Shown here: positions 1 to 64,000 of the stretch, piece after piece
How positions within the stretch are numbered: position 1 is the stretch's first letter
How the letters are laid out: every line of letters starts with the position of its first letter
Assembly (NCBI RefSeq): GCF_004296935.1
Contig: NZ_SCVH01000097.1
Span: 6,093-70,092, forward strand
Direction of reading: 5' to 3'
DNA: 64,000 nucleotides
Source of the DNA: Reyranella sp.
Lineage (GTDB): Bacteria > Pseudomonadota > Alphaproteobacteria > Reyranellales > Reyranellaceae
The notes under the pieces: generated by a model
The model's database searches: none
Told to the model about the DNA's origin: nothing
Seen by the model: only the letters and a program-made list of their open reading frames with translations
Position numbers and translations under genes: made by a program

Positions 1-1133
1 CCTGGCCCGCCTGGCCGGTGGCGCCGGGCAACCTGACGCCGCGCGGCGCCGACCTCGGCCACCAGATGGGCCAGTTCTACCGGATCATCTACGGCGGCCG
101 CGGGCTGATCGAGGAGAGCATCTGTCCCGCGCCGGGCACCGTCGTGCTGTGGGTCGACCTCGACAATCGCGCCGAATACGCCGCGCTCTCGACCCTGGGC
201 GGCCTCTATATGCGCTGCATCACCCCGATCCTGAAACACCAGGCCGACCTCTCGAAACCTGATCCGCTGTTCCATCCGTCACCGTCGCCGTCCTGCCCGA
301 TGGACGCGGCGAGCAACCGCGCCGCGATCCTGGCGCGCATCGGCGGCGACTTCACTTCGGTGTTGCGGGAGTACGCGCCGCAGCTCTCCCTCCTGCAATC
401 GACGCTCTGCCCGCCGGGCTCGGCCGCCGGCTGCGGTCTGGCGGCCGAGGCGCCGGCGATCGTGCCGGATCCGAAGGGCGGCGTGGCGATGAAGGGGCCG
501 ATCGCCATCGGCTCGATGGCAGGGGAAATCTTCCTGCAGGAAAGCGCCGAGGGCATGCCGGCCGACCAGGTCGCCTGGGGACGCCTGGGGGGCGGCCCGG
601 CGGGCGACGACAAGCTCCGCGACGTGCTGAAGGTGCATCGTCTCCATCTCGACCTGATGGAGAAGACCAGGCCGATCGCCCAGCAGAAGGGATCGAACAT
701 GCTGGCGCTGGTCACGACGGCGCTGCAGAACGGTCACAAGTTTCCCGGCGCGCCGAACCTGGCCGAGCCGGTGCGCTTCGGCATGTTGATCGGCCACGAC
801 ACCAACATCCTGAACGTCGCCGGGCTGCTCAACCTCGGCTGGCAGATCAAGGGCTACCAGGACAACGAAGTCCCGCCGGGCAGTGCGCTCGCCTTCGAGC
901 TGCTGCGCGAGAGCCGGAGCGGCCAGCGCTACGTGCGGATGGCCTTCTACGCCCAGACGCCCGAACAGCTGCGCAACATGACGCCGCTCACGCTCGACAA
1001 TCCGCCCGGCATGGTGGCGGTCGACCTGCCGGCCTGCAGCGCCTATGCCCGCGACAAGGCCTGCCCGCTGGAGCGCTTCGTCGAGATCGCCAACGCCGCG
1101 ATCGACCCGGGCTGCGTAACGATAAAGCAGTAG
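1..1133 (+). CDS. histidine acid phosphatase / phytase-like protein (AppA type); 5' end outside window
   Basis: Frame is open to the window edge (listed ORF 18..1133). It has an LTPRG segment near the start and a GHDTN catalytic HD motif further in, both typical of branch-2 histidine phosphatases. The RHGxRxP motif would lie upstream of the window. Confidence 0.7.
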   Translation, partial: WPAWPVAPGNLTPRGADLGHQMGQFYRIIYGGRGLIEESICPAPGTVVLWVDLDNRAEYAALSTLGGLYMRCITPILKHQADLSKPDPLFHPSPSPSCPMDAASNRAAILARIGGDFTSVLREYAPQLSLLQSTLCPPGSAAGCGLAAEAPAIVPDPKGGVAMKGPIAIGSMAGEIFLQESAEGMPADQVAWGRLGGGPAGDDKLRDVLKVHRLHLDLMEKTRPIAQQKGSNMLALVTTALQNGHKFPGAPNLAEPVRFGMLIGHDTNILNVAGLLNLGWQIKGYQDNEVPPGSALAFELLRESRSGQRYVRMAFYAQTPEQLRNMTPLTLDNPPGMVAVDLPACSAYARDKACPLERFVEIANAAIDPGCVTIKQ

Positions 1134-1143
1134 AGACACCATC

Positions 1144-1590
1144 ATGAAACTCGTCATCGGCTCCGATCACGCCGGCTTTCCGATGAAGGCCGAGCTGGTT
1201 GCCTTCGTGCGTGGGCTCGGCCATGAGGTCGAGGATGTCGGCTCCTACGATCCCGCGCCGGTCGACTTTCCCGACATCGCGCGCAAGGTCGCGGCCGCCA
1301 TCACCTCGGGGCACGCCGAGCGCGGCCTGATGGTGTGCGGCACAGGGGTCGGCGCCTCGATCGGCGCCAACAAGATGAAGGGCATCCGCGCCGCGGTCTG
1401 CCACGACGTGCATTCCGCACACCAGTGTGTCGAGCACGACGACGTCAACGTGATGTGCATCGGCGCGCAGATCGTCGGGCCCTGGCTCGCCAAGGATCTG
1501 ATCGCCGCCTACCTCGCTGCTAAATTCTCGACGGCCGAGGAGTTTCGCCGCCGCGTGGCAAAGCTCGCCGACATGGATGCGGGGCGCTAG
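1144..1590 (+). CDS. rpiB: ribose 5-phosphate isomerase B
   Basis: 148 aa. The N-terminus MKLVIGSDHAGFPMK and the CGTGVGASIGANK segment are characteristic of the RpiB/LacA/LacB family. Confidence 0.9.
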   Translation: MKLVIGSDHAGFPMKAELVAFVRGLGHEVEDVGSYDPAPVDFPDIARKVAAAITSGHAERGLMVCGTGVGASIGANKMKGIRAAVCHDVHSAHQCVEHDDVNVMCIGAQIVGPWLAKDLIAAYLAAKFSTAEEFRRRVAKLADMDAGR

Positions 1591-1603
1591 CGCGAGGGAC
1601 GAT

Positions 1604-2329
1604 CTACGCCGCCGGAGCGACCGACAGGCCCTTGACCTTGTGGCGCTCGATCAGTTCGGCCACCAGGCCCGACTTCTTGGCCTTCTCGACGAAGGCGGCG
1701 AGGAAGGCCGCGCCCGCGAGGTTGGGCCTGGCCGTGCCTACCGCCTGCTGCACGGCGGTGAACTTGCCGTCGAGAATTTTCAGGCCTGGCGCCTTGGCCA
1801 CGTCCTTCAGCAGCCCGGGACGGAGGCCCGCCAACACCTCGAGCTTGTCGGACATGAACTTCTCGTAGGCGGCATCGAGGCCGCTGACCTGCACTAGGGT
1901 GGCATTCTTGATGTTGTTGACCAGCCAGAGGTCGTAGGCGCTGCGCGCCGAGACGGCGATGCGCACGCCCTTCCTGTCGACGTCGGCGATGGATTTGATG
2001 GGCGAGCCCGCCGGCACCATGTAGGTCGCCTCGATCTCGACATAGGCGGCGCTGAAGGCGATCTTCTCGGCGCGCTGCGGTTCGGCCCCGATCAGGCCGA
2101 TGTCCCAGATGTTCTTGCCGACCTGGTCGCCCAGCTCGCCCGGCGTCTTGAACGGCACGTATTTCACCGGCACGCCCAGCTCGGCCGCGATCGCGCGCGC
2201 CATGTCGGGCGCCACGCCGTCGGGATCGCCGGCGGCGCTGCGGCCGGTGACCAGCAGGAAATTGGAGAGGTTGATGCCGGCACGCAGAATGCCAGTCGGG
2301 GCCAGTTCGGCTTTTGCTTTGTCGCTCAT
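1604..2329 (-). CDS. family-3 (amino-acid type) solute-binding-domain protein with no obvious signal peptide
   Basis: 241 aa with periplasmic-binding-protein type 2 features ([28 protein letters not shown]). The N-terminus [13 protein letters not shown] is hydrophilic, so no signal peptide is visible. Confidence 0.55.
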
Positions 2330-2370
2330 CGTCCCAGCATATACTGAAGGAAAGGGAGAAAGAAACGCGC

Positions 2371-3906
2371 ATGACAGCCGACATCGTCGTCGAGACCACG
2401 GCCGGGAAGGTGCGCGGCGCGATGGAGCGCGGCGTCAGCGTCTTCAAGGGTATTCCCTATGCTGCGCCGCCGTTGGGGCCGTTGCGCTTCCGGCCGCCGC
2501 AGCCTGTCGAGCCGTGGAGCGGTGTGCGCGACGCCGTGGCCTACGGCAACATGTCGGTGCAGAGCGAAAATGTATTCCGCCTGCCCGCGGATCTCCTGAA
2601 GATCTTCACCCTGGCGGGGCGCCAGAAGCTCGACGAGGACTGCCTTTACCTCAACGTCTGGTCGTCGGGCGTGACCGGCGGCAAGCGGCCGGTGCTGTTC
2701 TGGTGCCATGGTGGCGCCTTCATCACCGGCTCGGGTTCCTCGCCGTGGTCCGACGGCGCCAACCTCTGCCGCGCCGACGATGTCGTGGTTGTGTCCTTCA
2801 ATCATCGCCTGGGCGCGCTGGGCTATCTCCATCTCGAAGACATCGCCCAGGATTTCGACGGCGCCGGCACGACCGGTGTGATGGATATCGTGGCGGCCCT
2901 CGAGTGGGTGCAGGACAACATCGCGGCGTTTGGCGGCGATCCCGGCAACGTCACCATCTTCGGCGAGTCGGGCGGTGGTGCCAAGGTGAGCGTGCTGATG
3001 GCGCTGCCCGGCGCCAAGGACCTGTTCCACAAGGCCATCATCCAGAGCGGGCCCGCCGTGCAGATGGCCGAGCGTGCCGACGGCACCAACACCGCGCGCC
3101 AGGTGCTGGCGCATCTCGGCCTGAAGCCCGAGCAGGCGGGGGAGCTCCGCAAGCTGCCGGCGGCGCGCCTGCTCGAAGCCCAGGGCGCGGTGCTGGCGGG
3201 CATCTCCCAAGCGAGCACCGCCGACCGGCGGCGGCTCGGGTTCAATCCCGTGATCGACGGCAAGGTTTTTCCCGGCGGGCCCTTTGCGCCCACGGCGCCC
3301 CAAGTGTCGGCCGACGTGCCGCTGATGATCGGCTCCAACAAGGACGAGCAGACGCTGTTCATCGGCCATCAGCCGTGGGTGGTGGACGCCACATTCGAAA
3401 ACCTGCCCGAAGGTCTGAAGCCTTATCTCGGCGCGCGCACCGCCGAGGTGATCGCGGCCTACCGCAAGGCGCAGCCGCGGAAGCCCGCCGACGAGATCGC
3501 CGTCTCCATCGTGAGCGATCTCGGCATCCGCTCGCTGTCGCTGCAGATCGCCGAGCGCAAGCTCGCCCAGAAGGCGGCGCCGGTGTTCGTCTATCTCTTC
3601 GCCTGGGAGACGCCGGTACTGGGCGGCCGGCTGCGCTCCTGCCACACGCTGGAGATCCCCTTCGTGTTCGGCAATGTCGAGACCGCGGCGCTGACGGGCG
3701 ACGATCCCGCGCGTCTGGTGCTGGCCGAAAGGATGAGCCGCGCGTGGCTGGCCTTTGCCCGTCACGGCCGGCCGGGTCATGCCGGATTGCCGGTGTGGCC
3801 GGGCTATTCGACGGCCGAGCGCGCCACGATGATCTTCGACACGACGTGCCGGGTCGAGAACGACCCTTATGGCGCCGAGCGACGGGTATGGGAGACGACA
3901 CCATGA
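2371..3906 (+). CDS. carboxylesterase type B (para-nitrobenzyl esterase-like)
   Basis: GESGGG nucleophile-elbow motif, [10 protein letters not shown] and HGGAF motifs. Start placed at ATG 2371 ([16 protein letters not shown]) inside listed ORF 2314..3906. Confidence 0.85.
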
Positions 3907-3919
3907 AGGGTATTGGGCC

Positions 3920-5023
3920 ATGAAAATCACCGACGTCACGCTCACGCTCTTCGCCTGGGACGACATTCCGCCGACCACCTACGGTGCACACAGCCGCTTC
4001 TCCGGTTCGAGCGCCTTGGGGCTGCTGCGGATCATCACGGACGAGGGTGTCGAGGGGCATGCCTTCCTGGGCTCGGCCTCAAATTCGGCGGCGACCGACG
4101 GGCAGGGGCTCATCACCCACCTGAAGCCGATGCTGATGGGCCGCAATCCGCTTCATCGCGAAACCCTCGTCCAGGACCTGTGGAAGAAGCAGCGGGCCTG
4201 CGGCGTGCGCGCCATCGGCGCCGCCGATGTGGCGCTGTGGGATCTTTTGGGTAAATCGATGGGCCAGCCGATCCACCGGCTGCTCGGTACCTATCGCGAA
4301 TCCGTGCCGGCCTATGCGAGTTCCGCCGTGATGTCGTCGCCGACGGAATATGCCGAGGAGGCGGTGCGTTTCAAGGAGAACGGGTGGGCTGCGTACAAGA
4401 TCCATCCGCCGACGCAATGGAAGCAGGACATCAAGGTCTGCGAAGCGGTGCGCAACGCCGTGGGCGACTACACCATCATGCTCGATTCGACCTGGAGCTA
4501 CGATTATCCGGCGGCGGTGCGCGTCGGCCGTGCCGTCGAGGAGATGGATTATTACTGGTACGAGGACCCGCTCGCCGACCAGGACATCTACAACTACGTC
4601 AAGCTGAAGCAGCAGCTCTCGATTCCGATCCTCGCCACCGAGTATCCCATCACCGGCCTCGATTCCTACCAGCCCTGGCTCATGCTGCAGGCGACCGATT
4701 ACTTGCGTGGGGACGTTGCCGTCAAAGGCGGCATCACCACGCTGGTCAAGACCGCGCATCTCGCCGAGGCCTTCCGCATGAACTACGAGGTCCATCACGG
4801 CGGCAATTCTCTGAACAACATTGCCAACCTGCATGTCATCGCCTCTATGAAGAATACGTCCTTCTTCGAGGTGCTGTTGCCGGACGCGGCGCAGAAATAC
4901 GGCCTGGAGCAGGACATCGTGGTCGGCCGCGACGGCATGGTGCATGTGCCCAACGGCCCCGGCCTGGGGGCGGCCATCGACTTCAAGCTGATCGAGCGCA
5001 AGAAGGTGACCGTGCTCTCATAG
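3920..5023 (+). CDS. enolase-superfamily enzyme (mandelate racemase / muconate lactonizing enzyme family)
   Basis: N-terminal capping domain pattern MKITDV...L plus a barrel with KIH/K..., DSTW and YWYEDP metal-ligand-type segments. Start at ATG 3920 inside listed ORF 3869..5023. Confidence 0.8.
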   Translation: MKITDVTLTLFAWDDIPPTTYGAHSRFSGSSALGLLRIITDEGVEGHAFLGSASNSAATDGQGLITHLKPMLMGRNPLHRETLVQDLWKKQRACGVRAIGAADVALWDLLGKSMGQPIHRLLGTYRESVPAYASSAVMSSPTEYAEEAVRFKENGWAAYKIHPPTQWKQDIKVCEAVRNAVGDYTIMLDSTWSYDYPAAVRVGRAVEEMDYYWYEDPLADQDIYNYVKLKQQLSIPILATEYPITGLDSYQPWLMLQATDYLRGDVAVKGGITTLVKTAHLAEAFRMNYEVHHGGNSLNNIANLHVIASMKNTSFFEVLLPDAAQKYGLEQDIVVGRDGMVHVPNGPGLGAAIDFKLIERKKVTVLS

Positions 5024-5035
5024 CCGGAGAGAAGC

Positions 5036-6139
5036 ATGATCGTCGACTGCCACGCCCACATCTTCACCCACTGGATCGGTGCCTGCGGACATCCGACGCG
5101 CGAGGTCCACAAGCGCTACCTGCAGCGCGTCGTCACCCGGACGGTCGCACCGACCTTCCGACTCCGTGATGGCAAGCGCGCCGACACCAAGGCGCTGTTC
5201 CGGGCCGGCGACGAGGGATGGACCGGTCTCGCCGACGTCGATTTCCGCGTCGGCCGGTTCGGCCAGCTCGAGTTCACCCATGAGGGCGAGGATTACGGTG
5301 TCCAGTACATGCCCGTGGGCATGCAGGAGCAGGTGGCGCCGCCCGAGCTGATGCTGGCCCAGATGATGAACGCCGGCGTCGACCACTGCATCCTGCAGGC
5401 GGGCGGCGGCTACGGGGCGATGACCGAGATGAATGCCTTTGCAGGCCAGCAGTATCCCGGACGGATGACCGGGCTGATGCATGTCGACGAGGCGATGGCG
5501 GGCACGCCGGCCGAACTCGCCAAGGTCGACCGTGCGGTCGACGAGCTCGGCCTGCGCGGCCTCTACTTCGGCGTCGATGCAATGAGCCGCCACGGCTTCC
5601 CCTGGCCGCTCGATGCCGAGGAGATGGCGCCGTTCTGGGACAAGCTCGCGCGGCGGGGCATCCTGCTCTGCTTCGAGATCAGCTCCGGCCCGACCTACGA
5701 TGTGGCGGGTTACATGGCGAACCTCACGGCGTTCGGCCGCGTGCTCGCGCGCCACCCGTCGCTCCGCGTGCACATGGCGATGAGCCCGCCGGTCGCCTTC
5801 TTCGCCCGGAACGGCCGCTACCAGTTCCCCGACGAGGCGCTCGCCGTCTGGCGCCACGAGCCGATGGTGCTCGAGGTGATGTTCCCGATCACTTATGGCG
5901 GCGTCTGGGACTATCCCTACCCCGAGGCGCAAACGCTGATCGAGGACATGAAGAACCAGCTGGGCGCACACCGGCTGATGTGGGGTTCCGACATGCCGAA
6001 CGTGGAACGGTTCTGCACTTATAAGCAGTCGCTCGACTATGTGAGGCGGTACTGCCCGTTCCTGACCGCACGCGACAAGGATCTCATCCTTGGTGAGACC
6101 TGCGCGGCCTTTTACGGGATCTGCAGGCCGGGCGCCTGA
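5036..6139 (+). CDS. amidohydrolase-2 family metal-dependent hydrolase/decarboxylase
   Basis: N-terminal DCHAH metal-binding motif (MIVDCHAHIF) and a C-terminal WGSDMP motif typical of the amidohydrolase_2 (LigI/ACMSD-like) family. Confidence 0.75.
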   Translation: MIVDCHAHIFTHWIGACGHPTREVHKRYLQRVVTRTVAPTFRLRDGKRADTKALFRAGDEGWTGLADVDFRVGRFGQLEFTHEGEDYGVQYMPVGMQEQVAPPELMLAQMMNAGVDHCILQAGGGYGAMTEMNAFAGQQYPGRMTGLMHVDEAMAGTPAELAKVDRAVDELGLRGLYFGVDAMSRHGFPWPLDAEEMAPFWDKLARRGILLCFEISSGPTYDVAGYMANLTAFGRVLARHPSLRVHMAMSPPVAFFARNGRYQFPDEALAVWRHEPMVLEVMFPITYGGVWDYPYPEAQTLIEDMKNQLGAHRLMWGSDMPNVERFCTYKQSLDYVRRYCPFLTARDKDLILGETCAAFYGICRPGA

Positions 6140-6148
6140 CTCGGCGGA

Positions 6149-7018
6149 TCAGACGACGGTGCGGTGGCGCTCGATGCAGGTCGCCAGCACCGTGTCGATC
6201 GGCTGGCCCCACCAACGCTCAGAGAAGATTTCTGCCTCGGAAAAGCCGTTGAAGCCCGCATCCTCGACGGCCTGGCGGATGCGACGGAGTTCGATCACGC
6301 CGTCGCCCATCATGCCGCGGTCGTTCAAGAGATCGGTGGTCGGCACCAGCCAGTCGCAGACGTGATAGGCGAGCAGCCGCTGCTCGCGGCCGGCGCGGGT
6401 GATGCCGGCATAGAGATCCGGATCCCACCACGTGTGATAGACGTCGACGGCGACGCCCAGCGCGCCGCTGCGGCCGCCGGGATCGAGGCGGTCGGCGATG
6501 TCGAGCGCCTGTGCGAGCGTGTTCACCGCGGCGCGGTCGGCGGCGTACATCGGATGCAGCGGCTCGATCGCCAGCGGCAGCTTGGCCGTGCGGGCATAGG
6601 CCAGCAGCTCGGCGATGCCGTCCTCGATCATCGCGCGCGCCATTTCGAGGTCCTTCGACGGCGCGGAGCCGGGGCGCGCATATTGCGGCAGGCCGCCAGC
6701 CACCAGGATGAGGCAGGGCGCGCTCATCGCCGCGGCCTCGTCGACCGCGCGCCGGTTGTCGTCGCGCGCCGCGCCGCGATGCTCGCCGGAAGCGGGGAAC
6801 AAGCCACCGCGGCAATAGCCGGAAAGTTTCAGGCCGGCGTCCTTGACCAGGCGAATGGCGCGGTCGAGTCCCACACTCGCCACCTGGTCGCGCCACGGGC
6901 TGATCGCCGGGATGCCGTGGCGGGCACAGGCCTCGACGATGGCCAAAAGATCACCCTGGCGCCGGACGGTCGCGGTGTTGACCGAGAGATGGCGCGGGCC
7001 GTCGCTGAAATCGCGCAT
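6149..7018 (-). CDS. sugar phosphate isomerase/epimerase (xylose-isomerase-like TIM barrel)
   Basis: 289 aa. Typical AP-endonuclease-2/xylose-isomerase-like barrel segments (LAIEPLHP, YHVCDW). Confidence 0.8.
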   Translation of the reverse strand: MRDFSDGPRHLSVNTATVRRQGDLLAIVEACARHGIPAISPWRDQVASVGLDRAIRLVKDAGLKLSGYCRGGLFPASGEHRGAARDDNRRAVDEAAAMSAPCLILVAGGLPQYARPGSAPSKDLEMARAMIEDGIAELLAYARTAKLPLAIEPLHPMYAADRAAVNTLAQALDIADRLDPGGRSGALGVAVDVYHTWWDPDLYAGITRAGREQRLLAYHVCDWLVPTTDLLNDRGMMGDGVIELRRIRQAVEDAGFNGFSEAEIFSERWWGQPIDTVLATCIERHRTVV

Positions 7019-7022
7019 CGGG

Positions 7023-8192
7023 TCAGGTCGCGATGCCGCGCACGGCGAGGACGGCCTTCATGCGTGCCGCTGCCTGCTCGGGATCGCGAAACAGCCCCGC
7101 CTTGTCGGCCAGCCGGAACAGTTCGGCGAGATGGAGCGTCGAGCGCGCGCTTTCCTGGCCGCCGACCATGGTGAAATGGTCCTGGTGGCCGTTGAGATAG
7201 GCCATGAACACCACGCCGGTCTTGTAGAACTGCGTGGGCTTGCGAAAAATATGCCGCGACAGCGGAACCGTCGGTGCGAAGATGGAGTGGAATTTCGCGA
7301 GGTCGTTACCGGCCAGCGCCGAGAGCGCGGCGGTGGCGGCAGGCGCGATGGCGTCGAAGATGCCGAGCAGGGCATGCGAATAGCCCTGGTCGTCGCCCGC
7401 GATCAGTTCGGCGTAGTTGAAGTCGTCACCGGTGTACATCTTCACGCGCTTGTCGAGCCGGCGGCGCATGGTGATTTCCTTGTCCTTGTCGAGGAGGGAG
7501 ATTTTGACGCCGTCGATCTTCGCCGCTGACCGGTTGATGACATCCAGCGCCGTTTCCATCGCCGGAGCGAAGTCGGCCGCGCCCCAGTAGCCGGCCAGTG
7601 CGGGATCGAACATGTCGCCCAGCCAGTGAATGATCACCGGCTCGCGCACCTGGCCCAGCACGCGGTCGTAGACGCGGGCGTAGTCGTCAGGTGACTTCGC
7701 GACGCGGACGAGCGCCCGCGACGCCATCAGGATGATGCGGCCGCCGACCGCTTCTATGGCCGCGATCTGCTCCTCGTAGGCACGGATCACTTCGTCGACC
7801 GAGCGCACGGCATTGAGGTCGAGATGGTCGGTGCCGGCGCCGGAGAAGACGACGGCGCCGGTACGGCCGCGTGCTGCCGCGACCGAGCGCCTGATCAGCT
7901 CCAGCGCCATCTTCCAGTCGAGCCCCATGCCACGCTGGGCGGTGTCCATGGCTTCGGCGACGCCGAGGCCCAGGTCCCAGAGATATTCGCGGTAGGCGAT
8001 GGTGCGGTCCCAGTCGGGCGCCGCCTGCAGCCAAGGATCGATGTCGGCATTTGGATCGGCCACCACGTGGGCGGCGGCCAGGGCTACGCGGTTGAGCGGC
8101 CGCGTCACGCGGTCGGGGAAATGCGCCGCCGTCGACAGCGTGTAGGGAGAGAGGTGGCCGCCCAGCGCGGGCAGGGGCAGGACGATCGACAT
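7023..8192 (-). CDS. DUF993-like protein (family assignment from memory)
   Basis: 389 aa with no recognisable catalytic motif. It sits between a Gfo/Idh/MocA oxidoreductase and a sugar-phosphate isomerase, a neighbourhood I associate with DUF993 proteins. Confidence 0.5.
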   Translation of the reverse strand: MSIVLPLPALGGHLSPYTLSTAAHFPDRVTRPLNRVALAAAHVVADPNADIDPWLQAAPDWDRTIAYREYLWDLGLGVAEAMDTAQRGMGLDWKMALELIRRSVAAARGRTGAVVFSGAGTDHLDLNAVRSVDEVIRAYEEQIAAIEAVGGRIILMASRALVRVAKSPDDYARVYDRVLGQVREPVIIHWLGDMFDPALAGYWGAADFAPAMETALDVINRSAAKIDGVKISLLDKDKEITMRRRLDKRVKMYTGDDFNYAELIAGDDQGYSHALLGIFDAIAPAATAALSALAGNDLAKFHSIFAPTVPLSRHIFRKPTQFYKTGVVFMAYLNGHQDHFTMVGGQESARSTLHLAELFRLADKAGLFRDPEQAAARMKAVLAVRGIAT

Positions 8193-8202
8193 GGCAATCT
8201 CC

Positions 8203-9354
8203 TCAGACGACGAGTGCCGGAACGTCGACCCAGCGCCGTTCCTTCCAGCTCTGATGCGCGCATTCGACGAGTTGCACGCCCTTGGCGCCCTCGACCAGCG
8301 TATGCGGGAAGGGTGCGTCCTCGACGACGTGGCGGATGAACATCTCCCACTCGGCCTTGAAGCCGTTGTCGTAGACGACGTTGTCCGGCACCTTCTGCCA
8401 GCTGTCGTAGAAGTCGATGGTCTGCTTCTGGTCGGGGTTCCACACCGGCCGCGGCGTCGCCGTGCGCGGCTGGATCATGCAGTCGCTCAAGCCCGCGACG
8501 GCGGAACCCAGGGTGCCGTCGACCTGGAAGGTGACGAGATCGTCGCGATAGACGCGCACCGCCCAGCTCATGTTGATGTGGGCGATCACGCCGCCCTCGA
8601 GCTGGAAGCTCGCGTAGGCCGCATCGTCGGCGGTCGCGGCATAGCGCTTGCCCGCCTCGTCGACCCGCTCGGGAATATGGGTTGCCGCGATGCAGGACAC
8701 CGACTGGACCTTGCCGAAAAGATTGTCGAGCACGTAGCGCCAGTGACAGACCATATCGAGCACGATGCCGCCGCCGTCCTCGGTGCGGTAGTTCCACGAC
8801 GGCCGCTGGGCCGCCTGCCAGTCGCCCTCGAACACCCAGTAGCCGAATTCGCCGCGCACCGAGAAGATGCGGCCGAAGAAGCCCGAATCGCGCAGCATCT
8901 TGATCTTCTGCAGGCCGGGCAGGAACAATTTGTCCTGCACCGTGCCGTTCTTGACGCCCTTCTGCTTGGCCAGCCGGCAGATCTTCAGCGCCTCGGCGAG
9001 ATTGGTAGCGATCGGCTTCTCGCAATAGATGTGCTTGCCGGCGTTGATCGCCTTTTCCAGCAAGGTCGGGCGCATCTGCGTCGTCGCCGTGTCGAAGAAG
9101 ATATGGTTCTTGGCGCTGGCGATCTCGGCATCGACGTCGGTGCTCCAGCGCAGGCCGCCGTGCTGCTCGGCCAGCGTCTTCACCTTGTCGGCGCTGCGGC
9201 TGACCAGCACCGGATCGAGCTGGACGCGCGAGCCGTCCGACATCAGCACGCCGCCCTGGGCGCGGATCGCCGCGACCGAGCGGATCAGGTGCTGGTTGAC
9301 GCCCATGCGTCCGCTGACGCCGTTCATGATGAGCCCGAGAGTGCGTGTCGTCAT
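8203..9354 (-). CDS. Gfo/Idh/MocA family oxidoreductase
   Basis: N-terminal Rossmann segment LGLIMNGVSGRMG, the EKP motif (IYCEKPIA), and a C-terminal alpha/beta domain of typical length. Confidence 0.85.
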   Translation of the reverse strand: MTTRTLGLIMNGVSGRMGVNQHLIRSVAAIRAQGGVLMSDGSRVQLDPVLVSRSADKVKTLAEQHGGLRWSTDVDAEIASAKNHIFFDTATTQMRPTLLEKAINAGKHIYCEKPIATNLAEALKICRLAKQKGVKNGTVQDKLFLPGLQKIKMLRDSGFFGRIFSVRGEFGYWVFEGDWQAAQRPSWNYRTEDGGGIVLDMVCHWRYVLDNLFGKVQSVSCIAATHIPERVDEAGKRYAATADDAAYASFQLEGGVIAHINMSWAVRVYRDDLVTFQVDGTLGSAVAGLSDCMIQPRTATPRPVWNPDQKQTIDFYDSWQKVPDNVVYDNGFKAEWEMFIRHVVEDAPFPHTLVEGAKGVQLVECAHQSWKERRWVDVPALVV

Positions 9355-9390
9355 GCGTGCATTTCCTCGATGGGGTCTTCGCGCCCCAAG

Positions 9391-9404
9391 TAACCAGACG
9401 GTTA
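9391..9404. promoter_or_regulatory. candidate TetR operator (14-bp inverted repeat TAACCAGACGGTTA)
   Basis: TAACC/GGTTA inverted repeat in the 87-bp gap between the TetR gene and the Gfo/Idh/MocA gene. Confidence 0.3.
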
Positions 9405-9441
9405 ATTGCTCCTATAGGCCGCTCGCCTTGTCAAGCCGCGC

Positions 9442-10113
9442 TCAGGATTTCCGCGCCGGGGCAGCGGCGATCGCCCGCAGAACCATGCCGACCACGTGTT
9501 CGATCCGCTCGTCGAGGGCCTTGCGCGCCTTGAGGTCGCGGGCGAACACGACCGTCAGCGTGTGGATGTTGGAGACGTAGAAAAAGCACAGCGAGGCGAT
9601 CGAGATGTAGAGCTGCAGCGGATCGATTCCCGGGCGCGTGACGCCAAGTCTTGCGCCTTTCCTGAGGATCCGGCCGACCGTGGCCACGACGGCCGAGTTC
9701 ATGTCGGGGATCTGCGGCGACTTCTTGAGGTGCCGGGCGCGGTGGAGGTTCTCGGTATTGAGCAGCGCCACGAAGCTCGGATTGGCGTTGAAATAGTCCC
9801 AGGTGAAGCGGACCAGCCGCTCGACCGCGGCCAGCGGCTCCAGTTCCTCGAGCCGGAGCTCGCGCTCGGCCGTCCTGATGTCGGCATAGGCGCGTTCGAG
9901 CGTGGCGAGGTAGAGCGCTTCCTTGTTGCCGATATAATAGTAGAGCAGCCGCTTGTTGGCCTGCGCCGTGCGGGCAATGCGGTCGACGCGGGCGCCCATG
10001 TAGCCATGGTCGGCGAACTCGATCCGCGCCGCCGCCAGGATACGGAGCTTGGTGGCGCCCGCATCGCGAACCGCGAGCTTCAGCCTGGATGTCTTGTCGT
10101 CCTGCCGTTTCAT
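9442..10113 (-). CDS. TetR/AcrR family transcriptional regulator
   Basis: N-terminal helix-turn-helix region ([44 protein letters not shown]) is a textbook TetR signature. Confidence 0.85.
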
Positions 10114-10149
10114 CTTGTTATCCCAACCGAAGCAGGGGACGCTCGCCCG

Positions 10150-10614
10150 GTGACAATCTCCCTCTACATCGACGCCGACGCCTGCCCGGTCAAGACGGAG
10201 ATCTACCGCGTCGCCGAACGCTACGCCCTCAAGGTCTATGTCGTCAGCAACTCCTACATCAACGTGCCGCGCGATCCGCGCATCGAGCGAGTGGTGGTAA
10301 GCGACGGCTTCGACGCCGCCGACGACTGGATCGCCGAGCGTGTCGGGCCGCGGGACATCGTGATCACCTCGGACATTCCCCTGGCCGATCGCAGCCTGAA
10401 GAAGGGCGCGGCGGCGATCGGCTCGACGGGCGTGGCCTTCACCACCTCGTCGATCGGCATGGCGATGGCCAGCCGCGAGCTGATGTCCAACCTGCGCGCC
10501 ATGGGCGAGATGACAGGCGGCCCAAAGCCGATGAGCCCGCGCGACCGCTCGCGCTTCCTGTCGACGCTCGACGAGACGATCCAGAAGCTGCGGCGGGCGT
10601 CAGGGGGCGGCTGA
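10150..10614 (+). CDS. YaiI/YqxD family protein (DUF188)
   Basis: [11 protein letters not shown] motif at the N-terminus and a length of about 155 aa. GTG start at 10150, in frame with listed ORF 9496..10614, whose upstream part is antisense to the TetR gene. Confidence 0.75.
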
Positions 10615-10624
10615 AGTTGCCGCT

Positions 10625-12217
10625 TCAGGGCTTGTCGAGCCAGATGTCCTCGAACCGGAAGCCGTTGTACGTGCTGTTGACGTGGGAGACGTAGCCCTTG
10701 ACGTAGGGCTGCCAGCAGGTCGCGGCGCGGGTCCACATGAGCGGCGGTCGCGCGCCGTCAGCCAGAAGCCTCGAGTCGATGTCCCGGACCAGCTCGCGGC
10801 GCTTCTCGAAGTCGGACTCGGCCGACTGGATGTCGAACAGCCGTTCGATCTGGGGGTTGCAGTAGCCGCTGCCGTTGCGTTCCGACCGGCACGAGAAATT
10901 CTCGTAGAAGGCCTGGTCGGGATCGTCGACGCCGTTGCCGGTGGTGTTGACGGCGATCGAGTAGTCCTTGCGATTGAGCCGGGTGAACCAGTGCGACGTC
11001 TCGACGACGTCGAGCGTGGCGTTGATATGAATCTCCTTGAGCTGGTCGATCAGCACCTGCGACGGACTCTTGTAGAGCGCGATGCCGCGCGTCGCGACTT
11101 TCATCTCCAGGCGCCGATCGTGGCTGTAGCCCGCCTTGGCCATGAGCGCGCGCGCCTGCTCGCGGTTCTCCGCGACGTCGGGCCCGTAGCCGTCGATCGC
11201 CGCCAGCCGGTCGGGCGGGATCCCCCACAGGCCGTCACCCAGTGGCTGGAGGCTGCCGCCGATCTCGCCCTCGCCTTCGCTGAGGGCGGCAATGAAGGCT
11301 TTGCGGTCGAGCGCCAGAGTGAGCGCCCGGCGGATGTCCGGATTGTCGAAGGGCGCGGCGTCGCGATTGACCAGCAGGTTGGTGTTGCTGTTCATCGACG
11401 TGGTCTCGCATATCGCCTTCGACGAAGGCCGCCGCGCTTCACGGAGCTGCGGGACCGTCACCTCCCAGGGGAAAGTGATGTCGAAGCGGCCGGCGAGGAA
11501 GCTCAGCAGCGCCGTTCGGGAGCTGGTGACGATGGTGAACTCGATGCCGTCGAGATAGGGCCGACCCGGCTTCCAGTAGTCCGTATTGCGCACCAGCTTG
11601 ACGCGCTCGAACTGCACGAACGAGTCGAACTTGAACGGTCCGGTGCCGACCGGCCGCGTCCGCATCTGGGCGGTCGGGACGTGGCAGGGGTAGATCGGCG
11701 AGAAGCCCGATGCGAGCAGCGAGAGAAGCGACGGTTGCGGCCGGTTGAGGTAGATCGTGACCTCGTGGTCGCTGCTGCTGTGAACGTAGTTGATGTTGCG
11801 GTACCACGCCGCGCGCGGATTGCGGCGCAGCTTGTCGCGGACGCGGCCGGTCAGCAGGCCGAAGGTGCATTCCACGTCGGCTGCCGTGAAGGGCATGCCA
11901 TCGTGCCACCGCACGCCCTGCCGCAGCTTGAACGTGAGCTCGGTCCCGTCGTCGCTCCAGCTCCACGATTCGGCGAGGTCGGGAACGATCGTCTGCTCGC
12001 TGTTCTGGGCGGTGCCCTGATGGAACAGGACGAGGTTGTTGAACACCGGCATGAAGGGCACGACCGTCGCGATGGTGTGCTCCTCGTGGATCGACGTGCT
12101 CGGGGGATTGTCGCGCTGGAACATGCGGAGCACGCCGCCACTCTTCTGGCCGAGCGCCGTCCCGCTCGAGCACAGCATCGCGACCATCATGCCGCTGATC
12201 AGAATCCGCGAACGCAT
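10625..12217 (-). CDS. ABC transporter substrate-binding protein, family 5 (peptide/nickel type)
   Basis: 530 aa with a signal peptide (MRSRILISGMMVAMLCSSGTALG). Family-5 architecture with LRQGVRWHDG and DYWKPGRPYLD segments. Confidence 0.85.
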   Translation of the reverse strand: MRSRILISGMMVAMLCSSGTALGQKSGGVLRMFQRDNPPSTSIHEEHTIATVVPFMPVFNNLVLFHQGTAQNSEQTIVPDLAESWSWSDDGTELTFKLRQGVRWHDGMPFTAADVECTFGLLTGRVRDKLRRNPRAAWYRNINYVHSSSDHEVTIYLNRPQPSLLSLLASGFSPIYPCHVPTAQMRTRPVGTGPFKFDSFVQFERVKLVRNTDYWKPGRPYLDGIEFTIVTSSRTALLSFLAGRFDITFPWEVTVPQLREARRPSSKAICETTSMNSNTNLLVNRDAAPFDNPDIRRALTLALDRKAFIAALSEGEGEIGGSLQPLGDGLWGIPPDRLAAIDGYGPDVAENREQARALMAKAGYSHDRRLEMKVATRGIALYKSPSQVLIDQLKEIHINATLDVVETSHWFTRLNRKDYSIAVNTTGNGVDDPDQAFYENFSCRSERNGSGYCNPQIERLFDIQSAESDFEKRRELVRDIDSRLLADGARPPLMWTRAATCWQPYVKGYVSHVNSTYNGFRFEDIWLDKP

Positions 12218-12278
12218 TTCGTTGTACCCACACGCTCGACATCCAGCGCAGGCTCGTGATGCCGTCAGCTAACAGTAC

Positions 12279-12304
12279 AACGCTTCGCGGCTGCCGATAG
12301 TTCC
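12279..12304 (-). promoter_or_regulatory. candidate EcfG-type (GSR) promoter GGAAC-N17-CGTT upstream of the ABC binding-protein gene
   Basis: Minus strand reads GGAACtatcggcagccgcgaagCGTT, about 60 nt upstream of the ATG at 12217. Confidence 0.4.
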
Positions 12305-12394
12305 ATTCGTGCACACCCGATTCGCGCCAGCACCGTGGCGAAGGCGAACAGGCAACATCGTTAGTGAAGAAACAAACGATACAACACACACGGA

Positions 12395-13474
12395 TCATGC
12401 AGCTTCTGTCCGCCGCATGGCCTGCGAGTAGCGCGGGCAGACTTCCTTGGCGAAGCGGATCATCATCTTCTGGCGCAACTCGATCGGCGTGCCGGGCGTC
12501 GCGCACGACACCATGAAGTAGTTGAAGCCAAGAGCCGCCAGTTGGTCGATCCGCCGGCAGATGGTCTCGGGGCTGCCGACGAGGTTGGAGTCCATGAAGG
12601 GGCCGAGCTCCGACGGATCGGTGAGCTTGCGCAGGTTGGCGAACATGCGGCTGAAATCCTGGTACTCCGGGATGTCGGCCCACGGGTTGGCATCGGACTC
12701 GTAGTGGGTGCATTGCAGGTCGAAGTAGGGCGGGTAGTGACGGCGGCCCAGCGCGCGCGCCTCCTCGTCGGTGTCGGCGATGAACAGCTTGACCGAGATC
12801 GGCAGGATCGCGTCCCGCGCCGCGCTGCCGACGCGTGCGCGCCAGCGCTCCAGGATCCTGGCCAGCAGCTTGTCGGGAAAGGTCGAGAGGCAGATCGGCG
12901 CCACGCCGAGATCGCCCATCACCTCGGCGCTCGCCGGGCTGCCGATGGCGCCGTAGAAGCGCACCTTCTTGGCTACCGGCTCGGGCCGGATGCGGACCGG
13001 CTGCGCGATCTTCCAGAATTGGCCGTCGTGGGTGAAGGGCTCGCCCGCCAGCCCCTTCTCGACGATGCGGTAGCATTCGGCGAAGCGCGCGCGCGCCTCG
13101 TTCATGTCGACGTTGTAGGCGTCGTACTCCATCTTGGCGGTGCCGCGGCCGATGCCGAGATGCAGCGTGCCGCGGGTCATGCTGTTCAGCATGGCGATTT
13201 CCTCGGCCAGCCGCAGCGGATGGTACCACGGCAGCACCAGCACCGAGGTGCCGAGCGAGAGGTCGGGAAAGGCCGCCGCGATATGCGCCATGAACAGGAG
13301 CGGGCTCGGCGTCGGATAGTAGTCGCTGAAATGGTGTTCGAGCAGCCAGGCGGCGTCGAACCCGAGTTTCTGGCCGAGGGCGCAGTCGTCCATGACCTCG
13401 CGATAGAGCGCCTGGTCCGACTTGTGGACGTCGCTGGCGGGTGCCGCCTGGAAACCAAATGCGATGTCGCCCAT
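12395..13474 (-). CDS. LLM-class (luciferase-like) flavin-dependent oxidoreductase
   Basis: 359 aa. LGFDAAWLLEHHF and GTLHLGIGRG segments are typical of bacterial luciferase-like monooxygenases. Confidence 0.8.
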   Translation of the reverse strand: MGDIAFGFQAAPASDVHKSDQALYREVMDDCALGQKLGFDAAWLLEHHFSDYYPTPSPLLFMAHIAAAFPDLSLGTSVLVLPWYHPLRLAEEIAMLNSMTRGTLHLGIGRGTAKMEYDAYNVDMNEARARFAECYRIVEKGLAGEPFTHDGQFWKIAQPVRIRPEPVAKKVRFYGAIGSPASAEVMGDLGVAPICLSTFPDKLLARILERWRARVGSAARDAILPISVKLFIADTDEEARALGRRHYPPYFDLQCTHYESDANPWADIPEYQDFSRMFANLRKLTDPSELGPFMDSNLVGSPETICRRIDQLAALGFNYFMVSCATPGTPIELRQKMMIRFAKEVCPRYSQAMRRTEAA

Positions 13475-13615
13475 CTCCGTCCCCTCGTTGCCTTATTCGG
13501 CTGGCAGGATAGCAGCGATTGCCGGTTCAGGGTCGCCGCGCAAAAGTGGTAAATTTCGCGCAAGCAGGCAGCGGTTCCGGTGAACCCTGGGCGCCTTCGT
13601 GCGTTGATAGAGGCT

Positions 13616-16600
13616 ATGTCCGTGCGTATTCGAAAATGGATGGTCTGGGCGGCCGCCGTCATTGGCGTGCCGGTGCTTGCCTGGAGCGCCGCGCCGTATC
13701 TGGTCGACATGGAGGTCTTCAAGCCGGCCATGGTGGAGGCCGTCCGCCAGGCCACGGGGCGCGAACTGGTGATCGACGGACCGATCGAGCTCTCCATGTA
13801 TCCCGCGCCGGGCATTTCTGCTCGCCAGGTCCACTTTGCCAACGCCGTCGGCACCAAGGGCGCCCAGATGCTCGATGTGCGGCGCGTGGTGGTGCGGCCG
13901 TCGCTGCTGGCCCTGCTGCAGGGACGGATCGAAGTCGGCACCCTCGTCCTCGTGCGCCCCACCATCGTGCTCGAGACCGACGCCAACGGAAAGCCCAACT
14001 GGGAATTCACGCCGGGCGCCGGTGCCGCCCAGCCGGCCGGCGTGCCGGCCGCCGGCTTCCATCTAGCGATCGGCCGGCTCGCCATCATCCGCGGCAAGCT
14101 GAACTACACCGATCCGCGCACCGGCAGGACGACCGTGGCAGAGGATGTACGCGCGCAGGCGTCAGTGGGCTCGTTCGAGGGACCGTTCGCCATCGCCGGC
14201 ACGGCGACCGTGAACGGAGTTCCCCTGAAGCTCGATCTCAAGGTCGGACAGCGTACCGACAAGGGCAGCGACGTCGCGGTCAAGTTGGAACTCGCCAGCG
14301 GCAAGCTGGACTTCGCCGGTCGCTGGTCCGGATTCGGCGCGGACGGGCGGATCGCCGGCCATCTTTCGGTCGCCACGGGTCTGTTGACCGATTTCATCTC
14401 TGCCCTCCTCACCGTTGCCGGGCAGGACAAGCCCGCCTTCGACTCCTCCGTCATCGGCCGGTTTGCCTTCGACGGCGGCGTCGAGGTATCGCCGGAGCGG
14501 GTCGCCATCACCGACTTCAAGATGGGAATTGGCGACGAGACCGCGACAGGCTCGCTCGCTCTCTCGAACAAGCCCGCGCTGCTGCTCGACGGCCACGTGG
14601 CGCTGGCCAAGGTCGATCTCGAGAAGTGGCTGGAGCTGCTCGAGAAGCCCGGCCTGCTGGCGATGCTGAAGCCGCCGGCGGAAACCGCCGCGGTCAAGGC
14701 GCCAGCCAAGCCACCCGCGACCGTCGCACGCTCGCCTTTCCCGCCTGAGCTCGGCGTGTCGGTATCGGTCGATGTCGCCGAACTGCTCTACCGCAAGGGC
14801 ACGATCCGCGACCTGTCGGTGGCCGTCGACATCCGCAAGGGCGTCGTCGCTTTTCCCCGCGTGCAGGCCGTGCTGCCGGGCGAGATGGCCCTGCGGGCGG
14901 CCACGGTGGCAAACGGCGATGCCGCCAAGCCTGCCGCCAACGGCGAGTTCAGTCTGAGCGGACCGAAGCTGCGCGAGACGCTGAAGTGGCTCGCGATCGA
15001 CACTTCGGGCGTGCCGTCGGCGCGCCTGCAGACGCTGAGCGCCCAGGGCAAGATAGCCTCGGCAGCCGACAAGGTGCAGGTGAGCGAGGCCACCTTCGCC
15101 CTCGACGGCGTGAGCGCGACCGGCAGCGGCAGCCTCACCCTGGCCGTGCCGATCGGCGTCGCGGTACAAGTCCAGATCGATCGCTTCGACCTCGATGGCT
15201 ATCTGCCCGAACCGGCCCTGGCCGCGGTATTGCCCACGGCGGCGCCGGCCGCGGTGGCGGCGCCTGCGGCCACCAGCGTCCCGGCCGATCCGGCGGCGCC
15301 GAGCTTCGGGCTGAAAGCCAGGATCGCCAGCCTCGTCTACCGCGGCCAGCCCCTGAAGGGCGTCGAGGCGGACGTGGTCATGCAGGGCCGGCTTCTCAAG
15401 TTGAACGGCCTCAAGGTAGCCGATCTCCTGGGTGCCAAGTTCGACCTGCGCGGGCAGGTGAGCGATTTCGGCACGGCGCCGCGTTTCGACGTCACCTTCA
15501 ACACCAACCTGCCGGATGCCGACCGGCTGCTCGACTATGCGGCGTTGCCGAAATTCCTGAACGGCAGGATCGGCGCGGCGTCGGCCAGTGGCGGCGTGGC
15601 GGGAACGGCCGATGCGCTGGCGCTGCGCAACGTCGCCGTCACCATGCTGGGCGTCACCGCCCACGCCACCGGCAACCTGGTGCTGGGCGAGAAATTCCGC
15701 TTCGACTTCGCCGCCTTCGACCTCAAGACGGCTGACGCGAGCCGGCTGGTGTCGGTCGCCACGGGCCGGAACCAGACCGGCGTCGGGGCGATCTCGGCTG
15801 CCGGCAGCTTCAAGGGCAATGCCGATCGCGCGACCTTCGAGGGCACTCTCCAGGCGTTGGCGACGTCGATGTCGGGCAAGATCGACGCGACGCTGGGCGC
15901 CCGGCCGAACATCACGGCCAATCTGAAAATCCCCGGCACGCTCGACTTCGACAAGTGGCTGGGCGTCTCGTCCGGCGGCGCGCCCCCGGGCGTGCCCGGC
16001 CCTGCGGCGCCGGCTGCGCCGCCGGGGTCGGGGCAGGCGCCGGTCGCCGTCCCGCGCGCGGCCACGGCCAAGGCCATCGACCTGTCGGCCTTGCGCGCCT
16101 TCGACGCCTCGCTGACGCTGTTCACCAGCGCCATCTCGGTCGGCTCGGTCCAGGTGACCTATGCCGACCTGTCGGCCACCCTCAGGAACGGCGTCTTCAG
16201 GATCGCCAAGCTCACCGGCCAGTTCTATGGCGGCGCCGTCGACTTCGCCGGCACGGTCGATGCGTCCAGGCAGACGATGACGGTGGATCTCGCCGGCAGC
16301 CTGCAGGGAATCTACCTGGGAGAGATGATGCGCGGCACGGCCGGCACCAACAGCTTCGGCAACGACAACCTGGGCGTGGCGGTCGACGGCAAGATCAGCA
16401 TCATGAACATCGAGCTCAAGGGCAGCGGCGACTCGCCCCAGGCGATCCGCGATTCGCTCGTCGGGCGCGGGCAGGTGAGCGGCTATCTCTATCCTTCGGT
16501 CAACCGGGGCTCGCTCTCCTTTGCCTCCTTCGCCACCGGCGTCGGCAGCATCTTCAGCAGCGAGATGGGCTTCAACTCGGCGGTACTGGCGGGCTTCATC

Positions 16601-16843
16601 AACCACCAGAGCACCGTCACCGGCGAGCTTCGCCTCGGTGGTGGCACGCTCAGCCTGCAGAACCATACGGTGCAGGGCCAGAACACGGTGGCCCTCATCA
16701 CCAGCCACAACAGCCTGACGGCGGCGACCACCGACACCACGATCGGCATCGACACCGGCCGGCGCGGTCCGGCGGATTACGTCATGACGGTGAAGGGGCC
16801 GCTGTCGTCGCCCACCATGAGCACGGGGCGCGGCGCGAACTGA
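13616..16843 (+). CDS. AsmA family protein (large envelope-biogenesis protein)
   Basis: About 1075 aa with a single N-terminal membrane anchor (RKWMVWAAAVIGVPVLAW), then a long Ala/Gly/Val-rich beta-type region typical of AsmA-like proteins. Start could also be GTG 13580. Confidence 0.7.
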   Translation: MSVRIRKWMVWAAAVIGVPVLAWSAAPYLVDMEVFKPAMVEAVRQATGRELVIDGPIELSMYPAPGISARQVHFANAVGTKGAQMLDVRRVVVRPSLLALLQGRIEVGTLVLVRPTIVLETDANGKPNWEFTPGAGAAQPAGVPAAGFHLAIGRLAIIRGKLNYTDPRTGRTTVAEDVRAQASVGSFEGPFAIAGTATVNGVPLKLDLKVGQRTDKGSDVAVKLELASGKLDFAGRWSGFGADGRIAGHLSVATGLLTDFISALLTVAGQDKPAFDSSVIGRFAFDGGVEVSPERVAITDFKMGIGDETATGSLALSNKPALLLDGHVALAKVDLEKWLELLEKPGLLAMLKPPAETAAVKAPAKPPATVARSPFPPELGVSVSVDVAELLYRKGTIRDLSVAVDIRKGVVAFPRVQAVLPGEMALRAATVANGDAAKPAANGEFSLSGPKLRETLKWLAIDTSGVPSARLQTLSAQGKIASAADKVQVSEATFALDGVSATGSGSLTLAVPIGVAVQVQIDRFDLDGYLPEPALAAVLPTAAPAAVAAPAATSVPADPAAPSFGLKARIASLVYRGQPLKGVEADVVMQGRLLKLNGLKVADLLGAKFDLRGQVSDFGTAPRFDVTFNTNLPDADRLLDYAALPKFLNGRIGAASASGGVAGTADALALRNVAVTMLGVTAHATGNLVLGEKFRFDFAAFDLKTADASRLVSVATGRNQTGVGAISAAGSFKGNADRATFEGTLQALATSMSGKIDATLGARPNITANLKIPGTLDFDKWLGVSSGGAPPGVPGPAAPAAPPGSGQAPVAVPRAATAKAIDLSALRAFDASLTLFTSAISVGSVQVTYADLSATLRNGVFRIAKLTGQFYGGAVDFAGTVDASRQTMTVDLAGSLQGIYLGEMMRGTAGTNSFGNDNLGVAVDGKISIMNIELKGSGDSPQAIRDSLVGRGQVSGYLYPSVNRGSLSFASFATGVGSIFSSEMGFNSAVLAGFINHQSTVTGELRLGGGTLSLQNHTVQGQNTVALITSHNSLTAATTDTTIGIDTGRRGPADYVMTVKGPLSSPTMSTGRGAN

Positions 16844-16908
16844 GCGGCGGCGTCGATCACAGAGCGCGCTCCCAGCTATGAGCTGATTTAACTCAAGTGG
16901 AATCTGCC

Positions 16909-17580
16909 CTAGGCAGCGCGGTTCTTCAGGATTTCCCAGGCGCGGGTGAAAGACTGCGCCATCTCCTCGGCCGGCACGGCGCCGGAGAACAGGACATGGC
17001 CCTGCAGGGCGAAGCTCGGAACGCCCTGGATGCCGGCGTTGCGTGCCATCTGGTCGCCCGCCAGCACTTCCTTCCGGCCCTCGTCGCCGGCCAGCATCGC
17101 CAGCACCGCGTCGCGGTCGAGGCCGCCCTCGGCGCCGATGGTGGCCAGGACCTGCGTGTCGCCGATGTCGGCGCCGTTGCAGAAATAGCCCTCGAACAGC
17201 GCCTCGACGACGCCGTCCTGCACGCCCTTCTGGCCGGCCAGCCGGATCAACCGGTGCGCGTTCACGGTGTTGGGCGTGCGCGTGATGCGGTCGAGATGGA
17301 ATTCGAGGCCGACGGTGGCCGCCGTCTCGGTGATGCGCTGGTCGAGCTGCTGCGAGCGCTCGAGGCTGCCGAACTTGGCGATCCGGTACTGCTTGCGCTC
17401 GACGCCTTCGGGCGGCATCTCGGGATTGAGCTGGAAGGGATGCCAGGCGACGGTGACGGCGCAGTGCTTGCTGGCCAGGAGATCGAGCGCGCGCTCGAGC
17501 TGGCGCTTGCCGATGTAGCACCAGGGACAGATCGCGTCCGAGATGACGTCGATGCGGCCGACAGGCTGTGCCTGGTCCAT
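16909..17580 (-). CDS. DsbA family oxidoreductase (FrnE / 2-hydroxychromene-2-carboxylate isomerase-like)
   Basis: CPWC active-site motif in DVISDAICPWCYIGKRQLE. 223 aa. Confidence 0.85.
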   Translation of the reverse strand: MDQAQPVGRIDVISDAICPWCYIGKRQLERALDLLASKHCAVTVAWHPFQLNPEMPPEGVERKQYRIAKFGSLERSQQLDQRITETAATVGLEFHLDRITRTPNTVNAHRLIRLAGQKGVQDGVVEALFEGYFCNGADIGDTQVLATIGAEGGLDRDAVLAMLAGDEGRKEVLAGDQMARNAGIQGVPSFALQGHVLFSGAVPAEEMAQSFTRAWEILKNRAA

Positions 17581-17649
17581 GGCGTTTTCCTTTCCCTATT
17601 GCCATCCAGCGTATACCTGCGTGGAATCCCGGGCAACGAGGGGACCCCC

Positions 17650-18351
17650 ATGGAAAGACCGAAATACCGCTCTGCGCTGATCGTCGGGACCGGCCCGGGG
17701 CTCAGCGCCTCGCTGGCGCGCCTGTTTGCCGGCAACGGCCTCGCCGTCGCGCTGGCCGCGCGTCAGACCGACAAGCTGGCGGCACTGGCCAAGGAGACCG
17801 GCGCTTCCACCCATGCCTGCAATGCCGCCGATCCGAGGGAGGTTGCCGCCCTGTTCGAGGCGCTCGACGCCAAGGGCCGGACGCCCGACGTCGTCGTCTA
17901 CAACGCCAGCAACCGGGTGAGGGGTCCGCTGGTCGACCTGTCGCCCGACGACGTCAAACGCGCCATCGAGATCAGCGCCTTCGGTGCCTTCCTGGTCTCG
18001 CAGCAGGCGGCGAAGCGGATGCTGCCGCATGGGCACGGGGCGATCCTGCTGTCGGGCGCCACGGCCGGGGTAAAAGGCTTCGCCCTCTCGGCCACCTTCG
18101 CCATGGGCAAGTTCGCGCTGCGCGGCCTGGCGCAATCGATGGCGCGCGAGCTTGCGCCCAAGGGCATCCATGTCGCGCACTTCGTGATCGACGGCGGCAT
18201 CAGGAGTGCCGCGCGGCCGGTGCCGGCCGACAATCCCGACAGCCTGCTCGATCCCGACGCCATCGCCGAGACCTACTGGGCCACGTTGCAGCAGCACCGC
18301 AGCGCCTGGAGCTGGGAGGTCGAGGTCAGGCCGTGGGTCGAGAAGTTTTAG
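17650..18351 (+). CDS. SDR family oxidoreductase
   Basis: Glycine-rich dinucleotide motif (ALIVGTGPGLSASLA), NAS segment and Gly-rich SGATAG segment. ATG 17650 lies in frame inside listed ORF 16897..18351. Confidence 0.8.
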   Translation: MERPKYRSALIVGTGPGLSASLARLFAGNGLAVALAARQTDKLAALAKETGASTHACNAADPREVAALFEALDAKGRTPDVVVYNASNRVRGPLVDLSPDDVKRAIEISAFGAFLVSQQAAKRMLPHGHGAILLSGATAGVKGFALSATFAMGKFALRGLAQSMARELAPKGIHVAHFVIDGGIRSAARPVPADNPDSLLDPDAIAETYWATLQQHRSAWSWEVEVRPWVEKF

Positions 18352-18395
18352 ACTCTTCCGGACCGCGCGTCCCGCGCGCTCCCAGCGAAGAGGTT

Positions 18396-19058
18396 CTAGA
18401 GTTCGCCCCGCAGCAGCTTCAGTGCCTCGTGCAGGTCGCCCAGCACGCGCACGGCCTTGCTGCGGACCTCGGGGTGCGGCGCCACGATGTCGGGCACGAA
18501 GAAGGCCATGGTGCCGGCGGCGTGGGCGGCGGTGAGGCCGACATTGGAATCCTCGAAGGCGATGCAGCGCTCGGGCGCGACCCCCAGACGCCGGGCCGCC
18601 TCGAGATAGACGTCGGGTTCAGGCTTGGCGTGGGTGACATCGTCGCGCGTTGCCAGCGCCTGGAAGCGGCCGAGAAGCCCGGCGCGGGCGAGATGGTGCT
18701 CAGCGGTGGTGCGCCCGGCCGAGGTGGCGACCGCGCAGGGCACGCCGCGCGCTTCCAGGAAATCGAGCAGCTCGATCGCGCCGGCTTTCACCGGGATGCG
18801 CTCGTCGAGCAATTCCCGGATGTTGGTGGAGAAGTGGCCGCGGAAGGTCTCGATGCTGAAGCCCTCGCCGTAGAACGCCTGGATCATCAGGTTGCATTCG
18901 CGGCCGGGCACACCGACCATCGCGTGGCAGAGGGCGAGCGGCATGTCGAGATCGAGCCGCCGCGCCGCCGTCTGCATGGCCTGGATGTAGAGCGCTTCCG
19001 TGTCGAGCAGCAGACCGTCCATGTCGAAAAGGGCGGCCTCGATGGGTTTCCTGAGCAT
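18396..19058 (-). CDS. HAD-superfamily hydrolase, subfamily IA (beta-phosphoglucomutase/phosphatase-like)
   Basis: DMDGLLLDTE motif I (DxDGxxxDT) plus EDS/VG motifs near the C-terminus. Confidence 0.85.
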   Translation of the reverse strand: MLRKPIEAALFDMDGLLLDTEALYIQAMQTAARRLDLDMPLALCHAMVGVPGRECNLMIQAFYGEGFSIETFRGHFSTNIRELLDERIPVKAGAIELLDFLEARGVPCAVATSAGRTTAEHHLARAGLLGRFQALATRDDVTHAKPEPDVYLEAARRLGVAPERCIAFEDSNVGLTAAHAAGTMAFFVPDIVAPHPEVRSKAVRVLGDLHEALKLLRGEL

Positions 19059-19107
19059 GCTTTCGTTCTAAGCTCTGGGCCGGAAACGTCCAGCGGGAGA
19101 AAAATTC

Positions 19108-19458
19108 ATGCGCATCCATAACCTATATGTCGACGCAAAAGGCGAAACTCACTTCCGTGATATCGAAGTCGAATGGAAGAACGAAGGCCGCGGCGGCAAG
19201 ACCTCGGCGACGCTGCCCGCGACCGGAATCATCTTCCGTGAGACGCCCGGCACCTACGACTACGAATGGCATCCGGCACCACGCCGGCAATACATCATCA
19301 ATCTCGATGCCGGCGTCAGCATCCAGGCGAGCGACGGCGAAACCCGGATCATCGGCGCCGGCGAAGTCATCCTGGTCGAGGACACGCACGGCAAGGGCCA
19401 CTGCTCGAAGGCCATCGAGGGCAAGCTCCGCCATTCCATCTTCGTGCCGATCGAGTAA
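19108..19458 (+). CDS. small cupin-like protein (hypothetical)
   Basis: 116 aa, predicted beta-rich, with a GxxxxVEDTHGKGH segment resembling cupin metal motifs. No firm family assignment. Confidence 0.45.
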   Translation: MRIHNLYVDAKGETHFRDIEVEWKNEGRGGKTSATLPATGIIFRETPGTYDYEWHPAPRRQYIINLDAGVSIQASDGETRIIGAGEVILVEDTHGKGHCSKAIEGKLRHSIFVPIE

Positions 19459-19463
19459 TCCGT

Positions 19464-19534
19464 GGAGCGCGCCACTCCAGTGGCGCTCATAGGGTCCACA
19501 CCATGAGAAGAGCGCCACTGGAGTGGCGCGCTCC
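19464..19534. repeat. perfect 25-bp inverted repeat with 21-nt spacer; each arm is itself an 18-bp near-palindrome
   Basis: GGAGCGCGCCACTCCAGTGGCGCTC (19464-19488) is the exact reverse complement of 19510-19534. The arms contain GCGCCACT-CC-AGTGGCGC. Confidence 0.9.
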
Positions 19535-19546
19535 TATGAGGTTCCG

Positions 19547-20839
19547 ATGAACATCCAGACTCCCGTCGATCCCACCAACGATCTCGTCGAAGCCGCCAGG
19601 CGCGTGCTGCCGGGCGGCAGCTTCGGCAACATGCCGGCCGAGGTGATCCTGAAAGAGGGCAAGGGCGGGCGGATCTGGGACGAGGCCGGCCGCGAATACG
19701 TCGACTTCCTGCTGGGCTCGGGGCCGATGTTCGTGGGCCATGCCCATCCCGACGTCACGGCGGCGGTGCAGGCGCAGGTGCCGTTCGGCACGACCTTCTT
19801 CGGCAACAACCGCCATGGCATCGCGCTCGCAGCGGCGATCGTCGACGCGGTGCCTTGTGCCGACCAGGTGCGCTTCGTCTGCTCTGGCACCGAGGCCGAC
19901 CTCTACGCCATGCGGGCGGCGCGGGCCTTCCGCAAGCGCGACAAGATCCTGAAGTTCGAGGGCGGCTATCACGGCATGAGCGACTATGCGCTGGTCTCGC
20001 TCGCGCCCAAGAACCCCGGCAATTTTCCGCGCGGCTCCGTCGATTCGGCGGGCATTCCGAAATCCGTCGTGGACGAGATGGTGGTCGCGGCCTTCAACGA
20101 CATCGACATGGTGAAGAGCCTGATCGAGGAACAGAAGGACGAGCTGGCGGGCGTCATCGTCGAGCCGTTCCAGCGCCTGATTCCGCCCAAGCCCGGCTTC
20201 CTGCAGGCGCTGCGGGAAGTGACCGCCGAGCACGGTATTCCGCTGATCTTCGACGAGGTCGTGACCGGCTTCCGCTTCGCCTATGGCGGCGCCCAGGAAT
20301 ATTACGGCGTGACGCCCGATCTCTGCACGCTCGGCAAGATCGTGGGCGGCGGTTTCGCCCTGGCGGCCATTGCCGGCCGCGCCGACATCATGGCTCATTT
20401 CGACCGCATCACCATGAACGATGAGGATTTCATCTTCCAGGTCGGCACGCTCTCGGGCAATCCTGTGGCTTCCGTCGCCGGTCTCGCGACGCTCGACGTG
20501 CTGAAGCAGCCCGGCACCTACGACAAGGTCTTCGCTACCGGTCGCGAGCTGATGGGCACGCTGCAGGAGCTCCTGAAGTCGGCCGGCTTCAGGGCGCAGG
20601 TGATCGGCGAGCCGCCGCTGTTCGACATCCTCTTCACCGACCAGCCGATCAAGGACTATCGCGACACGCTCAAGGCCGACACCGCGATCCTGAAGCGCTT
20701 CAACCAGCTTCTGCGCGCGCGCGGCATCATGAAGGGCGAGAGCAAGTACTATGTGAGCGTGGCCCACACCCGGGCCGACATCGACCACACGATCGGCGCC
20801 TGGACCGATGCGCTCAAGGAGCTGAAGGCCGGCCGCTAG
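19547..20839 (+). CDS. class III PLP-dependent aminotransferase (glutamate-1-semialdehyde aminomutase-like)
   Basis: Segments DFLLGSGPMFVGHAHP, FDEVVTGFR and LGKIVGGGF (PLP lysine region). ATG 19547 is preceded by GAGG. Confidence 0.85.
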   Translation: MNIQTPVDPTNDLVEAARRVLPGGSFGNMPAEVILKEGKGGRIWDEAGREYVDFLLGSGPMFVGHAHPDVTAAVQAQVPFGTTFFGNNRHGIALAAAIVDAVPCADQVRFVCSGTEADLYAMRAARAFRKRDKILKFEGGYHGMSDYALVSLAPKNPGNFPRGSVDSAGIPKSVVDEMVVAAFNDIDMVKSLIEEQKDELAGVIVEPFQRLIPPKPGFLQALREVTAEHGIPLIFDEVVTGFRFAYGGAQEYYGVTPDLCTLGKIVGGGFALAAIAGRADIMAHFDRITMNDEDFIFQVGTLSGNPVASVAGLATLDVLKQPGTYDKVFATGRELMGTLQELLKSAGFRAQVIGEPPLFDILFTDQPIKDYRDTLKADTAILKRFNQLLRARGIMKGESKYYVSVAHTRADIDHTIGAWTDALKELKAGR

Positions 20840-20857
20840 AACAGGTGAAGTCCAACG

Positions 20858-21373
20858 GTGAGGTCCAACGTGCGCAAACCGACAATTGCGGCGAAACCCC
20901 GGCCGGATCCTGAAGCATCGGCCGTGGGCCAGTGTCTTTGCGGCGCGGTGGAAATCGAGATCGGGACTCCGGCGCGATGGGCTTGGCACGATCATTCCAG
21001 CGCGACGCGGCGGGCGCACGGTGCCGCCTATGCGACCTATGTCGGCAGCTGGCGCAAGCGCTTTCGCGTCACCAGAGGGGCGGACGAGATCACGCGCTTT
21101 GCCGACGAGACCACCGGGACGACGAGAAGCTTTTGCGCCCGCTGCGGCACGCCGCTCGCCTATGAGCGCGCCCGGTCGGCGCACATGGTCAATGTTCCGC
21201 GCGCGCTGTTCACGACCCGCACGGGCCGGGAGCCGCGCTACCACATTGCGATCGACCAGCTGCAGGACTGGACATATCTCGGCGAACCGCTGGTTCCCCT
21301 GAAAGGCTTTCCCGGGGTTGTGTGGGAACGGCCGAACCGGAAAAAGCGCGGTCCATTGCCCAAATATCGCTAA
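20858..21373 (+). CDS. GFA family protein (glutathione-dependent formaldehyde-activating enzyme / CENP-V fold)
   Basis: Zinc-cysteine pattern CLCGAVE ... FCARCGTPL is typical of the GFA family. Confidence 0.75.
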   Translation: MRSNVRKPTIAAKPRPDPEASAVGQCLCGAVEIEIGTPARWAWHDHSSATRRAHGAAYATYVGSWRKRFRVTRGADEITRFADETTGTTRSFCARCGTPLAYERARSAHMVNVPRALFTTRTGREPRYHIAIDQLQDWTYLGEPLVPLKGFPGVVWERPNRKKRGPLPKYR

Positions 21374-21380
21374 CACGGAT

Positions 21381-21409
21381 TTGCAGGTTCAGCAGGTTTG
21401 GCGTATATT
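21381..21409 (+). promoter_or_regulatory. sigma70-type promoter of module A (TTGCAG-17 nt-TATATT)
   Basis: Near-consensus hexamers with 17-nt spacing. The same arrangement is conserved in copy B. Confidence 0.55.
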
Positions 21410-21416
21410 TTCAGGT

Positions 21417-21480
21417 AGATTGGCGATGTTTCGCCAGCACTGCCAGCACCGCCCGAAGGCTTCGCCTCCGGGCGTTTTTT
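21417..21480 (+). ncRNA. candidate small RNA (about 64 nt) ending in an intrinsic terminator
   Basis: Predicted start about 7 nt after the -10 hexamer. Internal hairpin TGGCGA-tgtt-TCGCCA. Terminator stem CGCCCG...CGGGCG with inner stem AGGC/GCCT, followed by TTTTTT (21475-21480). Confidence 0.45.
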
Positions 21481-21664
21481 ATGGTCCACGAATGGTCCAT
21501 TTTCTGTAACCGCCGGGGGACACCGATGACGACGGGCAGTCATCGCCGGTGGCACAGTTCGTCGGGGCGAGATTGCTCTTTTAGACCATACCGTTGATTG
21601 CGGTTTTTGGCACAGGCAGCGGCACACCGCGTGGCACAACGAGGTGTGCCACGAAATGGTCCAC

Positions 21665-22156
21665 TCAGGGTTCGTCCCGGACCTTCCGGTTGAGCAGGCT
21701 GCCCAACACCAGGCCGAGGACGAGGTCGTCCTCGGCGCCGAAGGTCAGGTGCACAATGCGCCCCGCGCGGTCGATGACGACGGTCGAGGGCGTCCCCTTG
21801 AAGCCGTAGGCAGCCATCGTGAGCGGAACGGGACCGTCCGGTGAGGGGCGGTCGACGGCGACCGGCATTTTCAGGCCATACTCGTGCAGGAAGGCTTCCA
21901 GTGAGACTGGCGTCATGGCCGCGTGATGCTCGAAGACGGTGTGGAGGCCCAGCACCACGAGATCGTCGAGACCCTTGGCGATCTCGTGCAGGCGCCGCGC
22001 CTGTGGGACGGCATGGGCGACGCAGCCGGGACAAAGCATCTGGAAGGCATGCAGCACCACGACCTTGCCGCGAAACATGTCGAGCGCCAGCGGCCTGTCG
22101 GTGTTGAACCAGCGCTCGGCCTCGATCGGCGGTGCCGGAATCGGTGCTTCGTTCAT
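21665..22156 (-). CDS. TlpA/redoxin-like thioredoxin-fold protein
   Basis: CPGC redox motif inside FRGKVVVLHAFQMLCPGCV. 163 aa with a thioredoxin-fold length and pattern. Confidence 0.75.
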   Translation of the reverse strand: MNEAPIPAPPIEAERWFNTDRPLALDMFRGKVVVLHAFQMLCPGCVAHAVPQARRLHEIAKGLDDLVVLGLHTVFEHHAAMTPVSLEAFLHEYGLKMPVAVDRPSPDGPVPLTMAAYGFKGTPSTVVIDRAGRIVHLTFGAEDDLVLGLVLGSLLNRKVRDEP

Positions 22157-22159
22157 GGT

Positions 22160-22906
22160 CTAGGGCTCGGCCATGCCCTTCTTCTTGAGTACCGGCAGGT
22201 TGGAAGGATCGGCCAGCATCAGCAGCAGCGCGTCGGCGGCGGCGGGGTTGCGCGAGGCGGCGGAGACACCGCCCGAATAGGCGATGTAGTGCTGGACCTC
22301 GAGCGGGATGGGCCCCACCAGCGTCGTGCCCGGCACGGCCAGGAGCTCGCTCGTCGGCTGCAGGGCGATCTCGGCCTCGCCGGTCACGATCTTCTCGGCC
22401 GAGTACCCGCCCTTCACCAGGACAGTCTTGGGTTTCAACTCGGCGGCGATGCCCATCTTTTCGAACAGATGGGCAAGATAGGTGCCGGCCGTGCCGCCCG
22501 ACGCCGGATCGGTGTAGGCGATGGCGCGGGCCGCCAGCAGCGTCTTCTTGAAGGCCTCGACGCTGGAAATGTCGGGCAGCGGCGCGCCCTGCTTGACGGC
22601 GACGCCGATGCCGACGCGTGCCAGCACCTTGGCGCTGCTCTCGACGATCTTGCTGCCGAGCAGCGGGCCCAACCGTGCGGGCGGCATGACGACCACGTCG
22701 AAGTATTCGCCGGCAGCGACGCGGCGCGCGAGCCCGCCCGCCGTGTCGTTCTCGACCGTGACCTTGTGGCCGGTGCGCTTCTCGAACTCGGGCACCAGCT
22801 CCAGCGCCACCGGCTTGTAGGCACCGGCGGTCAGCAGTTTCAGATCGGCCGCGGCGGCGCTGCCGAGGCCGGCGAGGAGGCAGAGGACGGCAAGGACGAT
22901 ACGCAT
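22160..22906 (-). CDS. periplasmic substrate-binding protein (ModA/molybdate-binding-like fold)
   Basis: Signal peptide MRIVLAVLCLLAGLGSAAA, about 250 aa, type-2 binding-protein pattern. Ligand not inferable. Confidence 0.6.
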   Translation of the reverse strand: MRIVLAVLCLLAGLGSAAAADLKLLTAGAYKPVALELVPEFEKRTGHKVTVENDTAGGLARRVAAGEYFDVVVMPPARLGPLLGSKIVESSAKVLARVGIGVAVKQGAPLPDISSVEAFKKTLLAARAIAYTDPASGGTAGTYLAHLFEKMGIAAELKPKTVLVKGGYSAEKIVTGEAEIALQPTSELLAVPGTTLVGPIPLEVQHYIAYSGGVSAASRNPAAADALLLMLADPSNLPVLKKKGMAEP

Positions 22907-22916
22907 GGTCGGAACC

Positions 22917-23840
22917 TCAGGTGGGCGTGCCCATGATGTAGGGTTTCAGCATGGCATACAGCAAGGCATGGGTGGGTGTCGGCACGCCATGTTTGCGGCC
23001 GAGCTCGATCACCTTGCCGCTGAGCCACGGCAGTTCGATGCGGTTGCCGCGCAAGAGATCGGCGCCCATCGAGGCCATGAGATGCGCCGGCGCGTTGCGG
23101 TTGAAGTTGAGCGTGCGGTCCACGGCGTCGGCCGGCAGCGCGATGCCGGAGGCGCGGCCGACGGCCACCACTTCCTCGTAGGCGGCGATGAAGTAGGGCG
23201 CGATGTCGGGGTCGTCGCGCAGATGGCCGATCGGCAGGCGGGCGAGCGCCATCATGCTGGCGTTGGAGGCGAGCAGGATGAACTTCATCCAGAGCTCGGT
23301 CAGGATCGCCTCGCTGAAGACGCCGTCGATGCCTGCCCTGGCGCAGGCGGTGGCCAGCGCCTGGCCACGCGCGCTCCTGGCGCCATCGAGTTCGCCGAAC
23401 ACCATGCGCATCACCGTGCCGGTCTGGCGGATCACGCCGGGCTCGGCGATGGTGGCGCTGATGTTGGCGACGCCTGGCATCACCGCCTGCTTGCCCAGGA
23501 TCGGGATCAGCCGCTCGTGGGCGTCGATGCCGTTCTGCAGGGTGACCACGGCGGTGTCCTTGCCGACCATGGGCTTGATCTGCTGGCCGGCGCTGTCGAC
23601 GTCCCACAGTTTGACGCAGAACAGCACGAAGTCGACCGGACCGACCGTCTTGGGATCGTCGGTGGCCTGCGCGGGAGACACATGGGTCTCGCCCCGGCCG
23701 CCTTCGACCCTGAGGCCCTTGCTCTTCATGGCGGCCAGGTGCGCGCCGCGCGCGATGAAGGTGACATCGGCGCCCGCCTTGGCGAGGGCTGCGCCATAGC
23801 CGCCGCCGATGCCGCCCGCGCCTACGATTGCAATACGCAT
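22917..23840 (-). CDS. panE: 2-dehydropantoate 2-reductase (ketopantoate reductase family)
   Basis: N-terminal MRIAIVGAGGIGGGYGAALAKAG Rossmann motif and ApbA/PanE-like length. The family includes non-pantothenate paralogues, so the symbol is tentative. Confidence 0.7.
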   Translation of the reverse strand: MRIAIVGAGGIGGGYGAALAKAGADVTFIARGAHLAAMKSKGLRVEGGRGETHVSPAQATDDPKTVGPVDFVLFCVKLWDVDSAGQQIKPMVGKDTAVVTLQNGIDAHERLIPILGKQAVMPGVANISATIAEPGVIRQTGTVMRMVFGELDGARSARGQALATACARAGIDGVFSEAILTELWMKFILLASNASMMALARLPIGHLRDDPDIAPYFIAAYEEVVAVGRASGIALPADAVDRTLNFNRNAPAHLMASMGADLLRGNRIELPWLSGKVIELGRKHGVPTPTHALLYAMLKPYIMGTPT

Positions 23841-23861
23841 GAAACGCTCCTCGAGTGGACT

Positions 23862-24416
23862 CTAGACGATGCTGGCGACCAGCAGGCAGCCGCCGTGGCC
23901 GGCGAGGACCGTGGCGTCGGTCGTCTCGAGGCGCAAGCCGTGATCGCCCGCCAGGACATGGCGTGTGCCACCGACGTCGAGCGCGCTCTCGCCCAATGGG
24001 TTGTAGACGATGTGCGTGCCCGGCCCGAGCCGGAGCGAGCGGTCCTCGTCGAGAACCCTGAGGTCGATCCGCACCTTGGCGCGATTGCCGATGAGGTTCA
24101 CCACCTCGACTGGGCCCGCCTCGAGACGACTCGTGACCGGCGTCTCGCCGGCGAAGCGCACCGGCCGGAACGGCTGGCGGACATCGATCTCGCCGTCGGG
24201 CGTCTTCAGCACCAGGCCGCTGCCGGCCACCAGCACCTGCACGCGGTCGAAGCCGCGGTAGTCGGAGAAGGGACCGGGGGCCACGATGGGCGTGCGGCCG
24301 AAGCGCCAGACGTCGCCGTCCCTGTCGGTCGCGACGGCAATGTCGACGGTGGCGCCGCCGCCGTTCCGCCAGGGCGTGGTGACGTACTGAGTGGGGTCGA
24401 GCCGGCTGATCGTCAT
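23862..24416 (-). CDS. HutD family protein
   Basis: The WRNGGG motif (TTPWRNGGGATVDIA) is characteristic of HutD/Ves. ATG at 24416 overlaps the upstream stop (ATGA). The longer listed ORF 23862..24713 has an Arg/Ala-rich artefactual extension. Confidence 0.7.
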   Translation of the reverse strand: MTISRLDPTQYVTTPWRNGGGATVDIAVATDRDGDVWRFGRTPIVAPGPFSDYRGFDRVQVLVAGSGLVLKTPDGEIDVRQPFRPVRFAGETPVTSRLEAGPVEVVNLIGNRAKVRIDLRVLDEDRSLRLGPGTHIVYNPLGESALDVGGTRHVLAGDHGLRLETTDATVLAGHGGCLLVASIV

Positions 24417-25600
24417 GAGGAAGCGGCGACTGCGCCATCGGCCAGGAGGGCCGCGATCTCGGGCGGCGTAAAACCGTGCTCGGCCAGGATCGCCTGGCTG
24501 TGCTGGCCCGGCAGCGGCGCCACGGCCCTGGGCGTGTCGGCGGCGGGCGGCAGCGTGCCGGGCAGCGCCGGCACGGGTACCGGCTGCGGCACGCCCGCCT
24601 GTTCGAGCCAGTGGATCAGGCCGGTCTCGCGCACGTGCGGCTGGGCGAGGAACTCGGCGTAGCTGTTCAGCCGCTCGTGCATGATGCGGCCATCGGTCAG
24701 GCGCCGGGCCCACTCGGCGCAGGGCCGGGCCGCGATCGCCGGGCGCACGATGGCATAGAGAGCGGCCTCGTTGGCGAGCCGCGCCGCCGGACCCGCGAAG
24801 CGCGGATCGGCTGCCAGCGCGGGCATGTCCATGGCGGCACAGAGGTTCTTCCAGTCGCGGTCGTTGATGGCCAGGATCGACATCCAGCCGTCGGCCGTCT
24901 GGAAGACGCCGCCGGGCACGCCGCCCGGCTTCATCGTGCCGCCCTCGAGATGGCAGGCCATGAGCCGGATCGCCTGCAGCGCGGTGACGCCCTGCATCAG
25001 GCTGACGTCGATGTAGCGGCCGTGCGTCTCGTCGCGTCGGGCGTAGAGCGCGGAGGCGAGCGCCTGGTAGGCATAGAGCGCCGTCGACATGTCGGCCACG
25101 ATCACCGGCACGCGATGCGGGATGCCGTCGTCACCGCGGTTCTCCGACATCAGGCCGGTATAGGCCTGCAGCACCGGGTCCATGGCCGGCCGCTCGGCCA
25201 GCGGCCCGGTCTGGCCGAAGCCCGAGATTGAGAGATAGAGCAGACGCGGCACGCGGGCGGAAACGGCTTCATAGTCGAAACCCAGCCGGCGGATGACGCC
25301 GGGCCTGAAACCTTCGAGGAAGACGTCGGCGCCGTCGAACAGGCGCCACAGCACCTGCTTGCCGGCCTCGGTCTTGAGGTCGATGGCGATGCTGCGCTTG
25401 CCGAGATTGCCGATGATCGAGAAGGCCGTGTGGCTGCCGTAGCGGACGCCGAGCGCGCGGGCCCAGTCGCCCTCGCCGATGCTCTCGACCTTGATCACCT
25501 GGGCGCCGTGCTGCGCCAGCAGCATGGCGCAGTAGGGCCCGGCAATGCCCTGGCTGAGGTCGATCACCTTGAGGCCGGCGAAAGGCGCGTCGTAGCTCAT
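24413..25600 (-). CDS. CaiB/BaiF family (class III) CoA-transferase
   Basis: GLKVIDLSQGIAGPYCAMLLAQHGAQVIKVE N-terminal signature. 395 aa. Confidence 0.85.
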   Translation of the reverse strand: MSYDAPFAGLKVIDLSQGIAGPYCAMLLAQHGAQVIKVESIGEGDWARALGVRYGSHTAFSIIGNLGKRSIAIDLKTEAGKQVLWRLFDGADVFLEGFRPGVIRRLGFDYEAVSARVPRLLYLSISGFGQTGPLAERPAMDPVLQAYTGLMSENRGDDGIPHRVPVIVADMSTALYAYQALASALYARRDETHGRYIDVSLMQGVTALQAIRLMACHLEGGTMKPGGVPGGVFQTADGWMSILAINDRDWKNLCAAMDMPALAADPRFAGPAARLANEAALYAIVRPAIAARPCAEWARRLTDGRIMHERLNSYAEFLAQPHVRETGLIHWLEQAGVPQPVPVPALPGTLPPAADTPRAVAPLPGQHSQAILAEHGFTPPEIAALLADGAVAASS

Positions 25601-25645
25601 GTCATGACCATAGCGCGGGATCGGCGCCTGCGGCCATGGTGCGCG

Positions 25646-28600
25646 TCAGGTCGGTTCCTTGAGGCGGTACCAGGCGGCGTAGAGCGCCGGCAGGAACAGG
25701 AGCGTGAGCAGGGTGGCGACGATGATGCCGCCGATCATGGCATAGGCCATCGGACCCCAGAACACCTCGCGGGCGATCGGGATCATGCCGAGGCTGGCGG
25801 CGGCTGCGGTCAGCAGGATCGGGCGCAGGCGATGGGTCGTCGCCTCGACCACGGCGTTCCACGGCGCCAGCCCCTCGGCCAGGAACTCGTCGATCTGCGC
25901 CACCAGGATCACCGAGTTGCGGATGATGATGCCGATCAGCGCCAGCACCCCCAGGATCGCCACGAAGCCCATGGGCTGGTCGGTCGCCAGCAGTGCGGCC
26001 ACGACGCCGATCAGCCCGAGTGGCGCCACGCTCACGACCAGGAAGAGCTTCTGGAAGCTCTGGAGCTGTATCATCAGCACCGTTGCCATCAGGAACAGCA
26101 TCAGCGGCACGACATCGGCGATCGGCTGCTCACCCTTGGCGCTCTCCTCGACCGTGCCGCCGATAGCGATGCTGTAGTCGGCCGGCAGTGCGGCCGCGAA
26201 CTTAGCGACGGCGGGTTTCAGCTGGTCGACGATCGTCGCGGGTTGCAGGCCACCCAGCACACCTGCCTGCAGCGTGATGGTGGGCTGGCGGTCGCGCCGC
26301 CAGACGATCGGCTGTTCGAGCTCGAACCGTATGTCGGCAATGGCGAACAGCGGGATGGGCTGGCCGTTGCGGCCGGCGAGCTGCAGGCCCTGGAAGGTCT
26401 CCAGCGCCACGCGCTCGGCGCGCTCGGCCCGGCCTACGACGTTGATCAGGTAGATGCTGTCGTACATCTGCGTGATCGACGAGCCGCCGACCACGTTGTT
26501 CAGCATGGTGGCGATATCCTGCGAGCTGATGCCGAGCTGGCGGGCGCGATTCTGGTCGACGCGGATCTTCAGGACTTTCCCGGGCTCGTTCCAGTCGTAG
26601 ACGATGCCGCCGACGTTCGGGTTGGCGGCGACCACGCTGGCGAACTCCTGCGTCAGGCGGCGCACGGTCTGGATGTCGGGTCCGCCGATTCTGTACTGGA
26701 TCGGCCGGCCGACCGGCGGTCCGAGGTCGAGCGGATGGACGAAGCCGTCGATGCCGACGAAGTCCTCGCGCAGGAGCTTGCGCAGGCGCTCGGCCACCCG
26801 GTCGCGCGCCGCGACATCGGTGGTCACGATCACGACCTGGCCGAAGAAGGGATTGCCGAGTTGCTCGTCGAGCGGCAGGTAGAAGCGGACGGCGCCGCGG
26901 CCGACATAGGAACTCCAGCGCACGATGTCCTTGTCGCCGGGCAGCGCCTTTTCCAGACGGTCCATCTGCTTCTTGGTCTCGGCGATCGAACTGTCCTGCG
27001 GCAAGGTCATGTCGACCAGCAGCTCGGGCCGGTCGGCCGTCGGAAAGAACTGGTTCTGGACCAGGCCGAGGCCCACGACCGAGAGGGCGAACAGGACCGC
27101 CGTCACGCCGATGGTCAGCCACCGCCAGCGCATCGCCAGCACCAGCAGGCGCGAAAACCCCGCCTTCAGCCGTGACGGCTTCGCTTCGTCCTGCTTCGCG
27201 GCTGCGCGGGGCAGCAGGCTGACGCCGAGCAGCGGGGTGAACAGCACGGCCACTACCCAGGAGATCAGCAGGGCGGCCGCTATCACGGCGAACAGCGTAA
27301 AGGTGTATTCGCCGGCCGAGCTGCCGTTCAGCCCGATCGGCACGAAGCCCGCGACCGTCACCAGCGTGCCGGTCAGCATGGGGAAGGCGGTCGAGGTATA
27401 GGCGAAGGTCGCTGACTTCTCGAGCGAATCGCCCGCCTCGCGCCGTGCCACCATCATCTCGACCGAGATCATGGCGTCGTCAACCAGCAGGCCGAGCGCG
27501 ATGATCAGCGCGCCGAGCGAGATGCGCTGCAGGGTGATGCCGGAATATTCCATGAAGACGAAAGTGCCGGCCAGGACCAACGGGATGGCGATGGCCACGA
27601 CCAGCCCGGCGCGCAGGCCGAGGCTGAGGAAGCTGACCGCGAGCACGATGACCACGGCCTCGAACAGCGCCTGCGTGAAGCCGCCGACCGCCTCCTCGAC
27701 CACGGCCGGCTGATTCGACACGAGGTGGACGCCGACGCCGATCGGCAGCTCCGACACGATCTGCCGCATGCGTGTCTTCAGGTCCTCGCCGAACTGGATG
27801 ACGTTGCCGTTGGCCTTCATGCCGACGGCGATGCCGATCGCCGGCTGGCCGTTGAAGCGAAACATCGGCTGCGGCGGGTCGACATAGCCGCGCGTCACGG
27901 TGGCGACGTCGATGAGCCGGAAGAAGCGGTCGTTGACGCGGATGTTGACGGCGCGAAGGCTGTCCTCCGAGGTGAACTGGCCCGTCACCCGCAGGCTGAC
28001 CGTCTCGGCGCCGGCCTGCACGGTGCCCGATGGCGCGATTGCGTTCTGCGCCTGCAGGCTCTGCAGGACGGCCTGCTGGTCGACTCCGAGACCCGCGATG
28101 TGCTGGGTCGAGAAGTTGAGATAGATGACCTCGTCCTGCACGCCCAGCAGCTCGACACGTCCGGCCCCGGGAATCTTCAGGACCTGGGTCCTCGCCTGCT
28201 CGGCATAGTCGCGGAGCTGGCGGAAGGAGAGACCGTCGGCTGTCAGGGCGTAGATGTTGCCGAACACGTCGCCGAACTGGTCGTTGAAGAACGGCCCCTG
28301 CACGTTGGTCGGCAGGTCGGAGCGGATGTCGTTGATCTTGGCGCGCACGTCGAGCCAGATCGCCTTGATGTCGCGGCCGGGCGTCGTGTCCTTGAGGTTG
28401 ACGAAGACGGTCGTCTGTCCAGACGTGCTGTAGCTCTTCGTGAAGTCGAGCGTGTTCAGCTCCTGCAGTTTTCGCTCGATGCGGTCGGTGACCTGATTCG
28501 TCATCTCCTCGACCGTGGCGCCGGGCCAGCTTGCCTGCACGATCATCGTCTTGATGGCGAAGGAGGGATCTTCCTCGCGGCCGAGCCGCAGGTAGGAGAA

Positions 28601-28687
28601 GGCGCCCGCCGCGACGATCGCCAGCATCAGGTACCAGACGAACGAGCGGTGGCCGAGCGCCCACTCCGAGAGATTGAACCTGTTCAC
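25646..28687 (-). CDS. RND efflux transporter permease (AcrB/HAE1-like)
   Basis: About 1013 aa. N-terminus VNRFNLSEWALGHRSFVWYLM, 12-TM RND architecture, conserved GLLVDDAMISVE segment. GTG start at 28687 overlaps the upstream stop (GTGA). Confidence 0.9.
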   Translation of the reverse strand: MNRFNLSEWALGHRSFVWYLMLAIVAAGAFSYLRLGREEDPSFAIKTMIVQASWPGATVEEMTNQVTDRIERKLQELNTLDFTKSYSTSGQTTVFVNLKDTTPGRDIKAIWLDVRAKINDIRSDLPTNVQGPFFNDQFGDVFGNIYALTADGLSFRQLRDYAEQARTQVLKIPGAGRVELLGVQDEVIYLNFSTQHIAGLGVDQQAVLQSLQAQNAIAPSGTVQAGAETVSLRVTGQFTSEDSLRAVNIRVNDRFFRLIDVATVTRGYVDPPQPMFRFNGQPAIGIAVGMKANGNVIQFGEDLKTRMRQIVSELPIGVGVHLVSNQPAVVEEAVGGFTQALFEAVVIVLAVSFLSLGLRAGLVVAIAIPLVLAGTFVFMEYSGITLQRISLGALIIALGLLVDDAMISVEMMVARREAGDSLEKSATFAYTSTAFPMLTGTLVTVAGFVPIGLNGSSAGEYTFTLFAVIAAALLISWVVAVLFTPLLGVSLLPRAAAKQDEAKPSRLKAGFSRLLVLAMRWRWLTIGVTAVLFALSVVGLGLVQNQFFPTADRPELLVDMTLPQDSSIAETKKQMDRLEKALPGDKDIVRWSSYVGRGAVRFYLPLDEQLGNPFFGQVVIVTTDVAARDRVAERLRKLLREDFVGIDGFVHPLDLGPPVGRPIQYRIGGPDIQTVRRLTQEFASVVAANPNVGGIVYDWNEPGKVLKIRVDQNRARQLGISSQDIATMLNNVVGGSSITQMYDSIYLINVVGRAERAERVALETFQGLQLAGRNGQPIPLFAIADIRFELEQPIVWRRDRQPTITLQAGVLGGLQPATIVDQLKPAVAKFAAALPADYSIAIGGTVEESAKGEQPIADVVPLMLFLMATVLMIQLQSFQKLFLVVSVAPLGLIGVVAALLATDQPMGFVAILGVLALIGIIIRNSVILVAQIDEFLAEGLAPWNAVVEATTHRLRPILLTAAAASLGMIPIAREVFWGPMAYAMIGGIIVATLLTLLFLPALYAAWYRLKEPT

Positions 28688-29784
28688 TTGAGGGCCTCGC
28701 TCGGGAGCTTCACGGCCTGTCCTAGTTTCAGGCTGTGGATGCCGGCAGTGACCACGCGCTCGCCAGCCGACAGGCCCGAGGCGACGGTGATCGTCTCGGC
28801 CGTGCGACTCGTGACGGTGACGTCGCGCAGAGAGACGGTGGCGTCCGCGCCGGAGGGCCTCTTCTCGACCACCCACACCCGGGTCTTCGCGTCCGTCTCC
28901 AGCAGCGCCGCGGCCGGCAGGTCGATCCGCGGCGATATCGGCTTCTGCAGGGTCACGTACACCGTGACGCCGAGGCGGAAGGCCGGTACGGGATCGTTCA
29001 AGGTCAGGTAGATGGTACGCGTGCGCGTGGTCGGGTCAGCCGCCGGATCGACGCCGCGCACGGCCGCCGCCTTCATCGCCGTCGCGGGATCGAGCCGCAC
29101 CTGCATTTCGAAGTCGTTGCGGTTGGCCAGGATGTCAGCGAGGTCGCTGGTGACGGAGAACACGGCTTCCCGGATTTCCGGCCGGGCGATGGTGACGATC
29201 TTCTGGCCGGGATTGACCACTTGGCCGGGCTCGGCGTAGCGGCCGGTGACGACGCCGTCGAAGTCGGCATGGATCTGGGTGAAGGAAAGCACGTCCTGCG
29301 CCCGGCGCAGTGACGCCTTGGCACGTATGAGGTTGGCGGCGGCGGTATCGCGATTCTGCACGATCACGTCGAACTGCGCCTGCGGCGTGATGTTGCGTTC
29401 CACCAGCGGCCGCTGGCGCTTCTCCTCAGCCTCGGCGTTGGCATACTGCGCCTCGGCATTGGCCAGCACGGCTTCGGCGTTGCGCACCAGGATGAGTTGC
29501 ACGGACGGATCGAGGGTGGCGATGTCGTCGCCCTTCTTGACGATGGCGCCGACATCAACGAACCGCGCCACCATGCGGCCGAAGACACGGAAGCCGACAT
29601 CCGTGCTGTAGCGTGGCTGGATACTGCCGACGAACGGCCCCAAGATCTCGGTCTTGTTGATCTCCGCCTTGACCGAGAGGACGGGCCGGACGGGCGGGGC
29701 GGCCTCGGCTTGCCGGTCCTGCCGGCAGGCGCCAAGCAACGCGAGCAGGGCGATGCCCAGCAGGCCGGCACCCTGGCGTCTCAT
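28684..29784 (-). CDS. RND efflux periplasmic adaptor (membrane fusion protein), lipoprotein, copy 2
   Basis: Lipobox LLGAC after a signal peptide. Coiled-coil hairpin region (AEAQYANAEAEEKRQ) and beta-barrel segments of HlyD/AcrA-type adaptors. Confidence 0.85.
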   Translation of the reverse strand: MRRQGAGLLGIALLALLGACRQDRQAEAAPPVRPVLSVKAEINKTEILGPFVGSIQPRYSTDVGFRVFGRMVARFVDVGAIVKKGDDIATLDPSVQLILVRNAEAVLANAEAQYANAEAEEKRQRPLVERNITPQAQFDVIVQNRDTAAANLIRAKASLRRAQDVLSFTQIHADFDGVVTGRYAEPGQVVNPGQKIVTIARPEIREAVFSVTSDLADILANRNDFEMQVRLDPATAMKAAAVRGVDPAADPTTRTRTIYLTLNDPVPAFRLGVTVYVTLQKPISPRIDLPAAALLETDAKTRVWVVEKRPSGADATVSLRDVTVTSRTAETITVASGLSAGERVVTAGIHSLKLGQAVKLPSEALK

Positions 29785-31043
29785 GGCTTGGTCTCCGCCG
29801 CGATCTCGACCTTCTGTCCCGGTCGCAGCAGCTGCACGCCGGCGGTGACCACGCGCTGGCCGTTCTCAAGTCCGTCCGTCACCGCGATGACGCCGCGGAT
29901 GTAGCGGTCGACGGTGATCGGCTTCAGTGACACCGTGTTGTTGCTCGGGTCGACCAGCCATACCGCCGGCGCGCCGTCGATCTCGAACAGCGCGCCCCAG
30001 GGCAGCAGGAAGACCTTGCGCAGCTTCATGGCGCCGACGCCGTTGGCGATGGCGCCCAGGTTCATTCCCGGTGGCGTCTCGCGCAGTCCGATCTTGACCG
30101 TGATGGTCATCGTGCTGGGATTGATCGCCGGCGAGATCTCGCGCACGTCGCCGATGGTGGAGACGGCGGGATTGGACACCAAGGAAATTGGGAGGCCCTT
30201 GTCCGTGGCGAGATTCGCCAACGCCCATTCGTGAACGTTGAACACCGCGTCGCGGGCGCCGTTGCGTGCCACGGTAAAGATGGACTGCGCCTGTGCCACG
30301 ACCTGGCCGGCCTCCGCGCTGCGGGCGGTGACGATGCCGTCGGCGTCGGCGCGCAGCACGGTGTAGGAGAGCTGGTCCTCGGCCGACGCGAGCTGGGCGC
30401 GGGCCTGGTCGAGCTGCGCCTGCGCCGACCGCAGGGCGGCCTCGGCCTGGTCGTGGTCGCGGCGGGTAGTGTTGCCGGTGGCGAGGAGGTTCTTCTGGCG
30501 GTCGAAGCTGGCGGTGGCCTGCTGGAGCTGGGCTTGCGCCGACTGCACGCCCGCCTTGGCCGAGTCGAGTTCGGCTTGCTGCTCGACAGGATCGAGGCGG
30601 GCCAGCACCTGGTCGCGGACGACAGGATCGCCGACATTCACCAGGCGTTCACTGATCTTGCCGCTGATTCTGAAGGAAAGCTCGGTCTCGACCTGGGCCG
30701 CGATGATGCCGGTGAGGGTGATGGCGGGTGCAAAATCGACGAGTTCGGCGGTGGTTGCCTTGACCCGCGTGAGCGGCCGCTGCGCAATCGCATCCTGCTT
30801 GCAGCCGGCAAGCAGTCCGAGGAAGGCGACGCACATGCACGGCAACGCCAACCAGCGCCAGCGATGAAGGAAGTGTGGCGGAATCTGCAGCCCCTTTTCT
30901 GGAATGATAACAGGTTCCACAATTGATGCCGAGTATGGGCGTCTACATAATGATGCGTGTCCTTGATCGAGCGTCTCACCTTCATCGGACTCGAACAGGC
31001 GTTCGAACCTGAGAAGGCCTTCGGCGGCCCCTTGGCGGCTCAT
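29781..31043 (-). CDS. RND efflux periplasmic adaptor (membrane fusion protein), lipoprotein, copy 1; true start probably internal
   Basis: Lipobox LLAGC at about aa 77-81 of the maximal ORF, then an adaptor coiled-coil (AELDSAKAGVQSAQAQLQQA). The first ~55 codons of the listed ORF are probably not translated. Its stop overlaps the next adaptor start. Confidence 0.8.
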   Translation of the reverse strand: MSRQGAAEGLLRFERLFESDEGETLDQGHASLCRRPYSASIVEPVIIPEKGLQIPPHFLHRWRWLALPCMCVAFLGLLAGCKQDAIAQRPLTRVKATTAELVDFAPAITLTGIIAAQVETELSFRISGKISERLVNVGDPVVRDQVLARLDPVEQQAELDSAKAGVQSAQAQLQQATASFDRQKNLLATGNTTRRDHDQAEAALRSAQAQLDQARAQLASAEDQLSYTVLRADADGIVTARSAEAGQVVAQAQSIFTVARNGARDAVFNVHEWALANLATDKGLPISLVSNPAVSTIGDVREISPAINPSTMTITVKIGLRETPPGMNLGAIANGVGAMKLRKVFLLPWGALFEIDGAPAVWLVDPSNNTVSLKPITVDRYIRGVIAVTDGLENGQRVVTAGVQLLRPGQKVEIAAETKP

Positions 31044-31120
31044 GAGTATTTCCGCTTGCCGCCTGAAGGGGCGGGCTTCAGCGTCGAGTTCGATCCCGAC
31101 ATGGCCGCGCGCTACCGGGT

Positions 31121-31723
31121 GTGTTGATGGGGCCCGTCAAGGTCGATCCGGCCAAGGTCCGCGAGTTCGCCAACGCCGCGAGCTTCTACCGATGGCTCGG
31201 CAAGCATCGCGACAAGGCCGATGAGCTCTGGATCAAGATCCACAAGGTGGATTCGGGGCTGAAGTCGATCACACCAAAGGAAGCCATCGATGTCGTGCTC
31301 TGCTGGGGCTGGATCGACGGGCTGCGCAAGGGATTCGACGACAGGAGCTATCTGCAGCGCTACACGCCGCGCGGCCGCAAGAGTGTCTGGAGCCAGATCA
31401 ATGTCGACAACGTTGCCAGGCTGATCAAGGAAGGCCGGATGACCGGGCACGGGCTGGCGCAGGTCGATGCGGCCAAGGCCGACGGGCGCTGGGCCCGCGC
31501 CTACAAGAGCAAGGACACGAAGATCCCGGGCGATCTCCAGGCCGCCATCGATGCCGAGCCCGAGGCCCGGGCGATGCTGGAAAAACTGAGCGCACAGAAT
31601 CGCTTTGCGCTCGCCTTCCGCACCAGCAACATGAAGACCGAGGCGGGGCGGACGAAGAAGATCGCGACCTTCGTGGCGATGCTCAGGCGCGGCGAGACGA
31701 TCTACCCGCAGCGCAAGAAGTGA
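31121..31723 (+). CDS. YdeI/OmpD-associated family protein
   Basis: 200 aa. FRxWL...ELW, WGWIDG and RYTPRR-like segments are typical of the YdeI (bacteriocin-protection) family. Confidence 0.65.
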   Translation: MLMGPVKVDPAKVREFANAASFYRWLGKHRDKADELWIKIHKVDSGLKSITPKEAIDVVLCWGWIDGLRKGFDDRSYLQRYTPRGRKSVWSQINVDNVARLIKEGRMTGHGLAQVDAAKADGRWARAYKSKDTKIPGDLQAAIDAEPEARAMLEKLSAQNRFALAFRTSNMKTEAGRTKKIATFVAMLRRGETIYPQRKK

Positions 31724-31838
31724 GCGGCGGTTGACGATCCACCGATGTGCAAAAAAACGCATGCAGACCACCCCGCAGGGGCACAGCCAGCCGGGCCACG
31801 TCGGAGTAGACTCGGTTTAACTGCAAGGGGGAGCCGCC

Positions 31839-32531
31839 ATGCCGATCGCCAATCGTCTCTATGCCGAGTTTCTCGGCACTGCGTGGCTCGTGCTGGGCGG
31901 CTGCGGCAGCGCGGTCCTTGCGGCCGCCTTTCCCCAGCTCGGTATTGGCTTCGCCGGCGTGGCGCTGGCCTTCGGCCTCACCGTGCTGACGATGATCTAC
32001 GCCGTCGGGCCGGTCTCGGGCGGTCATTTCAATCCGGCGGTAACCGTTGGCCTCGCCGTCGCCGGCCGCTTTCCCAAAGGCGAAGTCCTGCACTATGTGG
32101 CGGCGCAGGTGCTGGGTGGCATCGCGGGGGCGGCAATCCTCTACGTCATCGCCACGGGCAAGGCGGGGGCCGATATCGGCGGCTTCGCGACCAACGGCTA
32201 CGACGCGCAATCACCTGGCAAATATGGCCTGGTGTCGGCCCTCGTCATCGAAGTCGTCATGACCTTCGGCTTCGTCACCGTCATCCTGGGCGCCACCGAC
32301 AAGCGGGCGCATCCGGCGGCTGCGGGCCTCGCCATCGGCCTCGCCCTCACCCTGATCCATCTGGTGAGCATTCCGGTCACCAACACGTCGGTGAACCCGG
32401 CGCGCAGCACGGCGCCGGCACTGTTCGTGGGCGGCGCGGCGCTCTCGCAGCTCTGGCTGTTCTGGGTGGCGCCGCTGCTGGGTGGCGCGATCGCCGGCCT
32501 CGCCTACGGGTTGTTGCGCCGCGACGACTGA
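31839..32531 (+). CDS. aqpZ: aquaporin Z
   Basis: Two NPA motifs ([13 protein letters not shown]), six-TM MIP pattern, N-terminus [21 protein letters not shown] very close to AqpZ. Confidence 0.92.
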
Positions 32532-32607
32532 CGGCGCATCCCGGCCAATGTAAGGTGGCAGAGCGTCGACCGACTATCGGAAGGCCGGCTATCGGAAGGA
32601 TCGCACA

Positions 32608-32973
32608 ATGACCATCGCCAAGTATCTCGCTCTTGCCGCTTTTGCCGTGGCGCTGCCGGCCGCCGTCCTGGCCCAGGACGGCGAGGTCAAATTCTGGCTC
32701 AACGCAGCGCCCAACAACATCCAGGGCTGCATCGCGGCCGATCCGCAATTCACCCGCGAGCATACATTCACGCTGAAGAGTGGCCAGGCGGAGGTGAGCA
32801 TGCCGGGCAACATCCACGTCAAGCTGAAGCTCGGCCAGCCAAACATCTATGCCGGCGATTTCGTTCTCGGGCGCCTGAATCTGCACATGATCGCCGATCT
32901 GGCGGCGACGCCCAAGACCTTGACGGTCACGGAAAAGAGCCTCGGCTGCAAGTGGTCCGCCATCAAGCAATAG
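32608..32973 (+). CDS. secreted hypothetical protein
   Basis: 121 aa with a signal peptide ending AAVLAQD and two Cys residues. No recognisable family. Confidence 0.5.
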   Translation: MTIAKYLALAAFAVALPAAVLAQDGEVKFWLNAAPNNIQGCIAADPQFTREHTFTLKSGQAEVSMPGNIHVKLKLGQPNIYAGDFVLGRLNLHMIADLAATPKTLTVTEKSLGCKWSAIKQ

Positions 32974-33008
32974 ACCGCAGGTCCATCCCTGTCGCGGACT
33001 GAAGCCGG

Positions 33009-34268
33009 ATGCATCGTCGGTGCCTGTTGGGTGGGCTGGGCGCAGGGGCGGCCGCCGGGTTGCTCGGCGGCTGTGATGCGCCGGGCCGACTCGCGTCCTT
33101 GCCGGCGCGGCTGCACGGCCAGGCGTCGTTTCACGGCATGCCGGTGGGCACGCGGATCGTGCTCGACGGATCGGACGAGGTGCTGCTCGGTCGCGTGGCG
33201 TCGGAGGCACTTGATCGGGAGCTAGCCTGGGCCATGCGCGAGGGCAGGAGCGACGTCGGGCCGGCCAACTTCCTCGCCATCTCGGGTGGCGGTGCGAACG
33301 GCGCATACGGCGCCGGACTGCTCGTGGCGTGGAGCGAACGGGGCACGCGGCCGGAATTCAAGGTCGTCACTGGCGTCAGCACCGGAGCTCTGACCGCGCC
33401 CTTCGCCTTCCTGGGCGAGCAATACGACCGGCAACTCGAGCATTTCTATACCGGCATCAGCACGGCCGACATCATGGTGTCGCGCGGCCTTCTGATCGGT
33501 CTGACCAGTGACTCGTTCTACGATTCAACGCCGCTGCTGCAGACGATCCGCGGCGTGCTCACGCCGGAGTTCGTCGCGGCGATCGCACGCGAATACAGCG
33601 ACAAGGGCCGCCTTCTGATCGTGGCAACGACCAATCTCGATATTCCGGCGGGCGTGCTGTGGAACATGGGCAGCATCGCTGCCAGCAGCCACCCGCGCCG
33701 CGCCGAACTGATGGCCAGGATCCTTCTGGCTTCGGCTTCGATTCCGGGTGTGTTTCCGCCGGTGATGATCGATCTCGAGGCGGGTGGCGAGCGTTTTCAG
33801 GAGATGAATGTCGACGGCGGGACGGTCGCCCAGGTGGTGCTCTATCCGCCGTCGATATCGCGCCCGGGTCGGCTTTCCGACATCCATCGCGACGCCCGCC
33901 GCAGGCAGGCGTTCCTAGATCGAAAGCGCAGCCTTTACGTGATCCGCAATTCGCGCCCCGGCGGAGACTTCGAGACAGTCGACCGCCGGACGCTCAAGAT
34001 CGTCGAGCGGGCGGTGGCGACGCTGATCAGCACGCAAGGCCTCGGCGACCTCTACCAGCTTTACCTTCTCGCCCACCGCGATGGCATCGACTACAATGTC
34101 ACTTACATTCCGCAAAGCTTTTCCAGGAAGCTGCGCGAGCCGTTCGACCAGGAGTACATGAAAAACCTCTTCCAGGTCGGGCGCGAAGCGATGCTGAAGG
34201 GCGCGCCTTGGCACAAGTATCCGCCCGGCTACGATCCGGTCCCGATCACCCGGCAAACGCCGGCATGA
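33009..34268 (+). CDS. patatin-like phospholipase, probable lipoprotein
   Basis: Oxyanion motif SGGGANGAYGAG, nucleophile motif GVSTG, DGG catalytic Asp motif (NVDGGT). N-terminal LLGGC lipobox. Confidence 0.85.
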   Translation: MHRRCLLGGLGAGAAAGLLGGCDAPGRLASLPARLHGQASFHGMPVGTRIVLDGSDEVLLGRVASEALDRELAWAMREGRSDVGPANFLAISGGGANGAYGAGLLVAWSERGTRPEFKVVTGVSTGALTAPFAFLGEQYDRQLEHFYTGISTADIMVSRGLLIGLTSDSFYDSTPLLQTIRGVLTPEFVAAIAREYSDKGRLLIVATTNLDIPAGVLWNMGSIAASSHPRRAELMARILLASASIPGVFPPVMIDLEAGGERFQEMNVDGGTVAQVVLYPPSISRPGRLSDIHRDARRRQAFLDRKRSLYVIRNSRPGGDFETVDRRTLKIVERAVATLISTQGLGDLYQLYLLAHRDGIDYNVTYIPQSFSRKLREPFDQEYMKNLFQVGREAMLKGAPWHKYPPGYDPVPITRQTPA

Positions 34269-34305
34269 TCATCCACTGGAGGTCTGTGGGCGGGATACGA
34301 CCGAC

Positions 34306-36405
34306 ATGAAATCGCCCAGGCTGTCCGTTCCGTTCAGCATCACGATCCTGACGTTGATGGCGCTGGTCCTGGCGCCGCTCAGCACAGCGCTGTTGTGGCT
34401 CGGCTGGCAGGCGGTCGATGGGCTGGAGAAACGCAGCGCCGATCAGCGCGTGACCGTGCTCGAGACGGCGGTGGAGCGCTTCCTGACCGACGGGCTGCGC
34501 GCCGTGATCTCGGTCGGCCAGACGCTGTCCGTGGCGCCGAGTTTCAACGCCGAGGAAGGGTCGGCCGCCGACGATGAGCGCCACCGGCAGCTTATCGCCC
34601 TGCTCGACCGCCATCCTGCGGTAACCGCCGCCTTTGCCGGATATGCCGACGGCCATTTCGTCTATGCCGGTCGTCCGGACTCGCTGTCGATCGCCCAGCG
34701 CACCCAGTACGACCCACCGGACGGCGAGTCGCTTATCGTGCGCACCATCGACGGCACACCGCCGACGCGGCGCGAGACCTGGTGGTTCCAGACGCCTGAT
34801 GGCAAGCGCAGCGGTGCGCAAACCCAGTCGAGCGACTACGACCCGCGCGCCAGGCCCTGGTATGTCGAAGCCTTGAACGTCGGTGGCCCGGTGCTCACGC
34901 CGCCTTACCGCTTTGCCATGTCGAACGAAGTGGGCATTTCTGCCGGCATGCCGTTACCGGGCGGCGCTGGCGCGATCGGCTTCGACTTCACGCTCGGCAC
35001 GCTGTCGCAGCTGATTTCGGCCTACAAGATCACCGCCAACTCGATCATCATGATTGGCCAAGGCACGTCCGGCGTCGAGATCGAATCGGAGGCCTGCGCG
35101 CCGGCCGCTCCGACTTGCCTGCCCGGCGACGCCGCGGTGCGAGTGGAACTCAAAGAGGCGATCCGCGAGGCGGCCGACAATGATCGCCGGATCGATCGCC
35201 GTATCGAGGTGTCGGGGCATATATATCGGCTGATCGTGCGTCGGATGCCTCTGGCGATGGGCCAGCGTTTCGTAGTGGCCGCCGCCGTCCCCGTCTCGGA
35301 ACTTGCCGCAGACTCGATCACGCTGTTGCAACACGCTGCCGTAGCGGCGGCGATTGCCGTGGGTTTGGCGATCCTGGGCACGCTCGCGGCGTCGCTGTTG
35401 TTGTCCCGGTCGCTGGCGCGTATCACCGCCAAGACCGAGCGCATCCGCGATCTCGACTTTTCCGACCGCGTGCCGGTGCGAAGCCGCATCAGGGAAGTCG
35501 TCCGGCTGTCCGATGCCGTCGAGCGAATGCGCGAGGGCCTCGAGGTGTTCGGCCGCTACGTCTCGAAGGATCTCGTCCACCAGATCATGCATTCGCCGGA
35601 GAGCAGCGGCGTCGGCGGCACGCGCCGCGAGGTCACGGTGATGTTCACCGACATCGAGGGCTTTTCGCTGCTGAGCGAGACGATGGAACCGGAACTGCTG
35701 ACCAGCCGACTGTCGCGCTACTTCGAAGTACTGGGCACGGCCATCTCCGCCAACCACGGCATGATCGACAAGTACATCGGCGACAGCATCATGGCGTTCT
35801 GGAACGCTCCCGAACCGGATCCCGATCACATCGCCAATGCCTGCCGGGCGGCCCTGCAGGCCGCCGCCGCCGGCCGTCAGCTCGCGGAGAAGTGGCGGCA
35901 GCGCGGCCGGCCGGGCTTTCGCACCCGTTTCGGCCTGCATACCGGTCCGGCGGTGGTTGGCAATGTCGGCGCGCGCGAGCGCATCAACTACACGCTGGTC
36001 GGCGCCGTGGCGAACCAGGCGTCACGACTCGAAGGGCTGAACAAGGTCTACGGGACGGAACTGCTGGCGAGCGGCGAGGTGGCCGGCGCCACCGCCGATC
36101 GATTCGTCTGGCGTCATATCGACCGCATCGTGGCGGTGGGGACGACCGAGGTGCACGACATCCATGAGCCGCTGGGCGAGATCGACACTGCCGCCGATCA
36201 TGCCGAGCTGCTCGCCCACTGGCAGGCCGGGCGCAAGGCCTATATCGAGGGCAACTTCGAGGCTGCGATCGTCTGCTTCAACGCTGTGGCGACCCTGCGG
36301 CCGGGCGACGGGCCGAGCCGCGTCTTCATCGAGCGTTGCACCGGGTTTCTCCAGGGCGGCACGCCCGCCGGCTGGGACGGCACCTGGCGTCTCGACAAGA
36401 AATAG
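34306..36405 (+). CDS. membrane sensor class III adenylate/guanylate cyclase (periplasmic Cache-like domain, HAMP, cyclase domain, C-terminal extension)
   Basis: N-terminal TM, about 280-aa extracytoplasmic region, second TM. Cyclase core VTVMFTDIEGFSLLSE ... GDSIMAFWNAP ... RFGLHTGPAVVGNVG. Confidence 0.85.
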   Translation: MKSPRLSVPFSITILTLMALVLAPLSTALLWLGWQAVDGLEKRSADQRVTVLETAVERFLTDGLRAVISVGQTLSVAPSFNAEEGSAADDERHRQLIALLDRHPAVTAAFAGYADGHFVYAGRPDSLSIAQRTQYDPPDGESLIVRTIDGTPPTRRETWWFQTPDGKRSGAQTQSSDYDPRARPWYVEALNVGGPVLTPPYRFAMSNEVGISAGMPLPGGAGAIGFDFTLGTLSQLISAYKITANSIIMIGQGTSGVEIESEACAPAAPTCLPGDAAVRVELKEAIREAADNDRRIDRRIEVSGHIYRLIVRRMPLAMGQRFVVAAAVPVSELAADSITLLQHAAVAAAIAVGLAILGTLAASLLLSRSLARITAKTERIRDLDFSDRVPVRSRIREVVRLSDAVERMREGLEVFGRYVSKDLVHQIMHSPESSGVGGTRREVTVMFTDIEGFSLLSETMEPELLTSRLSRYFEVLGTAISANHGMIDKYIGDSIMAFWNAPEPDPDHIANACRAALQAAAAGRQLAEKWRQRGRPGFRTRFGLHTGPAVVGNVGARERINYTLVGAVANQASRLEGLNKVYGTELLASGEVAGATADRFVWRHIDRIVAVGTTEVHDIHEPLGEIDTAADHAELLAHWQAGRKAYIEGNFEAAIVCFNAVATLRPGDGPSRVFIERCTGFLQGGTPAGWDGTWRLDKK

Positions 36406-36424
36406 CGGCGCCCGGCATGCGGAG

Positions 36425-37360
36425 TCAGGGGCCGCGCATCAGCGCCTGCACGTGGGCAACGACGGATTCGGCCAGCGCTTCCAGATCGTAGCCGCCCTCG
36501 AGGGCCGAGACGATGCGCCCTTCGGCGTGCCGATCGGCGATCGTCAGAAGTTCGTCCGTCAGCCACGCGAAATCCGCGGTCTCGACGTTCAACTGCGCCA
36601 GCGGATCGCGGCGGTGGGCATCGAAGCCTGCCGACACGATCAAGAGCTCCGGCGCGAAGACGTCGAGCGCGGGCAGGATGCGATCGCCCCAGGCGGCACG
36701 GAACTCCGCACTGCCGCTGCCGGCGGCGAGCGGCACGTTGATCACGTTTCCCGCCACTCCGCGTTCGCGCGCCGAGCCGGTGCCGGGGTAGAGCGGCGAC
36801 TGGTGGGATGAGGCGTAGAACAATCGCGGATCGGCTTCGACGATGGCCTGGGTTCCTTGACCGTGATGGACGTCGAAGTCGACGATCGCCACGCGCTCCA
36901 GACCGTAGACGGCCTGGGCATGCAGGGCACCTACGGCGACGCTGTTGAACAGGCAGAAGCCGCCCGGAATGCTCGGCAGGGCATGGTGCCCGGGTGGACG
37001 GACCGCGGCGAAGACGGTTTGCGCGGCATCGCGCATCACCGCATCAACGCCGGCGACCACGGCGCCGGCGGCGTGACGCGCCGCTTCGGCGCTCTCGGTG
37101 CTCATGATGGTGTCGGCGTCGACCTGGACGAGTTCGCCGGCCGGCGGCCGGACACCGAGGATCGCCTCGACATACTCCTTCGGGTGCACGCGCACGAGCT
37201 GCTCGAGGGTGGCGGCGGGCGCTACAACGGAAACCAGATGGGCAATGGCCGCATCGTCGAGCGCGGCCAGCACCGCGCGGAGCCGGTCGGGTCGCTCCGG
37301 ATGGTAATCGCCGGTGTCGTGGGCCAGGAATGACGGGTGGCTGATGAGGAACGACGTCAT
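36425..37360 (-). CDS. histone deacetylase family protein (acetylpolyamine/acetoin-utilisation type amidohydrolase)
   Basis: RPPGHH, DFDVHHGQGTQ and EGGY motifs of the arginase/deacetylase superfamily. Confidence 0.88.
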   Translation of the reverse strand: MTSFLISHPSFLAHDTGDYHPERPDRLRAVLAALDDAAIAHLVSVVAPAATLEQLVRVHPKEYVEAILGVRPPAGELVQVDADTIMSTESAEAARHAAGAVVAGVDAVMRDAAQTVFAAVRPPGHHALPSIPGGFCLFNSVAVGALHAQAVYGLERVAIVDFDVHHGQGTQAIVEADPRLFYASSHQSPLYPGTGSARERGVAGNVINVPLAAGSGSAEFRAAWGDRILPALDVFAPELLIVSAGFDAHRRDPLAQLNVETADFAWLTDELLTIADRHAEGRIVSALEGGYDLEALAESVVAHVQALMRGP

Positions 37361-37467
37361 GTCCTTCCTCTAGCGCGGCGCGTGTCGCCGGGATAGGGCA
37401 TGCGATCCTTCGCTTGAGCCGCCTTGCGATGGGGCGATAAGATGCCGGCTCATCCGGGGGACCCAAA

Positions 37468-37830
37468 TTGATGTTGCGTTCGATTGTCGTTGCCGTGCTC
37501 TCGCTGTTCGCCGGCAGCGCGCTGGCCGTTGACACCACCTTTCTGCTGGTCAATTCGACGGCCTATCCGATCAGCGAGATGTCGATCTCGCAGACCCAGC
37601 TGAGCATGTGGAGCCCCAACCTTCTCCGTCCGCCCGTCATCAAGGCCGGCGAGTCCCGGCAGGTGGTGATCCCGGCGTCACAGCTGGTATGTCAGGTGGA
37701 TATCAAGCTCGGCTTTGCCGATGGCGGCGCGCCAGCGATCTGGCAGTACCTGAACCTGTGCAATCTCAGGCGGCTCCAGGTCTTCTACGACCGCACCAGC
37801 GGCATCACGACCGCCAAGTACGACGAATGA
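37468..37830 (+). CDS. secreted hypothetical protein
   Basis: 120 aa with signal peptide MMLRSIVVAVLSLFAGSALA. No recognisable family. Confidence 0.5.
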   Translation: MMLRSIVVAVLSLFAGSALAVDTTFLLVNSTAYPISEMSISQTQLSMWSPNLLRPPVIKAGESRQVVIPASQLVCQVDIKLGFADGGAPAIWQYLNLCNLRRLQVFYDRTSGITTAKYDE

Positions 37831-37844
37831 GCCCCGCCCGCCGG

Positions 37845-38630
37845 TCACACCACCACTGAATTCAGGGCGTGGGCCATCGCCGTTTTCAGCATCTCGGGAT
37901 TGAACGGCTTGGTGATGATGAAGGCGGGTTCGAGGCCGTGTCCGGTCAGGAGCCGCTCGGGGAATCCGGTCACGAAGATGACCGGCGCCGACACCGCCTT
38001 CAGGATCTCGTGAACGGCGGCGATGCCGCTGTCGCCATCCCGAAGCTGGATGTCGGCGAGCACCAGATGGGGAAGATGCTTCTTGGCGAGGTCGATGGCG
38101 GCCCGCTCGGTGGGAGCGATGCCCACAACCTGATGGCCGGCATTGCGCACGATCTTGGCGACGTCGAGCGCGATCACCGCCTCGTCCTCGATGACCAGCA
38201 CGCGCACGGAGGCAATCCGTTCCAGTTCGCCGCGCGCCTGCTTGAGGTCGGCCTCTGCGTCATCGACGCGGATTCCCAGAATGCCTGCGACCTCGTCGAT
38301 CGAAAAACCTTCGAGGACGGTGAGCAGGAGTACCTGGCGTTGCCGTTGCGGGATGTCCGTCAGGTGCATCTTGAGCCGCGCCGGCGCGTCGGTCGCTTCG
38401 GCCGGCTTCTTCGGGTCGAGAAGGCTGAACGGCAGCTGAAGTCTGTGGAAGACGGTGAAGATGTCGGCTGCCGTCGTGGCCTTGGAGCCCAGGAGTTCAG
38501 GCTGCTGCAGCAGGACCTCGACGCACATCCGGACCCATTGGTCGCCCTGCTGCTGGCTGCCCGTCAGCGCACGCGCGTAGCGGCGCAGGTACGGCAGGAC
38601 GGCGGCCGCTTGTTTCTTCAATCCGTTCAT
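37845..38630 (-). CDS. phyR: PhyR anti-anti-sigma response regulator (sigma-factor-like domain + receiver domain)
   Basis: N-terminal LPYLRRYARALTGSQQQGD signature of PhyR, a sigma2/sigma4-like region (RQVLLLTVLEGFSIDEVAGIL), and a C-terminal receiver (VLVIEDEAVIALD ... LADIQL). Confidence 0.92.
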   Translation of the reverse strand: MNGLKKQAAAVLPYLRRYARALTGSQQQGDQWVRMCVEVLLQQPELLGSKATTAADIFTVFHRLQLPFSLLDPKKPAEATDAPARLKMHLTDIPQRQRQVLLLTVLEGFSIDEVAGILGIRVDDAEADLKQARGELERIASVRVLVIEDEAVIALDVAKIVRNAGHQVVGIAPTERAAIDLAKKHLPHLVLADIQLRDGDSGIAAVHEILKAVSAPVIFVTGFPERLLTGHGLEPAFIITKPFNPEMLKTAMAHALNSVVV

Positions 38631-38679
38631 TTTTGCGCTTTCGTCGACGCCCGGCCATCAACCATGGACGACCATGCTT

Positions 38680-38844
38680 CTATCGGCGCCGTAGGATGTG
38701 GGCGAGGGTGCTGACGATGAACAGCACGAGAAACACGAAAAAGCAGATTTGGGCGAAGCCTGCGGCCGTCGAGGCGATGCCGCCGAATCCGAACAGAGCG
38801 GCGAGCAGAGCAATGACAAGAAAAGCAAGCGCCCAATTCAACAA
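38680..38844 (-). CDS. DUF1328 (YtjA/UPF0391) small membrane protein
   Basis: [23 protein letters not shown]...FFVFLVLF is the DUF1328 signature. Probable TTG start at 38844 preceded by GGGGAGA. The listed ORF extends to 38871. Confidence 0.75.
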
Positions 38845-38875
38845 GTGGTTCTCCCCTGAAGAGTACGGCAATCGA

Positions 38876-38900
38876 AACGCTCCCGGAGACGAAAGGTTCC
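38876..38900 (-). promoter_or_regulatory. consensus EcfG-type GSR promoter GGAAC-N16-CGTT
   Basis: Minus strand reads GGAACctttcgtctccgggagCGTT, about 30 nt upstream of the DUF1328 start. No terminator lies between the DUF1328 gene and phyR. Confidence 0.7.
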
Positions 38901-38915
38901 CTTGACCGGACGCAG

Positions 38916-38942
38916 AAAGGGCCCGCGCAGGCGGGCCCTTTT
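38916..38942 (-). terminator. GC-rich hairpin terminator after the lipoprotein gene
   Basis: GGGCCCGC-gcag-GCGGGCCC stem flanked by an A-run and a T-run. Downstream of the stop at 38965 on the minus strand. Confidence 0.55.
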
Positions 38943-38964
38943 CGAGATCAGGCGGTTTGCGGCG

Positions 38965-39594
38965 TTACGGCGTTCTGGTCTGTGGGCTGATGATGTTGCC
39001 CCGGGCATCGATGCGATTGCCCTGGGTGTCGTAGCGGAAGCCGAATTCGTCGCGGAAGGCCACCTCGCCGGTGGTTGTCGGACGGGGCTCGACGTACGCC
39101 GGAGCATAGGCGACCGGATAGCTCGCCGCCGCGTAAACCGGCGGGGGCGAAATGCGATAGCCGCTGGCATCGACGCGATAGCCTTGGGCGTCGACCCGGT
39201 AGCCGTATTGATCGGTGCGATAGGGCGGGTAGGTCTGCACGCTCGCTTCCGAGCGATAGCGACGGGCATCGATCTCGCGGCCGACGCAACGGTCGAAGCG
39301 GTCGGTCCGTGGCTGCAGACCGTAGGAGTAGCAGGCATCCTGGGCGTCCCGGGTCAGGTTGACCTCGGCATAGTCGGCGCTCACCCGGCCGCTCGTGCGG
39401 GCGGCGCGTTCACGCGACACGCAGCTGTTGTAGCCGGCGGTCCCGGGGCTGAAGCCGTAATCGACGCAGGCTTGCTCGGAAGTCGCGTAGGTCGCGGGAT
39501 AGCCGGCCGGTGTGGCATAGCGGGCCTGCTGCGGGCTCTGGCAGGCGGTTGCGAGCAGCCCGACCGAGACTGCCGTGGAAATTCGAAGGATCAT
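38965..39594 (-). CDS. repeat-containing lipoprotein (hypothetical, GSR-locus associated)
   Basis: ATG at 39594 gives MILRISTAVSVGLLATAC (signal peptide plus Cys). Two C-x2-YG-x-x-P-x-T-x6-C-V-x-RE units and GYRVDAQG/GNRIDARG-type short repeats. Confidence 0.65.
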   Translation of the reverse strand: MILRISTAVSVGLLATACQSPQQARYATPAGYPATYATSEQACVDYGFSPGTAGYNSCVSRERAARTSGRVSADYAEVNLTRDAQDACYSYGLQPRTDRFDRCVGREIDARRYRSEASVQTYPPYRTDQYGYRVDAQGYRVDASGYRISPPPVYAAASYPVAYAPAYVEPRPTTTGEVAFRDEFGFRYDTQGNRIDARGNIISPQTRTP

Positions 39595-39622
39595 GTGGGT
39601 CTCCCTGTCGTCGGTTACTGAA

Positions 39623-39649
39623 GGAACGCGGGCGGTCCCGGGAGGTTGC
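39623..39649. promoter_or_regulatory. overlapping face-to-face EcfG-like promoter pair (GGAAC-N16-GGTT on plus, GCAAC-N16-CGTT on minus)
   Basis: The 27-bp string GGAACGcgggcggtcccgggaGGTTGC reads as a near-consensus EcfG promoter on both strands. It lies between the divergent lipoprotein and ecfG-like genes. Confidence 0.4.
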
Positions 39650-39738
39650 GCACCCGCGCGGGAACTCGCTGTCTTGCGTCGATTGGCTATGGAACCTGGC
39701 CGAATGATCGCCATGTCTAGGATCAGGAGTAACCTCGA

Positions 39739-40293
39739 ATGGCAGCGCCTTCGCTTGCTGTAGCGCGCCCGCCGTTCAAGGATGGTCTGGTGGCCCTGCT
39801 ACCCGACCTGCGTGCGTTCAGCCGTTTCCTTTGCCGTGAGCGCGCGGCGGCCGACGACTTGGTGCAGAACACCGCCGTCATAGCGCTTTCCAAGCAGGTC
39901 CAGTTCGAGCCCGGCACCAACCTCAAGGCTTGGCTGTTCACGATCGCCCGCTCGCAATTCTATTCGAGCCTGCGTTCGGCACGGCGGCGCACCGCCACGG
40001 TCGGATGGGGCGACTCAGAGAATGTCGCCGGGGTCGACCGCGCCGATCGCTCGTCCGACCTGATCGATCTGTCCAGGGCGCTGTGGTGCCTCAATCCGGA
40101 GTATCGCGAGGCGCTGATGCTGGTCGGGGCCTGCGGATTCTCCTACGAGGAGGCGGCGGCGGTGTGTACCTGTGGTCTCGGGACCATGAAGGCGCGGGTG
40201 TCGCGGGCCCGTCGACGGCTTGCCGAGGTCCTGGCCGATACCGGGCCATCCACCCTCCCGGCCAGGAAACATGTAGCGATTTCAGCGGGATAG
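39739..40293 (+). CDS. ECF sigma factor, EcfG-like paralogue 1
   Basis: LRAFSRFLCRERAAADDLVQNT ... GTNLKAWLFTIARSQF (region 2) and EALMLVGACGFSYEEAAAVCTCGLGTMKARVSRAR (region 4) match the EcfG (ECF15-type) pattern. Confidence 0.8.
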   Translation: MAAPSLAVARPPFKDGLVALLPDLRAFSRFLCRERAAADDLVQNTAVIALSKQVQFEPGTNLKAWLFTIARSQFYSSLRSARRRTATVGWGDSENVAGVDRADRSSDLIDLSRALWCLNPEYREALMLVGACGFSYEEAAAVCTCGLGTMKARVSRARRRLAEVLADTGPSTLPARKHVAISAG

Positions 40294-40390
40294 GCAGTTT
40301 CTGCGGTTTGTTTGCCTCGACCGGCAACCAATGCAGCTCGGGCGGTGTTCCTCCAGTACAGACACCGATCAAGGCAACCCGGAGAGATGC

Positions 40391-40960
40391 ATGGCCGCAG
40401 CCCAGACGATGACCGGCGACTTCCACACCGATCTGAAAGCCCTTCTGCCTCGCCTGCGAATCTATGCCCTGTCGTTGGCGCGCGATCGCGACCGTGCCGA
40501 TGATCTGGTCCAGGAAACGATCGTGAAGGCGCTGGCCGGGCGAAATTCGTTCCGTACCGGCACCAATTTCGGAGCCTGGCTCTTTCGCATTCAGCGCAAC
40601 GAGTTCATCTCGGGCTTGCGCCGCAGTCGGCCGACTGTCTGCCTGGACGATGTCGTCTCGAACACGCTATCGCATCCGCCGCGCCAGGAAAGCGGCCTGA
40701 TCATGCGCGAGTTTCTCGGAGCCTTCCGCCAGCTCGCCCACGGGCAGCGCGAGGCGCTTCTGCTGGCGGTGCTCGAGGGCTACCCGTATGCCCGGATCGC
40801 CGAGCATTGCGGCGTCTCGATCGGCACGATCAAGAGCCGGATTTCGCGCGCCCGTTCGTTGCTCGAGACATTCCTTACCGGCGAGGAAGGCGTTGTCGGC
40901 GAGCCGATTGCCGCCCCCACCCGCCCGGCGTTGTCGACATCAATGACACTCGCGTCGTGA
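40391..40960 (+). CDS. ecfG: ECF sigma factor, EcfG-like paralogue 2
   Basis: LRIYALSLARDRDRADDLVQETIVKAL ... GTNFGAWLFRIQRNEF and EALLLAVLEGYPYARIAEHCGVSIGTIKSRISRAR. ATG 40391 is preceded by GGAGAG. Its stop overlaps the nepR start (TGATG). Confidence 0.8.
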   Translation: MAAAQTMTGDFHTDLKALLPRLRIYALSLARDRDRADDLVQETIVKALAGRNSFRTGTNFGAWLFRIQRNEFISGLRRSRPTVCLDDVVSNTLSHPPRQESGLIMREFLGAFRQLAHGQREALLLAVLEGYPYARIAEHCGVSIGTIKSRISRARSLLETFLTGEEGVVGEPIAAPTRPALSTSMTLAS

Positions 40961-41220
40961 TGGCCGAGAGCGGGATTCAGAGCGGCCCTGTCATGCAATC
41001 GGATCCCTGTACCTCTGTCGCGGCCATGGCACCCCGGCGAGCCGGGCAGCCATTCGACAACTGGCTGCACAAGCAGCTTCACGAAATGTACGACTCCATC
41101 ACCAAGGAGCCGCTGCCCGACGATCTCTTGAGCTTGATCGACAAAGGCACCGTCCCTGACGTGAAATCGGACCAAATAGATCCCGGCTGCCGGGGAACCC
41201 GTCGAACTCCGCAGCGTTGA
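40960..41220 (+). CDS. nepR: NepR family anti-sigma factor
   Basis: Central segment LHKQLHEMYDSITKEPLPDDLLSLIDK matches the NepR signature (L..Y....EP.P..L..L). It is a small protein, and the exact start (40960 or a later ATG) is uncertain. Confidence 0.75.
   Translation: MAESGIQSGPVMQSDPCTSVAAMAPRRAGQPFDNWLHKQLHEMYDSITKEPLPDDLLSLIDKGTVPDVKSDQIDPGCRGTRRTPQR
41194..41218 (+). promoter_or_regulatory. consensus EcfG-type GSR promoter GGAAC-N16-CGTT
   Basis: GGAACccgtcgaactccgcagCGTT lies in the last codons of nepR, about 30 nt upstream of the glycine-zipper lipoprotein ATG (41249). Confidence 0.65.
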
Positions 41221-41248
41221 TCCCACACGGTTCATTCGGGAGATTCTC

Positions 41249-41464
41249 ATGTCGGCAATCAAGTTCATGGCACTAGCGGCCATTCTGTTCAGCGCAACGG
41301 CCTGCGGCGATACCTGGGGCCAGCGCGCGGTCACCGGCGGCGCGATCGGTGCCGGCGGCGGTGCGGTGGTTGGTGCGACAACGGGCTTGGGCGTTCTGCC
41401 CGGCGCGTTGATCGGCGGCGCGGTCGGTGCGGGTGTTGGCGCGGCGACCACGCCGGAACGCTAA
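41249..41464 (+). CDS. glycine-zipper (OsmB/YMGG-like) small lipoprotein
   Basis: 71 aa. Signal peptide ending SATAC, followed by GxxxG-rich GGAIGAGGGAVVGATTGLG...GGAVGAGVGA. Confidence 0.75.
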   Translation: MSAIKFMALAAILFSATACGDTWGQRAVTGGAIGAGGGAVVGATTGLGVLPGALIGGAVGAGVGAATTPER

Positions 41465-41603
41465 CGCGACTCGTTCGCTCCGACCGGAGTTCGAGAAGGC
41501 GCTGTCCGGCGGAAAAGTGGGCGGCGCCTTTTCCTTGTCCAATTACATGCTTCTGCCACGACCGATATCGTTGGACTTTGCTTGAGGCAGGGCGCACCAG
41601 AAG

Positions 41604-42692
41604 ATGTGGTCCGACACTCCCTCCGGAAGGGCGGTGACTGCAATTCCAAGTACCAATCCCTTTGCGGGCATCCAGGACGGACACACGCTGGCCGAGGCCA
41701 TCGTGGACACCATCCGTGAGCCCTTGCTGGTGCTCGACAAAAGCCTCCGCGTCGTCGCGGCGAGCCGCTCGTTCTATCGGACCTTCGGACTCGAGCCGCA
41801 TGAGGTCGAGCATCGCCCGGTCTACGACCTGGGCGGCGGCCAGTGGAACATTCCGGAGCTGCGCGTGCTGCTGGAGACGATCCTGCCGCAGCAGACCGTG
41901 ATGGAGGCCTATGAGGTCGAACGGGAATTTTCCGGCATCGGGCGCCGCTCGATGCTCCTGAATGGCCGCACGGTGTTCGACGCCGGTGGCGCCAGGCCCC
42001 TCATTTTGTTGGCGATCGAGGATGTCACCGAGCGGCGCGCGGTCGAGCGGAAGCTGGCCGAACTGGCGGAGGAGAAGGAAACGCTTCTGATGGAAGTGCC
42101 GCACCGCGTTTCGAACAGTCTTCAGATCATCGCCAGCATCCTTTCCCTCAAGGCGCAGACAGTGCAGTCGGAAGAGATTCGACAGCACCTTCAGGACGCC
42201 CATCGGCGCGTGCTGTCCGTTGCGACGGTGCAGCGGCAACTTCAGATTTCGAAGAATCTCGAACGGATCGAGATGGGTCCCTATCTGTCCCGTCTGTGCG
42301 AGGCCCTTGCGGCATCGATGATTGCCGAAGGTCGGCCGGTGACGCTCGAGGTCAAGGCCCAGGACGGCACTGTCTCGTCCAACGAAGCGGTCAGCATCGG
42401 TCTCATCGTCACCGAACTCGCGATCAACGCGCTCAAGCATGCCTTCGTCGATGGCCGCGCGGGCGGCATGATCGCGGTTGGCTACGAAGCGTCGCCGTCG
42501 GGCTGGCGGCTCGCGGTTTCCGACGACGGGGTCGGCTTGCCCGACAAGGTCAGCCCGGGCCTGGGCACGAGCATCGTCGAAGCTCTCGCGCGGCAGCTCG
42601 AAGCCCGCGTGGAGATCTCCGGGACATCGCACGGCACGACCGTATCGATCACCCACGGAACGATCGCGGCGGGGCTGCCCGCTGCTGCCTGA
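41604..42692 (+). CDS. cytoplasmic PAS-domain HWE/HisKA2-family histidine kinase (candidate PhyR kinase)
   Basis: PAS region (EAIVDTIREPLLVLDKSLRVVAASRSFY), HisKA2 H-box (HRVSNSLQIIASILSL), and a C-terminal HATPase (ELAINALKHAF ... GLGTSIVEALA). Confidence 0.8.
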   Translation: MWSDTPSGRAVTAIPSTNPFAGIQDGHTLAEAIVDTIREPLLVLDKSLRVVAASRSFYRTFGLEPHEVEHRPVYDLGGGQWNIPELRVLLETILPQQTVMEAYEVEREFSGIGRRSMLLNGRTVFDAGGARPLILLAIEDVTERRAVERKLAELAEEKETLLMEVPHRVSNSLQIIASILSLKAQTVQSEEIRQHLQDAHRRVLSVATVQRQLQISKNLERIEMGPYLSRLCEALAASMIAEGRPVTLEVKAQDGTVSSNEAVSIGLIVTELAINALKHAFVDGRAGGMIAVGYEASPSGWRLAVSDDGVGLPDKVSPGLGTSIVEALARQLEARVEISGTSHGTTVSITHGTIAAGLPAAA

Positions 42693-42706
42693 GGCACGGT
42701 GCATCC

Positions 42707-42922
42707 ATGACAATCCAGTTTCCCAACGAAAGCCGTTATTATGACGCGGCCTTGCACGCCGTGCGCTTCCCGGGCCACGACGGCGCCATGGACGCGCCGT
42801 TCTTCGTCGATGAAGATGCGCTGAAGCAGATCCAGCCCGGAACAGGTAGCGATGAAGCGGGCCTGCTCGATGCCTTCGATCTCAGCCGCGAGAAGATTCA
42901 CACGGCTGCCGCCAGGGTCTAA
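42707..42922 (+). CDS. DUF1488 family protein
   Basis: 71 aa. The pattern MTIQFPNESRYYD...V.F is typical of DUF1488. ATG 42707 lies in frame within listed ORF 42296..42922. Confidence 0.6.
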   Translation: MTIQFPNESRYYDAALHAVRFPGHDGAMDAPFFVDEDALKQIQPGTGSDEAGLLDAFDLSREKIHTAAARV

Positions 42923-42983
42923 GACCGCGGTCGCCAGGGCTCGTACGACCTGCGGCCGGCCGACCTCCGAAAAGAGACCCTGC

Positions 42984-44075
42984 TCAAGCCAGGAACCAGT
43001 CGAGGATCGCCCCATTCTCGTCGCGCGGATAGGTATGCGAGAGATCGGCGATCTCGCGATAGACCGCAGCGGCACCAGCCTGCGCCAGGACACGTTCGGC
43101 GTTCCGTGCCATCTCGGGCGGGAACATCCAGTCCTGGGCGCCATGCACGATATGGATCGGCAATCCGCGCACGCGATCCGGGCTGGCGAAGGTCATCATC
43201 ATCGGATGGAAGGCGGCGGCCAGCGGCGCCAGATGCGTGAAGCGACAGTCGTCGCGCAGGCCCAGAACATAGGTGAAGGTGCCGCCATCGCTCATCCCGG
43301 TGAGAAGCCGCCGGGTGGCATCGACACTCCACTGGCCCGCGACCTCCTCGACCATGCGATCGATGTTGGGCCCGTCGACTTCGGGTTCCATCAGCGACCA
43401 GGTCGAGCCGATCGCCGTCGGCGCGATCACGATCAGGCCTCTGGTGCGGGCCTCCCGCACCCAGCTCCACAGAAAGCCGCCGCCGTTGCCGCTGCCGCCG
43501 TGCATCGCGACGACGAGGGGCAGGGGGCGTCCGTGATCGTAGGTTTCCGGCACGTAGAGCGAGAAGGCGCCGCGCGTTCCCGATGGACCGCCGACATGCA
43601 TCACCCCGACCCCGTCGCGCGTCGTGTCGGCGGTGGCCAGCCGCCGCAGCAGGGCCGCGTCGTCGCGCATGGCGGGTTCGAGGAAGAACTGGCTGACCGA
43701 CTTCAGGTGCGCCGCCATCGGGTAGAGCGCCTCGGTGCCGCGGGCATAGCCGCGCAGCGCCCGGTAGGCCGCGACGATCGGCTGCGGCGCCTCTCCGGCG
43801 GCAAGGAGCCCGCCGATCCCTTCGCCCGCCGCCCCGGCCGCGCGCTCCAGGCAATCGCGCACCGGCTGAAAGCGCTCCGGCCACTCGGTCGCGCGCGAGG
43901 CCGCCAGTGCGGCATCGAGGTCGTCGTTGCGGCTGGCAACGGCCTCGATCAGCCGAGGCAGGGTGGCGGGCGAGAGATGGCGGCCGGCGAATTCCAGCGC
44001 GTAGAGCGCCCGCAAGGTCGCTGGCACCAGGCTGGCGATGGCGTCGATGGCCGGTTCGTTCGCAGCGTCCGCCAT
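42984..44075 (-). CDS. alpha/beta hydrolase (phospholipase/carboxylesterase or PHB-depolymerase-type esterase) with N-terminal extension
   Basis: HGGSGNGGGF oxyanion region and GMSDGG nucleophile elbow. Start taken at MADAANE (44075), which avoids overlap with the GMC gene. Confidence 0.6.
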   Translation of the reverse strand: MADAANEPAIDAIASLVPATLRALYALEFAGRHLSPATLPRLIEAVASRNDDLDAALAASRATEWPERFQPVRDCLERAAGAAGEGIGGLLAAGEAPQPIVAAYRALRGYARGTEALYPMAAHLKSVSQFFLEPAMRDDAALLRRLATADTTRDGVGVMHVGGPSGTRGAFSLYVPETYDHGRPLPLVVAMHGGSGNGGGFLWSWVREARTRGLIVIAPTAIGSTWSLMEPEVDGPNIDRMVEEVAGQWSVDATRRLLTGMSDGGTFTYVLGLRDDCRFTHLAPLAAAFHPMMMTFASPDRVRGLPIHIVHGAQDWMFPPEMARNAERVLAQAGAAAVYREIADLSHTYPRDENGAILDWFLA

Positions 44076-44088
44076 CGGCCTGTCTCCC

Positions 44089-45738
44089 TCAGTCCTTGAG
44101 CGCAACCGCTTCCAGCGCCGGCCGGCCGCGGATCATGTCGGCGGCTTTCTCGGCGATCATCAGCACCGAGGCGTTGAGGTTGGCCGACGGCATGGTCGGC
44201 ATGATCGAGGCATCGACCACGCGCAGGCCTTTTAGGCCACGCACTCGAAGTTCATCGTCGACCACCGCCGTCGGATCCGTATCGGGCGCCATGCGGCAGG
44301 AGCCCATGAGATGGAAAGTCGTGGTGCCACGCTGCTTGGCGGCCGTCAGCAGATCGTCGTCGGACTGCTTCTCGACGCCGGGGAACTCCTCGCGGTCGTA
44401 GTATTTGCTGAGCGGTTGCGAGCCCAGCAGGCGGCGGGCGAGCTTCATGCCCGCCAGCAGCACGCGCCGGTCGCTTTCGGCAGCGAGGTAATTCGGCTGG
44501 ATGATCGGCGCCTCGAAAGGATCGGCCGAGCGGGCGCGGACATAGCCGGTGCTGTCGGGCCGCTGCTGCCAGGAGGCGATCGTCATGCCGGGAAAGTCGT
44601 CGAGCGTCGATTGCACGCCTTCCTTGTAGCTGGCCGGGGTGAAGGTGAGCTGCAGGTCGTAATTGTCGACGCGCTCGTCGGACTTCCAGAAGACGTAGAT
44701 CAGGGTCGGGTTGAGAGCCAGGATGCCTTTGCGCGACACGGCATATTTCAGCACCTCGCCCACCAGCCTGAGCCCGTGCGAGCGCTCGTTGATGCTCATG
44801 GCGTTTTTTACACGGGCGACGAAGCGTGGTGCGTAGTGGTCGCGCAGGTTCTCGCCGACGCCCGGCAGAGCATGCTTTATCGCAATGCCCAGCGATTGAA
44901 GCAGCGGTGCCGGCCCGATGCCCGACACTTGCAGCAGTTGCGGCGAGTTCACCGTGCCGCCGCACAGGATCACTTCCTTGTTGGCACGCACTTCCAGGGG
45001 CGTGCCGTTGCGGCCGCCCTTGCGGTAGCGCACGCCCGTCGCGCGCTTGCCCTCGAGCACGATCTCCGTTGCCTGGGCATGAGTCCGCACCGTGAGGTTC
45101 GGCCGCTTCATCGCCGGATGCAGGAAGGCGCGCGCCGCACTCACGCGGCGGCCGTTGCGGATCACGCGCTGCACGTAGCTCACTCCGGCCTGCATGGTGC
45201 CGTTGTAGTCGCGGTTGCGCGGAATCCCCATCTGCACCGCGCCCTCGATGAAGGCCTCGCACAGGGGATCGCGCCAATCGAGGTCGGTGATGGGCAGCTT
45301 GCCCTCATGGCCGCGAAAAGTCTCGTCGACCGCATCGGGCACATCGGCGATGCGCTGCTCGGTGCGGCGAAAGTAGGGGAGCACGTCGGCATAGCCCCAG
45401 CCGCGGTTGCCGCGCTGTGCCCAGCCGTCGAAGTCGAGGCGCTGGCCGCGGTTATAGATGTGGCCGTTGATCGAGCTCGAGCCGCCCAGCGTCTTGCCGC
45501 GTGGCGCTGCGATCCGCCGGCCACCGGTCCATTCGCTGGGTTCAGACGTGTAGAGCCAGTTCACCCTGGGATTGACCAGCGTGTACATGAAGCCGGCGGG
45601 GATATGGATGAAGGGATGCCAGTCCGATGGCCCGGCTTCTAGAACACAGACCGTGACGTTCGGGTCCTCGCTCAGCCGGTTGGCGAGCACGCTGCCGGCC
45701 GAGCCGGCACCCACGATCACATAGTCGAAACTATCCAT
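44089..45738 (-). CDS. GMC family FAD-dependent oxidoreductase (choline dehydrogenase-like)
   Basis: FDYVIVGAGSAGSVLANRLSED N-terminal FAD motif, GGSSSINGH segment, and C-terminal active-site region HLMGSCRMA. Confidence 0.9.
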   Translation of the reverse strand: MDSFDYVIVGAGSAGSVLANRLSEDPNVTVCVLEAGPSDWHPFIHIPAGFMYTLVNPRVNWLYTSEPSEWTGGRRIAAPRGKTLGGSSSINGHIYNRGQRLDFDGWAQRGNRGWGYADVLPYFRRTEQRIADVPDAVDETFRGHEGKLPITDLDWRDPLCEAFIEGAVQMGIPRNRDYNGTMQAGVSYVQRVIRNGRRVSAARAFLHPAMKRPNLTVRTHAQATEIVLEGKRATGVRYRKGGRNGTPLEVRANKEVILCGGTVNSPQLLQVSGIGPAPLLQSLGIAIKHALPGVGENLRDHYAPRFVARVKNAMSINERSHGLRLVGEVLKYAVSRKGILALNPTLIYVFWKSDERVDNYDLQLTFTPASYKEGVQSTLDDFPGMTIASWQQRPDSTGYVRARSADPFEAPIIQPNYLAAESDRRVLLAGMKLARRLLGSQPLSKYYDREEFPGVEKQSDDDLLTAAKQRGTTTFHLMGSCRMAPDTDPTAVVDDELRVRGLKGLRVVDASIMPTMPSANLNASVLMIAEKAADMIRGRPALEAVALKD

Positions 45739-45837
45739 TGCCGATCTTCTCCCAAATATGGCTTAGCCCGGGCTGTGGTGGCTCGGCAATTGCCTGATAT
45801 GGACGGTTACGCTGCAACGCTGCATCGTCAGGCGACC

Positions 45838-46848
45838 ATGACCACACCACCGCTCAAGCTGCTGCTTTCCCAACATGCGCTCCGCACCTGGAGGCCGCGC
45901 ATCGAGGCTGCCATTCCGTCAGGCGGCCTTGCCTTCGTGACGGCGGAGGAGGCGGTCGCGGGCGACGGTCCCTGCGACGCCGATTTCGCCTTCATGACCC
46001 GCGAGGTGACGGGGAAGTCGAGCAAGAACAACCAGACGCCGGAACTGCGCGACTTCGAGATCGTGTTGCGCCGGTCGCCGAAGCTGCGCTGGCTGCAAAT
46101 CCACCCAGCCGGGGCGGAACGGCCGATCTATCGCGAGCTGCGCGACCGCGGCGTCAAGGTCACGACCGCGTCGGGGGCAACGGCGGTGACCGTCTCCCAT
46201 AGCGCGCTGGGCGCCGTGATTGCCCTCAACCGGCGCTTTCCGTTGCTGGCCGACGCGCAGCGGCGTCATGCCTGGGAGCCCCGACTCGGCGAGCGGGCGC
46301 CGCGCGATCTCGCGGGCCAATGCGCCGTGATCGTGGGTCTTGGCCCGATCGGCCGCAATATCGCGGCGCTGCTGAAGATGCTGGGCATGAAGGTGATTGG
46401 CGCCCGGCGCAGCCCCGAGCCGGTCGAGCCGTGCGACCGGACCGTCGCCTACGATCACCTGGCTGAGGTGCTGCCCGAGGCGGACTGGCTGATCCTGTGC
46501 TGCCCGGCCTCGCCGCTCACGCGCGGGATCGCCAATGCGGCGGCCTTCGCGGCGATGCCCGCCGGGGGCCACTTCGTCAATGTCGCGCGCGGCGAGATCG
46601 CCGTGGAGCGCGACGTCATCGCAGCTCTTGCGAGCGGCCATCTCGCCGGCGCCTACCTCGACGTGTTCGAACACGAGCCGCTCGATCCAGCGTCGCCGCT
46701 GTGGGACATGCCCAACGTCATCGTCTCGCCGCACACCGCCAGCCATTCGCTGGGACAGAACGAGGCGATCTTCGAGATCTTCCTCGACAATCTCGCGCGT
46801 TGGCGGAACGGCGAGAAACTGCGCAACGATGTCGACGAGCTTGGCTGA
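45838..46848 (+). CDS. D-isomer-specific 2-hydroxyacid dehydrogenase family protein
   Basis: NAD motif GLGPIGRNIA, then VNVARG and SPHTAS catalytic-region motifs. Start at ATG 45838 (MTTPPLK) is preferred over 45775. Confidence 0.8.
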   Translation: MTTPPLKLLLSQHALRTWRPRIEAAIPSGGLAFVTAEEAVAGDGPCDADFAFMTREVTGKSSKNNQTPELRDFEIVLRRSPKLRWLQIHPAGAERPIYRELRDRGVKVTTASGATAVTVSHSALGAVIALNRRFPLLADAQRRHAWEPRLGERAPRDLAGQCAVIVGLGPIGRNIAALLKMLGMKVIGARRSPEPVEPCDRTVAYDHLAEVLPEADWLILCCPASPLTRGIANAAAFAAMPAGGHFVNVARGEIAVERDVIAALASGHLAGAYLDVFEHEPLDPASPLWDMPNVIVSPHTASHSLGQNEAIFEIFLDNLARWRNGEKLRNDVDELG

Positions 46849-46979
46849 TACTGGGCTGATGGCCGGGCTGACTGGTCGAACGACATGCCGCCGCTCAGCG
46901 GCACCGGTCAGGTGCCCGCAGGTTGACGCATTGGAGCCACGCCGCCAACCTAGCCGCATAGAGGGGAAACGGACAGAAC

Positions 46980-47963
46980 ATGCAGATCGGCGTCATCGGC
47001 CTCGGACGAATGGGCGGCAATATCGTGCGACGGCTGACCAGGGCGGGGCATTCCTGTGCGATCTTCGACGCCAATCCCGCGGCGGGCGCCGCATTGGCGG
47101 GCAATGGCGTCACCGTCGCGGGCTCGGTGCCGGCGCTGGTCGAGGCATTGGGATCCGGTTCGCGCACGGTGTGGGTGATGCTGCCGGCGGGAAAGATCAC
47201 CGAGGACACCATCGCCGAACTCGGCGCCTTGATGAAGAGTGGCGATGTCATCATCGACGGCGGCAACACCAACTTCAAAGACGATGTCCGCCGCGCGCGT
47301 GAGCTCGCACCCAAGGGCATAAAATATCTCGATATCGGTACGTCGGGCGGTGTCTGGGGCCTGGCGCGCGGCTATTGCCTGATGATCGGCGGCGACGCCG
47401 AGACGGTGACCCGTCTCGATCCGATCTTTGCCGCCCTTGCACCTGGCCTTGGCGACATCGAACGCACGGAAGGCCGCGAGAAACTCGATCCGCGCGCCGA
47501 GCGCGGCTACATCCATGCCGGGCCGGTGGGGGCGGGGCATTTCGTAAAAATGATCCATAACGGCATCGAGTACGGCATGATGCAGGCCTTCGCCGAGGGC
47601 TTCGACATCATGCGCCACCGCGCCGACGACAAGCTGCCGGCCGACGAGCGCTACGACCTCAACCTGGGCGACATTGCCGAAGTGTGGCGGCGCGGCAGCG
47701 TCGTGACTTCGTGGCTGCTCGACCTCACGGCCAGCGCGCTTGCCAAGGACGCGCACCTGGAAAGCTTCTCCGGCCACGTCGAGGACAGCGGCGAGGGCCG
47801 CTGGACGATCGAGGCGGCCATCGAGGAGGCGGTACCGGCGGACGTGCTGGCTGCGTCCCTGTTCGTGCGCTTCCGCTCGCGCCAGCAGCACACGTTTGCG
47901 GAAAAAGTTCTGTCGGCGATGCGGCTGGGCTTCGGTGGCCACGTCGAAGCCCCCAAGAAATAG
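46980..47963 (+). CDS. gnd: 6-phosphogluconate dehydrogenase, decarboxylating (short YqeC/GndA-like form)
   Basis: [31 protein letters not shown] and [20 protein letters not shown] motifs. Confidence 0.88.
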
Positions 47964-47971
47964 GAGTTTTC

Positions 47972-48817
47972 ATGCGCGTAGGTGTCTTCTACTTCCCGAC
48001 CGACTACGGCATCGACATCGCCGAACTCGCGCGTGCCCTCGAGGAGCGTGGCTTCGACTCGCTGTTCGTGCCCGAGCACACGCACATCCCCCTCAGCCGC
48101 AAGACACCCTTTCCAACGGGCGGCGAACTGCCCAAGCGCTATTCGCACACCCACGATCCGTTTGTCGGCCTCGCCTTCGCGGCGGCGGCAACCAGGAAGC
48201 TCAAGATCGGCACCGGCATCCTGTTGGTGCCCCAGCACGAGCCGATTGCCACGGCCAAGGCCATCGCCTCGCTCGACCAGCTCTCGGGCGGCCGCTTTGT
48301 CTTCGGCATCGGGGCTGGCTGGAACCAGGACGAGATGGAGAACCACGGCGTCGGCTACGCCACGCGCTACAAGCAGATGCGCGAACATGTGCTGGCGATG
48401 AAAGCGCTGTGGACCGAGGAGGCGGGGTCCTTCCACGGCGAGTTCGTGAACTTCGATCCGGCATGGTCGTGGCCCAAGCCCGCGCAGCGGCCGCATCCGC
48501 CGATCCTGCTGGGTGGAGAAACCGACCATACGCTGAAGCGCGTCGTCGACTATTGCGACGGCTGGTTCCCGCGCCCGCGCTCCGGCTTCGAGGCATCCAC
48601 CGCCGTCGATCGTTTGAAGCGTATGGCGGAGTCGGTGAAGCGCGATCCCGCGACACTCACGGTCACCGTATTCGGCGCACCGCCGGAAGCTGCTGCCCTG
48701 GCTGCTTACGAAAAAGCCGGGATTCCAAACGCCCTGTTGGCGATCCCCGACCTCGGCCGTGACGAGATCCTGCGCCATCTCGATACGATCGCGCCGCTGG
48801 CGAAAGCCCACGCATGA
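47972..48817 (+). CDS. LLM-class oxidoreductase, probably F420-dependent (Rv2161c-like)
   Basis: ERGFDSLFVPEHTHIP, SLDQLSGGRFVFGIGAGWNQDEMENHG and PHPPILLGG segments. Starts 9 nt after gnd. Paralogue of 49756..50607. Confidence 0.75.
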   Translation: MRVGVFYFPTDYGIDIAELARALEERGFDSLFVPEHTHIPLSRKTPFPTGGELPKRYSHTHDPFVGLAFAAAATRKLKIGTGILLVPQHEPIATAKAIASLDQLSGGRFVFGIGAGWNQDEMENHGVGYATRYKQMREHVLAMKALWTEEAGSFHGEFVNFDPAWSWPKPAQRPHPPILLGGETDHTLKRVVDYCDGWFPRPRSGFEASTAVDRLKRMAESVKRDPATLTVTVFGAPPEAAALAAYEKAGIPNALLAIPDLGRDEILRHLDTIAPLAKAHA

Positions 48818-49746
48818 AGGTCGCCGTCGGCCTCGGTCTGATGGAGTTTCCGTTTGCCGGGGCGGGCGACTACTGGCGCTGGGTCGATCTCTGCGAGGCG
48901 GGCGGTGTCGATTCCTTGTGGCAGACCGATCGGCTGGTCAGCCGCCAGCCGATCCTGGAATGCATGACGGCGGTGGCGGCCCTGGCCGGCCGCACGCGTC
49001 GGATGCGCTTCGGCATGAACGTGGTGTCGCTGGCGCTGCGCGATCCGGTGCTGCTGGCCAAGCAGTGCGCCACCGTCGATGTTCTCTCCGAGGGCCGTCT
49101 GCTGCCGGCCTTCGGTATCGGCAGCCCGCTCGGGCCGGAATGGCAGGCGCTCGACATCGATACAAAGACGCGTGGCCGCCGCACCGACGAAAGCTTGGAA
49201 ATCATCGCGCGGCTGTGGCGCGAGGAGAGCGTCGACTTCGCCGGCAAGTACTATCGCCTCTCGGGCGCGTCGATCTCGCCCCGGCCAGTACAGCCTGACC
49301 TCCCGATGTGGATCGGTGGTGCGTCGGATGCGGCGATCCGGCGAACGGCGCGTTACGGCACGGGCTGGCAGGGCGGCCCCGAGGGGCCGGCTGAAGCAGG
49401 CCGGGTCGTGGCCGCCATAAAGCTGGCCGCCGCCGAGGCCGGCCGTTCGATCGACGAGGATCATTACGGCGCGGCCTTTCCATTCTATTTCGGCAGTGCC
49501 TCCGACAGCGTCGTTTCAGGCGCCATGGCGGCCTATGCCAAGCGCACCAACCGCGATCCGGCGCGCTATTTCGCGATCGGCGACGAGACGGCGATCCTCG
49601 ACAGGGTTGCCGAGTATGTCGAGGTCGGCGTCCAGAAGTTCATCCTGCGGCCGGTGGGCGATGGCGCCAGCGTGCTCGCCCAGACGCGGCAACTGATCGA
49701 GAAAGTATTGCCGCGAGTCGGCGCGAAATGGCCGAAGGTAGCCTAG
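48814..49746 (+). CDS. LLM-class flavin/F420-dependent oxidoreductase
   Basis: Luciferase-like barrel pattern (VDSLWQTDRL, SEGRLLPAFGIG, MWIGGAS). ATGA overlap with the preceding gene. Confidence 0.7.
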   Translation: MKVAVGLGLMEFPFAGAGDYWRWVDLCEAGGVDSLWQTDRLVSRQPILECMTAVAALAGRTRRMRFGMNVVSLALRDPVLLAKQCATVDVLSEGRLLPAFGIGSPLGPEWQALDIDTKTRGRRTDESLEIIARLWREESVDFAGKYYRLSGASISPRPVQPDLPMWIGGASDAAIRRTARYGTGWQGGPEGPAEAGRVVAAIKLAAAEAGRSIDEDHYGAAFPFYFGSASDSVVSGAMAAYAKRTNRDPARYFAIGDETAILDRVAEYVEVGVQKFILRPVGDGASVLAQTRQLIEKVLPRVGAKWPKVA

Positions 49747-49755
49747 GAGGAAGCG

Positions 49756-50607
49756 ATGCACATCGGCGCGGCGATGTTCTTCACGGACTATTCCATGGCG
49801 CCCGGCGAACTCGGCAAGGCCCTGGAGGAGCGCGGCTTCGACTCGCTGTGGGCGCCCGAACATTCGCACATCCCGATGTCACGCAAGTCGCCCTTTCCGA
49901 GCGGCGGTGAGCTGCCGAAGAAATACTACGATGCGATGGACCCGTTCGTGACGCTGACCGCCGCGGCCGTCGCCACCAAGACCCTGAAGGTCGGCACCGG
50001 CATCTGCCTGATCGCCCAGCGCGATCCCATCCAGACGTCCAAGCAGGTCTCATCGATCGACCAGCTCTCCGGCGGGCGCTTCCTGTTCGGCGTCGGCAAT
50101 GGCTGGAACAGCGACGAGATGGAAAACCACGGCACCGTCTACAAGACCCGCCACAAGCTGGCGCGCGAGCGCATCGAGGCGATGAAGGAGATCTGGACCA
50201 AGTCCAAGGCCGAGTATCACGGCGAGCTGGTCAACTTCGATCCGATGATGAGCTGGCCCAAGCCGGTGCAGAAGCCCCATCCGCCGATCATCGTCGGTGG
50301 CGCCTTTCCCTATGGCGCGCGTCGGGCGCTGCGCTACGGCGACGGCTGGATGCCGCACCGCGTGCGCAAGACCTACGCCGACGTGAGTGCGCTGATCCCC
50401 AAGTTTCGCGAGATGGCCAAGGAAGCCGATCGCGACCCCGCTTCGGTGCCCGTCACCATCTGGGGCGCCAAGGAGGACGAGAGCCTGCTGAAGCGCGACC
50501 GCGACGACGGCGTAGAACGCATCATCGTCAGCCTCGATTCGGCCAAGGCCGACAAGATCCTTCCCGAACTCGACCGCTGGGCCAAGCTCCTGCGCGCGGT
50601 CGCCTAG
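49756..50607 (+). CDS. LLM-class oxidoreductase, probably F420-dependent (Rv2161c-like)
   Basis: Aligns by eye along its full length with 47972..48817 (ERGFDSLWAPEHSHIP, SIDQLSGGRFLFGVGNGWNSDEMENHG, PHPPIIVGG). Confidence 0.75.
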   Translation: MHIGAAMFFTDYSMAPGELGKALEERGFDSLWAPEHSHIPMSRKSPFPSGGELPKKYYDAMDPFVTLTAAAVATKTLKVGTGICLIAQRDPIQTSKQVSSIDQLSGGRFLFGVGNGWNSDEMENHGTVYKTRHKLARERIEAMKEIWTKSKAEYHGELVNFDPMMSWPKPVQKPHPPIIVGGAFPYGARRALRYGDGWMPHRVRKTYADVSALIPKFREMAKEADRDPASVPVTIWGAKEDESLLKRDRDDGVERIIVSLDSAKADKILPELDRWAKLLRAVA

Positions 50608-51557
50608 AGGAGCGGCAGCACCTCTTTCTTGAACTGCTGCATTTCGCCCAGCATCGCCTCGACGGTCGCGCCGCCAAAGCCGAAGTCGAGGCTGCCGACG
50701 CCCATGTCGCGGAGCGCCCGCATGTCGGCCGCGATCTCGGCCGGCTTGCCCGAGAACAGGCGCCGCTCGCCGTCACCGGCCTTGGGCGGGACCTTTTCGC
50801 CCAGTGCCGTGCAGCGGAAGGCAAGCCCCATGGCCTTGGGATCGCGCCCGGCCTCGGCCGTCATCTTGTGCAGGCGCGCGACCTGGGTCTTGAAGCGCGC
50901 CAGGCTGTCGAGCGGGTTGGCCGGGTTGGTGCCGATCGGATACCAGGCATCGCCGAGGCGCGCGGTGCGACGCAGCGCCGGCCCGCTTTCGCCGCCGACC
51001 CAGATCGGCGGATGGGGCTTCTGCACCGGCTTGTGCGAGAAGTCGATATTGTCGAAGGAGACATACTCGCCGGCAAAGCGCGGTCTCTCCTTGGTCCAGA
51101 GCTCGATGAAGGCCTTGATGTATTCGTCGGTGACCTTGCCGCGCTGGGTGAAATCGGGCGCGCCGATCGCCTCAAATTCCTCTTTTAGCCAGCCGACGCC
51201 GATGCCCACCGTCAGGCGGCCGCCCGACAGCACGTCGATAGTCGACAGCATCTTGGCGGTCAGGACCGCTGGGCGATGCGGCACCACCATCACCGAGGTC
51301 ACCAGCCTGAGGCGCGTCGTCTTGGCGGCGAGGAAGGCCACTTCGATCAGCTGCTCGTGGCGCTCGACGCGGGAACCGGCGGGGAATTCACCAGTTGCGC
51401 TGTAGGGATATTTTGCCTGGATATCGACCGGGATCACCACATGGTCGCTGAAGGTGGCGTAATCGAAGCCCAGCGCCTCGCCGGCTACCACCAGTCGCGT
51501 CAGGTGCTCGGGTGCCGCCAACAGCCCGGCGGTCGGCGCATTGAAGCCGATCAGCAT
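50604..51557 (-). CDS. LLM-class oxidoreductase, probably F420-dependent
   Basis: GFDYATFSDH, LSGGRLTVGIGVGWLKEEFEAIG and PHPPIWVGGES segments. Stop codon shares the CTAG tetranucleotide with the convergent gene. Confidence 0.75.
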   Translation of the reverse strand: MLIGFNAPTAGLLAAPEHLTRLVVAGEALGFDYATFSDHVVIPVDIQAKYPYSATGEFPAGSRVERHEQLIEVAFLAAKTTRLRLVTSVMVVPHRPAVLTAKMLSTIDVLSGGRLTVGIGVGWLKEEFEAIGAPDFTQRGKVTDEYIKAFIELWTKERPRFAGEYVSFDNIDFSHKPVQKPHPPIWVGGESGPALRRTARLGDAWYPIGTNPANPLDSLARFKTQVARLHKMTAEAGRDPKAMGLAFRCTALGEKVPPKAGDGERRLFSGKPAEIAADMRALRDMGVGSLDFGFGGATVEAMLGEMQQFKKEVLPLL

Positions 51558-51623
51558 CGTGTCATCCTCCCAATTGTGGCGGCCATACTACACGATGCGG
51601 TCGGAGGCGTTTGACGCTATGTT

Positions 51624-53969
51624 TTGCTCATGATGACGACGGGCGTTTCGTTGGCCGCATTGATGGCCGAGGCGGGCGAGCTGCGCGATCGCGGCCATGG
51701 CCGCTTGATTTCGTATTCGCGCAAGGTGTTCATTCCGCTCACCCACCTCTGCCGCGACGTCTGCCACTACTGCACCTTCGCTGAGCGGCCGCGCGCCGGT
51801 CAGCCGGCCTACCTCTCGCCCGACCAGGTTCTCGCCATCGCCCGCGCCGGCGCGGCCGCGGGCTGCACCGAGGCGCTGTTCACCCTGGGCGACAAGCCGG
51901 AGCTGCGCTACAGCGCGGCACGCGAGGCGCTGGCGGCGCTTGGTCACGAGACCACGATCGGCTACCTGACGGAAATGTGCGGCCGGGTGCTGCGCGAGAC
52001 CGGGTTGCTGCCGCATGCCAATCCCGGAGTCATGACGCGCGAGGAGATCGCGGGCCTGCGCGCGGTGACGGCGAGCCAGGGCATCATGCTCGAATCGACC
52101 AGCGAGCGGCTCTGCGAAAAAGGCGGCGTGCATTACGGCTCGCCCGACAAGCATCCGGCGGTACGGCTGGAGACCATCCGACTCGCGGGCGAACTGAAGG
52201 TGCCGTTCACCACCGGCATCCTGATCGGCATCGGCGAGACGCGCGACGAGCGTATGGAAGCGCTGACTGCCATTCGCGACCTGCATGCCGCGCACGGCCA
52301 CATCCAGGAAGTGATCGTCCAGAATTTCCGCGCCAAGCCCGACACCAAGTGGGCCGACGCCGACGAGCCCGATCTCCAGGACCTGCTGTGGACCATCGCC
52401 ATGGCCCGCAAGATTCTCGGGCCCGACATGAACCTCCAGGCGCCGCCCAATCTGTCGCCGGGCGTCTATCCGCGCCTGATTGCGGCGGGGCTGAACGACT
52501 GGGGCGGCATCTCGCCGGTGACGCCCGACCATGTGAACCCCGAAGCGCCGTGGCCTGCCATCGATGAACTGGCGCGGCGCAGCGCCGAACTGGGCAAGGT
52601 GTTGGTCAACCGCCTGCCGCTCTATCCCGCCTATGCCCGTGACCCCGACACCTGGCTTGCGCCCGAAGTCGCGACGCAGGTCCGGCGTATGAGCGACGCC
52701 GAGGGCCTCGCTCGCGACGACGACTGGTCGCCCGGCGAGACCACGCCGCCGCCCGCGCCGCGCGTCCTCGTGAGCGGCGTCGATTCCGCGATCGCTCGCG
52801 CCGTCGACCGCGCGACGTCGGGCGAGCGCCTCGATCCGCCGGAGATCGTGCGCTTGTTCGCGGCCCGCGACGCCGACTATCGCCACGTCACGGGCGCCGC
52901 CAATGCGCTGCGTCAGGCGGTCAGCGGCGAGGTCATACGCTACGTCGTCAACCGCAACATCAACTACACCAACATCTGTTATTTCCGCTGCAAGTTCTGC
53001 GCCTTCTCCAAGGGTCGCACGCACGAGGACCTGCGTGGCGCGCCCTACGATCTGGCGCTCGACGAAGTGAAGCGGCGCGCCGTAGAAGCCTGGGAGCGTG
53101 GCGCCACCGAAGTCTGCATGCAGGGCGGCATCCATCCCGACTATACGGGCGAGACCTATGTCGCGATCTGCAAGGCGATCAAGGAAGCGGTGCCGGGCAT
53201 GCACATCCACGCCTTCTCGGCGCTGGAAGTGACCCAGGGTGCGGCGACGCTGAAACAGCCCATTCCTGAATTCCTCGCCAGCCTGCAGCAGGCCGGCCTC
53301 GGCACCCTGCCGGGCACGGCGGCGGAAATCCTCGACGACGAGGTCCGCGCCATCATCTGCCCGGACAAGATCAACACCGCCGAGTGGCTGGGCGTGCAGC
53401 GCGCCGCGCACGGGCTCGGACTGCGCACGACTTCGACCATCATGTACGGCCACGTCGAGACGCCGCTTTCCTGGACGCGGCATCTGCTGGCGCTGCGCGA
53501 TTTGCAGAGCGAGACCGGCGGCTTCACCGAATTCGTGCCGCTGCCGTTCGTGCACATGGAAGCGCCGATGTACCGGCAGGGCCGCGCCCGCCGCGGGCCG
53601 ACCTTCCGCGAGGCGGTGATCATGCATTCCGTCGCGCGCCTGGCGCTGCACCCGGTGATCCCCAACATCCAGACCTCGTGGGTCAAGATGGGCCCGGCCG
53701 GTGCCGCGATCTGCCTGGAGGCGGGCGCCAACGATCTCGGCGGCACCCTGATGAACGAGAGCATCTCGCGCGCGGCCGGCACGCAGCATGGCCAGGAATT
53801 CCCGCCCGACGCCATGGAGGCGCTGATCCGCTCGATCGGCCGCACCCCGCAGCAGCGCGACACGCTCTATCGCACTGTCCCGGAGGAGCGCCGCGCGGCG
53901 TCGCTGGTCGCCGCCGACCTCGCGCCGCTCGTGCTTACGCCGCCCCGCAAGCGGGCCGCCGCGGCTTAG
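51624..53969 (+). CDS. fbiC: bifunctional FO synthase (7,8-didemethyl-8-hydroxy-5-deazariboflavin synthase, CofG+CofH fusion)
   Basis: 781 aa with two radical-SAM CxxxCxxC motifs (CRDVCHYCTF and CYFRCKFCAF), one in each half, as in FbiC. Confidence 0.92.
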   Translation: MLMMTTGVSLAALMAEAGELRDRGHGRLISYSRKVFIPLTHLCRDVCHYCTFAERPRAGQPAYLSPDQVLAIARAGAAAGCTEALFTLGDKPELRYSAAREALAALGHETTIGYLTEMCGRVLRETGLLPHANPGVMTREEIAGLRAVTASQGIMLESTSERLCEKGGVHYGSPDKHPAVRLETIRLAGELKVPFTTGILIGIGETRDERMEALTAIRDLHAAHGHIQEVIVQNFRAKPDTKWADADEPDLQDLLWTIAMARKILGPDMNLQAPPNLSPGVYPRLIAAGLNDWGGISPVTPDHVNPEAPWPAIDELARRSAELGKVLVNRLPLYPAYARDPDTWLAPEVATQVRRMSDAEGLARDDDWSPGETTPPPAPRVLVSGVDSAIARAVDRATSGERLDPPEIVRLFAARDADYRHVTGAANALRQAVSGEVIRYVVNRNINYTNICYFRCKFCAFSKGRTHEDLRGAPYDLALDEVKRRAVEAWERGATEVCMQGGIHPDYTGETYVAICKAIKEAVPGMHIHAFSALEVTQGAATLKQPIPEFLASLQQAGLGTLPGTAAEILDDEVRAIICPDKINTAEWLGVQRAAHGLGLRTTSTIMYGHVETPLSWTRHLLALRDLQSETGGFTEFVPLPFVHMEAPMYRQGRARRGPTFREAVIMHSVARLALHPVIPNIQTSWVKMGPAGAAICLEAGANDLGGTLMNESISRAAGTQHGQEFPPDAMEALIRSIGRTPQQRDTLYRTVPEERRAASLVAADLAPLVLTPPRKRAAAA

Positions 53970-53979
53970 GCCATTCGAA

Positions 53980-54008
53980 TTTGCAAGTTCAGCCGGTTTC
54001 GGCTATGT
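53980..54008 (+). promoter_or_regulatory. sigma70-type promoter of module B (TTGCAA-17 nt-TATGTT)
   Basis: Hexamers and 17-nt spacing are conserved with copy A. Confidence 0.5.
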
Positions 54009-54014
54009 TTTTCG

Positions 54015-54078
54015 CTATATTGGGCGCGCTGCGAGCCTGATGATCGAACGCCCGACGGATCCTTCCGCCGGGCGTTTT
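54015..54078 (+). ncRNA. candidate small RNA (about 64 nt) ending in an intrinsic terminator
   Basis: Terminator CGCCCG...CGGGCG with inner stem CGG/CCG, followed by TTTTT (54074-54078). Same predicted length as copy A, but the body sequence is diverged. Confidence 0.4.
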
Positions 54079-54277
54079 TCGTGGTCCACAAATGGTCCAC
54101 TTCGGCGATCTTTTTCAGACATTCATCCCGGCAAGCGGCGGGTGCCGGTGGCACAGTTTATCGGGGGGCGATTGCCCTGCGGGACCAAGGCCTTGAGGCT
54201 GGTTCATGGCACAGGTCGATGGACACGTCGTGGCACAACGAGGTGTGCCAGAAAATGGCCATTCCCGCCGTGCGCGC

Positions 54278-54964
54278 CTAGCCGATTCCCCGGTCCACCA
54301 GCAGTCGGGGGATGCCGGCCTCTTCGAGGAAGGCCCGCGTGCGGGTGCCGGCCGACTGCGGCAGGCGGAGGAAGGCGGCGAGGTCGGCGGGGTGGTCGAT
54401 GTCCATGGCAATACCCGGCTGGCGGATCACCGTCGGCTCGATGCCCGCGCGCCGCGCCGCCTCGAGATGCGGGAAGTAGCTGTTCTCGCCGAAACGCAGC
54501 GGCACGGCATCCGGTGGCGAGCAGATGACGGCGTTGGAGCCGAGATCGTCATGCGCCGGCGAGATGGTGAAGGAGGGAGCGCGAAGATGCGACGCCAGCA
54601 CCGCGTCGATCTCGGCCGAAGTAGCGGCGGGAATGTCGCCGGGAAGCGTGATCATGCCGCCGCGACCTTCGCGGGCGAGCAGGCGGAGGCCTGCCGTGAC
54701 GCTGCCGGTGTGGCCGTCGCGGGCGCCGTCGGTCACCACGCGCGCGCCGAGGCGCGAGGCCAGCGCCGTCGTCTGCGGGTCGAGGGTGACGACCATGATG
54801 CCGGCGAGGCCGCGCGCGCCGGCCACGGCGTCCAGTACCTCGCCCACCATGACTTCGATTAGCGCGCGGCGCTGGGCGGGTGAGAGCAGGGGGGCGAGCC
54901 GCTGCTTGGCGCCATCCAGTTCCTTGACGGGCACGACCGCCCAGATGTCGGCCGACGCGCTCAC
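54278..54964 (-). CDS. cofC: 2-phospho-L-lactate / phosphoenolpyruvate guanylyltransferase (F420 biosynthesis)
   Basis: IWAVVPVKELDGAKQRL N-terminus and MITLPGDIP motif of CofC/FbiD. GTG start at 54964 overlaps the cofD stop (GTGA). It is the last gene of the fgd-cofE-cofD-cofC operon. Confidence 0.85.
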   Translation of the reverse strand: MSASADIWAVVPVKELDGAKQRLAPLLSPAQRRALIEVMVGEVLDAVAGARGLAGIMVVTLDPQTTALASRLGARVVTDGARDGHTGSVTAGLRLLAREGRGGMITLPGDIPAATSAEIDAVLASHLRAPSFTISPAHDDLGSNAVICSPPDAVPLRFGENSYFPHLEAARRAGIEPTVIRQPGIAMDIDHPADLAAFLRLPQSAGTRTRAFLEEAGIPRLLVDRGIG

Positions 54965-55893
54965 GTGAGCGAATCGGCGAAGGCGAGAACGGTGCGTGCC
55001 AGCGCTTCGCGGTCGGCGAGCGTCGTCATCAGGGTGGGGGCGACGTGCAATTTGGCGCCGATGTCTCCTGAATCGGCGGCATCGACGACATAGCCGTCGA
55101 GCAAACCGTCGTAGCGCCCGGCCGCGGCGGCGGAACTCACGGGCAGGCCGAGTTCCTGCATCATCTTCGCCGTCGGTCCCTTGACCGCGCGGCCGCCGAC
55201 GATCGGCGACACCGCCACGACAGGGGCGCCGCAATTCTCGATCGCCGCGCGCATCCCGGGCACGGCCAGGATCGGCTCGATGCTGATGAAGGGGTTGGAC
55301 GGGCAGATCATCACCGCCCGCACCTTGCCGCTGCCCAGGGCTGCCATGACGTCGGGCTGGAGCCGGGCGTCGGCCGCGCCGGTGAAGGCGAGTTCCTGCA
55401 CGACAGGGCGGCACTGCTGGCGCACGAAATAGTCCTGGAAGTCGATCCAGCCGCTGTCGCTGCGCACACGCGTGCGCACGCGATCGTCGCTCATCGGCAG
55501 CACGCGCGGGCCGACGCCGAGCCGCCGGCACACGTCGGCAGTGATCTGCGACAGGGTCTGGCCGGCGCCGAGCCGCTTCGTCCGCTCGACATGCAGCGCG
55601 AGGTCGCGATCGCCGAGGCGGAACCAATCCTCGCCGCCCAGGGCGGTGATCGTCTCCATGAACGACCAGGTCTCGTCGCGACGGCCCCAACCGGTGACCG
55701 GATTGTCGAGGCCGGCCAGCACGTAGGTGAGCGTGTCGATGTCCGGGCAGATGCTGAGGCCGAGATGCTCGAAATCATCGCCGGTGTTGGCCACGACCAG
55801 CAACTCGTCCGCCGGCAGCACGCGGCTGAGGCCAAGCACCAGCTTGGCACCACCGACGCCGCCCGACAGGGCAACCACCAGGCTTTTGCTCAC
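54961..55893 (-). CDS. cofD: 2-phospho-L-lactate transferase (F420 biosynthesis)
   Basis: VVALSGGVGGAKLVLGL, NTGDDFEHLGL and WFRLGDRD motifs of CofD/FbiA. Confidence 0.9.
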   Translation of the reverse strand: MSKSLVVALSGGVGGAKLVLGLSRVLPADELLVVANTGDDFEHLGLSICPDIDTLTYVLAGLDNPVTGWGRRDETWSFMETITALGGEDWFRLGDRDLALHVERTKRLGAGQTLSQITADVCRRLGVGPRVLPMSDDRVRTRVRSDSGWIDFQDYFVRQQCRPVVQELAFTGAADARLQPDVMAALGSGKVRAVMICPSNPFISIEPILAVPGMRAAIENCGAPVVAVSPIVGGRAVKGPTAKMMQELGLPVSSAAAAGRYDGLLDGYVVDAADSGDIGAKLHVAPTLMTTLADREALARTVLAFADSLT

Positions 55894-56663
55894 CGAAACA
55901 TGTCCTCGGCGGCCGGCCGCACGAGTTCGGAGGCGGGATTGGCGGGCGCGCTCCAGGTAAGGCCGCGCATCAGCACGACGGGCTGCGCTTCGTTGCCTTG
56001 CCCCATTACGAGGGACGCCGCGGCCGCGATCTCGTCGGCGAAGCCGGTGATGCTGACCTGCAGTTCACGGCCGAACAGATCGGGATTGCCGCGCAGGTCG
56101 AGGAGCGCCGGCAGGCCCGCCGCGCCGATCGCCACACCGGCCGTGCCGCGCCGCCACGCCCGGCCGAAGCTGTCGGTGATGACGACCGCAAGCGGCACGC
56201 CGCAAAGCGAGGTGAGGCGGGCGCGCAGTTTGGCGGCGCTGCCGTCGGGATCGACCGGCAGCAGCAGCGCGCGCTGCGGGCCGTCCGGCGAAGCGACATT
56301 GGATTGATCGACGCCGGCATTGGCCATGACGAAACCAAGCTTGTGCTCGACGATCAGGACATTGGGCCGGGACCGCACCACGCGGACCGACTCCGACAGG
56401 ATCAGCTCGACCAGGCGCGGATCCTTCTGCACTTCCTTGGCGAGCTCAACGGCCCGCGCCGATGGCTTCACCGTGGCGAGATCGACGCTGCGGCCTTCGG
56501 CCTTGGAGACGACTTTCTGGGCGATCACGATTACGTCGCCCTTGCGTGGCGCAAGGTTGCCGCGCGCGAATCCTTCGGCGATCAGGGCCGCCAGATCGTC
56601 ACCCGGCGCGATCAGGGGGATGCCGGGGACCGCCAGGATCTCCAAGGCGGTGGTGCGGCTCAT
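55890..56663 (-). CDS. cofE: coenzyme F420-0:L-glutamate ligase, single-domain form
   Basis: 257 aa. [26 protein letters not shown] and [11 protein letters not shown] motifs of CofE. No C-terminal nitroreductase-like domain. Confidence 0.9.
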
Positions 56664-57664
56664 CCGAACTTCTTGCGTAGACGCGGCAGCACCTGCTCGC
56701 CGTAGAGCTTCAGGAACCGCTCCTGATCGGGGCCCGGCGCGTGGAAAACGAGATGACGGAAGCCGAGAGTGACGTAGGCGCCGATCTTTTCGACATGCTC
56801 GTCGGGGTCGCTCGACACGATCCAGCGCGACGCCGTGCGCTCGAGCGGCAGCGCGTCGGCCAGACGCTGCATCTCGACGGGATCCTCGACCGACATCTTC
56901 TCGTCGCCCGTCAGTGCCAGCGCCGCCCAGTGCCGTGTATCCTGCAGCGCGCGCTCGGCGTCGGTGTCGAAGGAGACCTTGACCTCGATCATGTGGTCAT
57001 ACGGCTGTACGCGCGGTTCGGCAGCGGCGAGACCCTCGGCGACCTTGGGCAACAATGTTTCGGTATAGAGTTCGCGCTTCTTGCCGCTGGTGCAGATGAA
57101 GCCGTCGCCGGAGCGACCGGCGTAGCGCGCTACCAGCGCGCCGGCCGCCGCCACGTAGATCGGCACCTCGACCTCGGGCCGGTCGTAGATGGTGGCCTTT
57201 TCGGTCTTGTAGTATTCGCCCTCGAAGCTGATGCGTTCCCCGCGCCACAGCGTGCGGATCAGGGTCACCGCCTCGCGCATCCGGGCGAAGCGTTCCTTGA
57301 ACTCGGGCCAGGGCTGGCCGGTCGACGGCACTTCGTTCAGCGATTCGCCGGTGCCGATGCCCAGGACGACCCGTCCCGGGAACATCGCGCCCAGCGTGCC
57401 GAAGGCCTGTGCCACGATAGAAGGATGGTAACGGAAGGTGGGCGTGAGCACGCTGGTGCCGATCACGATCCGCGAGGTCCGGGCACCCAGCGCACCGAGC
57501 CAGGCGAGCGAGTAGGGCGCGTGGCCATCGACGTGCTTCCACGGCTGGAAGTGATCGCTGACGAACACCGATTCGAAACCCACGTTTTCCGCCAGGCAGG
57601 CGAAATCGAGCAGTTTTGCCGGCGCGAATTGTTCCGCCGATGCCTTGTATCCGAGCTTTATCAT
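56660..57664 (-). CDS. fgd: F420-dependent glucose-6-phosphate dehydrogenase
   Basis: [13 protein letters not shown]...[20 protein letters not shown]...[20 protein letters not shown]...[11 protein letters not shown] closely follows the mycobacterial Fgd1 sequence as I remember it. Confidence 0.88.
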
Positions 57665-57772
57665 GGCGCCAGACTACCCGATCCGGCGCTTCAAGCCAGC
57701 CGCGCCGTTCCGCTGGCCAGTCCGGTAACCTTGGCCTAGCGTGTCGGCAACAAGAGTCTTGAGGAGGAAATA

Positions 57773-58669
57773 ATGCAGCTCGGTGCATCTTTACCGGTCG
57801 GCGACATCGGGACCGGTCCGGCGGTCCTGCGCGACTATGCGCAGGCGGCGGAGGGCCTGGGCTACGATTATCTCGTGGCGCCCGACCACGTGCTGGGCGG
57901 CAATCCCAACGTCGACCATGGCGGCCGCCGCGTCGGCACCACCGCCACGGCCTATCATGATCCCTTCGTGCTGTTCGCCTTCCTGGCCGGCGTCACCCCC
58001 AAGATCGGCTTTGCCGCTGGGGTGTTGATCCTGGCCCAGCGCCAGGCGGCGCTGGTGGCCAAGCAGGCGGCCTGCCTGGACGAACTTTGCGAAGGGCGGT
58101 TCCGTCTCGGCGTCGGTGTCGGCTGGAACGAGATCGAGTTCCAGGGATTGGGCGAGGATTTCAAGACGCGCGGCAAGCGCTCCGAGGAACAGGTGCGCTT
58201 CATGCAGGCGCTGTGGAAGGAGCCGCACGTCAAGTTCAAGGGCGAATTCCACCAGCTCGACGACGGCGGCATCAATCCGCGCCCGAAGTCTGGTCGTGTG
58301 CCGATCTGGTTCGGTGGCCATGCCGAGGCGACGTTCCGGCGCGCGGCCAAATACGGCGACGGCTTCATGCCGCTCGCCTATCCAGCGGGGGACGAGGCGC
58401 TGAAAGCCTTCGACAAGCTGCGCACTCTGATCAAAGCGGCAGGGCGCGACCCCAAGTCGGTCGGGCTCGAAGTCTGGGTGTCGCCCGGCATTGGAAACGA
58501 GGACGATTGGCGAAAGGAATTCAGCTTCTGGAAGAAAGCGGGCGTCACGCACGTCAATGCGCACACGACCTACGTCAGCGCGCATCACAAGCGCATCGCG
58601 GGCAAGAGCTACGATGACCACCTGACGGCGATCACACGCTATCGTGCTGCCGTCGCGGACCTGCTGTGA
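57773..58669 (+). CDS. LLM-class oxidoreductase, probably F420-dependent
   Basis: LGYDYLVAPDH, GRFRLGVGVGWNEIEFQGLG and RVPIWFGGHAE segments. Same subfamily look as 50604..51557 and 58666..59547. Confidence 0.75.
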   Translation: MQLGASLPVGDIGTGPAVLRDYAQAAEGLGYDYLVAPDHVLGGNPNVDHGGRRVGTTATAYHDPFVLFAFLAGVTPKIGFAAGVLILAQRQAALVAKQAACLDELCEGRFRLGVGVGWNEIEFQGLGEDFKTRGKRSEEQVRFMQALWKEPHVKFKGEFHQLDDGGINPRPKSGRVPIWFGGHAEATFRRAAKYGDGFMPLAYPAGDEALKAFDKLRTLIKAAGRDPKSVGLEVWVSPGIGNEDDWRKEFSFWKKAGVTHVNAHTTYVSAHHKRIAGKSYDDHLTAITRYRAAVADLL

Positions 58670-59547
58670 TGAAATTCGCCCTGCATTTCGGCAACAACAC
58701 TTGTCCGGACCTGGCCGCGGCGCACCGGCTGGTGCGCCTGGCAGAAGCCGCCGGTTTCGATTCGGTCTTCGCCGTGGATCATGTCGTCCTGCCCGACACC
58801 TACAGCTCGACCTACCCCTATGCGGCCAGCGGCCGCCTGCCGGGCGATCGCACGGCATCGATTCCCGATCCATTGATCTGGATGGCATCGGTCGCGGCCG
58901 TCACGACCCGGCTGCGCTTCATGACCGGCGTGCTCATCCTGCCGCAGCGCAATCCGCTGGTCCTGGCCAAGCAGGTCGCGACGCTCGACCATTTGAGCGG
59001 CGGGCGCATCGAACTCGGCATCGGCGTCGGCTGGCTGAAGGAGGAATTCGAGGCGCTCGGCGTGCCGTTCGAGAAGCGCGGCAAGCGGGCCGACGAATAT
59101 ATCGCGGCGATGCGGGCACTGTGGGCGGCCGATGGCGCGAGCTACGCCGGCGAGTTCGTGAAGTTCCATGAGGTGAGTTGCAACCCCAAGCCGGTGGCGG
59201 GCAGCGTGCCGATCATCGTCGGCGGCCATTCCGAGGCCGCCGCCCGGCGGGCCGGCCGTCTCGGCAACGGCTTCTTCCCATCGATCGGCCGGCCAGTCGA
59301 CACCATGCCTCTGATCGATGTCGCCCGTCGCGCTGCGGAGGCAGCGGGCCGCGATCCCGCGGCGATCGAGATGCTTGCCGGCTGTCCCGATCTCCTGCCC
59401 GGCTCGGGCAAGGATGCGGAGGCGGCCATCAAGGAACGGGTGGCGCAGGGCATCGGCCGCATCGTGCTGCCTTCCACCCCTTTCATGCACGATCTCGAGG
59501 AGAGCCTCGCGCGCTTCGGTGAAAAGGTCATCCGCCCCTTCAGCTAG
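58666..59547 (+). CDS. LLM-class oxidoreductase, probably F420-dependent
   Basis: GFDSVFAVDH, LSGGRIELGIGVGWLKEEFEALG and SVPIIVGGHSE segments. Start is GTG 58666 or ATG 58669, overlapping the upstream stop. Confidence 0.75.
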   Translation: MMKFALHFGNNTCPDLAAAHRLVRLAEAAGFDSVFAVDHVVLPDTYSSTYPYAASGRLPGDRTASIPDPLIWMASVAAVTTRLRFMTGVLILPQRNPLVLAKQVATLDHLSGGRIELGIGVGWLKEEFEALGVPFEKRGKRADEYIAAMRALWAADGASYAGEFVKFHEVSCNPKPVAGSVPIIVGGHSEAAARRAGRLGNGFFPSIGRPVDTMPLIDVARRAAEAAGRDPAAIEMLAGCPDLLPGSGKDAEAAIKERVAQGIGRIVLPSTPFMHDLEESLARFGEKVIRPFS

Positions 59548-60611
59548 GCAAAGGCCTTTCGGATGTGGGCCCAGTCGGCGAGAGCCGCTTCCTGGCCCGG
59601 CACGAGCTGGATCGTGAATTGGGTGTAGCCGGCGCCGCGCAGTGCCTCGATGCGTTGCTTGATCTCGCCTTCGGTCGCGGTGAACGAGGTGGCACGGATC
59701 AGGTCAGCGGTGACGAACTTCTTTTCCGCGGGCTTCACGAACATCAGATGTCCGCGATGGTTTTCCAGATAGGGAGCATCCTTGGGCTCATAGGTCCGCG
59801 CCAGAGCGACATAGCCCTCCAGTTCCGGCCGCTGCGCGAGCAGGGCCTGGGTCGGCTTCATGTTCAGGAGCGCCTCGTCGGCGGCACGATGCAGCATCAC
59901 CGCCGCGCGCGGTCCTGCCTGCGCCATGGCGCGCTCGGAGTCGGCCGGTTCGCCATCCTGCAGCACGCAGCCCAGTGCAAAGGCCGTGGCCTGCAAGTCA
60001 CCCATCGCGTGTCCGGCCTTGCCCCAGTCCTCGCGCATCGCCACGACCTCGCGAACACCGGCCTCGACGTTGCCGACAAAGTCGATCCAGCCGGCCTTCA
60101 GCCGCGCCGTGAGGGCTCGCGTGCGTGGTCCGAAAGCCGAGAGGTGTAGTGCGATCGGGTCGCCCGTGTTGAACAAGTCGAGTTCGGGATTGAGGAAGCG
60201 GATCTTGCGGCTCTGGCCTTCCATCTCGAAGTCGACGGTCTTGCCTGCCAGCAGACCATAGACCTGATGGATATAGGCCTCCATGTCCTTGATCTTGATG
60301 GCGCCGAAGCCCATGGCGCGCCGCGCGGTGAAGCCGGTGCCGACGCCGAAATCGATGCGGCCCGGCGCCAGGCTGTTGAGCGTCGCCAGCGCATTGGCGG
60401 CAACCGGCGCGATGCGGTTGGAGGGCACCAGCACCCCCGTGCCGAGACGGATGCGCTTCGTGTTGACGGCGGCGGCGCCCATGGCGACGAAGCAGTCGGC
60501 GCTCAGCATCTGGGTGTCGTAGAACCAGGCGTGGGTGAAACCAAGTTCCTCGGCGCGTTTCGCCTGCTTCCAGGAATCCGCCGCGGTGGGGAGCGCGATG
60601 CCGAAATCCAT
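59544..60611 (-). CDS. LLM-class flavin/F420-dependent oxidoreductase
   Basis: MDFGIALPT, LGFTHAWFYDTQ and APGRIDFGVGTGF segments. Stop shares CTAG with the convergent gene. Confidence 0.72.
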   Translation of the reverse strand: MDFGIALPTAADSWKQAKRAEELGFTHAWFYDTQMLSADCFVAMGAAAVNTKRIRLGTGVLVPSNRIAPVAANALATLNSLAPGRIDFGVGTGFTARRAMGFGAIKIKDMEAYIHQVYGLLAGKTVDFEMEGQSRKIRFLNPELDLFNTGDPIALHLSAFGPRTRALTARLKAGWIDFVGNVEAGVREVVAMREDWGKAGHAMGDLQATAFALGCVLQDGEPADSERAMAQAGPRAAVMLHRAADEALLNMKPTQALLAQRPELEGYVALARTYEPKDAPYLENHRGHLMFVKPAEKKFVTADLIRATSFTATEGEIKQRIEALRGAGYTQFTIQLVPGQEAALADWAHIRKAFA

Positions 60612-60622
60612 CGTCTTCTCCC

Positions 60623-61483
60623 TCAGGTGTCAGCGAGGGCTGCGAGCATGCGGTCGCGCGCGGCGAAATCCCCGTCGTCGTGAACCGGCTGCAGGCAGAC
60701 GTGGGTGGCGCCGGCCTCGAAATGCGCCCGGAGGCCCTTCTTGATCGTGGCTGCGTCGCCCCACAGGACCATCGAGTCGATGAAGCGGTCGCTGCCGCCA
60801 TCAGCGAGTTCGGCCTCGCTGAAACCCTCGCGCAGCCAGTTGTTGCGGTAGTTCGGGAGCACCATGTAGCGCGCCAGTTCCTTGCGGCCGAGCGCGCGGG
60901 CGCGGACGGGATCGGTCTCCAGCGTGACCTTCTGCTCGACGGCGAGCATCTTCTTCGGGCCCAGGATGGCGGCGGCCTTCGCCGTGTGCTTGGGCGTCAC
61001 GTTGTAGGGCACGGCGCCCAGTGACTTCTCGGCGCTGAGCGCCAGCATCTTGGGCCCCAGCGCCGCCACCATCACCGGCGCTTCCTCGCCGGCGGGCAGG
61101 CCCTTGTGGATGCCCTCGAGATAGGCGCGCATGGCGCCGAGCGGCTTGTCGTAGCGATGGCCGCGCAATCCCTCGACCATCGGGATGTGGCTGACGCCGA
61201 GGCCCAAGATGAAACGGCCGCCGTACAGGTTGTTCAGCGACACCATGGCCCGCTGCGCCGTGAAGGGATCGCGGGCGTAGATGTTGGCAATCGAGCTGCC
61301 GATGGTGAGGCGCGTACTCTTCGACAGGAGATAGGCCGCCAGCGACATCGATTCGTAGCCGCGCGATTCGGGATACCAGAACGCCGAATAGCCACCGCTT
61401 TCGATGACACGCATCAGGTCGGTAAGCTGGCCCCCGTTTAGCTTGTCCGTCGAATACCAGACTCCCAGGCGTCCCAACTTCAT
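60623..61483 (-). CDS. LLM-class oxidoreductase, probably F420-dependent
   Basis: LGRLGVWYSTDKL, GYSAFWYPES and GGRFILGLGVSH segments. Confidence 0.72.
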   Translation of the reverse strand: MKLGRLGVWYSTDKLNGGQLTDLMRVIESGGYSAFWYPESRGYESMSLAAYLLSKSTRLTIGSSIANIYARDPFTAQRAMVSLNNLYGGRFILGLGVSHIPMVEGLRGHRYDKPLGAMRAYLEGIHKGLPAGEEAPVMVAALGPKMLALSAEKSLGAVPYNVTPKHTAKAAAILGPKKMLAVEQKVTLETDPVRARALGRKELARYMVLPNYRNNWLREGFSEAELADGGSDRFIDSMVLWGDAATIKKGLRAHFEAGATHVCLQPVHDDGDFAARDRMLAALADT

Positions 61484-62550
61484 GGCTTGGCTCCGTCGGA
61501 TTGAATGTCTTTGGCGAGGCTGCGCAGAATTTCCCGGTCGGCATCATTTCTGACGGGAATCGAGAACTCGCAATGGGTGACGACACGGCCGAACCGGTCC
61601 AGCAGCTTGCGCGCGATCGTGTCGTAGGTGCCGATGGTGACGAATGTCTCGAGGATGTCGTCGTTGATGTGCTGCGGCAGCTCTTCCCAGCGCTGGGCAC
61701 GCGACAGGAGTTTCAGCCGGTCGGCAAGATCGCCGAGGCCGAGATGGTCGAAGGCGGCACGGTACTGCGGTGTCGAGGCGTAGAAGGCGATGCGTGCCCG
61801 CACGTCGCGAATCTTGGGGGCGAGCTCCGCTTCGTTCGCGGCCGTGGCGACCAGCGGCTTCATGCTGATCTGGAAGCCTTTTAGCGAGCGGCCGGTCTTG
61901 GCGGCGCCAGCGCGGACAGCCGGCATCATCACCTTCTCGATGTAGGATGGCGTGCAGACCGGGTGCGGGCGGATGCCGTTGGCCACTTCACCCGAGACCT
62001 GGCACATCACGGCGTTGACGGCCGCGATCTGTATCGGAATCTGCGGATGCTCGATCGGGCCGGGATTGAACAGCGGCACCATGAGATTGATGTTGTAGTG
62101 CTCGCCCTTGACGTCGAGCGGCGTGCCGTTCTGCCAGTTGTCCCACACCGCCCGCACGGCATGGACATACTCACGCATCCACGGTCCGGCCGGCGTCCAG
62201 GGCATGCCATAGCGGCGCTCGATGTGGGCTTTCACCTGCGTGCCGAGGCCGAGCGTGAAGCGGCCGTGCGACAGTTTCTGGACCGTCCAGGCGCTGAGCG
62301 CCGTCACAGTGGGACTGCGCGGAAAGGCGATGGCGACCGAGGTGCCGAGCTTCAGCTTGCGCGTCGCCTGGGCCGCCAGCGCCATGACGATGAACGGGTC
62401 GTCCTTGGTCTCCTCGACGACCAGCCCGTCGTAGCCAATGTCTTCCAGCAGGCGCGCATTCTCGCCGATGCTGTGCAGGTCGAAGGGCACTTCCGGTGCG
62501 CGAAGACCGGGATCGACCTTGCCGAGAGGCAGAAGAGTTTCTAACAGCAC
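61480..62550 (-). CDS. LLM-class oxidoreductase, probably F420-dependent
   Basis: GYDGLVVEETKDDPF and GRFTLGLGTQVKAHIERRYG segments. Its stop (61480-61482) overlaps the downstream start in a 4-nt ATGA. Confidence 0.72.
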   Translation of the reverse strand: MLLETLLPLGKVDPGLRAPEVPFDLHSIGENARLLEDIGYDGLVVEETKDDPFIVMALAAQATRKLKLGTSVAIAFPRSPTVTALSAWTVQKLSHGRFTLGLGTQVKAHIERRYGMPWTPAGPWMREYVHAVRAVWDNWQNGTPLDVKGEHYNINLMVPLFNPGPIEHPQIPIQIAAVNAVMCQVSGEVANGIRPHPVCTPSYIEKVMMPAVRAGAAKTGRSLKGFQISMKPLVATAANEAELAPKIRDVRARIAFYASTPQYRAAFDHLGLGDLADRLKLLSRAQRWEELPQHINDDILETFVTIGTYDTIARKLLDRFGRVVTHCEFSIPVRNDADREILRSLAKDIQSDGAKP

Positions 62551-62657
62551 GTGTCTGCTCGATGATGGATGGGTTTTCTCGCGGGCCGGCAGCCTAGCAC
62601 CGGAAGGTGTGCGGGCAAGCTGCCTCGTCCCGCGGTGCGAGCCGGAAAGGAAAGACG

Positions 62658-63206
62658 ATGATTGTTGTCGTCATGGGCGTCTCAGGGTCGGGCAAGACGA
62701 CGGTTTCGGCCCTGCTCGCCGCCAGGCTGGGCTGGCAGTACCGTGAGGGTGACGACCTGCATCCCAGCGCCAACGTCGAGAAGATGCGCAGCGGCACGCC
62801 GCTCACCGACTCCGATCGACTGCCTTGGCTGCAGAAAATCGCGCAGGAAATCGACGGCTGGCGGACGCAGGGCGAGGATGGCGTACTCGCCTGCTCGGCG
62901 CTGAAACGAGCTTATCGCGACATCATCATCGGCGACCGGCCCGACATGGCACTGGCCTATCTCAAGGGATCGCAGGATCTCATCGCCCGGCGCATGGCCG
63001 CCCGCCACGAGCACTTCATGCCGGCAGCGCTTTTGGCCAGCCAGTTCGCGACGCTGCAGGAACCGACGCCCGATGAACGACCGATCGTCGTCGATGTCGA
63101 TGGCGGACCCGGCGAAATTGTCGGCAGGATTGCGCGCGAACTTGAATTTCGCTGCCGCGAAAGCGATACGGCTTCGAGGTTGCGGCCCGACCCCCAAAAC
63201 CCGTAG
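62658..63206 (+). CDS. gntK: gluconokinase
   Basis: MIVVVMGVSGSGKTTV P-loop, then EGDDLHP..N..KM..G.PL.D.DR.PWL, the GntK/IdnK signature. ATG 62658 is preceded by GGAAAGGAAAG. Confidence 0.88.
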   Translation: MIVVVMGVSGSGKTTVSALLAARLGWQYREGDDLHPSANVEKMRSGTPLTDSDRLPWLQKIAQEIDGWRTQGEDGVLACSALKRAYRDIIIGDRPDMALAYLKGSQDLIARRMAARHEHFMPAALLASQFATLQEPTPDERPIVVDVDGGPGEIVGRIARELEFRCRESDTASRLRPDPQNP

Positions 63207-63250
63207 CCTCCGGCAAACGGCGACAGAGATCGCCTTTTCCGGAGGAAACC

Positions 63251-64000
63251 ATGCACCCGATCGTTCGGTCCGTCGCCGCGCTCGTGCTCGCGTTTGGCAT
63301 TGCCTCTCCGCTCGCCGCCCAAACCAACTGGCCGGACAAGCCGGTCAAGCTCGTCGTTGGGTTCACCGCGGGCAGCGCGACCGACGTCACGGCGCGCATG
63401 TTCGCGCAGAAATTCACCGAGGCCTGGGGCCAGGCGGTGGTGGTCGAGAACGTCACCGGCAACTCGGGCGCCATCGGCGTCGACAAGGTCGCCAAGGCAG
63501 TGCCCGACGGTTACACGCTGATGTGGTCGGGCAACGCCGCGATCACCATCCTGCCCAGCCTGCAGGCCCTGCCGTTCGATCCTCTGAAGGACCTGGCGCC
63601 GATCTCGACCTCGCTGTCCATGCCGTCGATCTTCTTTGTCAACAACGACCTGCCAGTGAAGTCGATCGCCGACCTGATCGCCCATGCCAAGGCCAACCCC
63701 GGCAAGCTCTCCTTCGGCACGCCGGGCGTCGGCACGCCGCAGCACATCGCGGGTGAACTGTTCTGCCGTCTCGCCGGAATCAAGATGGAGCACATCCCCT
63801 ACCGCGGCGCCAACATGGCCGACGTGATGAGCGGCGTCGTTCCGGTCGGCATCCAGAACGCAGGCGCGGCGATGCCGCTGGTGCGCGATGGCCGCCTGCG
63901 CGGTATCGCCATCACCTCGCTCAAGCGTTCGGCCAACGCACCTGACCTGCCGACCGTGGCCGAGCAGGGCTTCCCCGGCTTCGAGGCGACCTCGTGGTTC
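63251..64000 (+). CDS. Bug-family (TctC-like) tripartite tricarboxylate transporter substrate-binding protein; 3' end outside window
   Basis: Not in the supplied ORF track because no stop lies in the window. ATG 63251 is preceded by GGAGG. Signal peptide MHPIVRSVAALVLAFGIASPLAAQ, then WPDKPVKLVVGFTAGSATD and GTPGVGTPQH, which are Bug/TctC signatures. Confidence 0.8.
   Translation, partial: MHPIVRSVAALVLAFGIASPLAAQTNWPDKPVKLVVGFTAGSATDVTARMFAQKFTEAWGQAVVVENVTGNSGAIGVDKVAKAVPDGYTLMWSGNAAITILPSLQALPFDPLKDLAPISTSLSMPSIFFVNNDLPVKSIADLIAHAKANPGKLSFGTPGVGTPQHIAGELFCRLAGIKMEHIPYRGANMADVMSGVVPVGIQNAGAAMPLVRDGRLRGIAITSLKRSANAPDLPTVAEQGFPGFEATSWF

Follow-up and report, generated by a model that had tools for sequence, protein, structure and literature searches.

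A 287-bp intergenic module in Reyranella as the gene-less form of a dispersed repeat of probable phage-cassette origin

The window analysed here is a stretch of 64 kb of Reyranella DNA, and two of its intergenic gaps hold diverged but colinear copies of one module of about 287 bp: copy A at 21378-21664 and copy B at 53977-54262. Pairwise alignment agrees with the sequence-only reading, which had proposed two such copies at these positions, and the genes on either side are those it had described (Table 1). Three shared blocks, namely an exact 21-mer (GTGGCACAACGAGGTGTGCCA), a 15-mer (GCCGGTGGCACAGTT) and TGGTCCAC-R-AATGGTCCA, are found exactly twice each within the 64 kb, where shuffled sequence leads one to expect about 0-0.1 occurrences of each. 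The internal geometry needs correction; blocks had been placed at offsets of 101, 169, 227 and 250 nt in both copies with a net indel of zero, whereas the offsets measured from the -35 hexamer are 101, 164, 227 and 249 nt in A and 101, 163, 226 and 248 nt in B. The net indel is not zero because a single 1-nt indel separates the copies, in the spacer that follows the TGGTCCA block, and the only stretch free of indels between them is a 147-nt core. Besides the copies by which loci were collected, no additional ones were found in the window or in the 8-14-kb loci.

Table 1. Features of the two module copies and their surroundings in the 64-kb window.
Feature	Position	Strand	Remarks
Copy A neighbours			GFA (+), redoxin/AhpC-TSA protein (-)
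Copy A predicted promoter	21381..21409	+	-35 TTGCAG 21381-21386; -10 TATATT 21404-21409
Copy A second -10-like hexamer TAGATT, then GGC	21416..21424	+	6 nt past -10
Copy A intrinsic-terminator-like element	21450..21480	+	GC hairpin 21450-21474, T6 21475-21480; z -2.8
Copy A spacer tandem TGGTCCAC-G-AATGGTCCA	21482..21499	+	subfamily motif
Copy A core	21517..21663	+	147 nt, indel-free
Copy A core columns 1-22		+	relic of last codons of TerS-like ORF; R0 GGACAC 21518-21523
Copy A R1 TGGCACA	21550-21556	+	
Copy A GTC...GAT mini-palindrome	21561-21573		
Copy A degenerate TCAAG/CTTGA palindrome	21586-21597		
Copy A R2 TGGCACA	21608-21614	+	
Copy A R3 CGGCACA	21620-21626	+	
Copy A R4 TGGCACA	21632-21638	+	followed by loop ACGAGG
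Copy A inverted R5 TGTGCCA	21645-21651		
Copy A AATGGTCCA at core end	21655-21663		
Convergent redoxin (TlpA-like) gene	21665..22156	-	stop codon 13 nt past TGTGCCA; context, outside the element
Copy B neighbours			CofH/radical-SAM fusion (+), CofC-like protein (-)
Copy B predicted promoter	53981..54024	+	-35 TTGCAA 53981-53986; 17-nt spacer; -10 TATGTT 54004-54009
Copy B second hexamer TATATT + GGG	54016-54024	+	
Copy B terminator-like hairpin + T5 tract	54046..54079	+	-31.6 kcal/mol, z -3.7
Copy B spacer tandem TGGTCCAC-A-AATGGTCCA	54082..54099	+	
Copy B core	54116..54262	+	R1 54149-54155, R2 54207-54213, R4 54231-54237, inverted R5 54244-54250

Each copy begins with a predicted promoter of the sigma-70 type, and the hexamers that had been read there—TTGCAG-17-TATATT in A, TTGCAA-17-TATGTT in B—are both present. 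Position frequencies reveal a conserved element between -35 and -10; in copy A the 17-nt promoter spacer holds it as the direct repeat GCAGGTT-CA-GCAGGTT. Across 65 family copies the -35 TTGCA is conserved at 92-100% and the spacer repeat at 81-100%, and the -10 fits TAnnnT. The binding elements of the Q, AlpA and GafZ antiterminators are also located between -35 and -10 (PMC11150451). Six nt after the -10 there follows a -10-like hexamer of the form NAnnnT with GGG behind it, a putative pause element in which position 2 is A in 95% of copies, position 6 is T in 100%, and the next three positions are G in 83, 100 and 72%. This is the geometry of the sigma-70 pause element AACGAT-GGG of lambda PR', and a check of the lambda sequence puts the second hexamer of copy A at that very position; sigma-70 pause-like hexamers are frequent in bacteria, so the likeness to lambda PR' could be coincidental. 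Two other promoter-region candidates were rejected. The spacing of a sigma-54 promoter, TGGCAC-N5-TTGC, is never right on either strand when inspected by eye, and the alphaproteobacterial LexA consensus is GTTC-N7-GTTC, whereas the spacing in the promoter spacer is N5.

The GC hairpin and T-tract that had been noticed behind the promoter are likewise found, with leader folds of -28.1 kcal/mol in A and -31.6 kcal/mol in B. In most copies the T-tract lies about 45 nt 5' of the core, and at the locus L008 the terminator hairpin (-23 kcal/mol) is again followed by a U-tract.

Matches to the module were found at 25 genome loci and 85 metagenome loci. They yield 94 distinct copies, and the number of distinct loci, once orthologues are collapsed, is 52; nearly all belong to Reyranella. 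The homologues that the sequence-only reading had suggested counting therefore exist, and a private duplication is ruled out. One assembly carries at least nine copies, on nine contigs that are all at about 7x coverage. The core is exactly 147 nt long in 87 of the 94 distinct cores, and in all 87 of these full-length cores TGGCACA-type heptamers start at columns 34, 92, 104 and 116, with an inverted one at 129—three heptamers in a 12-bp register, then one inverted. This invariance is partly ascertainment, because three of the heptamers were fixed in the patterns by which loci were gathered; the conserved columns referred to below were defined on the same data set. In diverged cassettes the array alters as a unit, reading CGGCACA in L111 and GACACA/GTGTC in L120; the column spacing, counted in L111, is that of the family, and the block order in L120-L124 is also the same. 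Of 85 copies, 24 have the spacer tandem motif at -36/-24, and 22 show it again at core column 140.

Conservation is also seen in place. At orthologous loci the conserved columns are about 98-100% identical, compared with about 35% for the variable columns, at a flank identity of about 85%; the orthologue of copy B (L038) has 87% identity in the flanks and 93% in the core. The shared architecture of the 94 copies and the persistence of the conserved columns at orthologues bear out the earlier proposal of a functional element under selection, as opposed to chance or recent duplication. We give next to no credence to the view that the copies lack a function and are either an old duplication that arose by chance or debris of independent prophages; parts of the unit are phage-derived, but the 94 distinct copies at 52 loci have identical architecture and an indel-free core, the blocks are conserved although adjacent positions are saturated, and other phage genes are absent nearby.

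The placement of the units follows a rule on one side. The suggestion that they sit between convergent genes holds for the right-hand neighbour, which is convergent at 41 loci against 5, and fails for the left-hand one. The array starts 3-49 nt (median about 12) past the stop codon of the convergent gene, some core-only copies occupy the entire gap that separates two convergent genes, and in the copies read the interval from convergent stop codon to array shows no intrinsic terminator. At 34 loci versus 13 it is the G-rich strand on which the unit lies. The neighbours examined are housekeeping genes (ThiC, an amidase, an ABC transporter, an epimerase and similar genes); they include no terminase large subunit, capsid, portal/head or antiterminator genes, and the converging genes have no functional theme in common. 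Plasmid records show no similarity to the unit, and no viral contig carries the array pattern. A Rho-utilisation site in the minus-strand RNA of the unit was considered and dropped, the excess of C over G being mild (34% vs 27%).

At five or more loci outside the window the unit occurs in a longer version, in which a gene for a protein like the phage small terminase (TerS) stands between terminator and array, and the predicted terminator separates promoter and ORF. The complete cassette measures about 0.75 kb and consists of promoter, strong intrinsic terminator, a ribosome-binding site with the gene, and a (T/C)GGCACA array of about 125 nt. The gene, whose last codons are core columns 1-22, encodes a protein of 155-166 aa with an N-terminal helix-turn-helix (HTH). 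The protein matches Pfam PF20901 with 32.3 bits (cutoff 27) and PHROG 4044 with an E value of 2.8e-20; its phage homologues, 35 records at 33-40% identity, are mostly annotated as small terminase, and the closest is encoded directly downstream of an annotated Q gene. The AlphaFold2 model has a pLDDT of 89. Foldseek comparison with viral structures gave 15 matches at E<=1e-3, the named ones being small terminases with TM scores of 0.39-0.57, and small terminases also rank first, weakly (E 0.4-5), among solved structures. A sequence search of solved structures returned no significant match, models of defence systems returned none, and the IS3 and IS630 models stay far below their cutoffs and cover the HTH alone.

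Partial deletions of the gene connect the two forms: the first 30 codons are kept in L068, the first 21 in L053 and the last 32 in L051. Because the gene-deleted L068 is the orthologue of the intact L019, the gene was lost in place; and because the gene of the longer version ends in core columns 1-22 and partial deletions exist, the window copies are gene-deleted derivatives. In both of them the TerS-like ORF is gone except for its last seven or so codons, and what is left is the promoter, the terminator, a spacer of about 45 nt and the 147-nt core. The claim that the module is non-coding thus holds for its present state and fails for its origin, since the 22 nt at the 5' end of the core are a relic of the 3' end of an ORF. 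Only these columns descend from coding sequence; not one reading frame stays open throughout the copies, lag-3 autocorrelation amounts to 0.03 and translations are not conserved. A hidden small ORF or type I toxin was rejected on like grounds, since periodicity is lacking and none of the frames gives a conserved peptide. The 287-bp module belongs, in gene-less form, to a repeat family dispersed in Reyranella (Alphaproteobacteria); the anatomy given above and an origin by gene loss we hold to be very likely.

Our preferred reading goes further and takes the module to be a gene-less, phage-derived cassette that acts in cis as protein-binding DNA and has a link to packaging; we give it a probability of roughly 0.55. 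Its parts differ in strength. The conserved blocks are probably protein-binding DNA and not an RNA fold; a role of the units related to packaging is the weakest step and is offered tentatively. The array would be a pac-like site, bound in trans by an oligomeric TerS-like protein supplied by the few intact paralogues, and the promoter-terminator pair may be an antitermination switch of the Q/AlpA/GafZ type. By default such a switch would yield only a terminated RNA of roughly 40-65 nt; once a cognate antiterminator loaded at the spacer element, RNA polymerase would read through the array. The preponderance of convergent right neighbours (41:5) accords with a unit from which read-through would run on past terminators. 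The likeliest role would be to mark places on the chromosome for packaging machinery of a phage or GTA type, or else to titrate such machinery.

A bolder and doubtful extension is that Reyranella possesses chromosome-wide, oriented pac-like sites, served by orphan TerS paralogues and switched on by a Q-type antitermination promoter common to them, for gene transfer or as decoys. Induction by a GTA-like particle system, or by an infecting or helper phage, might then start packaging from at least ten defined chromosomal positions, mostly in the direction of replication; the outcome could be host-encoded directed gene transfer, or a decoy defence that diverts the phage terminase.

Several other explanations must be weighed against the preferred one. 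The most durable takes the module for a selfish, non-autonomous (MITE-like) element with the gene-bearing cassette as its autonomous partner; any DNA equipped with both promoter end and heptamer array would be mobilised, either by the HTH protein or by an enzyme encoded elsewhere, and conservation would reflect the needs of mobilisation and not a host function. Much of the distribution suits this idea: the copies are dispersed, sharply bounded and set between unrelated housekeeping genes, synteny breaks at the left edge of the unit, and a short multicopy form derived from a longer gene-bearing form is how autonomous/MITE pairs are typically related. The spacer of about 45 nt common to most short copies suggests amplification of one deletion derivative, and the units are biased in orientation with respect to replication in a way that recalls single-strand transposons such as IS200/IS605. 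The ends and the gene tell against it. Target-site duplications or att-like direct repeats are absent (the longest common substring averages 5.23 nt between cognate flanks and 5.18 nt between non-cognate ones), and the left end TTTTCYGGACAC resembles the reverse complement of the right end GTGTGCCAGAAAA only imperfectly, with no convincing terminal inverted repeats and no copy-specific complementarity. The long form encodes no transposase or recombinase, its sole ORF matching TerS and HTH models and containing no catalytic domain of either enzyme. Near-identical copies, the sign of recent transposition, were not seen; copies within a genome are highly diverged yet keep their blocks in place across species, which is not expected of decaying MITE copies. 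We consider a mobile element of this kind rather unlikely, and the earlier statement that the module is no known mobile-element end stands, with no match among plasmid records. A search for empty sites among the collected loci found none, only a further-deleted variant (L039). The spread of the family to more than 50 loci counts against the cassette model, which offers no convincing terminal inverted repeat, no target-site duplication and no catalytic domain to account for it.

A domesticated regulator is the next candidate, and an unlikely one: the TerS-like HTH protein would have been turned into a transcription factor or nucleoid protein whose regulon is dispersed. For the converging gene the arrays would then act as roadblocks or as termination sites; they might instead serve for titration. 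The promoter-terminator pair would be a local transcription unit that modulates occupancy. The short interval from convergent stop codon to array, its lack of an intrinsic terminator in the copies read and the core-only copies that fill a whole convergent gap are all in keeping with such a function, and conservation in place argues for something at the level of the host. The missing functional theme among converging genes speaks against a regulon, the homology of the protein is specifically to terminase small subunits, and the idea gives no account of why gene-less copies keep a PR'-like promoter together with a terminator.

An RNA element is more improbable still. It could be an sRNA, a read-through RNA over the core, or the reverse-complement core as a 3'-UTR element of the convergent gene, with the UGGCACA and UGUGCCA repeats as sites of RNA-protein or RNA-RNA contact. 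A good predicted promoter and terminator do delimit a short transcript, and a place right behind a stop codon is typical of 3'-UTR elements. However, the leader from promoter to terminator is conserved in neither sequence nor length, and at its 5' end the core retains a remnant of coding sequence. The hairpin formed by R4 and R5 is stable on both strands (-17.4 and -15.8 kcal/mol), but its loop is as conserved as its stem, and the conserved inverted repeat could equally well be a hairpin in RNA or in single-stranded DNA. At the small GTC...GAT helix, an asymmetry of G-U versus A-C mildly favours the plus strand. Covariation points the other way: RNAalifold on 27 cores predicted 15 pairs, none with both sides changed, at a consensus energy of -11.9 kcal/mol, and mutual information over 87 cores gave a subfamily signal and no helix-like pairs save one ambiguous pair of columns. 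Cognate and non-cognate duplexes do not differ in energy (-27.7 vs -27.3 kcal/mol), which led us to reject a long-range stem that would close the core. The sequence-only reading had recognised no known RNA family, and an Rfam scan of the whole window on both strands concurs with 0 hits at gathering level; the best sub-threshold match over copy A, to STnc310, scores 23.4 bits where 40 are required.

The literature contains no description that we could find of Reyranella intergenic repeats, of orphan small terminases with dispersed sites, or of a promoter-terminator pair combined with a TerS-like gene and a TGGCACA array of fixed spacing. To our knowledge there is no earlier case of orphan small-terminase genes that serve dispersed, selected chromosomal sites; if the TerS-like protein binds the arrays, this would be the first. 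Such binding would bear on how GTAs and transducing phages choose the host DNA that they package, and would reveal whether a host is able to evolve its own pac sites. The unit also supplies, from an alphaproteobacterium, a compact, natural and putative switch of promoter and terminator on the lambda PR' pattern, and is a clear example of conserved non-coding DNA that arose through gene loss from a phage-derived cassette.

The closest parallels are found in phages. In lambda, gpNu1 acts at the R sites of cosB; SPP1 has pacL and pacR with G1P, and in P22 the pac site lies inside gene 3. Like these pac and cos regions, the long form has a TerS-family HTH gene that adjoins an array of short direct and inverted motifs at fixed spacing, and the array alters as a unit in diverged cassettes; a terS gene next to the array is a property of the long family members and not of the two window copies. 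Unlike phage systems, the Reyranella cassette has no TerL, portal or capsid genes in cis, the gene stands solitary amid housekeeping genes, and the array—whose recognition sites are putative—occurs in at least nine gene-less chromosomal copies per genome. The parallel with the lambda PR'-qut-tR', AlpA and GafZ modules lies in the order of parts, namely -35, an element in the 17-nt spacer, -10, 6 nt, a hexamer with GGG, and an intrinsic terminator a short way downstream; in the long form a TerS homologue is the first gene past this terminator, and in the closest phage relative the TerS gene comes straight after a Q gene. In sequence, GCAGGTT, the spacer repeat, shows no relationship to the known binding elements of Q, and in contrast to the phage modules there are about ten or more such promoters per Reyranella genome, most of them with no gene behind.

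Resemblances to dispersed elements of other kinds are more partial. As in MITEs, the short multicopy form arose by internal deletion and is intergenic with sharp boundaries; unlike MITEs, which are young and decaying, the units are old and kept in place, and no transposase belongs to them. With REP and BIME sequences they share dispersal, palindromes and a preference for sites after the stop codon between convergent genes, but those are elements of 20-40 nt with a GTAG head and a RAYT, present in hundreds of copies, whereas the Reyranella family has tens of copies of a 287-nt unit with a promoter, a terminator and a six-site array. Phage satellites such as PICI, SaPI and PLE offer a chromosomal TerS homologue apart from any complete phage, and the unit, like a satellite, may be switched on by the late regulator of a helper; satellites, however, span 5-15 kb and carry integrase, replication and interference genes, whereas the Reyranella unit is 0.3-0.75 kb long and present in many copies.

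Both gene-less units found by the sequence-only reading, copies A and B, are present and align colinearly. The window has exactly two occurrences each of a 21-mer (GTGGCACAACGAGGTGTGCCA), a 15-mer (GCCGGTGGCACAGTT) and the tandem TGGTCCAC-R-AATGGTCCA, against almost none expected by chance. That reading also gave equal block offsets with a net indel of zero; instead, the blocks start 101, 164, 227 and 249 nt from the -35 hexamer in copy A and 101, 163, 226 and 248 nt in copy B, and the spacer therefore contains a single 1-nt indel. The genes flanking copy A are, as claimed, GFA and redoxin genes (Pfam), and the neighbours of copy B encode a CofH/radical-SAM fusion and a CofC-like protein (Pfam). 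These last two, a 781-aa CofH/CofG-type fusion and a 470-aa protein, are both products of coenzyme F420 biosynthesis genes, here in an alphaproteobacterium.

Features of copies A and B, in window coordinates
Feature	Position	Length
Strictly indel-free core, copy A	21517-21663	147 nt
Strictly indel-free core, copy B	54116-54262	147 nt
Third motif, within transcribed leader	21434-21449	
Near-palindromic ATGGTCCA(C)	21482-21499	
Near-palindromic ATGGTCCA(C)	21655-21663	
Near-palindromic ATGGTCCA(C)	54082-54099	
Copy B with its two neighbouring genes	51624-55690	

The two copies belong to a family and are no private duplication—relatives were recovered, nearly all in Reyranella, at 52 different genomic loci once orthologous positions were collapsed. 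An exact 21-mer search of species-representative genomes returned 25 loci (3-5 per genome), in almost all cases from Reyranella MAGs; a looser pattern, TGGCACA-N17-TGGCACA-N6-TGTGCCA, matched at 85 loci in metagenomes and in no viral contig. Searching with a profile of the core gave 102 strong matches and 94 distinct sequences, 87 of them with a core of exactly 147 nt. One assembly has a copy on each of nine contigs, all at ~7x coverage; neither the window nor the 8-14 kb surrounding the other copies held any further copy.

The origin of the short units lies in a longer, gene-bearing cassette. With the promoter block alone as the query, five loci were found with the promoter ~500 nt upstream of the core; in this long form, a ribosome-binding site and an ORF of 155-166 aa come after promoter and terminator, and the last ~7 codons and stop codon of that ORF make up core columns 1-22. 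By tblastn the gene is intact at L097/L019, L109, L066 and L095 (loci outside the window, like all those numbered below), frameshifted at L062, and reduced to remnants at L068 (first 30 codons), L053 (first 21) and L051 (last 32). L068, positioned upstream of thiC, is orthologous to the intact L019, and L039, which has an internal core deletion, to L011. This deletion series and these orthologue pairs show that the window's short unit is a gene-deleted derivative of a ~0.75 kb cassette, and that gene loss occurs in place.

Several comparisons relate the encoded protein to terminase small subunits (TerS): Pfam PF20901 (Sf6 terminase small subunit-like; 32.3 bits, cutoff 27), PHROG 4044 'terminase small subunit' (E 2.8e-20), and 35 phage records found by tblastn at 33-40% identity, most of them annotated as small terminase. 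An AlphaFold2 model (mean pLDDT 89) had 15 matches among predicted viral structures at E<=1e-3, the named ones being small terminases (TM 0.39-0.57); among solved structures small terminases ranked top, but weakly. Its homologues fall into 88 clusters, almost exclusively from Reyranella, and each MAG has two or more. In every case the gene stands alone amid housekeeping genes, usually with a convergent gene ~125-145 nt past it; the next gene is occasionally co-directional, as with thiC. The closest phage relative is L125 (MW202455.1 5174-7506), where the TerS homologue lies between a Q gene (annotated as an antitermination protein), 40 nt upstream, and the large terminase downstream; the short gap holds no obvious PR'-like sequence.

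The unit has a two-module anatomy, with module 1 upstream of 65 of the 85 cores. Its promoter is of the sigma-70 type—the -35 TTGCA(G) is 92-100% conserved, the -10 fits TAnnnT, and the 17-nt spacer is itself conserved and contains the direct repeat GCAGGTT-CA-GCAGGTT. A second -10-like hexamer lies 6 nt past the -10; position 2 (A, 95%) and position 6 (T, 100%) show higher conservation than their counterparts in the -10, and GGG comes next (83/100/72%). Lambda PR' has the same geometry, TTGACT-17-TAAATT-TGACTC-AACGAT-GGG in the lambda record; there AACGAT-GGG is the sigma-70-dependent pause element and Q loading site, and the Q binding element is located in the -35/-10 spacer. A binding element in this spacer is described for Q, AlpA and GafZ alike (Caulobacter GTA antiterminator GafZ paper, PMC11150451). 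A GC-rich hairpin with a U-tract follows 30-60 nt downstream of the promoter (13 pairs, -23 kcal/mol at L008), and the two elements together would form an antitermination switch. The sequence from promoter to hairpin is not conserved across copies, so the small RNA itself is unlikely to be the functional product. A third, partly palindromic motif, GCCAGCAGTGCC / GGCACTGCTGGC (TGGCA-N-TGCCA-like), is found in either orientation, just 5' of the -35 in L008, L017, L056, L061 and L081, and within the transcribed leader in copy A, L005, L013 and L059.

Module 2, the core, contains TGGCACA-like heptamers at fixed columns: R1 at 34, R2-R4 at 92, 104 and 116 (spaced by exactly 12 nt), and an inverted R5 at 129. 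A degenerate GGACAC occupies columns 2-7, and most copies have a T-tract ~45 nt ahead of the core. R4 and R5 face each other as a 7-bp inverted repeat; the 6-nt spacer between them, ACGAG(G/C), is left free by the search pattern and is as conserved as the arms. Across the family, ATGGTCCA(C) appears in the spacer (-36/-24) of 24/85 copies, as 1-3 tandem copies at intervals of ~11-12 nt, and at the core's right end (column 140) in 22/85, with a background rate of 0.37 per kb; it resembles the long-form start-codon region, AAATGACCC, and may represent an additional binding site or the scar of a recombination event.

Conservation is block-wise and in place: at orthologous loci with 80-95% flank identity, family-conserved columns are ~98-100% identical and variable columns 30-45%. 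Promoter and terminator are also kept in gene-less copies, as seen in seven genomes at the creA locus. Exchange between paralogous copies contributes part of the excess divergence; at this locus the left edge of the unit is the exact point where synteny is lost, and the core changes subfamily. Despite the break, the creA side is still orthologous (L017, L035, L081, L056 and L022 versus L034 and L054). The units seem to be hot spots of ectopic recombination or rearrangement. At its right end the L056 unit has ~20 extra nt that hold ATGGTCCAC and, ahead of the real TATTTGAG..., a second copy of the final creA bases (TATTTGAGGCCGAT), as if the 3' end of the target gene had been duplicated locally.

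Diverged cassettes vary the array as a whole. At L111 all heptamers read CGGCACA and the hairpin GCGGCAC-N7-GTGCCGC, with the counted column spacing unchanged; L120 has GACACA/GTGTC, and L122-L124 keep the block order found elsewhere in the family. Co-evolution with one binding protein would predict such an array-wide change, which could alternatively come from concerted evolution within an array, or from alternative pairings with the single inverted arm. The diverged long cassette at L111 (9925-9999) keeps the promoter, with GCAGGA twice in the spacer, and has no terminator hairpin between promoter and ORF; the attenuator is therefore not universal. L119 (3436-3664) encodes the most diverged protein (42% identity) behind a well conserved promoter-terminator; the array downstream is degenerate, the next gene is co-directional, and the copy may be decaying.

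Placement follows rules of its own. At 41 of 46 loci (p 4e-8) the right-hand neighbour of the core is convergent, its stop codon 3-49 nt past TGTGCCA (median ~12), and the left neighbour may point either way; the suggested position between convergent genes thus holds for the right side only. The + strand of the unit is more often the G-rich one (58:18 copies; 50:12 after removal of the coding-strand effect; 34:13 loci with orthologues collapsed, p 0.003). Across window positions 1-64000, almost all 4-kb bins have positive GC skew and the cumulative curve climbs monotonically, which places the window on a single replichore, + strand leading; both copies are on that strand. Co-orientation with replication would be expected of an actively transcribed unit, and a unit whose induced transcription ignores terminators should be tolerated only if it reads into the next gene in the antisense direction.

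We propose that the conserved blocks are protein-binding DNA and that the array would be a pac-like site, its predicted binder the TerS-like protein acting in trans; the biological role, packaging initiation or titration of a terminase, is the weakest step. A rival reading takes the dispersed units for a selfish MITE-like element; they have no target-site duplication, and transposase, recombinase and defence models do not fit the long-form protein. Plasmid records hold no similar sequence. Another is a domesticated regulator, in which the blocks beside the converging stop codons would be roadblock or terminator sites; the converging genes share no common functional theme. The third is an RNA element; Rfam gave no hits on either strand, in line with the sequence-only reading, and the covariation it had suggested looking for found no support (15 pairs only and 0 compensatory changes in RNAalifold on the core; subfamily signal and no helices in mutual information across core columns). 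Two further candidates were rejected: a core-closing stem, since pairing between cognate flanks is no better than between non-cognate ones, and coding sequence, with 3-nt periodicity and a conserved reading frame both absent.

No description of this family was found in Rfam, annotated collections or the searchable literature. Each of its components is of a known kind—TerS, pac-like arrays, PR'-type promoters and gene-less derivatives; what is new is their combination and their dispersed, selected state.

Follow-up and report, generated by a model that had tools for sequence, protein, structure and literature searches.

We propose, with a probability of about three in four, that the 16-kb block at positions 46980 to 63206 of the window (the whole 64,000-nucleotide stretch analyzed here, from a soil alphaproteobacterium, Reyranella sp.) constitutes an Fgd-type F420 module of Alphaproteobacteria that lies on the chromosome and has been maintained by vertical descent. 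It would have four functional layers, namely, synthesis of the cofactor, its recharging, a drain for the carbon released, and its use. The block holds a full set of F420 synthesis and recharging genes plus nine genes of the luciferase-like (LLM) fold, which encircle fbiC and the fgd-cofE-cofD-cofC operon (Table 1). A first-pass annotation had described nine LLM-fold genes besides fgd in a self-contained F420 island, and both points held: all nine ORFs were found and match PF00296 (Bac_luciferase, Pfam) at 100 to 210 bits against a cut-off of 27.9, and FbiC, CofC, CofD, CofE, and Fgd (regeneration) all lie within 16 kb. Counting fgd, 10 of 16 consecutive genes are of the LLM fold, which, together with gene-for-gene conservation in other genomes, places the arrangement far beyond chance. 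Many genes are joined by 4-nt start/stop overlaps, as had been remarked; six such overlaps occur on the same strand (LLM1/2, LLM5/6, LLM9/8, fgd/cofE, cofE/cofD, and cofD/cofC), and two more are convergent stop/stop overlaps (CTAG; 50604-50607 and 59544-59547). Profile searches of the block's genes agreed that no regulator or transporter is interleaved between 46980 and 63206 and found no flavin reductase there either. The gnd-like gene comes first in a gnd-LLM1-LLM2-LLM3 unit and forms the left boundary of the conserved island.

Table 1. Features of the block, in positions of the window, with the profile matches that identify them
Feature	Positions	Strand	Support
gnd-like decarboxylating 6-phosphogluconate dehydrogenase	46980..47963	+	NF007161 461 bits (cut-off 271); TIGR00872 374 bits (cut-off 297); Pfam NAD_binding_2 + 6PGD
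LLM1, TIGR03619-family oxidoreductase	47972..48817	+	TIGR03619 268.8 bits (cut-off 166.9); PF00296 186.5 bits
LLM2, luciferase-like oxidoreductase, slightly under family cut-offs	48814..49746	+	TIGR03854 183.2 (cut-off 295.6); TIGR03619 161.2 (cut-off 166.9)
LLM3, TIGR03619-family oxidoreductase, core cluster member	49756..50607	+	TIGR03619 256.3 bits
LLM4, TIGR03619-family oxidoreductase, divergent from fbiC	50604..51557	-	TIGR03619 238 bits
Conserved non-coding element ATACTACACGATGCGG in LLM4/fbiC divergent gap	51585..51600		Cross-locus conservation
fbiC, CofG-CofH fusion FO synthase	51624..53969	+	NF006687 1133.2 bits (cut-off 1018); TIGR03550 + TIGR03551 domains
Convergent non-coding spacer, fbiC/cofC, 308 bp, terminator-like hairpins	53970..54277		Hairpin, GC3, Rfam
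cofC (fbiD), guanylyltransferase, GTG start	54278..54964	-	TIGR03552 135.8 bits (cut-off 105); PF01983 72 bits
cofD (fbiA), 2-phospho-L-lactate transferase	54961..55893	-	TIGR01819 299.6 bits (cut-off 257.45)
cofE, F420-0:gamma-glutamyl ligase, single-domain, 257 aa	55890..56663	-	TIGR01916 283.9 bits (cut-off 180.65)
fgd, tenth LLM-fold gene	56660..57664	-	TIGR03554 503.9 bits (cut-off 420)
LLM5, TIGR03619-family oxidoreductase, divergent from fgd	57773..58669	+	TIGR03619 244.5 bits
LLM6, TIGR03619-family oxidoreductase	58666..59547	+	TIGR03619 265.9 bits
LLM7, unclassified Mer-like luciferase-like oxidoreductase	59544..60611	-	PF00296 100.7 bits; TIGR03842 86.4 bits, under cut-off
LLM8, TIGR03620 (MSMEG_4141) family oxidoreductase, core cluster member	60623..61483	-	TIGR03620 277.6 bits (cut-off 219.8)
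LLM9, TIGR03617 (MSMEG_2256) family oxidoreductase	61480..62550	-	TIGR03617 363.2 bits (cut-off 278.15)
gntK gluconokinase, right edge of island, divergent from LLM9	62607..63206	+	TIGR01313 182 bits (cut-off 113.75)

The alphaproteobacterial background noted at first pass is borne out by PhyR (37845-38657 in the window) and by the best 80 Fgd loci, all of which are alphaproteobacterial, the closest being those of Reyranella and related MAGs (88 to 95% identity). The 80 related loci, from Reyranella, Bradyrhizobium, Vineibacter, Roseomonas, Caldovatus, and Dankookia, have in common the core LLM8-(LLM5)-fgd-cofE-cofD-cofC, fbiC, and LLM4-LLM3-LLM2. Within ±10 kb of fgd, they contain one to nine LLM genes each, and one Reyranella MAG has ten. 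Complete 16-gene synteny from gnd to gntK was seen in one locus; the gnd-like gene is syntenic in six, including that one, and gntK adjoins LLM9 in three loci and directly adjoins fgd in seven. In 49 of 72 loci, the gene directly upstream of fgd is an LLM gene; orthologs of LLM8, LLM3, and LLM5 are present in 24, 21, and 18 of 29 full-flank loci, respectively, and LLM2 orthologs occur in Bradyrhizobium. Judged by these comparisons, the block is an unusually rich copy of a known, widespread alphaproteobacterial gene cluster type, whose conservation across several families makes the layout less surprising.

Seven of the nine LLMs pass the curated NCBIfam cut-offs of F420-named families (five TIGR03619, one TIGR03620, and one TIGR03617), with LLM2 and LLM7 under every family cut-off; the top NCBIfam match is F420-named for all nine and an FMN family for none, and for the LLM gene at 12395-13492, which lies outside the island and serves as a control, the top match is of FMN type. 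This profile check sides with the earlier description of the nine as putative F420-dependent enzymes. LLM1 and LLM3, singled out then as close paralogs, are the closest of all pairs (50% identity over 283 aa; remaining pairs, 23 to 45%), and the motif attributed to LLM4, LLM5, and LLM6, GVGVGW..EF...G, is present in the form G(I/V)GVGW..(E)EF...G (VGIGVGWLKEEFEAIG, LGVGVGWNEIEFQGLG, and LGIGVGWLKEEFEALG, respectively). The other four proved as mutually distinct as they had looked, LLM2 being subthreshold for TIGR03854 and TIGR03619, LLM7 unclassified, and LLM8 and LLM9 members of two different families. In sequence searches of the PDB, F420 enzymes (Mer, Fgd, Adf, and fHMAD) account for 10 of the 11 matches of LLM7, and LLM8 and LLM9 match only the F420-dependent Mer; the top match of LLM2 is F420-dependent Mer 8QQ8, in a list that, as for LLM1, mixes FMN and F420 enzymes. 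The nine proteins (six TIGR03619-type, one TIGR03620, one TIGR03617, and one unclassified Mer-like) would be luciferase-like hydride transferases working in the reductive direction, spending F420H2 on substrate reductions. The three TIGR families owe their F420 label to phylogenetic profiling, with no enzymology known to underlie it, and no characterized members of these families were found when looked for. For the six TIGR03619-like members, whose closest matches among solved structures are FMN enzymes, we infer F420 use from family naming and gene neighborhood only.

LLM1 to LLM6 could instead be FMNH2-dependent two-component monooxygenases of the SsuD/SfnG kind that lie beside F420 genes for historical reasons, which we consider unlikely. 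The AF2 model of LLM4 (pLDDT 88.5) has FMN-dependent SfnG, MsuD, and SsuD as its nearest solved structures; Foldseek places SfnG (8T0U), MsuD (7K64 and 7JV3), SsuD, and RutA first and the F420 enzymes Mer, Fgd, and Adf at ranks 45 to 50, with similar TM-scores. SfnG is also the third-best NCBIfam match of LLM4 (105.5 bits) and LLM6 (103.4 bits), the mixed PDB matches of LLM1 and LLM2 point the same way, and cofactor use in such clades needs experimental determination, according to Mascotti et al. (PMC8518648). However, the TIGR03619 scores (238 to 269 bits) exceed those for SfnG more than twofold, and an F420-dependent LLM clade branching from SsuD-like FMN enzymes is documented (Type C, PMC8518648), so that an SsuD-like structure is no argument against F420. 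Whereas sfnG adjoins msuE in Burkholderia, the island has no flavin reductase partner gene. Further, the linkage to F420 genes is kept in dozens of genomes of several families and recurs independently on Croceicoccus and Sinorhizobium plasmids, beside cofC or cofH, and the other relatives found are from F420-producing taxa (Actinomycetota and haloarchaea).

Fgd and the four biosynthesis enzymes all exceed their curated equivalog cut-offs. In the proposed module, FbiC would make the deazaflavin FO, CofC and CofD would attach the phospho-lactyl linker, probably from 2-phospho-L-lactate (2-PL) or PEP and not from 3-phosphoglycerate (3-PG), and CofE would add the glutamate tail. A Gly (motif RFGENS) at the position of Mycetohabitans S162, the residue diagnostic for 3-PG (PMC8764529), predicts a CofC of the 2-PL/PEP type. 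If PEP is the in vivo substrate, a reductase domain would be required, and the TIGR01916 match of CofE spans residues 7 to 257, with no residues beyond it and no nitroreductase-like C-terminal domain; no nitroreductase-family or FbiE-like gene was found in the window. Recharging would fall to Fgd, reducing F420 with glucose-6-phosphate. This protein is 61.8% identical to R. jostii Fgd1 (PDB 5LXE; 476 bits), and all 80 orthologs keep the residues for catalysis (H40, W44, and E109) and for phosphate binding (K198, K259, and R283; PMC5352752). With Met in place of Mtb H260 and Ala at G177, it may not share the sugar-phosphate preference of actinobacterial Fgd. The resulting 6-phosphogluconate would be decarboxylated by the adjoining Gnd-like enzyme, and the adjoining gluconokinase could feed gluconate into the same pool. 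The flanking positions of these two genes suggest a private oxidative pentose phosphate branch around Fgd that would yield F420H2 in place of NADPH; no 6-phosphogluconolactonase gene was found in the island.

The single-domain CofE also bears on the idea, highly improbable in our view, that one core LLM is not a cofactor user but the missing biosynthetic step, replacing the absent FbiB C-terminal/FbiE reductase by reducing dehydro-F420-0 or by converting PEP to 2-phospho-L-lactate. The leading candidate would be LLM4, given its tight linkage to fbiC, which it adjoins in 40 of 42 loci; in Enhydrobacter-type loci, it is absent as a block with cofD, cofC, and fbiC. The lack of a nitroreductase-family gene in the window and the predicted CofC type fit such a role, and the literature leaves the bacterial source of 2-PL and the in vivo substrate of alphaproteobacterial CofC unsettled (PMC8498797, PMC8764529). 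However, LLM4 has no ortholog (top match, 39% identity) in Fno-type proteobacterial clusters, whose CofE is likewise single-domain, an Aromatoleum plasmid cluster lacks LLM genes altogether, the adjacency is explainable by inherited gene order, and such chemistry is not known among LLMs.

The module would be transcribed as about seven units from three divergent promoter gaps. The element ATACTACACGATGCGG is conserved across the Reyranella, Bradyrhizobium, Vineibacter, Caldovatus, and Roseomonas loci, whereas the flanking DNA is not; its minus strand carries TAGTAT, and a second copy with three mismatches lies at 57671-57686, directly upstream of fgd. It is probably a promoter or operator for LLM4. 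In the fbiC/cofC spacer, a T-run follows a hairpin at 53991-54004, and across the spacer we found neither a coding GC3 signal in any frame nor an Rfam match.

GC content is the same in the island as outside it (0.668 versus 0.667), GC3 is similar (0.846 versus 0.858), and no tRNA genes, Rfam matches, mobile-element genes (integrase or transposase), or repeat boundaries were found at the island; hence, nothing points to a recent transfer. The compositional check for foreign origin that the first-pass annotation had called for yielded only a slight codon-usage offset between the island and the remainder of the window (RSCU rms, 0.203; random partitions, 0.130 ± 0.031; p = 0.023). In a phylogeny of the kind it had also suggested, an NJ tree, LLM6 clusters with Rhodococcus and Mycobacterium (M. 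branderi) plasmid proteins (86% bootstrap), and the LLM1/LLM3 clade is sister to a Tsukamurella protein (100%). Since the paralogs share only 23 to 50% identity and intermix with actinobacterial proteins, the LLM set appears to be an old, accreted collection of distinct lineages and not a recent tandem amplification. A recent horizontal import from Actinobacteria, as a mobile genomic island in an alphaproteobacterial chromosome, is a highly improbable reading, for although it could draw on these sister proteins, the codon-usage offset, the Fgd identity with Rhodococcus, the view that Gram-negative F420 genes are most likely of actinobacterial origin (PMC8764529), and FbiC-bearing clusters on 68 plasmids (18 of them conjugative), with that of the Aromatoleum EbN1 plasmid IS-flanked, it is opposed by the composition, the missing boundaries, the uniformly alphaproteobacterial best Fgd loci, and same-order orthologous clusters at 70 to 97% identity across Reyranellaceae, Bradyrhizobium, Acetobacteraceae-type genera, and others, which any transfer must predate.

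The cluster type has already been described in outline by a 2021 review, which names Fgd and LLHT genes as neighbors of those for F420 biosynthesis, predicts Fgd in alphaproteobacterial F420 producers, and records F420, in trace amounts only, in the alphaproteobacteria O. carboxidovorans (Oligotropha) and P. denitrificans (Paracoccus) (PMC8498797). The fusion of synthesis and user genes had been taken at first pass for a typically actinobacterial pattern, a view that we would reverse. In M. tuberculosis, fbiC, fbiAB, fbiD, and fgd1 are dispersed in the genome, which makes such fusion more a proteobacterial than an actinobacterial trait.

A gap-free gene map of positions 46980 to 63206, from gnd to gntK, was assembled from the ORF listing, frame-specific GC3, and profile searches. 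In this block, here termed the island, nine luciferase-like (LLM) genes, numbered LLM1 to LLM9 from left to right, surround the F420 biosynthesis genes, and fgd is a tenth LLM-fold gene. The first-pass annotation had described nine LLM genes around F420 genes, and ORFs, GC3, and profile searches confirmed every particular of that description. LLM1 and LLM3 (starting at 47972 and 49756), which it had called close paralogues, are 50% identical; LLM4, LLM5, and LLM6 (50604, 57773, and 58666) have in common the motif GxGVGW..EF...G; the 4-nt start/stop overlaps are found at six same-strand junctions; and no regulator or transporter, and likewise no flavin reductase, is interleaved within the island. 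FDOR (split beta-barrel) F420 users are also absent from it. As the island contains no substrate-defining gene, the substrates of the LLMs cannot be inferred.

Genes of the F420 island, with coordinates counted along the window
Gene	Position	Strand	Profile evidence
gnd-like 6-phosphogluconate dehydrogenase	46980-47963	+	above curated NCBIfam cut-off
LLM1	47972-48817	+	PF00296; TIGR03619
LLM2	48814-49746	+	PF00296; below family cut-offs
LLM3	49756-50607	+	PF00296; TIGR03619
LLM4	50604-51557	-	PF00296; TIGR03619
fbiC	51624-53969	+	1133.2 bits vs cut-off 1018
cofC	54278-54964	-	135.8 bits vs cut-off 105
cofD	54961-55893	-	299.6 bits vs cut-off 257.45
cofE	55890-56663	-	283.9 bits vs cut-off 180.65
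fgd	56660-57664	-	503.9 bits vs cut-off 420
LLM5	57773-58669	+	PF00296; TIGR03619
LLM6	58666-59547	+	PF00296; TIGR03619
LLM7	59544-60611	-	PF00296; no family cut-off reached
LLM8	60623-61483	-	PF00296; TIGR03620
LLM9	61480-62550	-	PF00296; TIGR03617
gntK	62607-63206	+	above curated NCBIfam cut-off

The genes are tightly packed. The cofC start codon is GTG and overlaps the cofD stop by 4 nt, and the convergent pairs LLM3/LLM4 (50604-50607) and LLM6/LLM7 (59544-59547) end in the same palindromic CTAG, in which TAG stops overlap on opposite strands. Only one noncoding stretch is of any size: the 308 bp separating the convergent fbiC and cofC, where hairpins resembling terminators occur and a coding signal is absent. 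Scans for Rfam families, tRNAs, and consensus promoters returned nothing informative. A D-2-hydroxyacid dehydrogenase gene left of gnd (45775-46848) was considered as a candidate related to 2-phospho-L-lactate (2-PL) and discarded; it is missing from every related locus, and the left end of the island was therefore set at gnd.

All nine LLMs matched PF00296 in Pfam (100 to 210 bits). Among the NCBIfam models, the curated TIGR03619 (Rv2161c) cut-off of 166.9 bits was passed by LLM1 (268.8 bits), LLM3 (256.3), LLM4 (238), LLM5 (244.5), and LLM6 (265.9), with LLM2 narrowly under it (161.2 bits; 183.2 against a cut-off of 295.6 for TIGR03854). LLM8 exceeded the cut-off of TIGR03620 (MSMEG_4141; 277.6 versus 219.8 bits) and LLM9 that of TIGR03617 (MSMEG_2256; 363.2 versus 278.15 bits); LLM7 was under every NCBIfam cut-off, its top match being TIGR03842 at 86 bits. 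The comparison of F420 with FMN models proposed in the first-pass annotation thus placed an F420-named family first for all nine LLMs. The F420 naming of the TIGR03619 group derives from phylogenetic profiling, and a literature search found no characterized member of Rv2161c, TIGR03619, TIGR03620, or TIGR03617. As an internal control, the luciferase-like gene at 12395-13492, 35 kb off, has an FMN-type family as its top match, and the same is true of an extra LLM in L008, the related locus of a Reyranella massiliensis MAG.

Among sequence matches to solved structures, LLM8 and LLM9 hit F420-dependent Mer only, 10 of the 11 matches of LLM7 are F420 enzymes (Mer, Fgd, Adf, and fHMAD), and those of LLM1 and LLM2 are mixed. 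The AlphaFold model of LLM4 (pLDDT 88.5) is nearest to the FMN-dependent SfnG, MsuD, and SsuD, with F420 enzymes next at similar TM-scores. Since SsuD-like FMN enzymes gave rise to the "Type C" clade of F420-dependent LLMs (Mascotti et al., PMC8518648), this closeness does not contradict F420 use. The Mascotti papers describe no sequence signature that splits F420- from FMN-binding LLMs and state that cofactor use must be measured. From family naming, the conserved neighborhood, the missing flavin reductase, and the structure matches of LLM7 to LLM9, the LLMs are putative F420 rather than FMN hydride-transfer enzymes; for the TIGR03619 group, it is family naming and gene context that point to F420 dependence. 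The island hints at a link to F420 outside Actinobacteria for TIGR03619-type LLMs, whose closest structural neighbors are sulfonate monooxygenases that use FMN.

All four F420 biosynthesis activities are encoded, each above its equivalog cut-off, with FbiC as a CofG-CofH fusion. CofE has 257 aa, is spanned entirely by the ligase model, and does not have the C-terminal, nitroreductase-like domain seen in mycobacterial FbiB, and no nitroreductase-family (FbiE-like) gene occurs among the window genes scanned; the window therefore carries neither the fused nor the free-standing nitroreductase-fold reductase of the actinobacterial Fbi-type (PEP/dehydro-F420) variant. Among solved structures, the best sequence match of CofC is the Mycetohabitans enzyme 7P97, which activates 3-phosphoglycerate (102.6 bits, versus 71.2 for Mtb FbiD). 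The 3PG-F420 variant, which draws on 3-phosphoglycerate (3-PG), is recognized by CofC Ser162 (Gly163 in Mtb FbiD) and His145 (PMC8764529). The window's CofC has Gly (RFGENS) at the Ser162 position and Leu at the His145 position, outside the 3PG-F420 pattern, and from these two sites we predict that the pathway makes classical F420 from 2-PL or PEP.

Fgd shares 61.8% of its residues with Fgd1 of Rhodococcus jostii. The catalytic residues H40, W44, and E109 and the phosphate pocket residues K198, K259, and R283 (Mtb numbering), the latter experimentally supported (PMC5352752), are invariant in 80 of 80 orthologues, and the window's fgd has all of them in addition to its equivalog match. The alphaproteobacterial clade lacks the His260/Gly177 pair of actinobacterial FGDs: of the 80 orthologues, 73 have Met at the Mtb H260 position and 78 have Ala at the G177 position. 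Gly177 separates FGD from FSD (PMC6279831), and across the family position 177 is Gly in FGDs, Ser in sugar-6-phosphate dehydrogenases, and Ala in the alphaproteobacterial clade. Because of Met260 and Ala177, the alphaproteobacterial Fgd may differ from the actinobacterial enzyme in substrate range or mechanism. In a 50%-identity representative library, the Fgd family amounted to about one full-length representative (P0121, 63% identity).

When species-representative genomes were scanned with Fgd, the best 80 loci (L001 to L080) were all alphaproteobacterial, with Fgd identities of 95% in a RIFCSP Alphaproteobacteria MAG, 82 to 93% in Reyranella MAGs and species, and approximately 85% in Bradyrhizobium; Enhydrobacter, Vineibacter, Caldovatus, Roseomonas, and Dankookia were also among these 80. 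Synteny was followed by tblastn of the window genes onto the related loci. Locus L008 is completely syntenic with the island; in the other loci, the conserved core consists of LLM8-(LLM5)-fgd-cofE-cofD-cofC, a convergent fbiC, a divergent LLM4, and then LLM3-LLM2, with LLM4 adjoining fbiC in 40 of 42 loci. Where the ±10-kb flanks were complete (29 loci), between one and nine LLMs accompany fgd, most commonly four (seven loci) or seven (six loci), so that the nine of the window stand at the top of the range. The reading of the region as an F420 redox island was supported, and its implied exceptionality gave way to a conserved alphaproteobacterial cluster type.

Several loci depart from this arrangement. 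In L008, LLM5 and fgd are separated by an alpha/beta hydrolase gene and the extra FMN-like LLM (positions 7820 to 9855), giving ten LLMs plus fgd in the cluster, and its fgd has a distinct promoter region and a GTG start. In L018, L051, L069, L070, L073, and L075 (Enhydrobacter and some Reyranella), fgd-cofE is followed by LLM3-LLM2-LLM1-gnd-LLM8-LLM7, and the cofD-cofC-fbiC-LLM4 block is absent from the locus as a unit. In several Reyranella-like genomes, the direct divergent neighbor of fgd is gntK, which makes it likely that LLM5-LLM9 was inserted as a block in the lineage of the window.

The comparison of GC and codon usage with the flanks revealed little difference. The window is uniformly GC rich (0.64 to 0.71 per 2 kb); GC is 0.668 in the island and 0.667 outside it, GC3 likewise equals that of the flanks, and only a small offset in RSCU was detected (p = 0.023). 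No tRNA or mobile-element genes were present among the window genes scanned, and the cluster was found in all close relatives sampled. With neither a compositional break nor a tRNA/integrase boundary nor the patchy presence of a recently acquired genomic island, the island bears no mark of recent import. Its LLM paralogues are 23 to 50% identical and are old. A small NJ tree was built from the window LLMs, their Bradyrhizobium and Roseomonas orthologues, homologues from plasmid records, and SfnG as the outgroup; its actinobacterial and archaeal homologues came from plasmid records only, and its deep nodes were not resolved. In it, LLM6 grouped with Rhodococcus and Mycobacterium (M. branderi) proteins (86% bootstrap), the LLM1/LLM3 clade (99%) was sister to a Tsukamurella protein (100%), and LLM2, LLM4, and LLM5 each formed their own orthogroup with Bradyrhizobium. 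These distinct lineages indicate that, apart from the LLM1/LLM3 duplication, the swarm is an accretion of separate lineages rather than a tandem burst.

What the analysis establishes is which genes are present, the families they fall into, their order, and how far that order is conserved; F420 production and use, the direction of catalysis, and metabolic coupling to 6-phosphogluconate belong to a proposed model. FbiC would make FO, CofC and CofD would convert it to F420-0, and CofE would glutamylate the product. Fgd would then charge F420 with hydride from glucose-6-phosphate, Gnd would remove the 6-phosphogluconate arising from that step, GntK would feed gluconate into the same pool, and the nine LLM hydride transferases would consume F420H2. 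Expression would proceed from approximately seven transcription units arising from three divergent gaps. In the LLM4/fbiC gap, a 16-nt noncoding element, ATACTACACGATGCGG (51585-51600), shows conservation that spans Reyranella, Bradyrhizobium, and Roseomonas but does not extend into the flanking DNA, and a copy with three mismatches, AGACTACCCGATCCGG, lies at 57671-57686, 6 nt upstream of the fgd start. Read on the minus strand, both copies resemble -10 elements (TAGTAT and TAGTCT) and probably serve as promoter elements of that type; a shared operator is the less probable reading, given also that fgd upstream regions vary among relatives.

Outside the island, the gene at 12395-13492 (minus strand), the eleventh luciferase-like gene, stands beside a family-5 solute-binding protein gene (10625-12268), and its best NCBIfam matches are FMN type (TIGR04027, MsnO8, and LuxA), all under cut-off. 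Just left of the island and not conserved with it are a GMC oxidoreductase gene (44089-45738, minus strand; choline-dehydrogenase-like at 570 bits versus a cut-off of 605, mycofactocin MftG at 331 bits, below cut-off) and an adjoining gene whose product weakly resembles a PHA depolymerase domain (42984-44105, minus strand). A PhyR anti-anti-sigma response regulator (37845-38657, minus strand) and a PAS-HisKA_2 kinase (41586-42692, plus strand) make up the module for the general stress response of Alphaproteobacteria; the window further encodes a TctC receptor. Three consecutive genes at 6149-9411 (minus strand) resemble a set for the catabolism of a sugar or an inositol-type compound: they encode a DUF993 protein (610 bits), a TIM-barrel protein of the xylose-isomerase-like kind, and a GFO/IDH/MocA oxidoreductase. 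Upstream of them are genes for an amidohydrolase and an enzyme of the mandelate-racemase family.

FbiC-bearing clusters were also found on 68 plasmids. They include Fno-type loci, named for the NADPH:F420 oxidoreductase Fno (npdG), on Croceicoccus marinus pCME4A9I, Aromatoleum aromaticum EbN1 plasmid 2, and Sinorhizobium meliloti pSymA (L091 to L093), where the F420 biosynthesis clusters with npdG are complete or near complete. These clusters resemble the window in FbiC (59 to 64% identical), in a single-domain CofE, and in the CofC Gly at the 3-PG-diagnostic site, and a TIGR03619 LLM sometimes adjoins cofC or cofH. However, they recharge F420 by npdG instead of Fgd, contain only zero to two LLMs and no LLM4 orthologue, and are plasmid or chromid borne, one of them IS flanked. 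Their gene order is collinear in Aromatoleum and Croceicoccus (fbiC-npdG-cofE-cofD-cofC), whereas pSymA has npdG and cofD-cofC-cofH. In Aromatoleum, the plasmid that carries the cluster is conjugative and IS elements surround the cluster, and the Croceicoccus cluster, on a megaplasmid, shares its surroundings with three further LLMs and with genes for Rieske, SDR, NTF2, and limonene-epoxide-hydrolase proteins.

These clusters bear on an alternative view, in which a core LLM of the Fgd-type cluster would be an unrecognized F420 biosynthetic enzyme rather than a cofactor consumer. LLM4 is the best candidate, given its divergent linkage to fbiC in 40 of 42 loci and its loss as a block with cofD, cofC, and fbiC. 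In bacteria whose CofE is without an FbiB/FbiE reductase, it would supply the saturated lactyl linker, through reduction of dehydro-F420-0 or, alternatively, of PEP to 2-phospho-L-lactate. Yet Fno-type clusters with the same single-domain CofE have no LLM4 orthologue, for which reason we consider a biosynthetic role very improbable; LLM4 as a universal missing step is weakened on the same ground. Were the view true, Alphaproteobacteria would gain their long-missing "CofB-like" step. With the LLMs read as F420H2-consuming hydride transferases, the window and its Reyranella and Bradyrhizobium orthologues offer a compact, co-located set of ten candidate F420 enzymes, of which the conserved core (LLM8, LLM5, LLM4, LLM3, and LLM2) provides targets for cloning and screening. 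Current views are refined rather than overturned; the island is an unusually dense form of a known cluster type.

Compared with the mycobacterial system, the window shares the FbiC fusion, an Fgd 62% identical with the same catalytic and phosphate-binding residues, and several LLM paralogues of the subfamilies named after Rv2161c, MSMEG_4141, and MSMEG_2256. It differs in a CofE without the C-terminal nitroreductase domain of FbiB, in an island without FDORs, and in the H260M and G177A changes of Fgd. F420 genes are dispersed in M. tuberculosis, whereas they are clustered in the window. With the 3PG-F420 pathway of Mycetohabitans (Paraburkholderia) rhizoxinica, the window shares a free-standing CofE and the CofC closest to 7P97, but Ser162 and His145 of that CofC are replaced by Gly and Leu (PMC8764529). 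M. rhizoxinica has no known F420-dependent enzymes (PMC8498797), whereas the island has ten LLM-fold genes. With the Type C enzymes (Apd6 enzymes such as LmbY and HrmD), reported exclusively from actinobacteria and tied to secondary-metabolite clusters (PMC8518648), the sole shared point is that the predicted LLM4 model lies near SsuD-type FMN enzymes.

The nearest counterparts are the alphaproteobacterial producers. F420 has been found in Oligotropha carboxidovorans as well as Paracoccus denitrificans, and Fgd has been predicted in alphaproteobacterial producers; none of the F420 enzymes of these proteobacteria has been studied, and why Proteobacteria make F420 is an open question (PMC8498797). 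According to the summary of Ney et al. 2017 in that review (Fig. 10), alphaproteobacterial genes for LLHTs and Fgd neighbor those for F420 biosynthesis. The window conforms in its FbiC fusion, free-standing CofC, CofD, and CofE, Fgd reductase, and adjoining LLHT genes, and Bradyrhizobium loci have the same gene order at 70 to 86% identity; it differs from the producer clusters, as summarized in the review, in its nine LLMs and in gnd and gntK at the edges. Gram-negative F420 genes were most likely transferred from actinobacteria (PMC8764529), a view that the two proteobacterial architectures fit, although sampling from plasmid records cannot prove origin. Proteobacterial F420 clusters thus come in two architectures, Fno type and Fgd type, the latter having its LLM-richest form in the window.

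Follow-up and report, generated by a model that had tools for sequence, protein, structure and literature searches.

A promoter-terminator repeat element with a fixed-spacing box array, derived from a cassette encoding a small-terminase homolog, fills an fbiC/cofC gap in Reyranella

The F420 biosynthesis genes in the stretch of Reyranella DNA analysed here (the window, 64 kb in length; G+C of 66.7%) include fbiC and cofC, which converge tail to tail, and by Pfam assignment cofC is followed on the minus strand by cofD, cofE and a luciferase-like (fgd-type) gene. The gap between the two genes is filled by a sequence lacking an open reading frame (ORF), of which a second copy lies between another pair of convergent genes in the window. 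We sought to determine what this unit is, and whether its position at the tail of cofC reflects a role in F420 biology, as an original prediction made from the sequence alone had suggested.

An nhmmer search of the window recovered exactly two copies of the unit, A and B (E = 1e-90), each about 290 nt long (Table 1). As the original prediction had stated, both copies sit in tail-to-tail gaps between convergent genes, and copy B fills the 308-bp gap that runs from the end of fbiC at 53969 to the cofC stop codon beginning at 54278. The predicted distance of 13-27 nt between the array and the stop codon of the minus-strand gene was likewise recovered, with the inverted TGTGCCA box ending 27 nt (copy B) and 13 nt (copy A) before it. 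The predicted anatomy was a promoter, a terminator and a heptamer array, and the family alignment described below backs the promoter and terminator. Copies A and B share a mean column identity of 79%, which is patchy rather than uniform: the conserved blocks are the promoter-like block, the hairpin with its T run, the TGGTCCAC boxes, the TGGCACA boxes and a closing TGGCACA-N6-TGTGCCA palindrome. The two units together hold 6 of the 8 plus-strand TGGCACA heptamers of the whole 64 kb, along with 2 of the 5 TGTGCCA and 4 of the 4 TGGTCCAC occurrences.

Table 1. Positions of the two repeat copies, their parts and their neighbouring genes in the window.
Feature	Position	Strand	Basis or detail
fbiC, left neighbour of copy B	51624-53969	+	Pfam Radical_SAM + CofH_C
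cofC, right convergent neighbour of copy B	54278-54964	-	CofC family; stop codon 54278-54280
fbiC/cofC gap	53970-54277		308 nt
Copy B, ORF-less repeat element filling the fbiC/cofC gap	53970-54265 (parts listed 53978-54262)	+	nhmmer, alignment
Copy B promoter-like unit	53981-54009	+	-35 TTGCAA 53981-53986; 17-nt spacer; -10 TATGTT 54004-54009
Copy B spacer repeats, GCAGGTT-like	GCAAGTT 53983-53989; GCCGGTT 53993-53999	+	
Copy B second -10-like box, TATATT then GGG	54016-54024	+	Family statistics
Copy B intrinsic terminator (predicted)	54049-54079	+	CGCCCGACGG / CCGCCGGGCG hairpin 54049-54074; T5 54075-54079
Copy B TGGTCCAC boxes, two, 11 nt apart	54082-54089; 54093-54100	+	
Copy B remnant of the lost TerS-like ORF 3' end, CAGACATTCATCCCGGCAAG	54116-54135	+	Homologous to ...AAATCCCATGACGCCGGGTAG of ORF-bearing copies
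Copy B heptamer array	54149-54262	+	Information profile over 57 copies
Copy B array boxes	TGGCACA 54149; GGGGGGCGAT 54163-54172; palindrome ACCAAGGCCTTGA 54184-54196	+	
Copy B array boxes, continued	TGGCACA 54207; TGGACAC 54220; TGGCACA 54231	+	
Copy B array end	Inverted TGTGCCA 54244-54250; TGGCCAT 54256-54262	+	
GFA-family gene, left neighbour of copy A		+	Stop codon 21371-21373
Redoxin/AhpC-TSA gene, right neighbour of copy A		-	Stop codon 21665-21667
Copy A, element filling the GFA-family / redoxin/AhpC-TSA gap	21373-21665	+	nhmmer, alignment
Copy A promoter (predicted)	-35 21381-21386; -10 21404-21409	+	Scanner: TTTGCA-18-TATATT
Copy A terminator (predicted)	21450-21480	+	
Copy A boxes	TGGTCCA(C) 21482, 21493, 21657; TGGCACA 21550, 21608, 21632; TGTGCCA 21645	+	

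Copy B is a member of a previously undescribed repeat family specific to Reyranella. The pattern TGGCACA-N(14-20)-TGGCACA-N(4-8)-TGTGCCA, scanned against a single genome for each species and followed by confirmation of the hits with nhmmer, returned at least 51 true copies at unrelated loci in 12 Reyranella-type assemblies. Among the matches listed, all confirmed copies were of Reyranella type, some of the assemblies bearing other labels. The elements are intergenic and ORF-less with a length of about 255-330 bp, single genome bins (MAGs) hold up to at least 10 of them, and a search of the PLSDB plasmid collection gave zero matches.

The promoter block ranks among the most conserved blocks of the family. 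The -35 hexamer reads TTGCA(G/A) in 34 of 41 copies, and either this or TTGACA in 37 of 41; the spacer of 17-18 nt carries a tandem GCAGGTT repeat, and the -10 hexamer is TAnnnT in nearly all of the 41. Hexamers of the sigma-70 type at a spacing of 17 +/- 1 nt are thus kept across copies. All 41 scored copies also have, 5-6 nt downstream of the first -10, a second box of the form NAnnnT-GG(G), which may represent a sigma-dependent pause or the true -10. Further on, a GC-rich hairpin followed by T4-6 was present in every one of the 36 copies where a pattern search could place it. Of the 11 pairs in its consensus, 4 show compensatory double changes, and with a tract of T5-6 the predicted strength is about -20 to -30 kcal/mol; hairpin, U tract and compensatory changes are those of a rho-independent terminator, as predicted from sequence. 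Of these features in the window, a simple promoter/terminator scanner reported the copy A promoter alone; the loops or stems of the two terminators do not fit its rules, so neither was called. In a second subfamily the promoter reads TTGACA-N17-TATATT and the short hairpin is a different one, and therefore the promoter-then-terminator design is itself conserved, beyond its sequence. The number of TGGTCCAC boxes behind the terminator varies by copy, with extra units at the orthologous site in L081 and four boxes in L029. In L125, a 0.5-kb insert inside the promoter end of the element codes for a small protein whose GIY-YIG match falls below threshold. We also considered a sigma-54 promoter reading of TGGCAC and rejected it, as TTGC is absent at the required 5-nt distance on both strands.

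A promoter and a terminator conserved in every subfamily, including the one with TTGACA-N17-TATATT, together with a leader hairpin of variable sequence in many copies, could indicate a family of small-RNA genes, each giving a terminated transcript of 40-70 nt that acts in trans or as a cis-antisense RNA, with the downstream array as its regulatory region. We regard this as very unlikely. The window gave zero hits to Rfam 15 at gathering thresholds, and the best sub-threshold hits fell far below theirs (isrO, 23 versus 42 bits; ar14, 22 versus 59 bits). Moreover, the segment that would be transcribed is the least conserved one and in many copies holds little beyond the terminator hairpin, one would not expect regulatory sites to lie behind a terminator, and the strongest conservation falls in DNA that would not be transcribed.

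Part of that conservation lies in the 3' array. Aligned across 28 diverse copies, the array spans 150 nt with zero indels and near-invariant boxes. RNAalifold detected zero covariation in these 28 copies and returned the invariant palindrome as the sole structure, on which grounds a structured-RNA reading of the array was rejected. Since 150 nt are kept without an indel and without covariation, the array looks like a fixed-phasing site in DNA, a platform for protein binding. An IHF-like box is present in imperfect form in both window copies.

Longer members of the family have a protein gene beside the array. This long form measures about 735 nt and has, between the same 5' and 3' parts that make up the short copies, an ORF of 159-162 aa; the ORF is intact in L031, L066, L110, L075 and L096 and decayed in L039 and L045, and an ORF-bearing copy is absent from the 64-kb window. 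The ORF encodes a homolog of phage small terminases (TerS). The cassette protein matched Pfam PF20901 (Sf6_terminase) at 29.9 bits (cutoff of 27) and PHROG 4044, annotated as 'terminase small subunit', at 1e-18, and a profile of 35 homologs had Sf6 gp1 as its sole match in the PDB (E = 0.002). An AF2 model (pLDDT of 89) shows an N-terminal HTH and a helical oligomerisation core. Foldseek matches of this model in BFVD were phage small terminases (E = 1e-7), including those of the alphaproteobacterial phages PhiJL001 and RDJL Phi 2; its top fold matches in the PDB were all small terminases as well, at a weak E of about 0.1. Transposase HTH families matched the protein weakly (E = 0.03-0.13). Close relatives of the TerS-like protein were found in Reyranella only, and clustering at 50% identity leaves the clade with one representative within a superfamily of 9438 representatives (E <= 1e-10). 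The gene is under purifying selection (dN/dS of 0.18-0.41).

The short copies are internal-deletion derivatives of the TerS-like cassette. They retain remnants of the start of the ORF and of its last codons, and copy B has such a 3' remnant between its terminator and its array (Table 1). At one orthologous locus, L110 carries the ORF and L089 an in-frame internal deletion that keeps the original stop codon, and other, independent stages of decay are seen in L027, L002, L045 and L039. A protein-coding reading of the short copies themselves was rejected: their middle regions measure 84, 85, 86, 97, 108 and 109 nt, lengths that vary by non-multiples of 3, and the frame differs between copies. From several MAGs rich in short copies no ORF-bearing copy was recovered among the matches listed, these MAGs being incomplete.

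To place copy B in its local context, we compared cofC loci. A metagenome scan with CofC yielded 80 related loci (73-93% amino-acid identity), and the unit was present in 4 of them (L119, L120, L121 and L125), which belong to the closest clade. In the 6.2 kb surrounding copy B, an ortholog from the genome scan (locus L081, of a Reyranella MAG) matches the window at 85.7% identity, and it has the unit at the same junction. In most other cofC loci, the ends of fbiC and cofC lie a few to about 15 nt apart or overlap, with overlapping stop codons in, for example, L135 (GGCCTAGGCG), and some unit-free loci hold unrelated long palindromes or another downstream gene. L120 and L125 have an element of the type of copy B; in these two and in L081, the orthologs of copy B stand at the same cofC tail with the right junction conserved. 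The array end of copy B lies 15-27 nt from the cofC stop codon. In L119 and L121 the element is present and a different gene follows cofC, and this same neighbour occurs without the element in L116-118, L124 and L126, which constitutes a presence/absence polymorphism. Mostly empty orthologous junctions and this polymorphism together identify the unit as a lineage-specific insertion, acquired at the cofC tail in one sub-lineage and standing outside the conserved layout of the F420 genes.

The suggested link to F420 biosynthesis is therefore not borne out, as most of the 80 cofC loci do without the unit and elsewhere it lies between unrelated gene pairs. The very situation that the original prediction had named as speaking against its proposal, orthologous junctions without the module, is the prevailing one, with the genes at these junctions intact. 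We nonetheless weighed a locus-specific regulator that would control the fgd-cofE-cofD-cofC operon, and the redoxin gene at copy A, by read-through antisense RNA or transcription collision. Such a role would suit a promoter aimed at the 3' end of cofC with a terminator in between, and the right junction with cofC shared by L081, L120 and L125. It would also suit the promoter-terminator design, which implies read-through as a regulated step because the ORF of the long copies lies behind the terminator. Yet the majority of orthologous cofC loci manage without the unit, the element adjoins many unrelated genes, the terminator is strong and conserved, and an F420-related motif is absent; we judge this reading very unlikely indeed, and the least probable of those considered here. 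Antisense transcription into cofC would be possible only if that terminator were overridden. Among the roles listed in the original prediction, a protein-bound element fits best, because the array has a fixed spacing and zero covariation and full-length relatives encode an adjoining DNA-binding protein, whereas F420-linked control is unsupported.

Placement follows a common rule across the family. For this analysis, copies were oriented by their promoter and flanking genes were called by a crude GC3-based method; because the caller missed several neighbours, including cofC, the flank statistics are lower bounds, and several apparent exceptions in placement are misses of the gene caller. In at least 35 of ~50 copies, the array end falls about -6 to +35 nt from the stop of a convergent gene, and in about 80% it is estimated to fall within about 35 nt of one. 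Between the end of the left neighbour and the element there are usually 0-25 nt, so that most copies fill convergent gaps exactly. The left gene is divergent in 13 copies, including most of the ORF-bearing ones, and even there the array mostly points at the tail of a gene. Where both flanks were available for a pair of element-bearing loci, 12 pairs shared both flanks, 23 the array-side flank only and 1 the promoter-side flank only, and therefore synteny breaks at the promoter end.

Such placement bears on whether the element is purely selfish: a non-autonomous mobile element, similar to a MITE or a mobile insertion cassette, moved in trans by some recombinase and without a host function. Its promoter, terminator and arrays would then be cis sites for mobility or leftovers, and the TerS-like gene a passenger or an accessory DNA-binding factor. 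Convergent gaps are a typical location of tolerated insertions, and the clustering of synteny breaks at one end (23 versus 1 pairs) would fit mobility, as would the multiple copies in long and short forms and the presence/absence polymorphism among close relatives. Like a MITE, the element is short, non-coding and multi-copy as well as polymorphic in this way; it fails to resemble one in its ends, in its targets and in its coding relative. It lacks inverted repeats at its termini: its left end (AATTTGCAGGTTCAGCAGG) is related in neither orientation to its right end (TGTGCCA-AAAA-TGGTCCAC), and inverted repeats occur in it only as internal hairpins. A 9-nt direct repeat flanks the insertion in L119 and L121, but across 51 copies direct repeats in the flanks are no commoner than in shuffled pairings (mean of the longest, 4.31 versus 4.33 nt; repeats of >=8 nt, 3 cases versus about 5), which gives no sign of a target-site duplication. 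A transposase or recombinase gene was absent in or beside the ORF-bearing copies, leaving the family without a transposase-coding autonomous relative.

Divergence between copies also bears on this question. Copy B is closer in sequence to its orthologs than are the four-fold synonymous sites of fbiC, cofC, cofD and cofE (L081, 0.866 versus 0.720; L120, 0.892 versus 0.774; L125, 0.925 versus 0.725), unlike what neutral relics would show, and boxes with their exact spacing are kept in old copies. Judged by these sequence comparisons, the promoter, terminator and array boxes are shown to be under selective constraint, though the high identity at the B locus could in part reflect recent replacement rather than selection. 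In other orthologous pairs, the element mostly evolves faster than its coding flanks as a whole, and its identity still looks higher than the level expected of four-fold sites. Very different variants can occupy the same orthologous site, as a selfish element would allow: between L052 and L059 the element is 0.75 identical and the flanks 0.92, and between two types of cofC tail the values are 0.67-0.70 and 0.84-0.87. At such sites, an element far more divergent than its flanks indicates turnover or replacement rather than simple conservation in place. Copies within one genome are only 70-80% identical, which excludes a recent burst. Taken with the missing hallmarks of transposition, the slow change at the B locus, the kept spacing of old copies and the lack of a recent burst leave a purely selfish element, in our estimate, somewhat unlikely.

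The element shares features with several known systems. The first comparison is with bacterial intergenic repeats that lie at the 3' ends of genes, such as enterobacterial REP/BIME sequences, the Correia elements of Neisseria, other MITEs and mobile insertion cassettes; like them, it is a short non-coding sequence present in many copies and concentrated in gaps between convergent genes. A possible IHF-type site, an outward promoter, hairpins, coexisting long and short forms and insertion polymorphism also recall REP/BIME, Correia elements and MITEs. In contrast to these families, the Reyranella element has neither terminal inverted repeats nor a consistent target duplication, its coding form specifies a TerS-like HTH protein rather than a transposase or a RAYT, and it is asymmetric, with the promoter-terminator unit at one end and the fixed-spacing array at the other. 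The location rule is similar to that of REP/BIME with RAYT, but the element is not made of REP-like palindromes.

Phage packaging modules offer a second set of comparisons. The TerS homology, in sequence and in predicted fold, and the phased boxes beside the gene recall phage TerS and pac (Sf6 gp1, SPP1/SF6 G1P, P22 gp3); in SPP1-type and P22-type phages, the pac site is a phased repeat array beside terS. Unlike phage homologs, which adjoin TerL, the Reyranella gene is an orphan without TerL or portal, and its cassette is only 735 bp, is repeated round the chromosome and has lost the gene from most copies. Lambdoid late operons are controlled by pR'-tR' units with Q antitermination, and the Reyranella element is alike in having a promoter, a -10-like box immediately after it and a strong terminator before the first gene, here the terS homolog. 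The likeness is architectural only, as neither an antiterminator gene nor sequence similarity to known units was found. The TerS of SaPIs packages chromosomal pseudo-pac sites, and SaPI/PICI TerS provides a parallel for a stand-alone TerS encoded outside a phage with candidate cognate sites in the chromosome. PICIs, however, are islands of at least several kb that also encode an integrase as well as replication and regulatory functions, whereas Reyranella has the TerS-like gene and its flanks only, in many copies.

These parallels raise the possibility that the copies are dispersed pac-like sites for the initiation of packaging, to which the TerS-like protein would bring the large terminase of a phage or of a gene transfer agent (GTA), so that segments of the chromosome would be transferred at high frequency or phage packaging would be interfered with. 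The cassette protein is a true TerS homolog, its counterpart on phage contig L199 lies directly upstream of TerL, which is followed by portal, and a phased array beside terS is what a pac site would resemble. Against this, TerL, portal and capsid genes were absent near all ORF-bearing loci and near any other copy, the TerS-like gene lying among ordinary genes, and the protein, at 160 aa, is without the longer C-terminal part that its phage relatives (170-290 aa) have. Nor did nhmmer find the element in IMG/VR viral contigs; scanning these for the array pattern and for the promoter block turned up chance matches in low-GC phages and nothing else. Literature searches on a terminase-linked repeat element, on Reyranella repeats and on Reyranella gene transfer agents returned nothing relevant. 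On balance we hold pac-like sites to be unlikely. We place the same low credence in a fuller scenario, in which induction would lead to antitermination at the element promoter, the TerS-like protein would load on dozens of arrays, and a phage or GTA motor would be engaged, ending in headful packaging of host DNA that starts at many set positions or in sabotage of phage packaging as a form of defence.

The reading that we favour, and to which we give about even credence, is that copy B couples a promoter-terminator unit to a cis-acting array bound by the TerS-like protein. The cassette of ~735 bp from which it derives has three parts: a sigma-70-type promoter with the double GCAGGTT repeat, the second -10-like box and a strong intrinsic terminator 40-70 nt on; the 159-162-aa orphan TerS-like HTH gene; and the 150-bp fixed-spacing array of TGGCACA/GGACAC boxes with the ATCAAnnnnTTG palindrome and the TGGCACA-N6-TGTGCCA end. 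We propose that TerS-like oligomers assemble on this array, the protein being supplied in trans by the few ORF-bearing copies and perhaps assisted by a bending protein, much as a pac-type site adjoins its terS gene. The promoter would yield only a short terminated RNA unless termination were overridden. In full-length copies the ORF lies behind the terminator and its expression therefore needs read-through, and the promoter-terminator unit would gate expression of the TerS-like gene. Locally, the first intrinsic terminator downstream of fbiC is the one predicted inside copy B, and the element likely supplies fbiC with its sole intrinsic terminator and likely forms a protein-bound, terminator-containing spacer between two converging operons.

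For F420 biology, the outcome is negative: the unit at the cofC tail is a lineage-specific insertion rather than a conserved control element. For genome biology, it introduces a repeat family partnered with a small-terminase-like DNA-binding protein instead of a transposase, and in its non-coding copies the promoter, the terminator and a box array of exact spacing have been retained. If the TerS-like protein binds these arrays, the family would offer a rare example of a module for phage packaging recognition co-opted by, or parasitising, a bacterial chromosome, with possible consequences from transcription insulation to directed DNA packaging. A terminase-linked repeat family of this kind is open to test in cultured Reyranella, such as R. 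massiliensis.

Pairwise comparison of flanks among the element-bearing loci from our genome and metagenome scans (L002-L125) showed a concentration of synteny breaks at the end of the Reyranella element where its promoter and terminator lie (the promoter side). Only the flank on the side of the 3' heptamer array was common to 23 locus pairs, only the promoter-side flank to 1, and both flanks to 12. A hot spot for insertion could account for this clustering, as could a site of recombination.

Two orthologs of the fbiC/cofC locus that hosts copy B carried additional DNA. In the metagenome ortholog L125, an insert of ~500 nt with lower GC (3987-4489), bordered by repeated AAATTTGC, was located within the promoter-side end of the element, and the 117-aa protein that it encodes gave a sub-threshold GIY-YIG match (21.9 bits vs a cutoff of 22.6). 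In L120, fbiC and the element were separated by 2.2 kb (4008-6215) containing a 594-aa adenylate/guanylate-cyclase and TPR gene; the array-side junction with cofC was the same.

A second subfamily of the element (L082, L079, L077, L059, L062 and L004) had a near-consensus promoter, TTGACA-N17-TATATT, and a terminator with a different short hairpin (GGCTGGCGC...GCGCCGGCC followed by a T run), while its 3' array was unchanged from that of the main family. The TGGTCCAC box was present in 2-4 units depending on the copy, and this count varied even among orthologous copies. Since a GCCAGCACTGCCAGCA-like motif lies in the leader of copy A and also immediately beyond the promoter-side end of several other copies, in the left flanks of L063, L047, L030, L022 and L090, the left limit of the element may extend 15-20 nt beyond the conserved core.

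Positions of repeats, motifs and ORFs in the window
Feature	Position	Remarks
Diverged direct repeats (three)	48155-48418, 49939-50202, 58867-59130	60-73% identity; in genes around the F420 cluster
Luciferase-like ORFs	49756-50607, 50604-51557, 56660-57664	
TGGTCCAC box	54082-54100, 21482-21499	11-nt tandem repeat directly 3' of terminator; also in loci L081, L029, L120
GCCAGCACTGCCAGCA-like motif	21431-21447	in leader of copy A

The luciferase-like character of all three ORFs suggests that paralogous F420-dependent oxidoreductases form a local group here.

The heptamer pattern also matched unrelated repeats outside Reyranella. In Bryobacterales MAGs (L007, L032, L042 and L069) the matches formed inverted pairs ~280 nt apart at several loci, a paired repeat that looks like a MITE, and in several Rheinheimera species (L003, L044, L065, L071, L072 and L113) the pattern was matched once per genome. 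With nhmmer, neither set of matches showed any relation to the Reyranella element.

Empty cofC/fbiC junctions of more distant taxa (L127, L131, L130 and L139) contained unrelated long GC-rich palindromes of 50-110 nt, which could act as terminators in both directions or belong to other families of repeats. Where a different gene follows cofC, a sigma-54-like motif, TGGCATGCATTTTGCT, was conserved ahead of that gene both in loci without the element (L116-L118, L124 and L126) and in the element-bearing L119 and L121; in the latter two, the insertion point adjoined this motif, at a distance of ~15 nt from where cofC stops.

At the cofC tail, the element variants of the copy B type and of L119/L121 were very different, whereas their flanks were far more alike, and the same held for L052 and L059, which share one orthologous site (element identity 0.67-0.75 vs 0.84-0.93 for flanks across both comparisons). 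Such divergent variants at one orthologous site suggest that elements have been replaced, or inserted repeatedly at the same gene tail.
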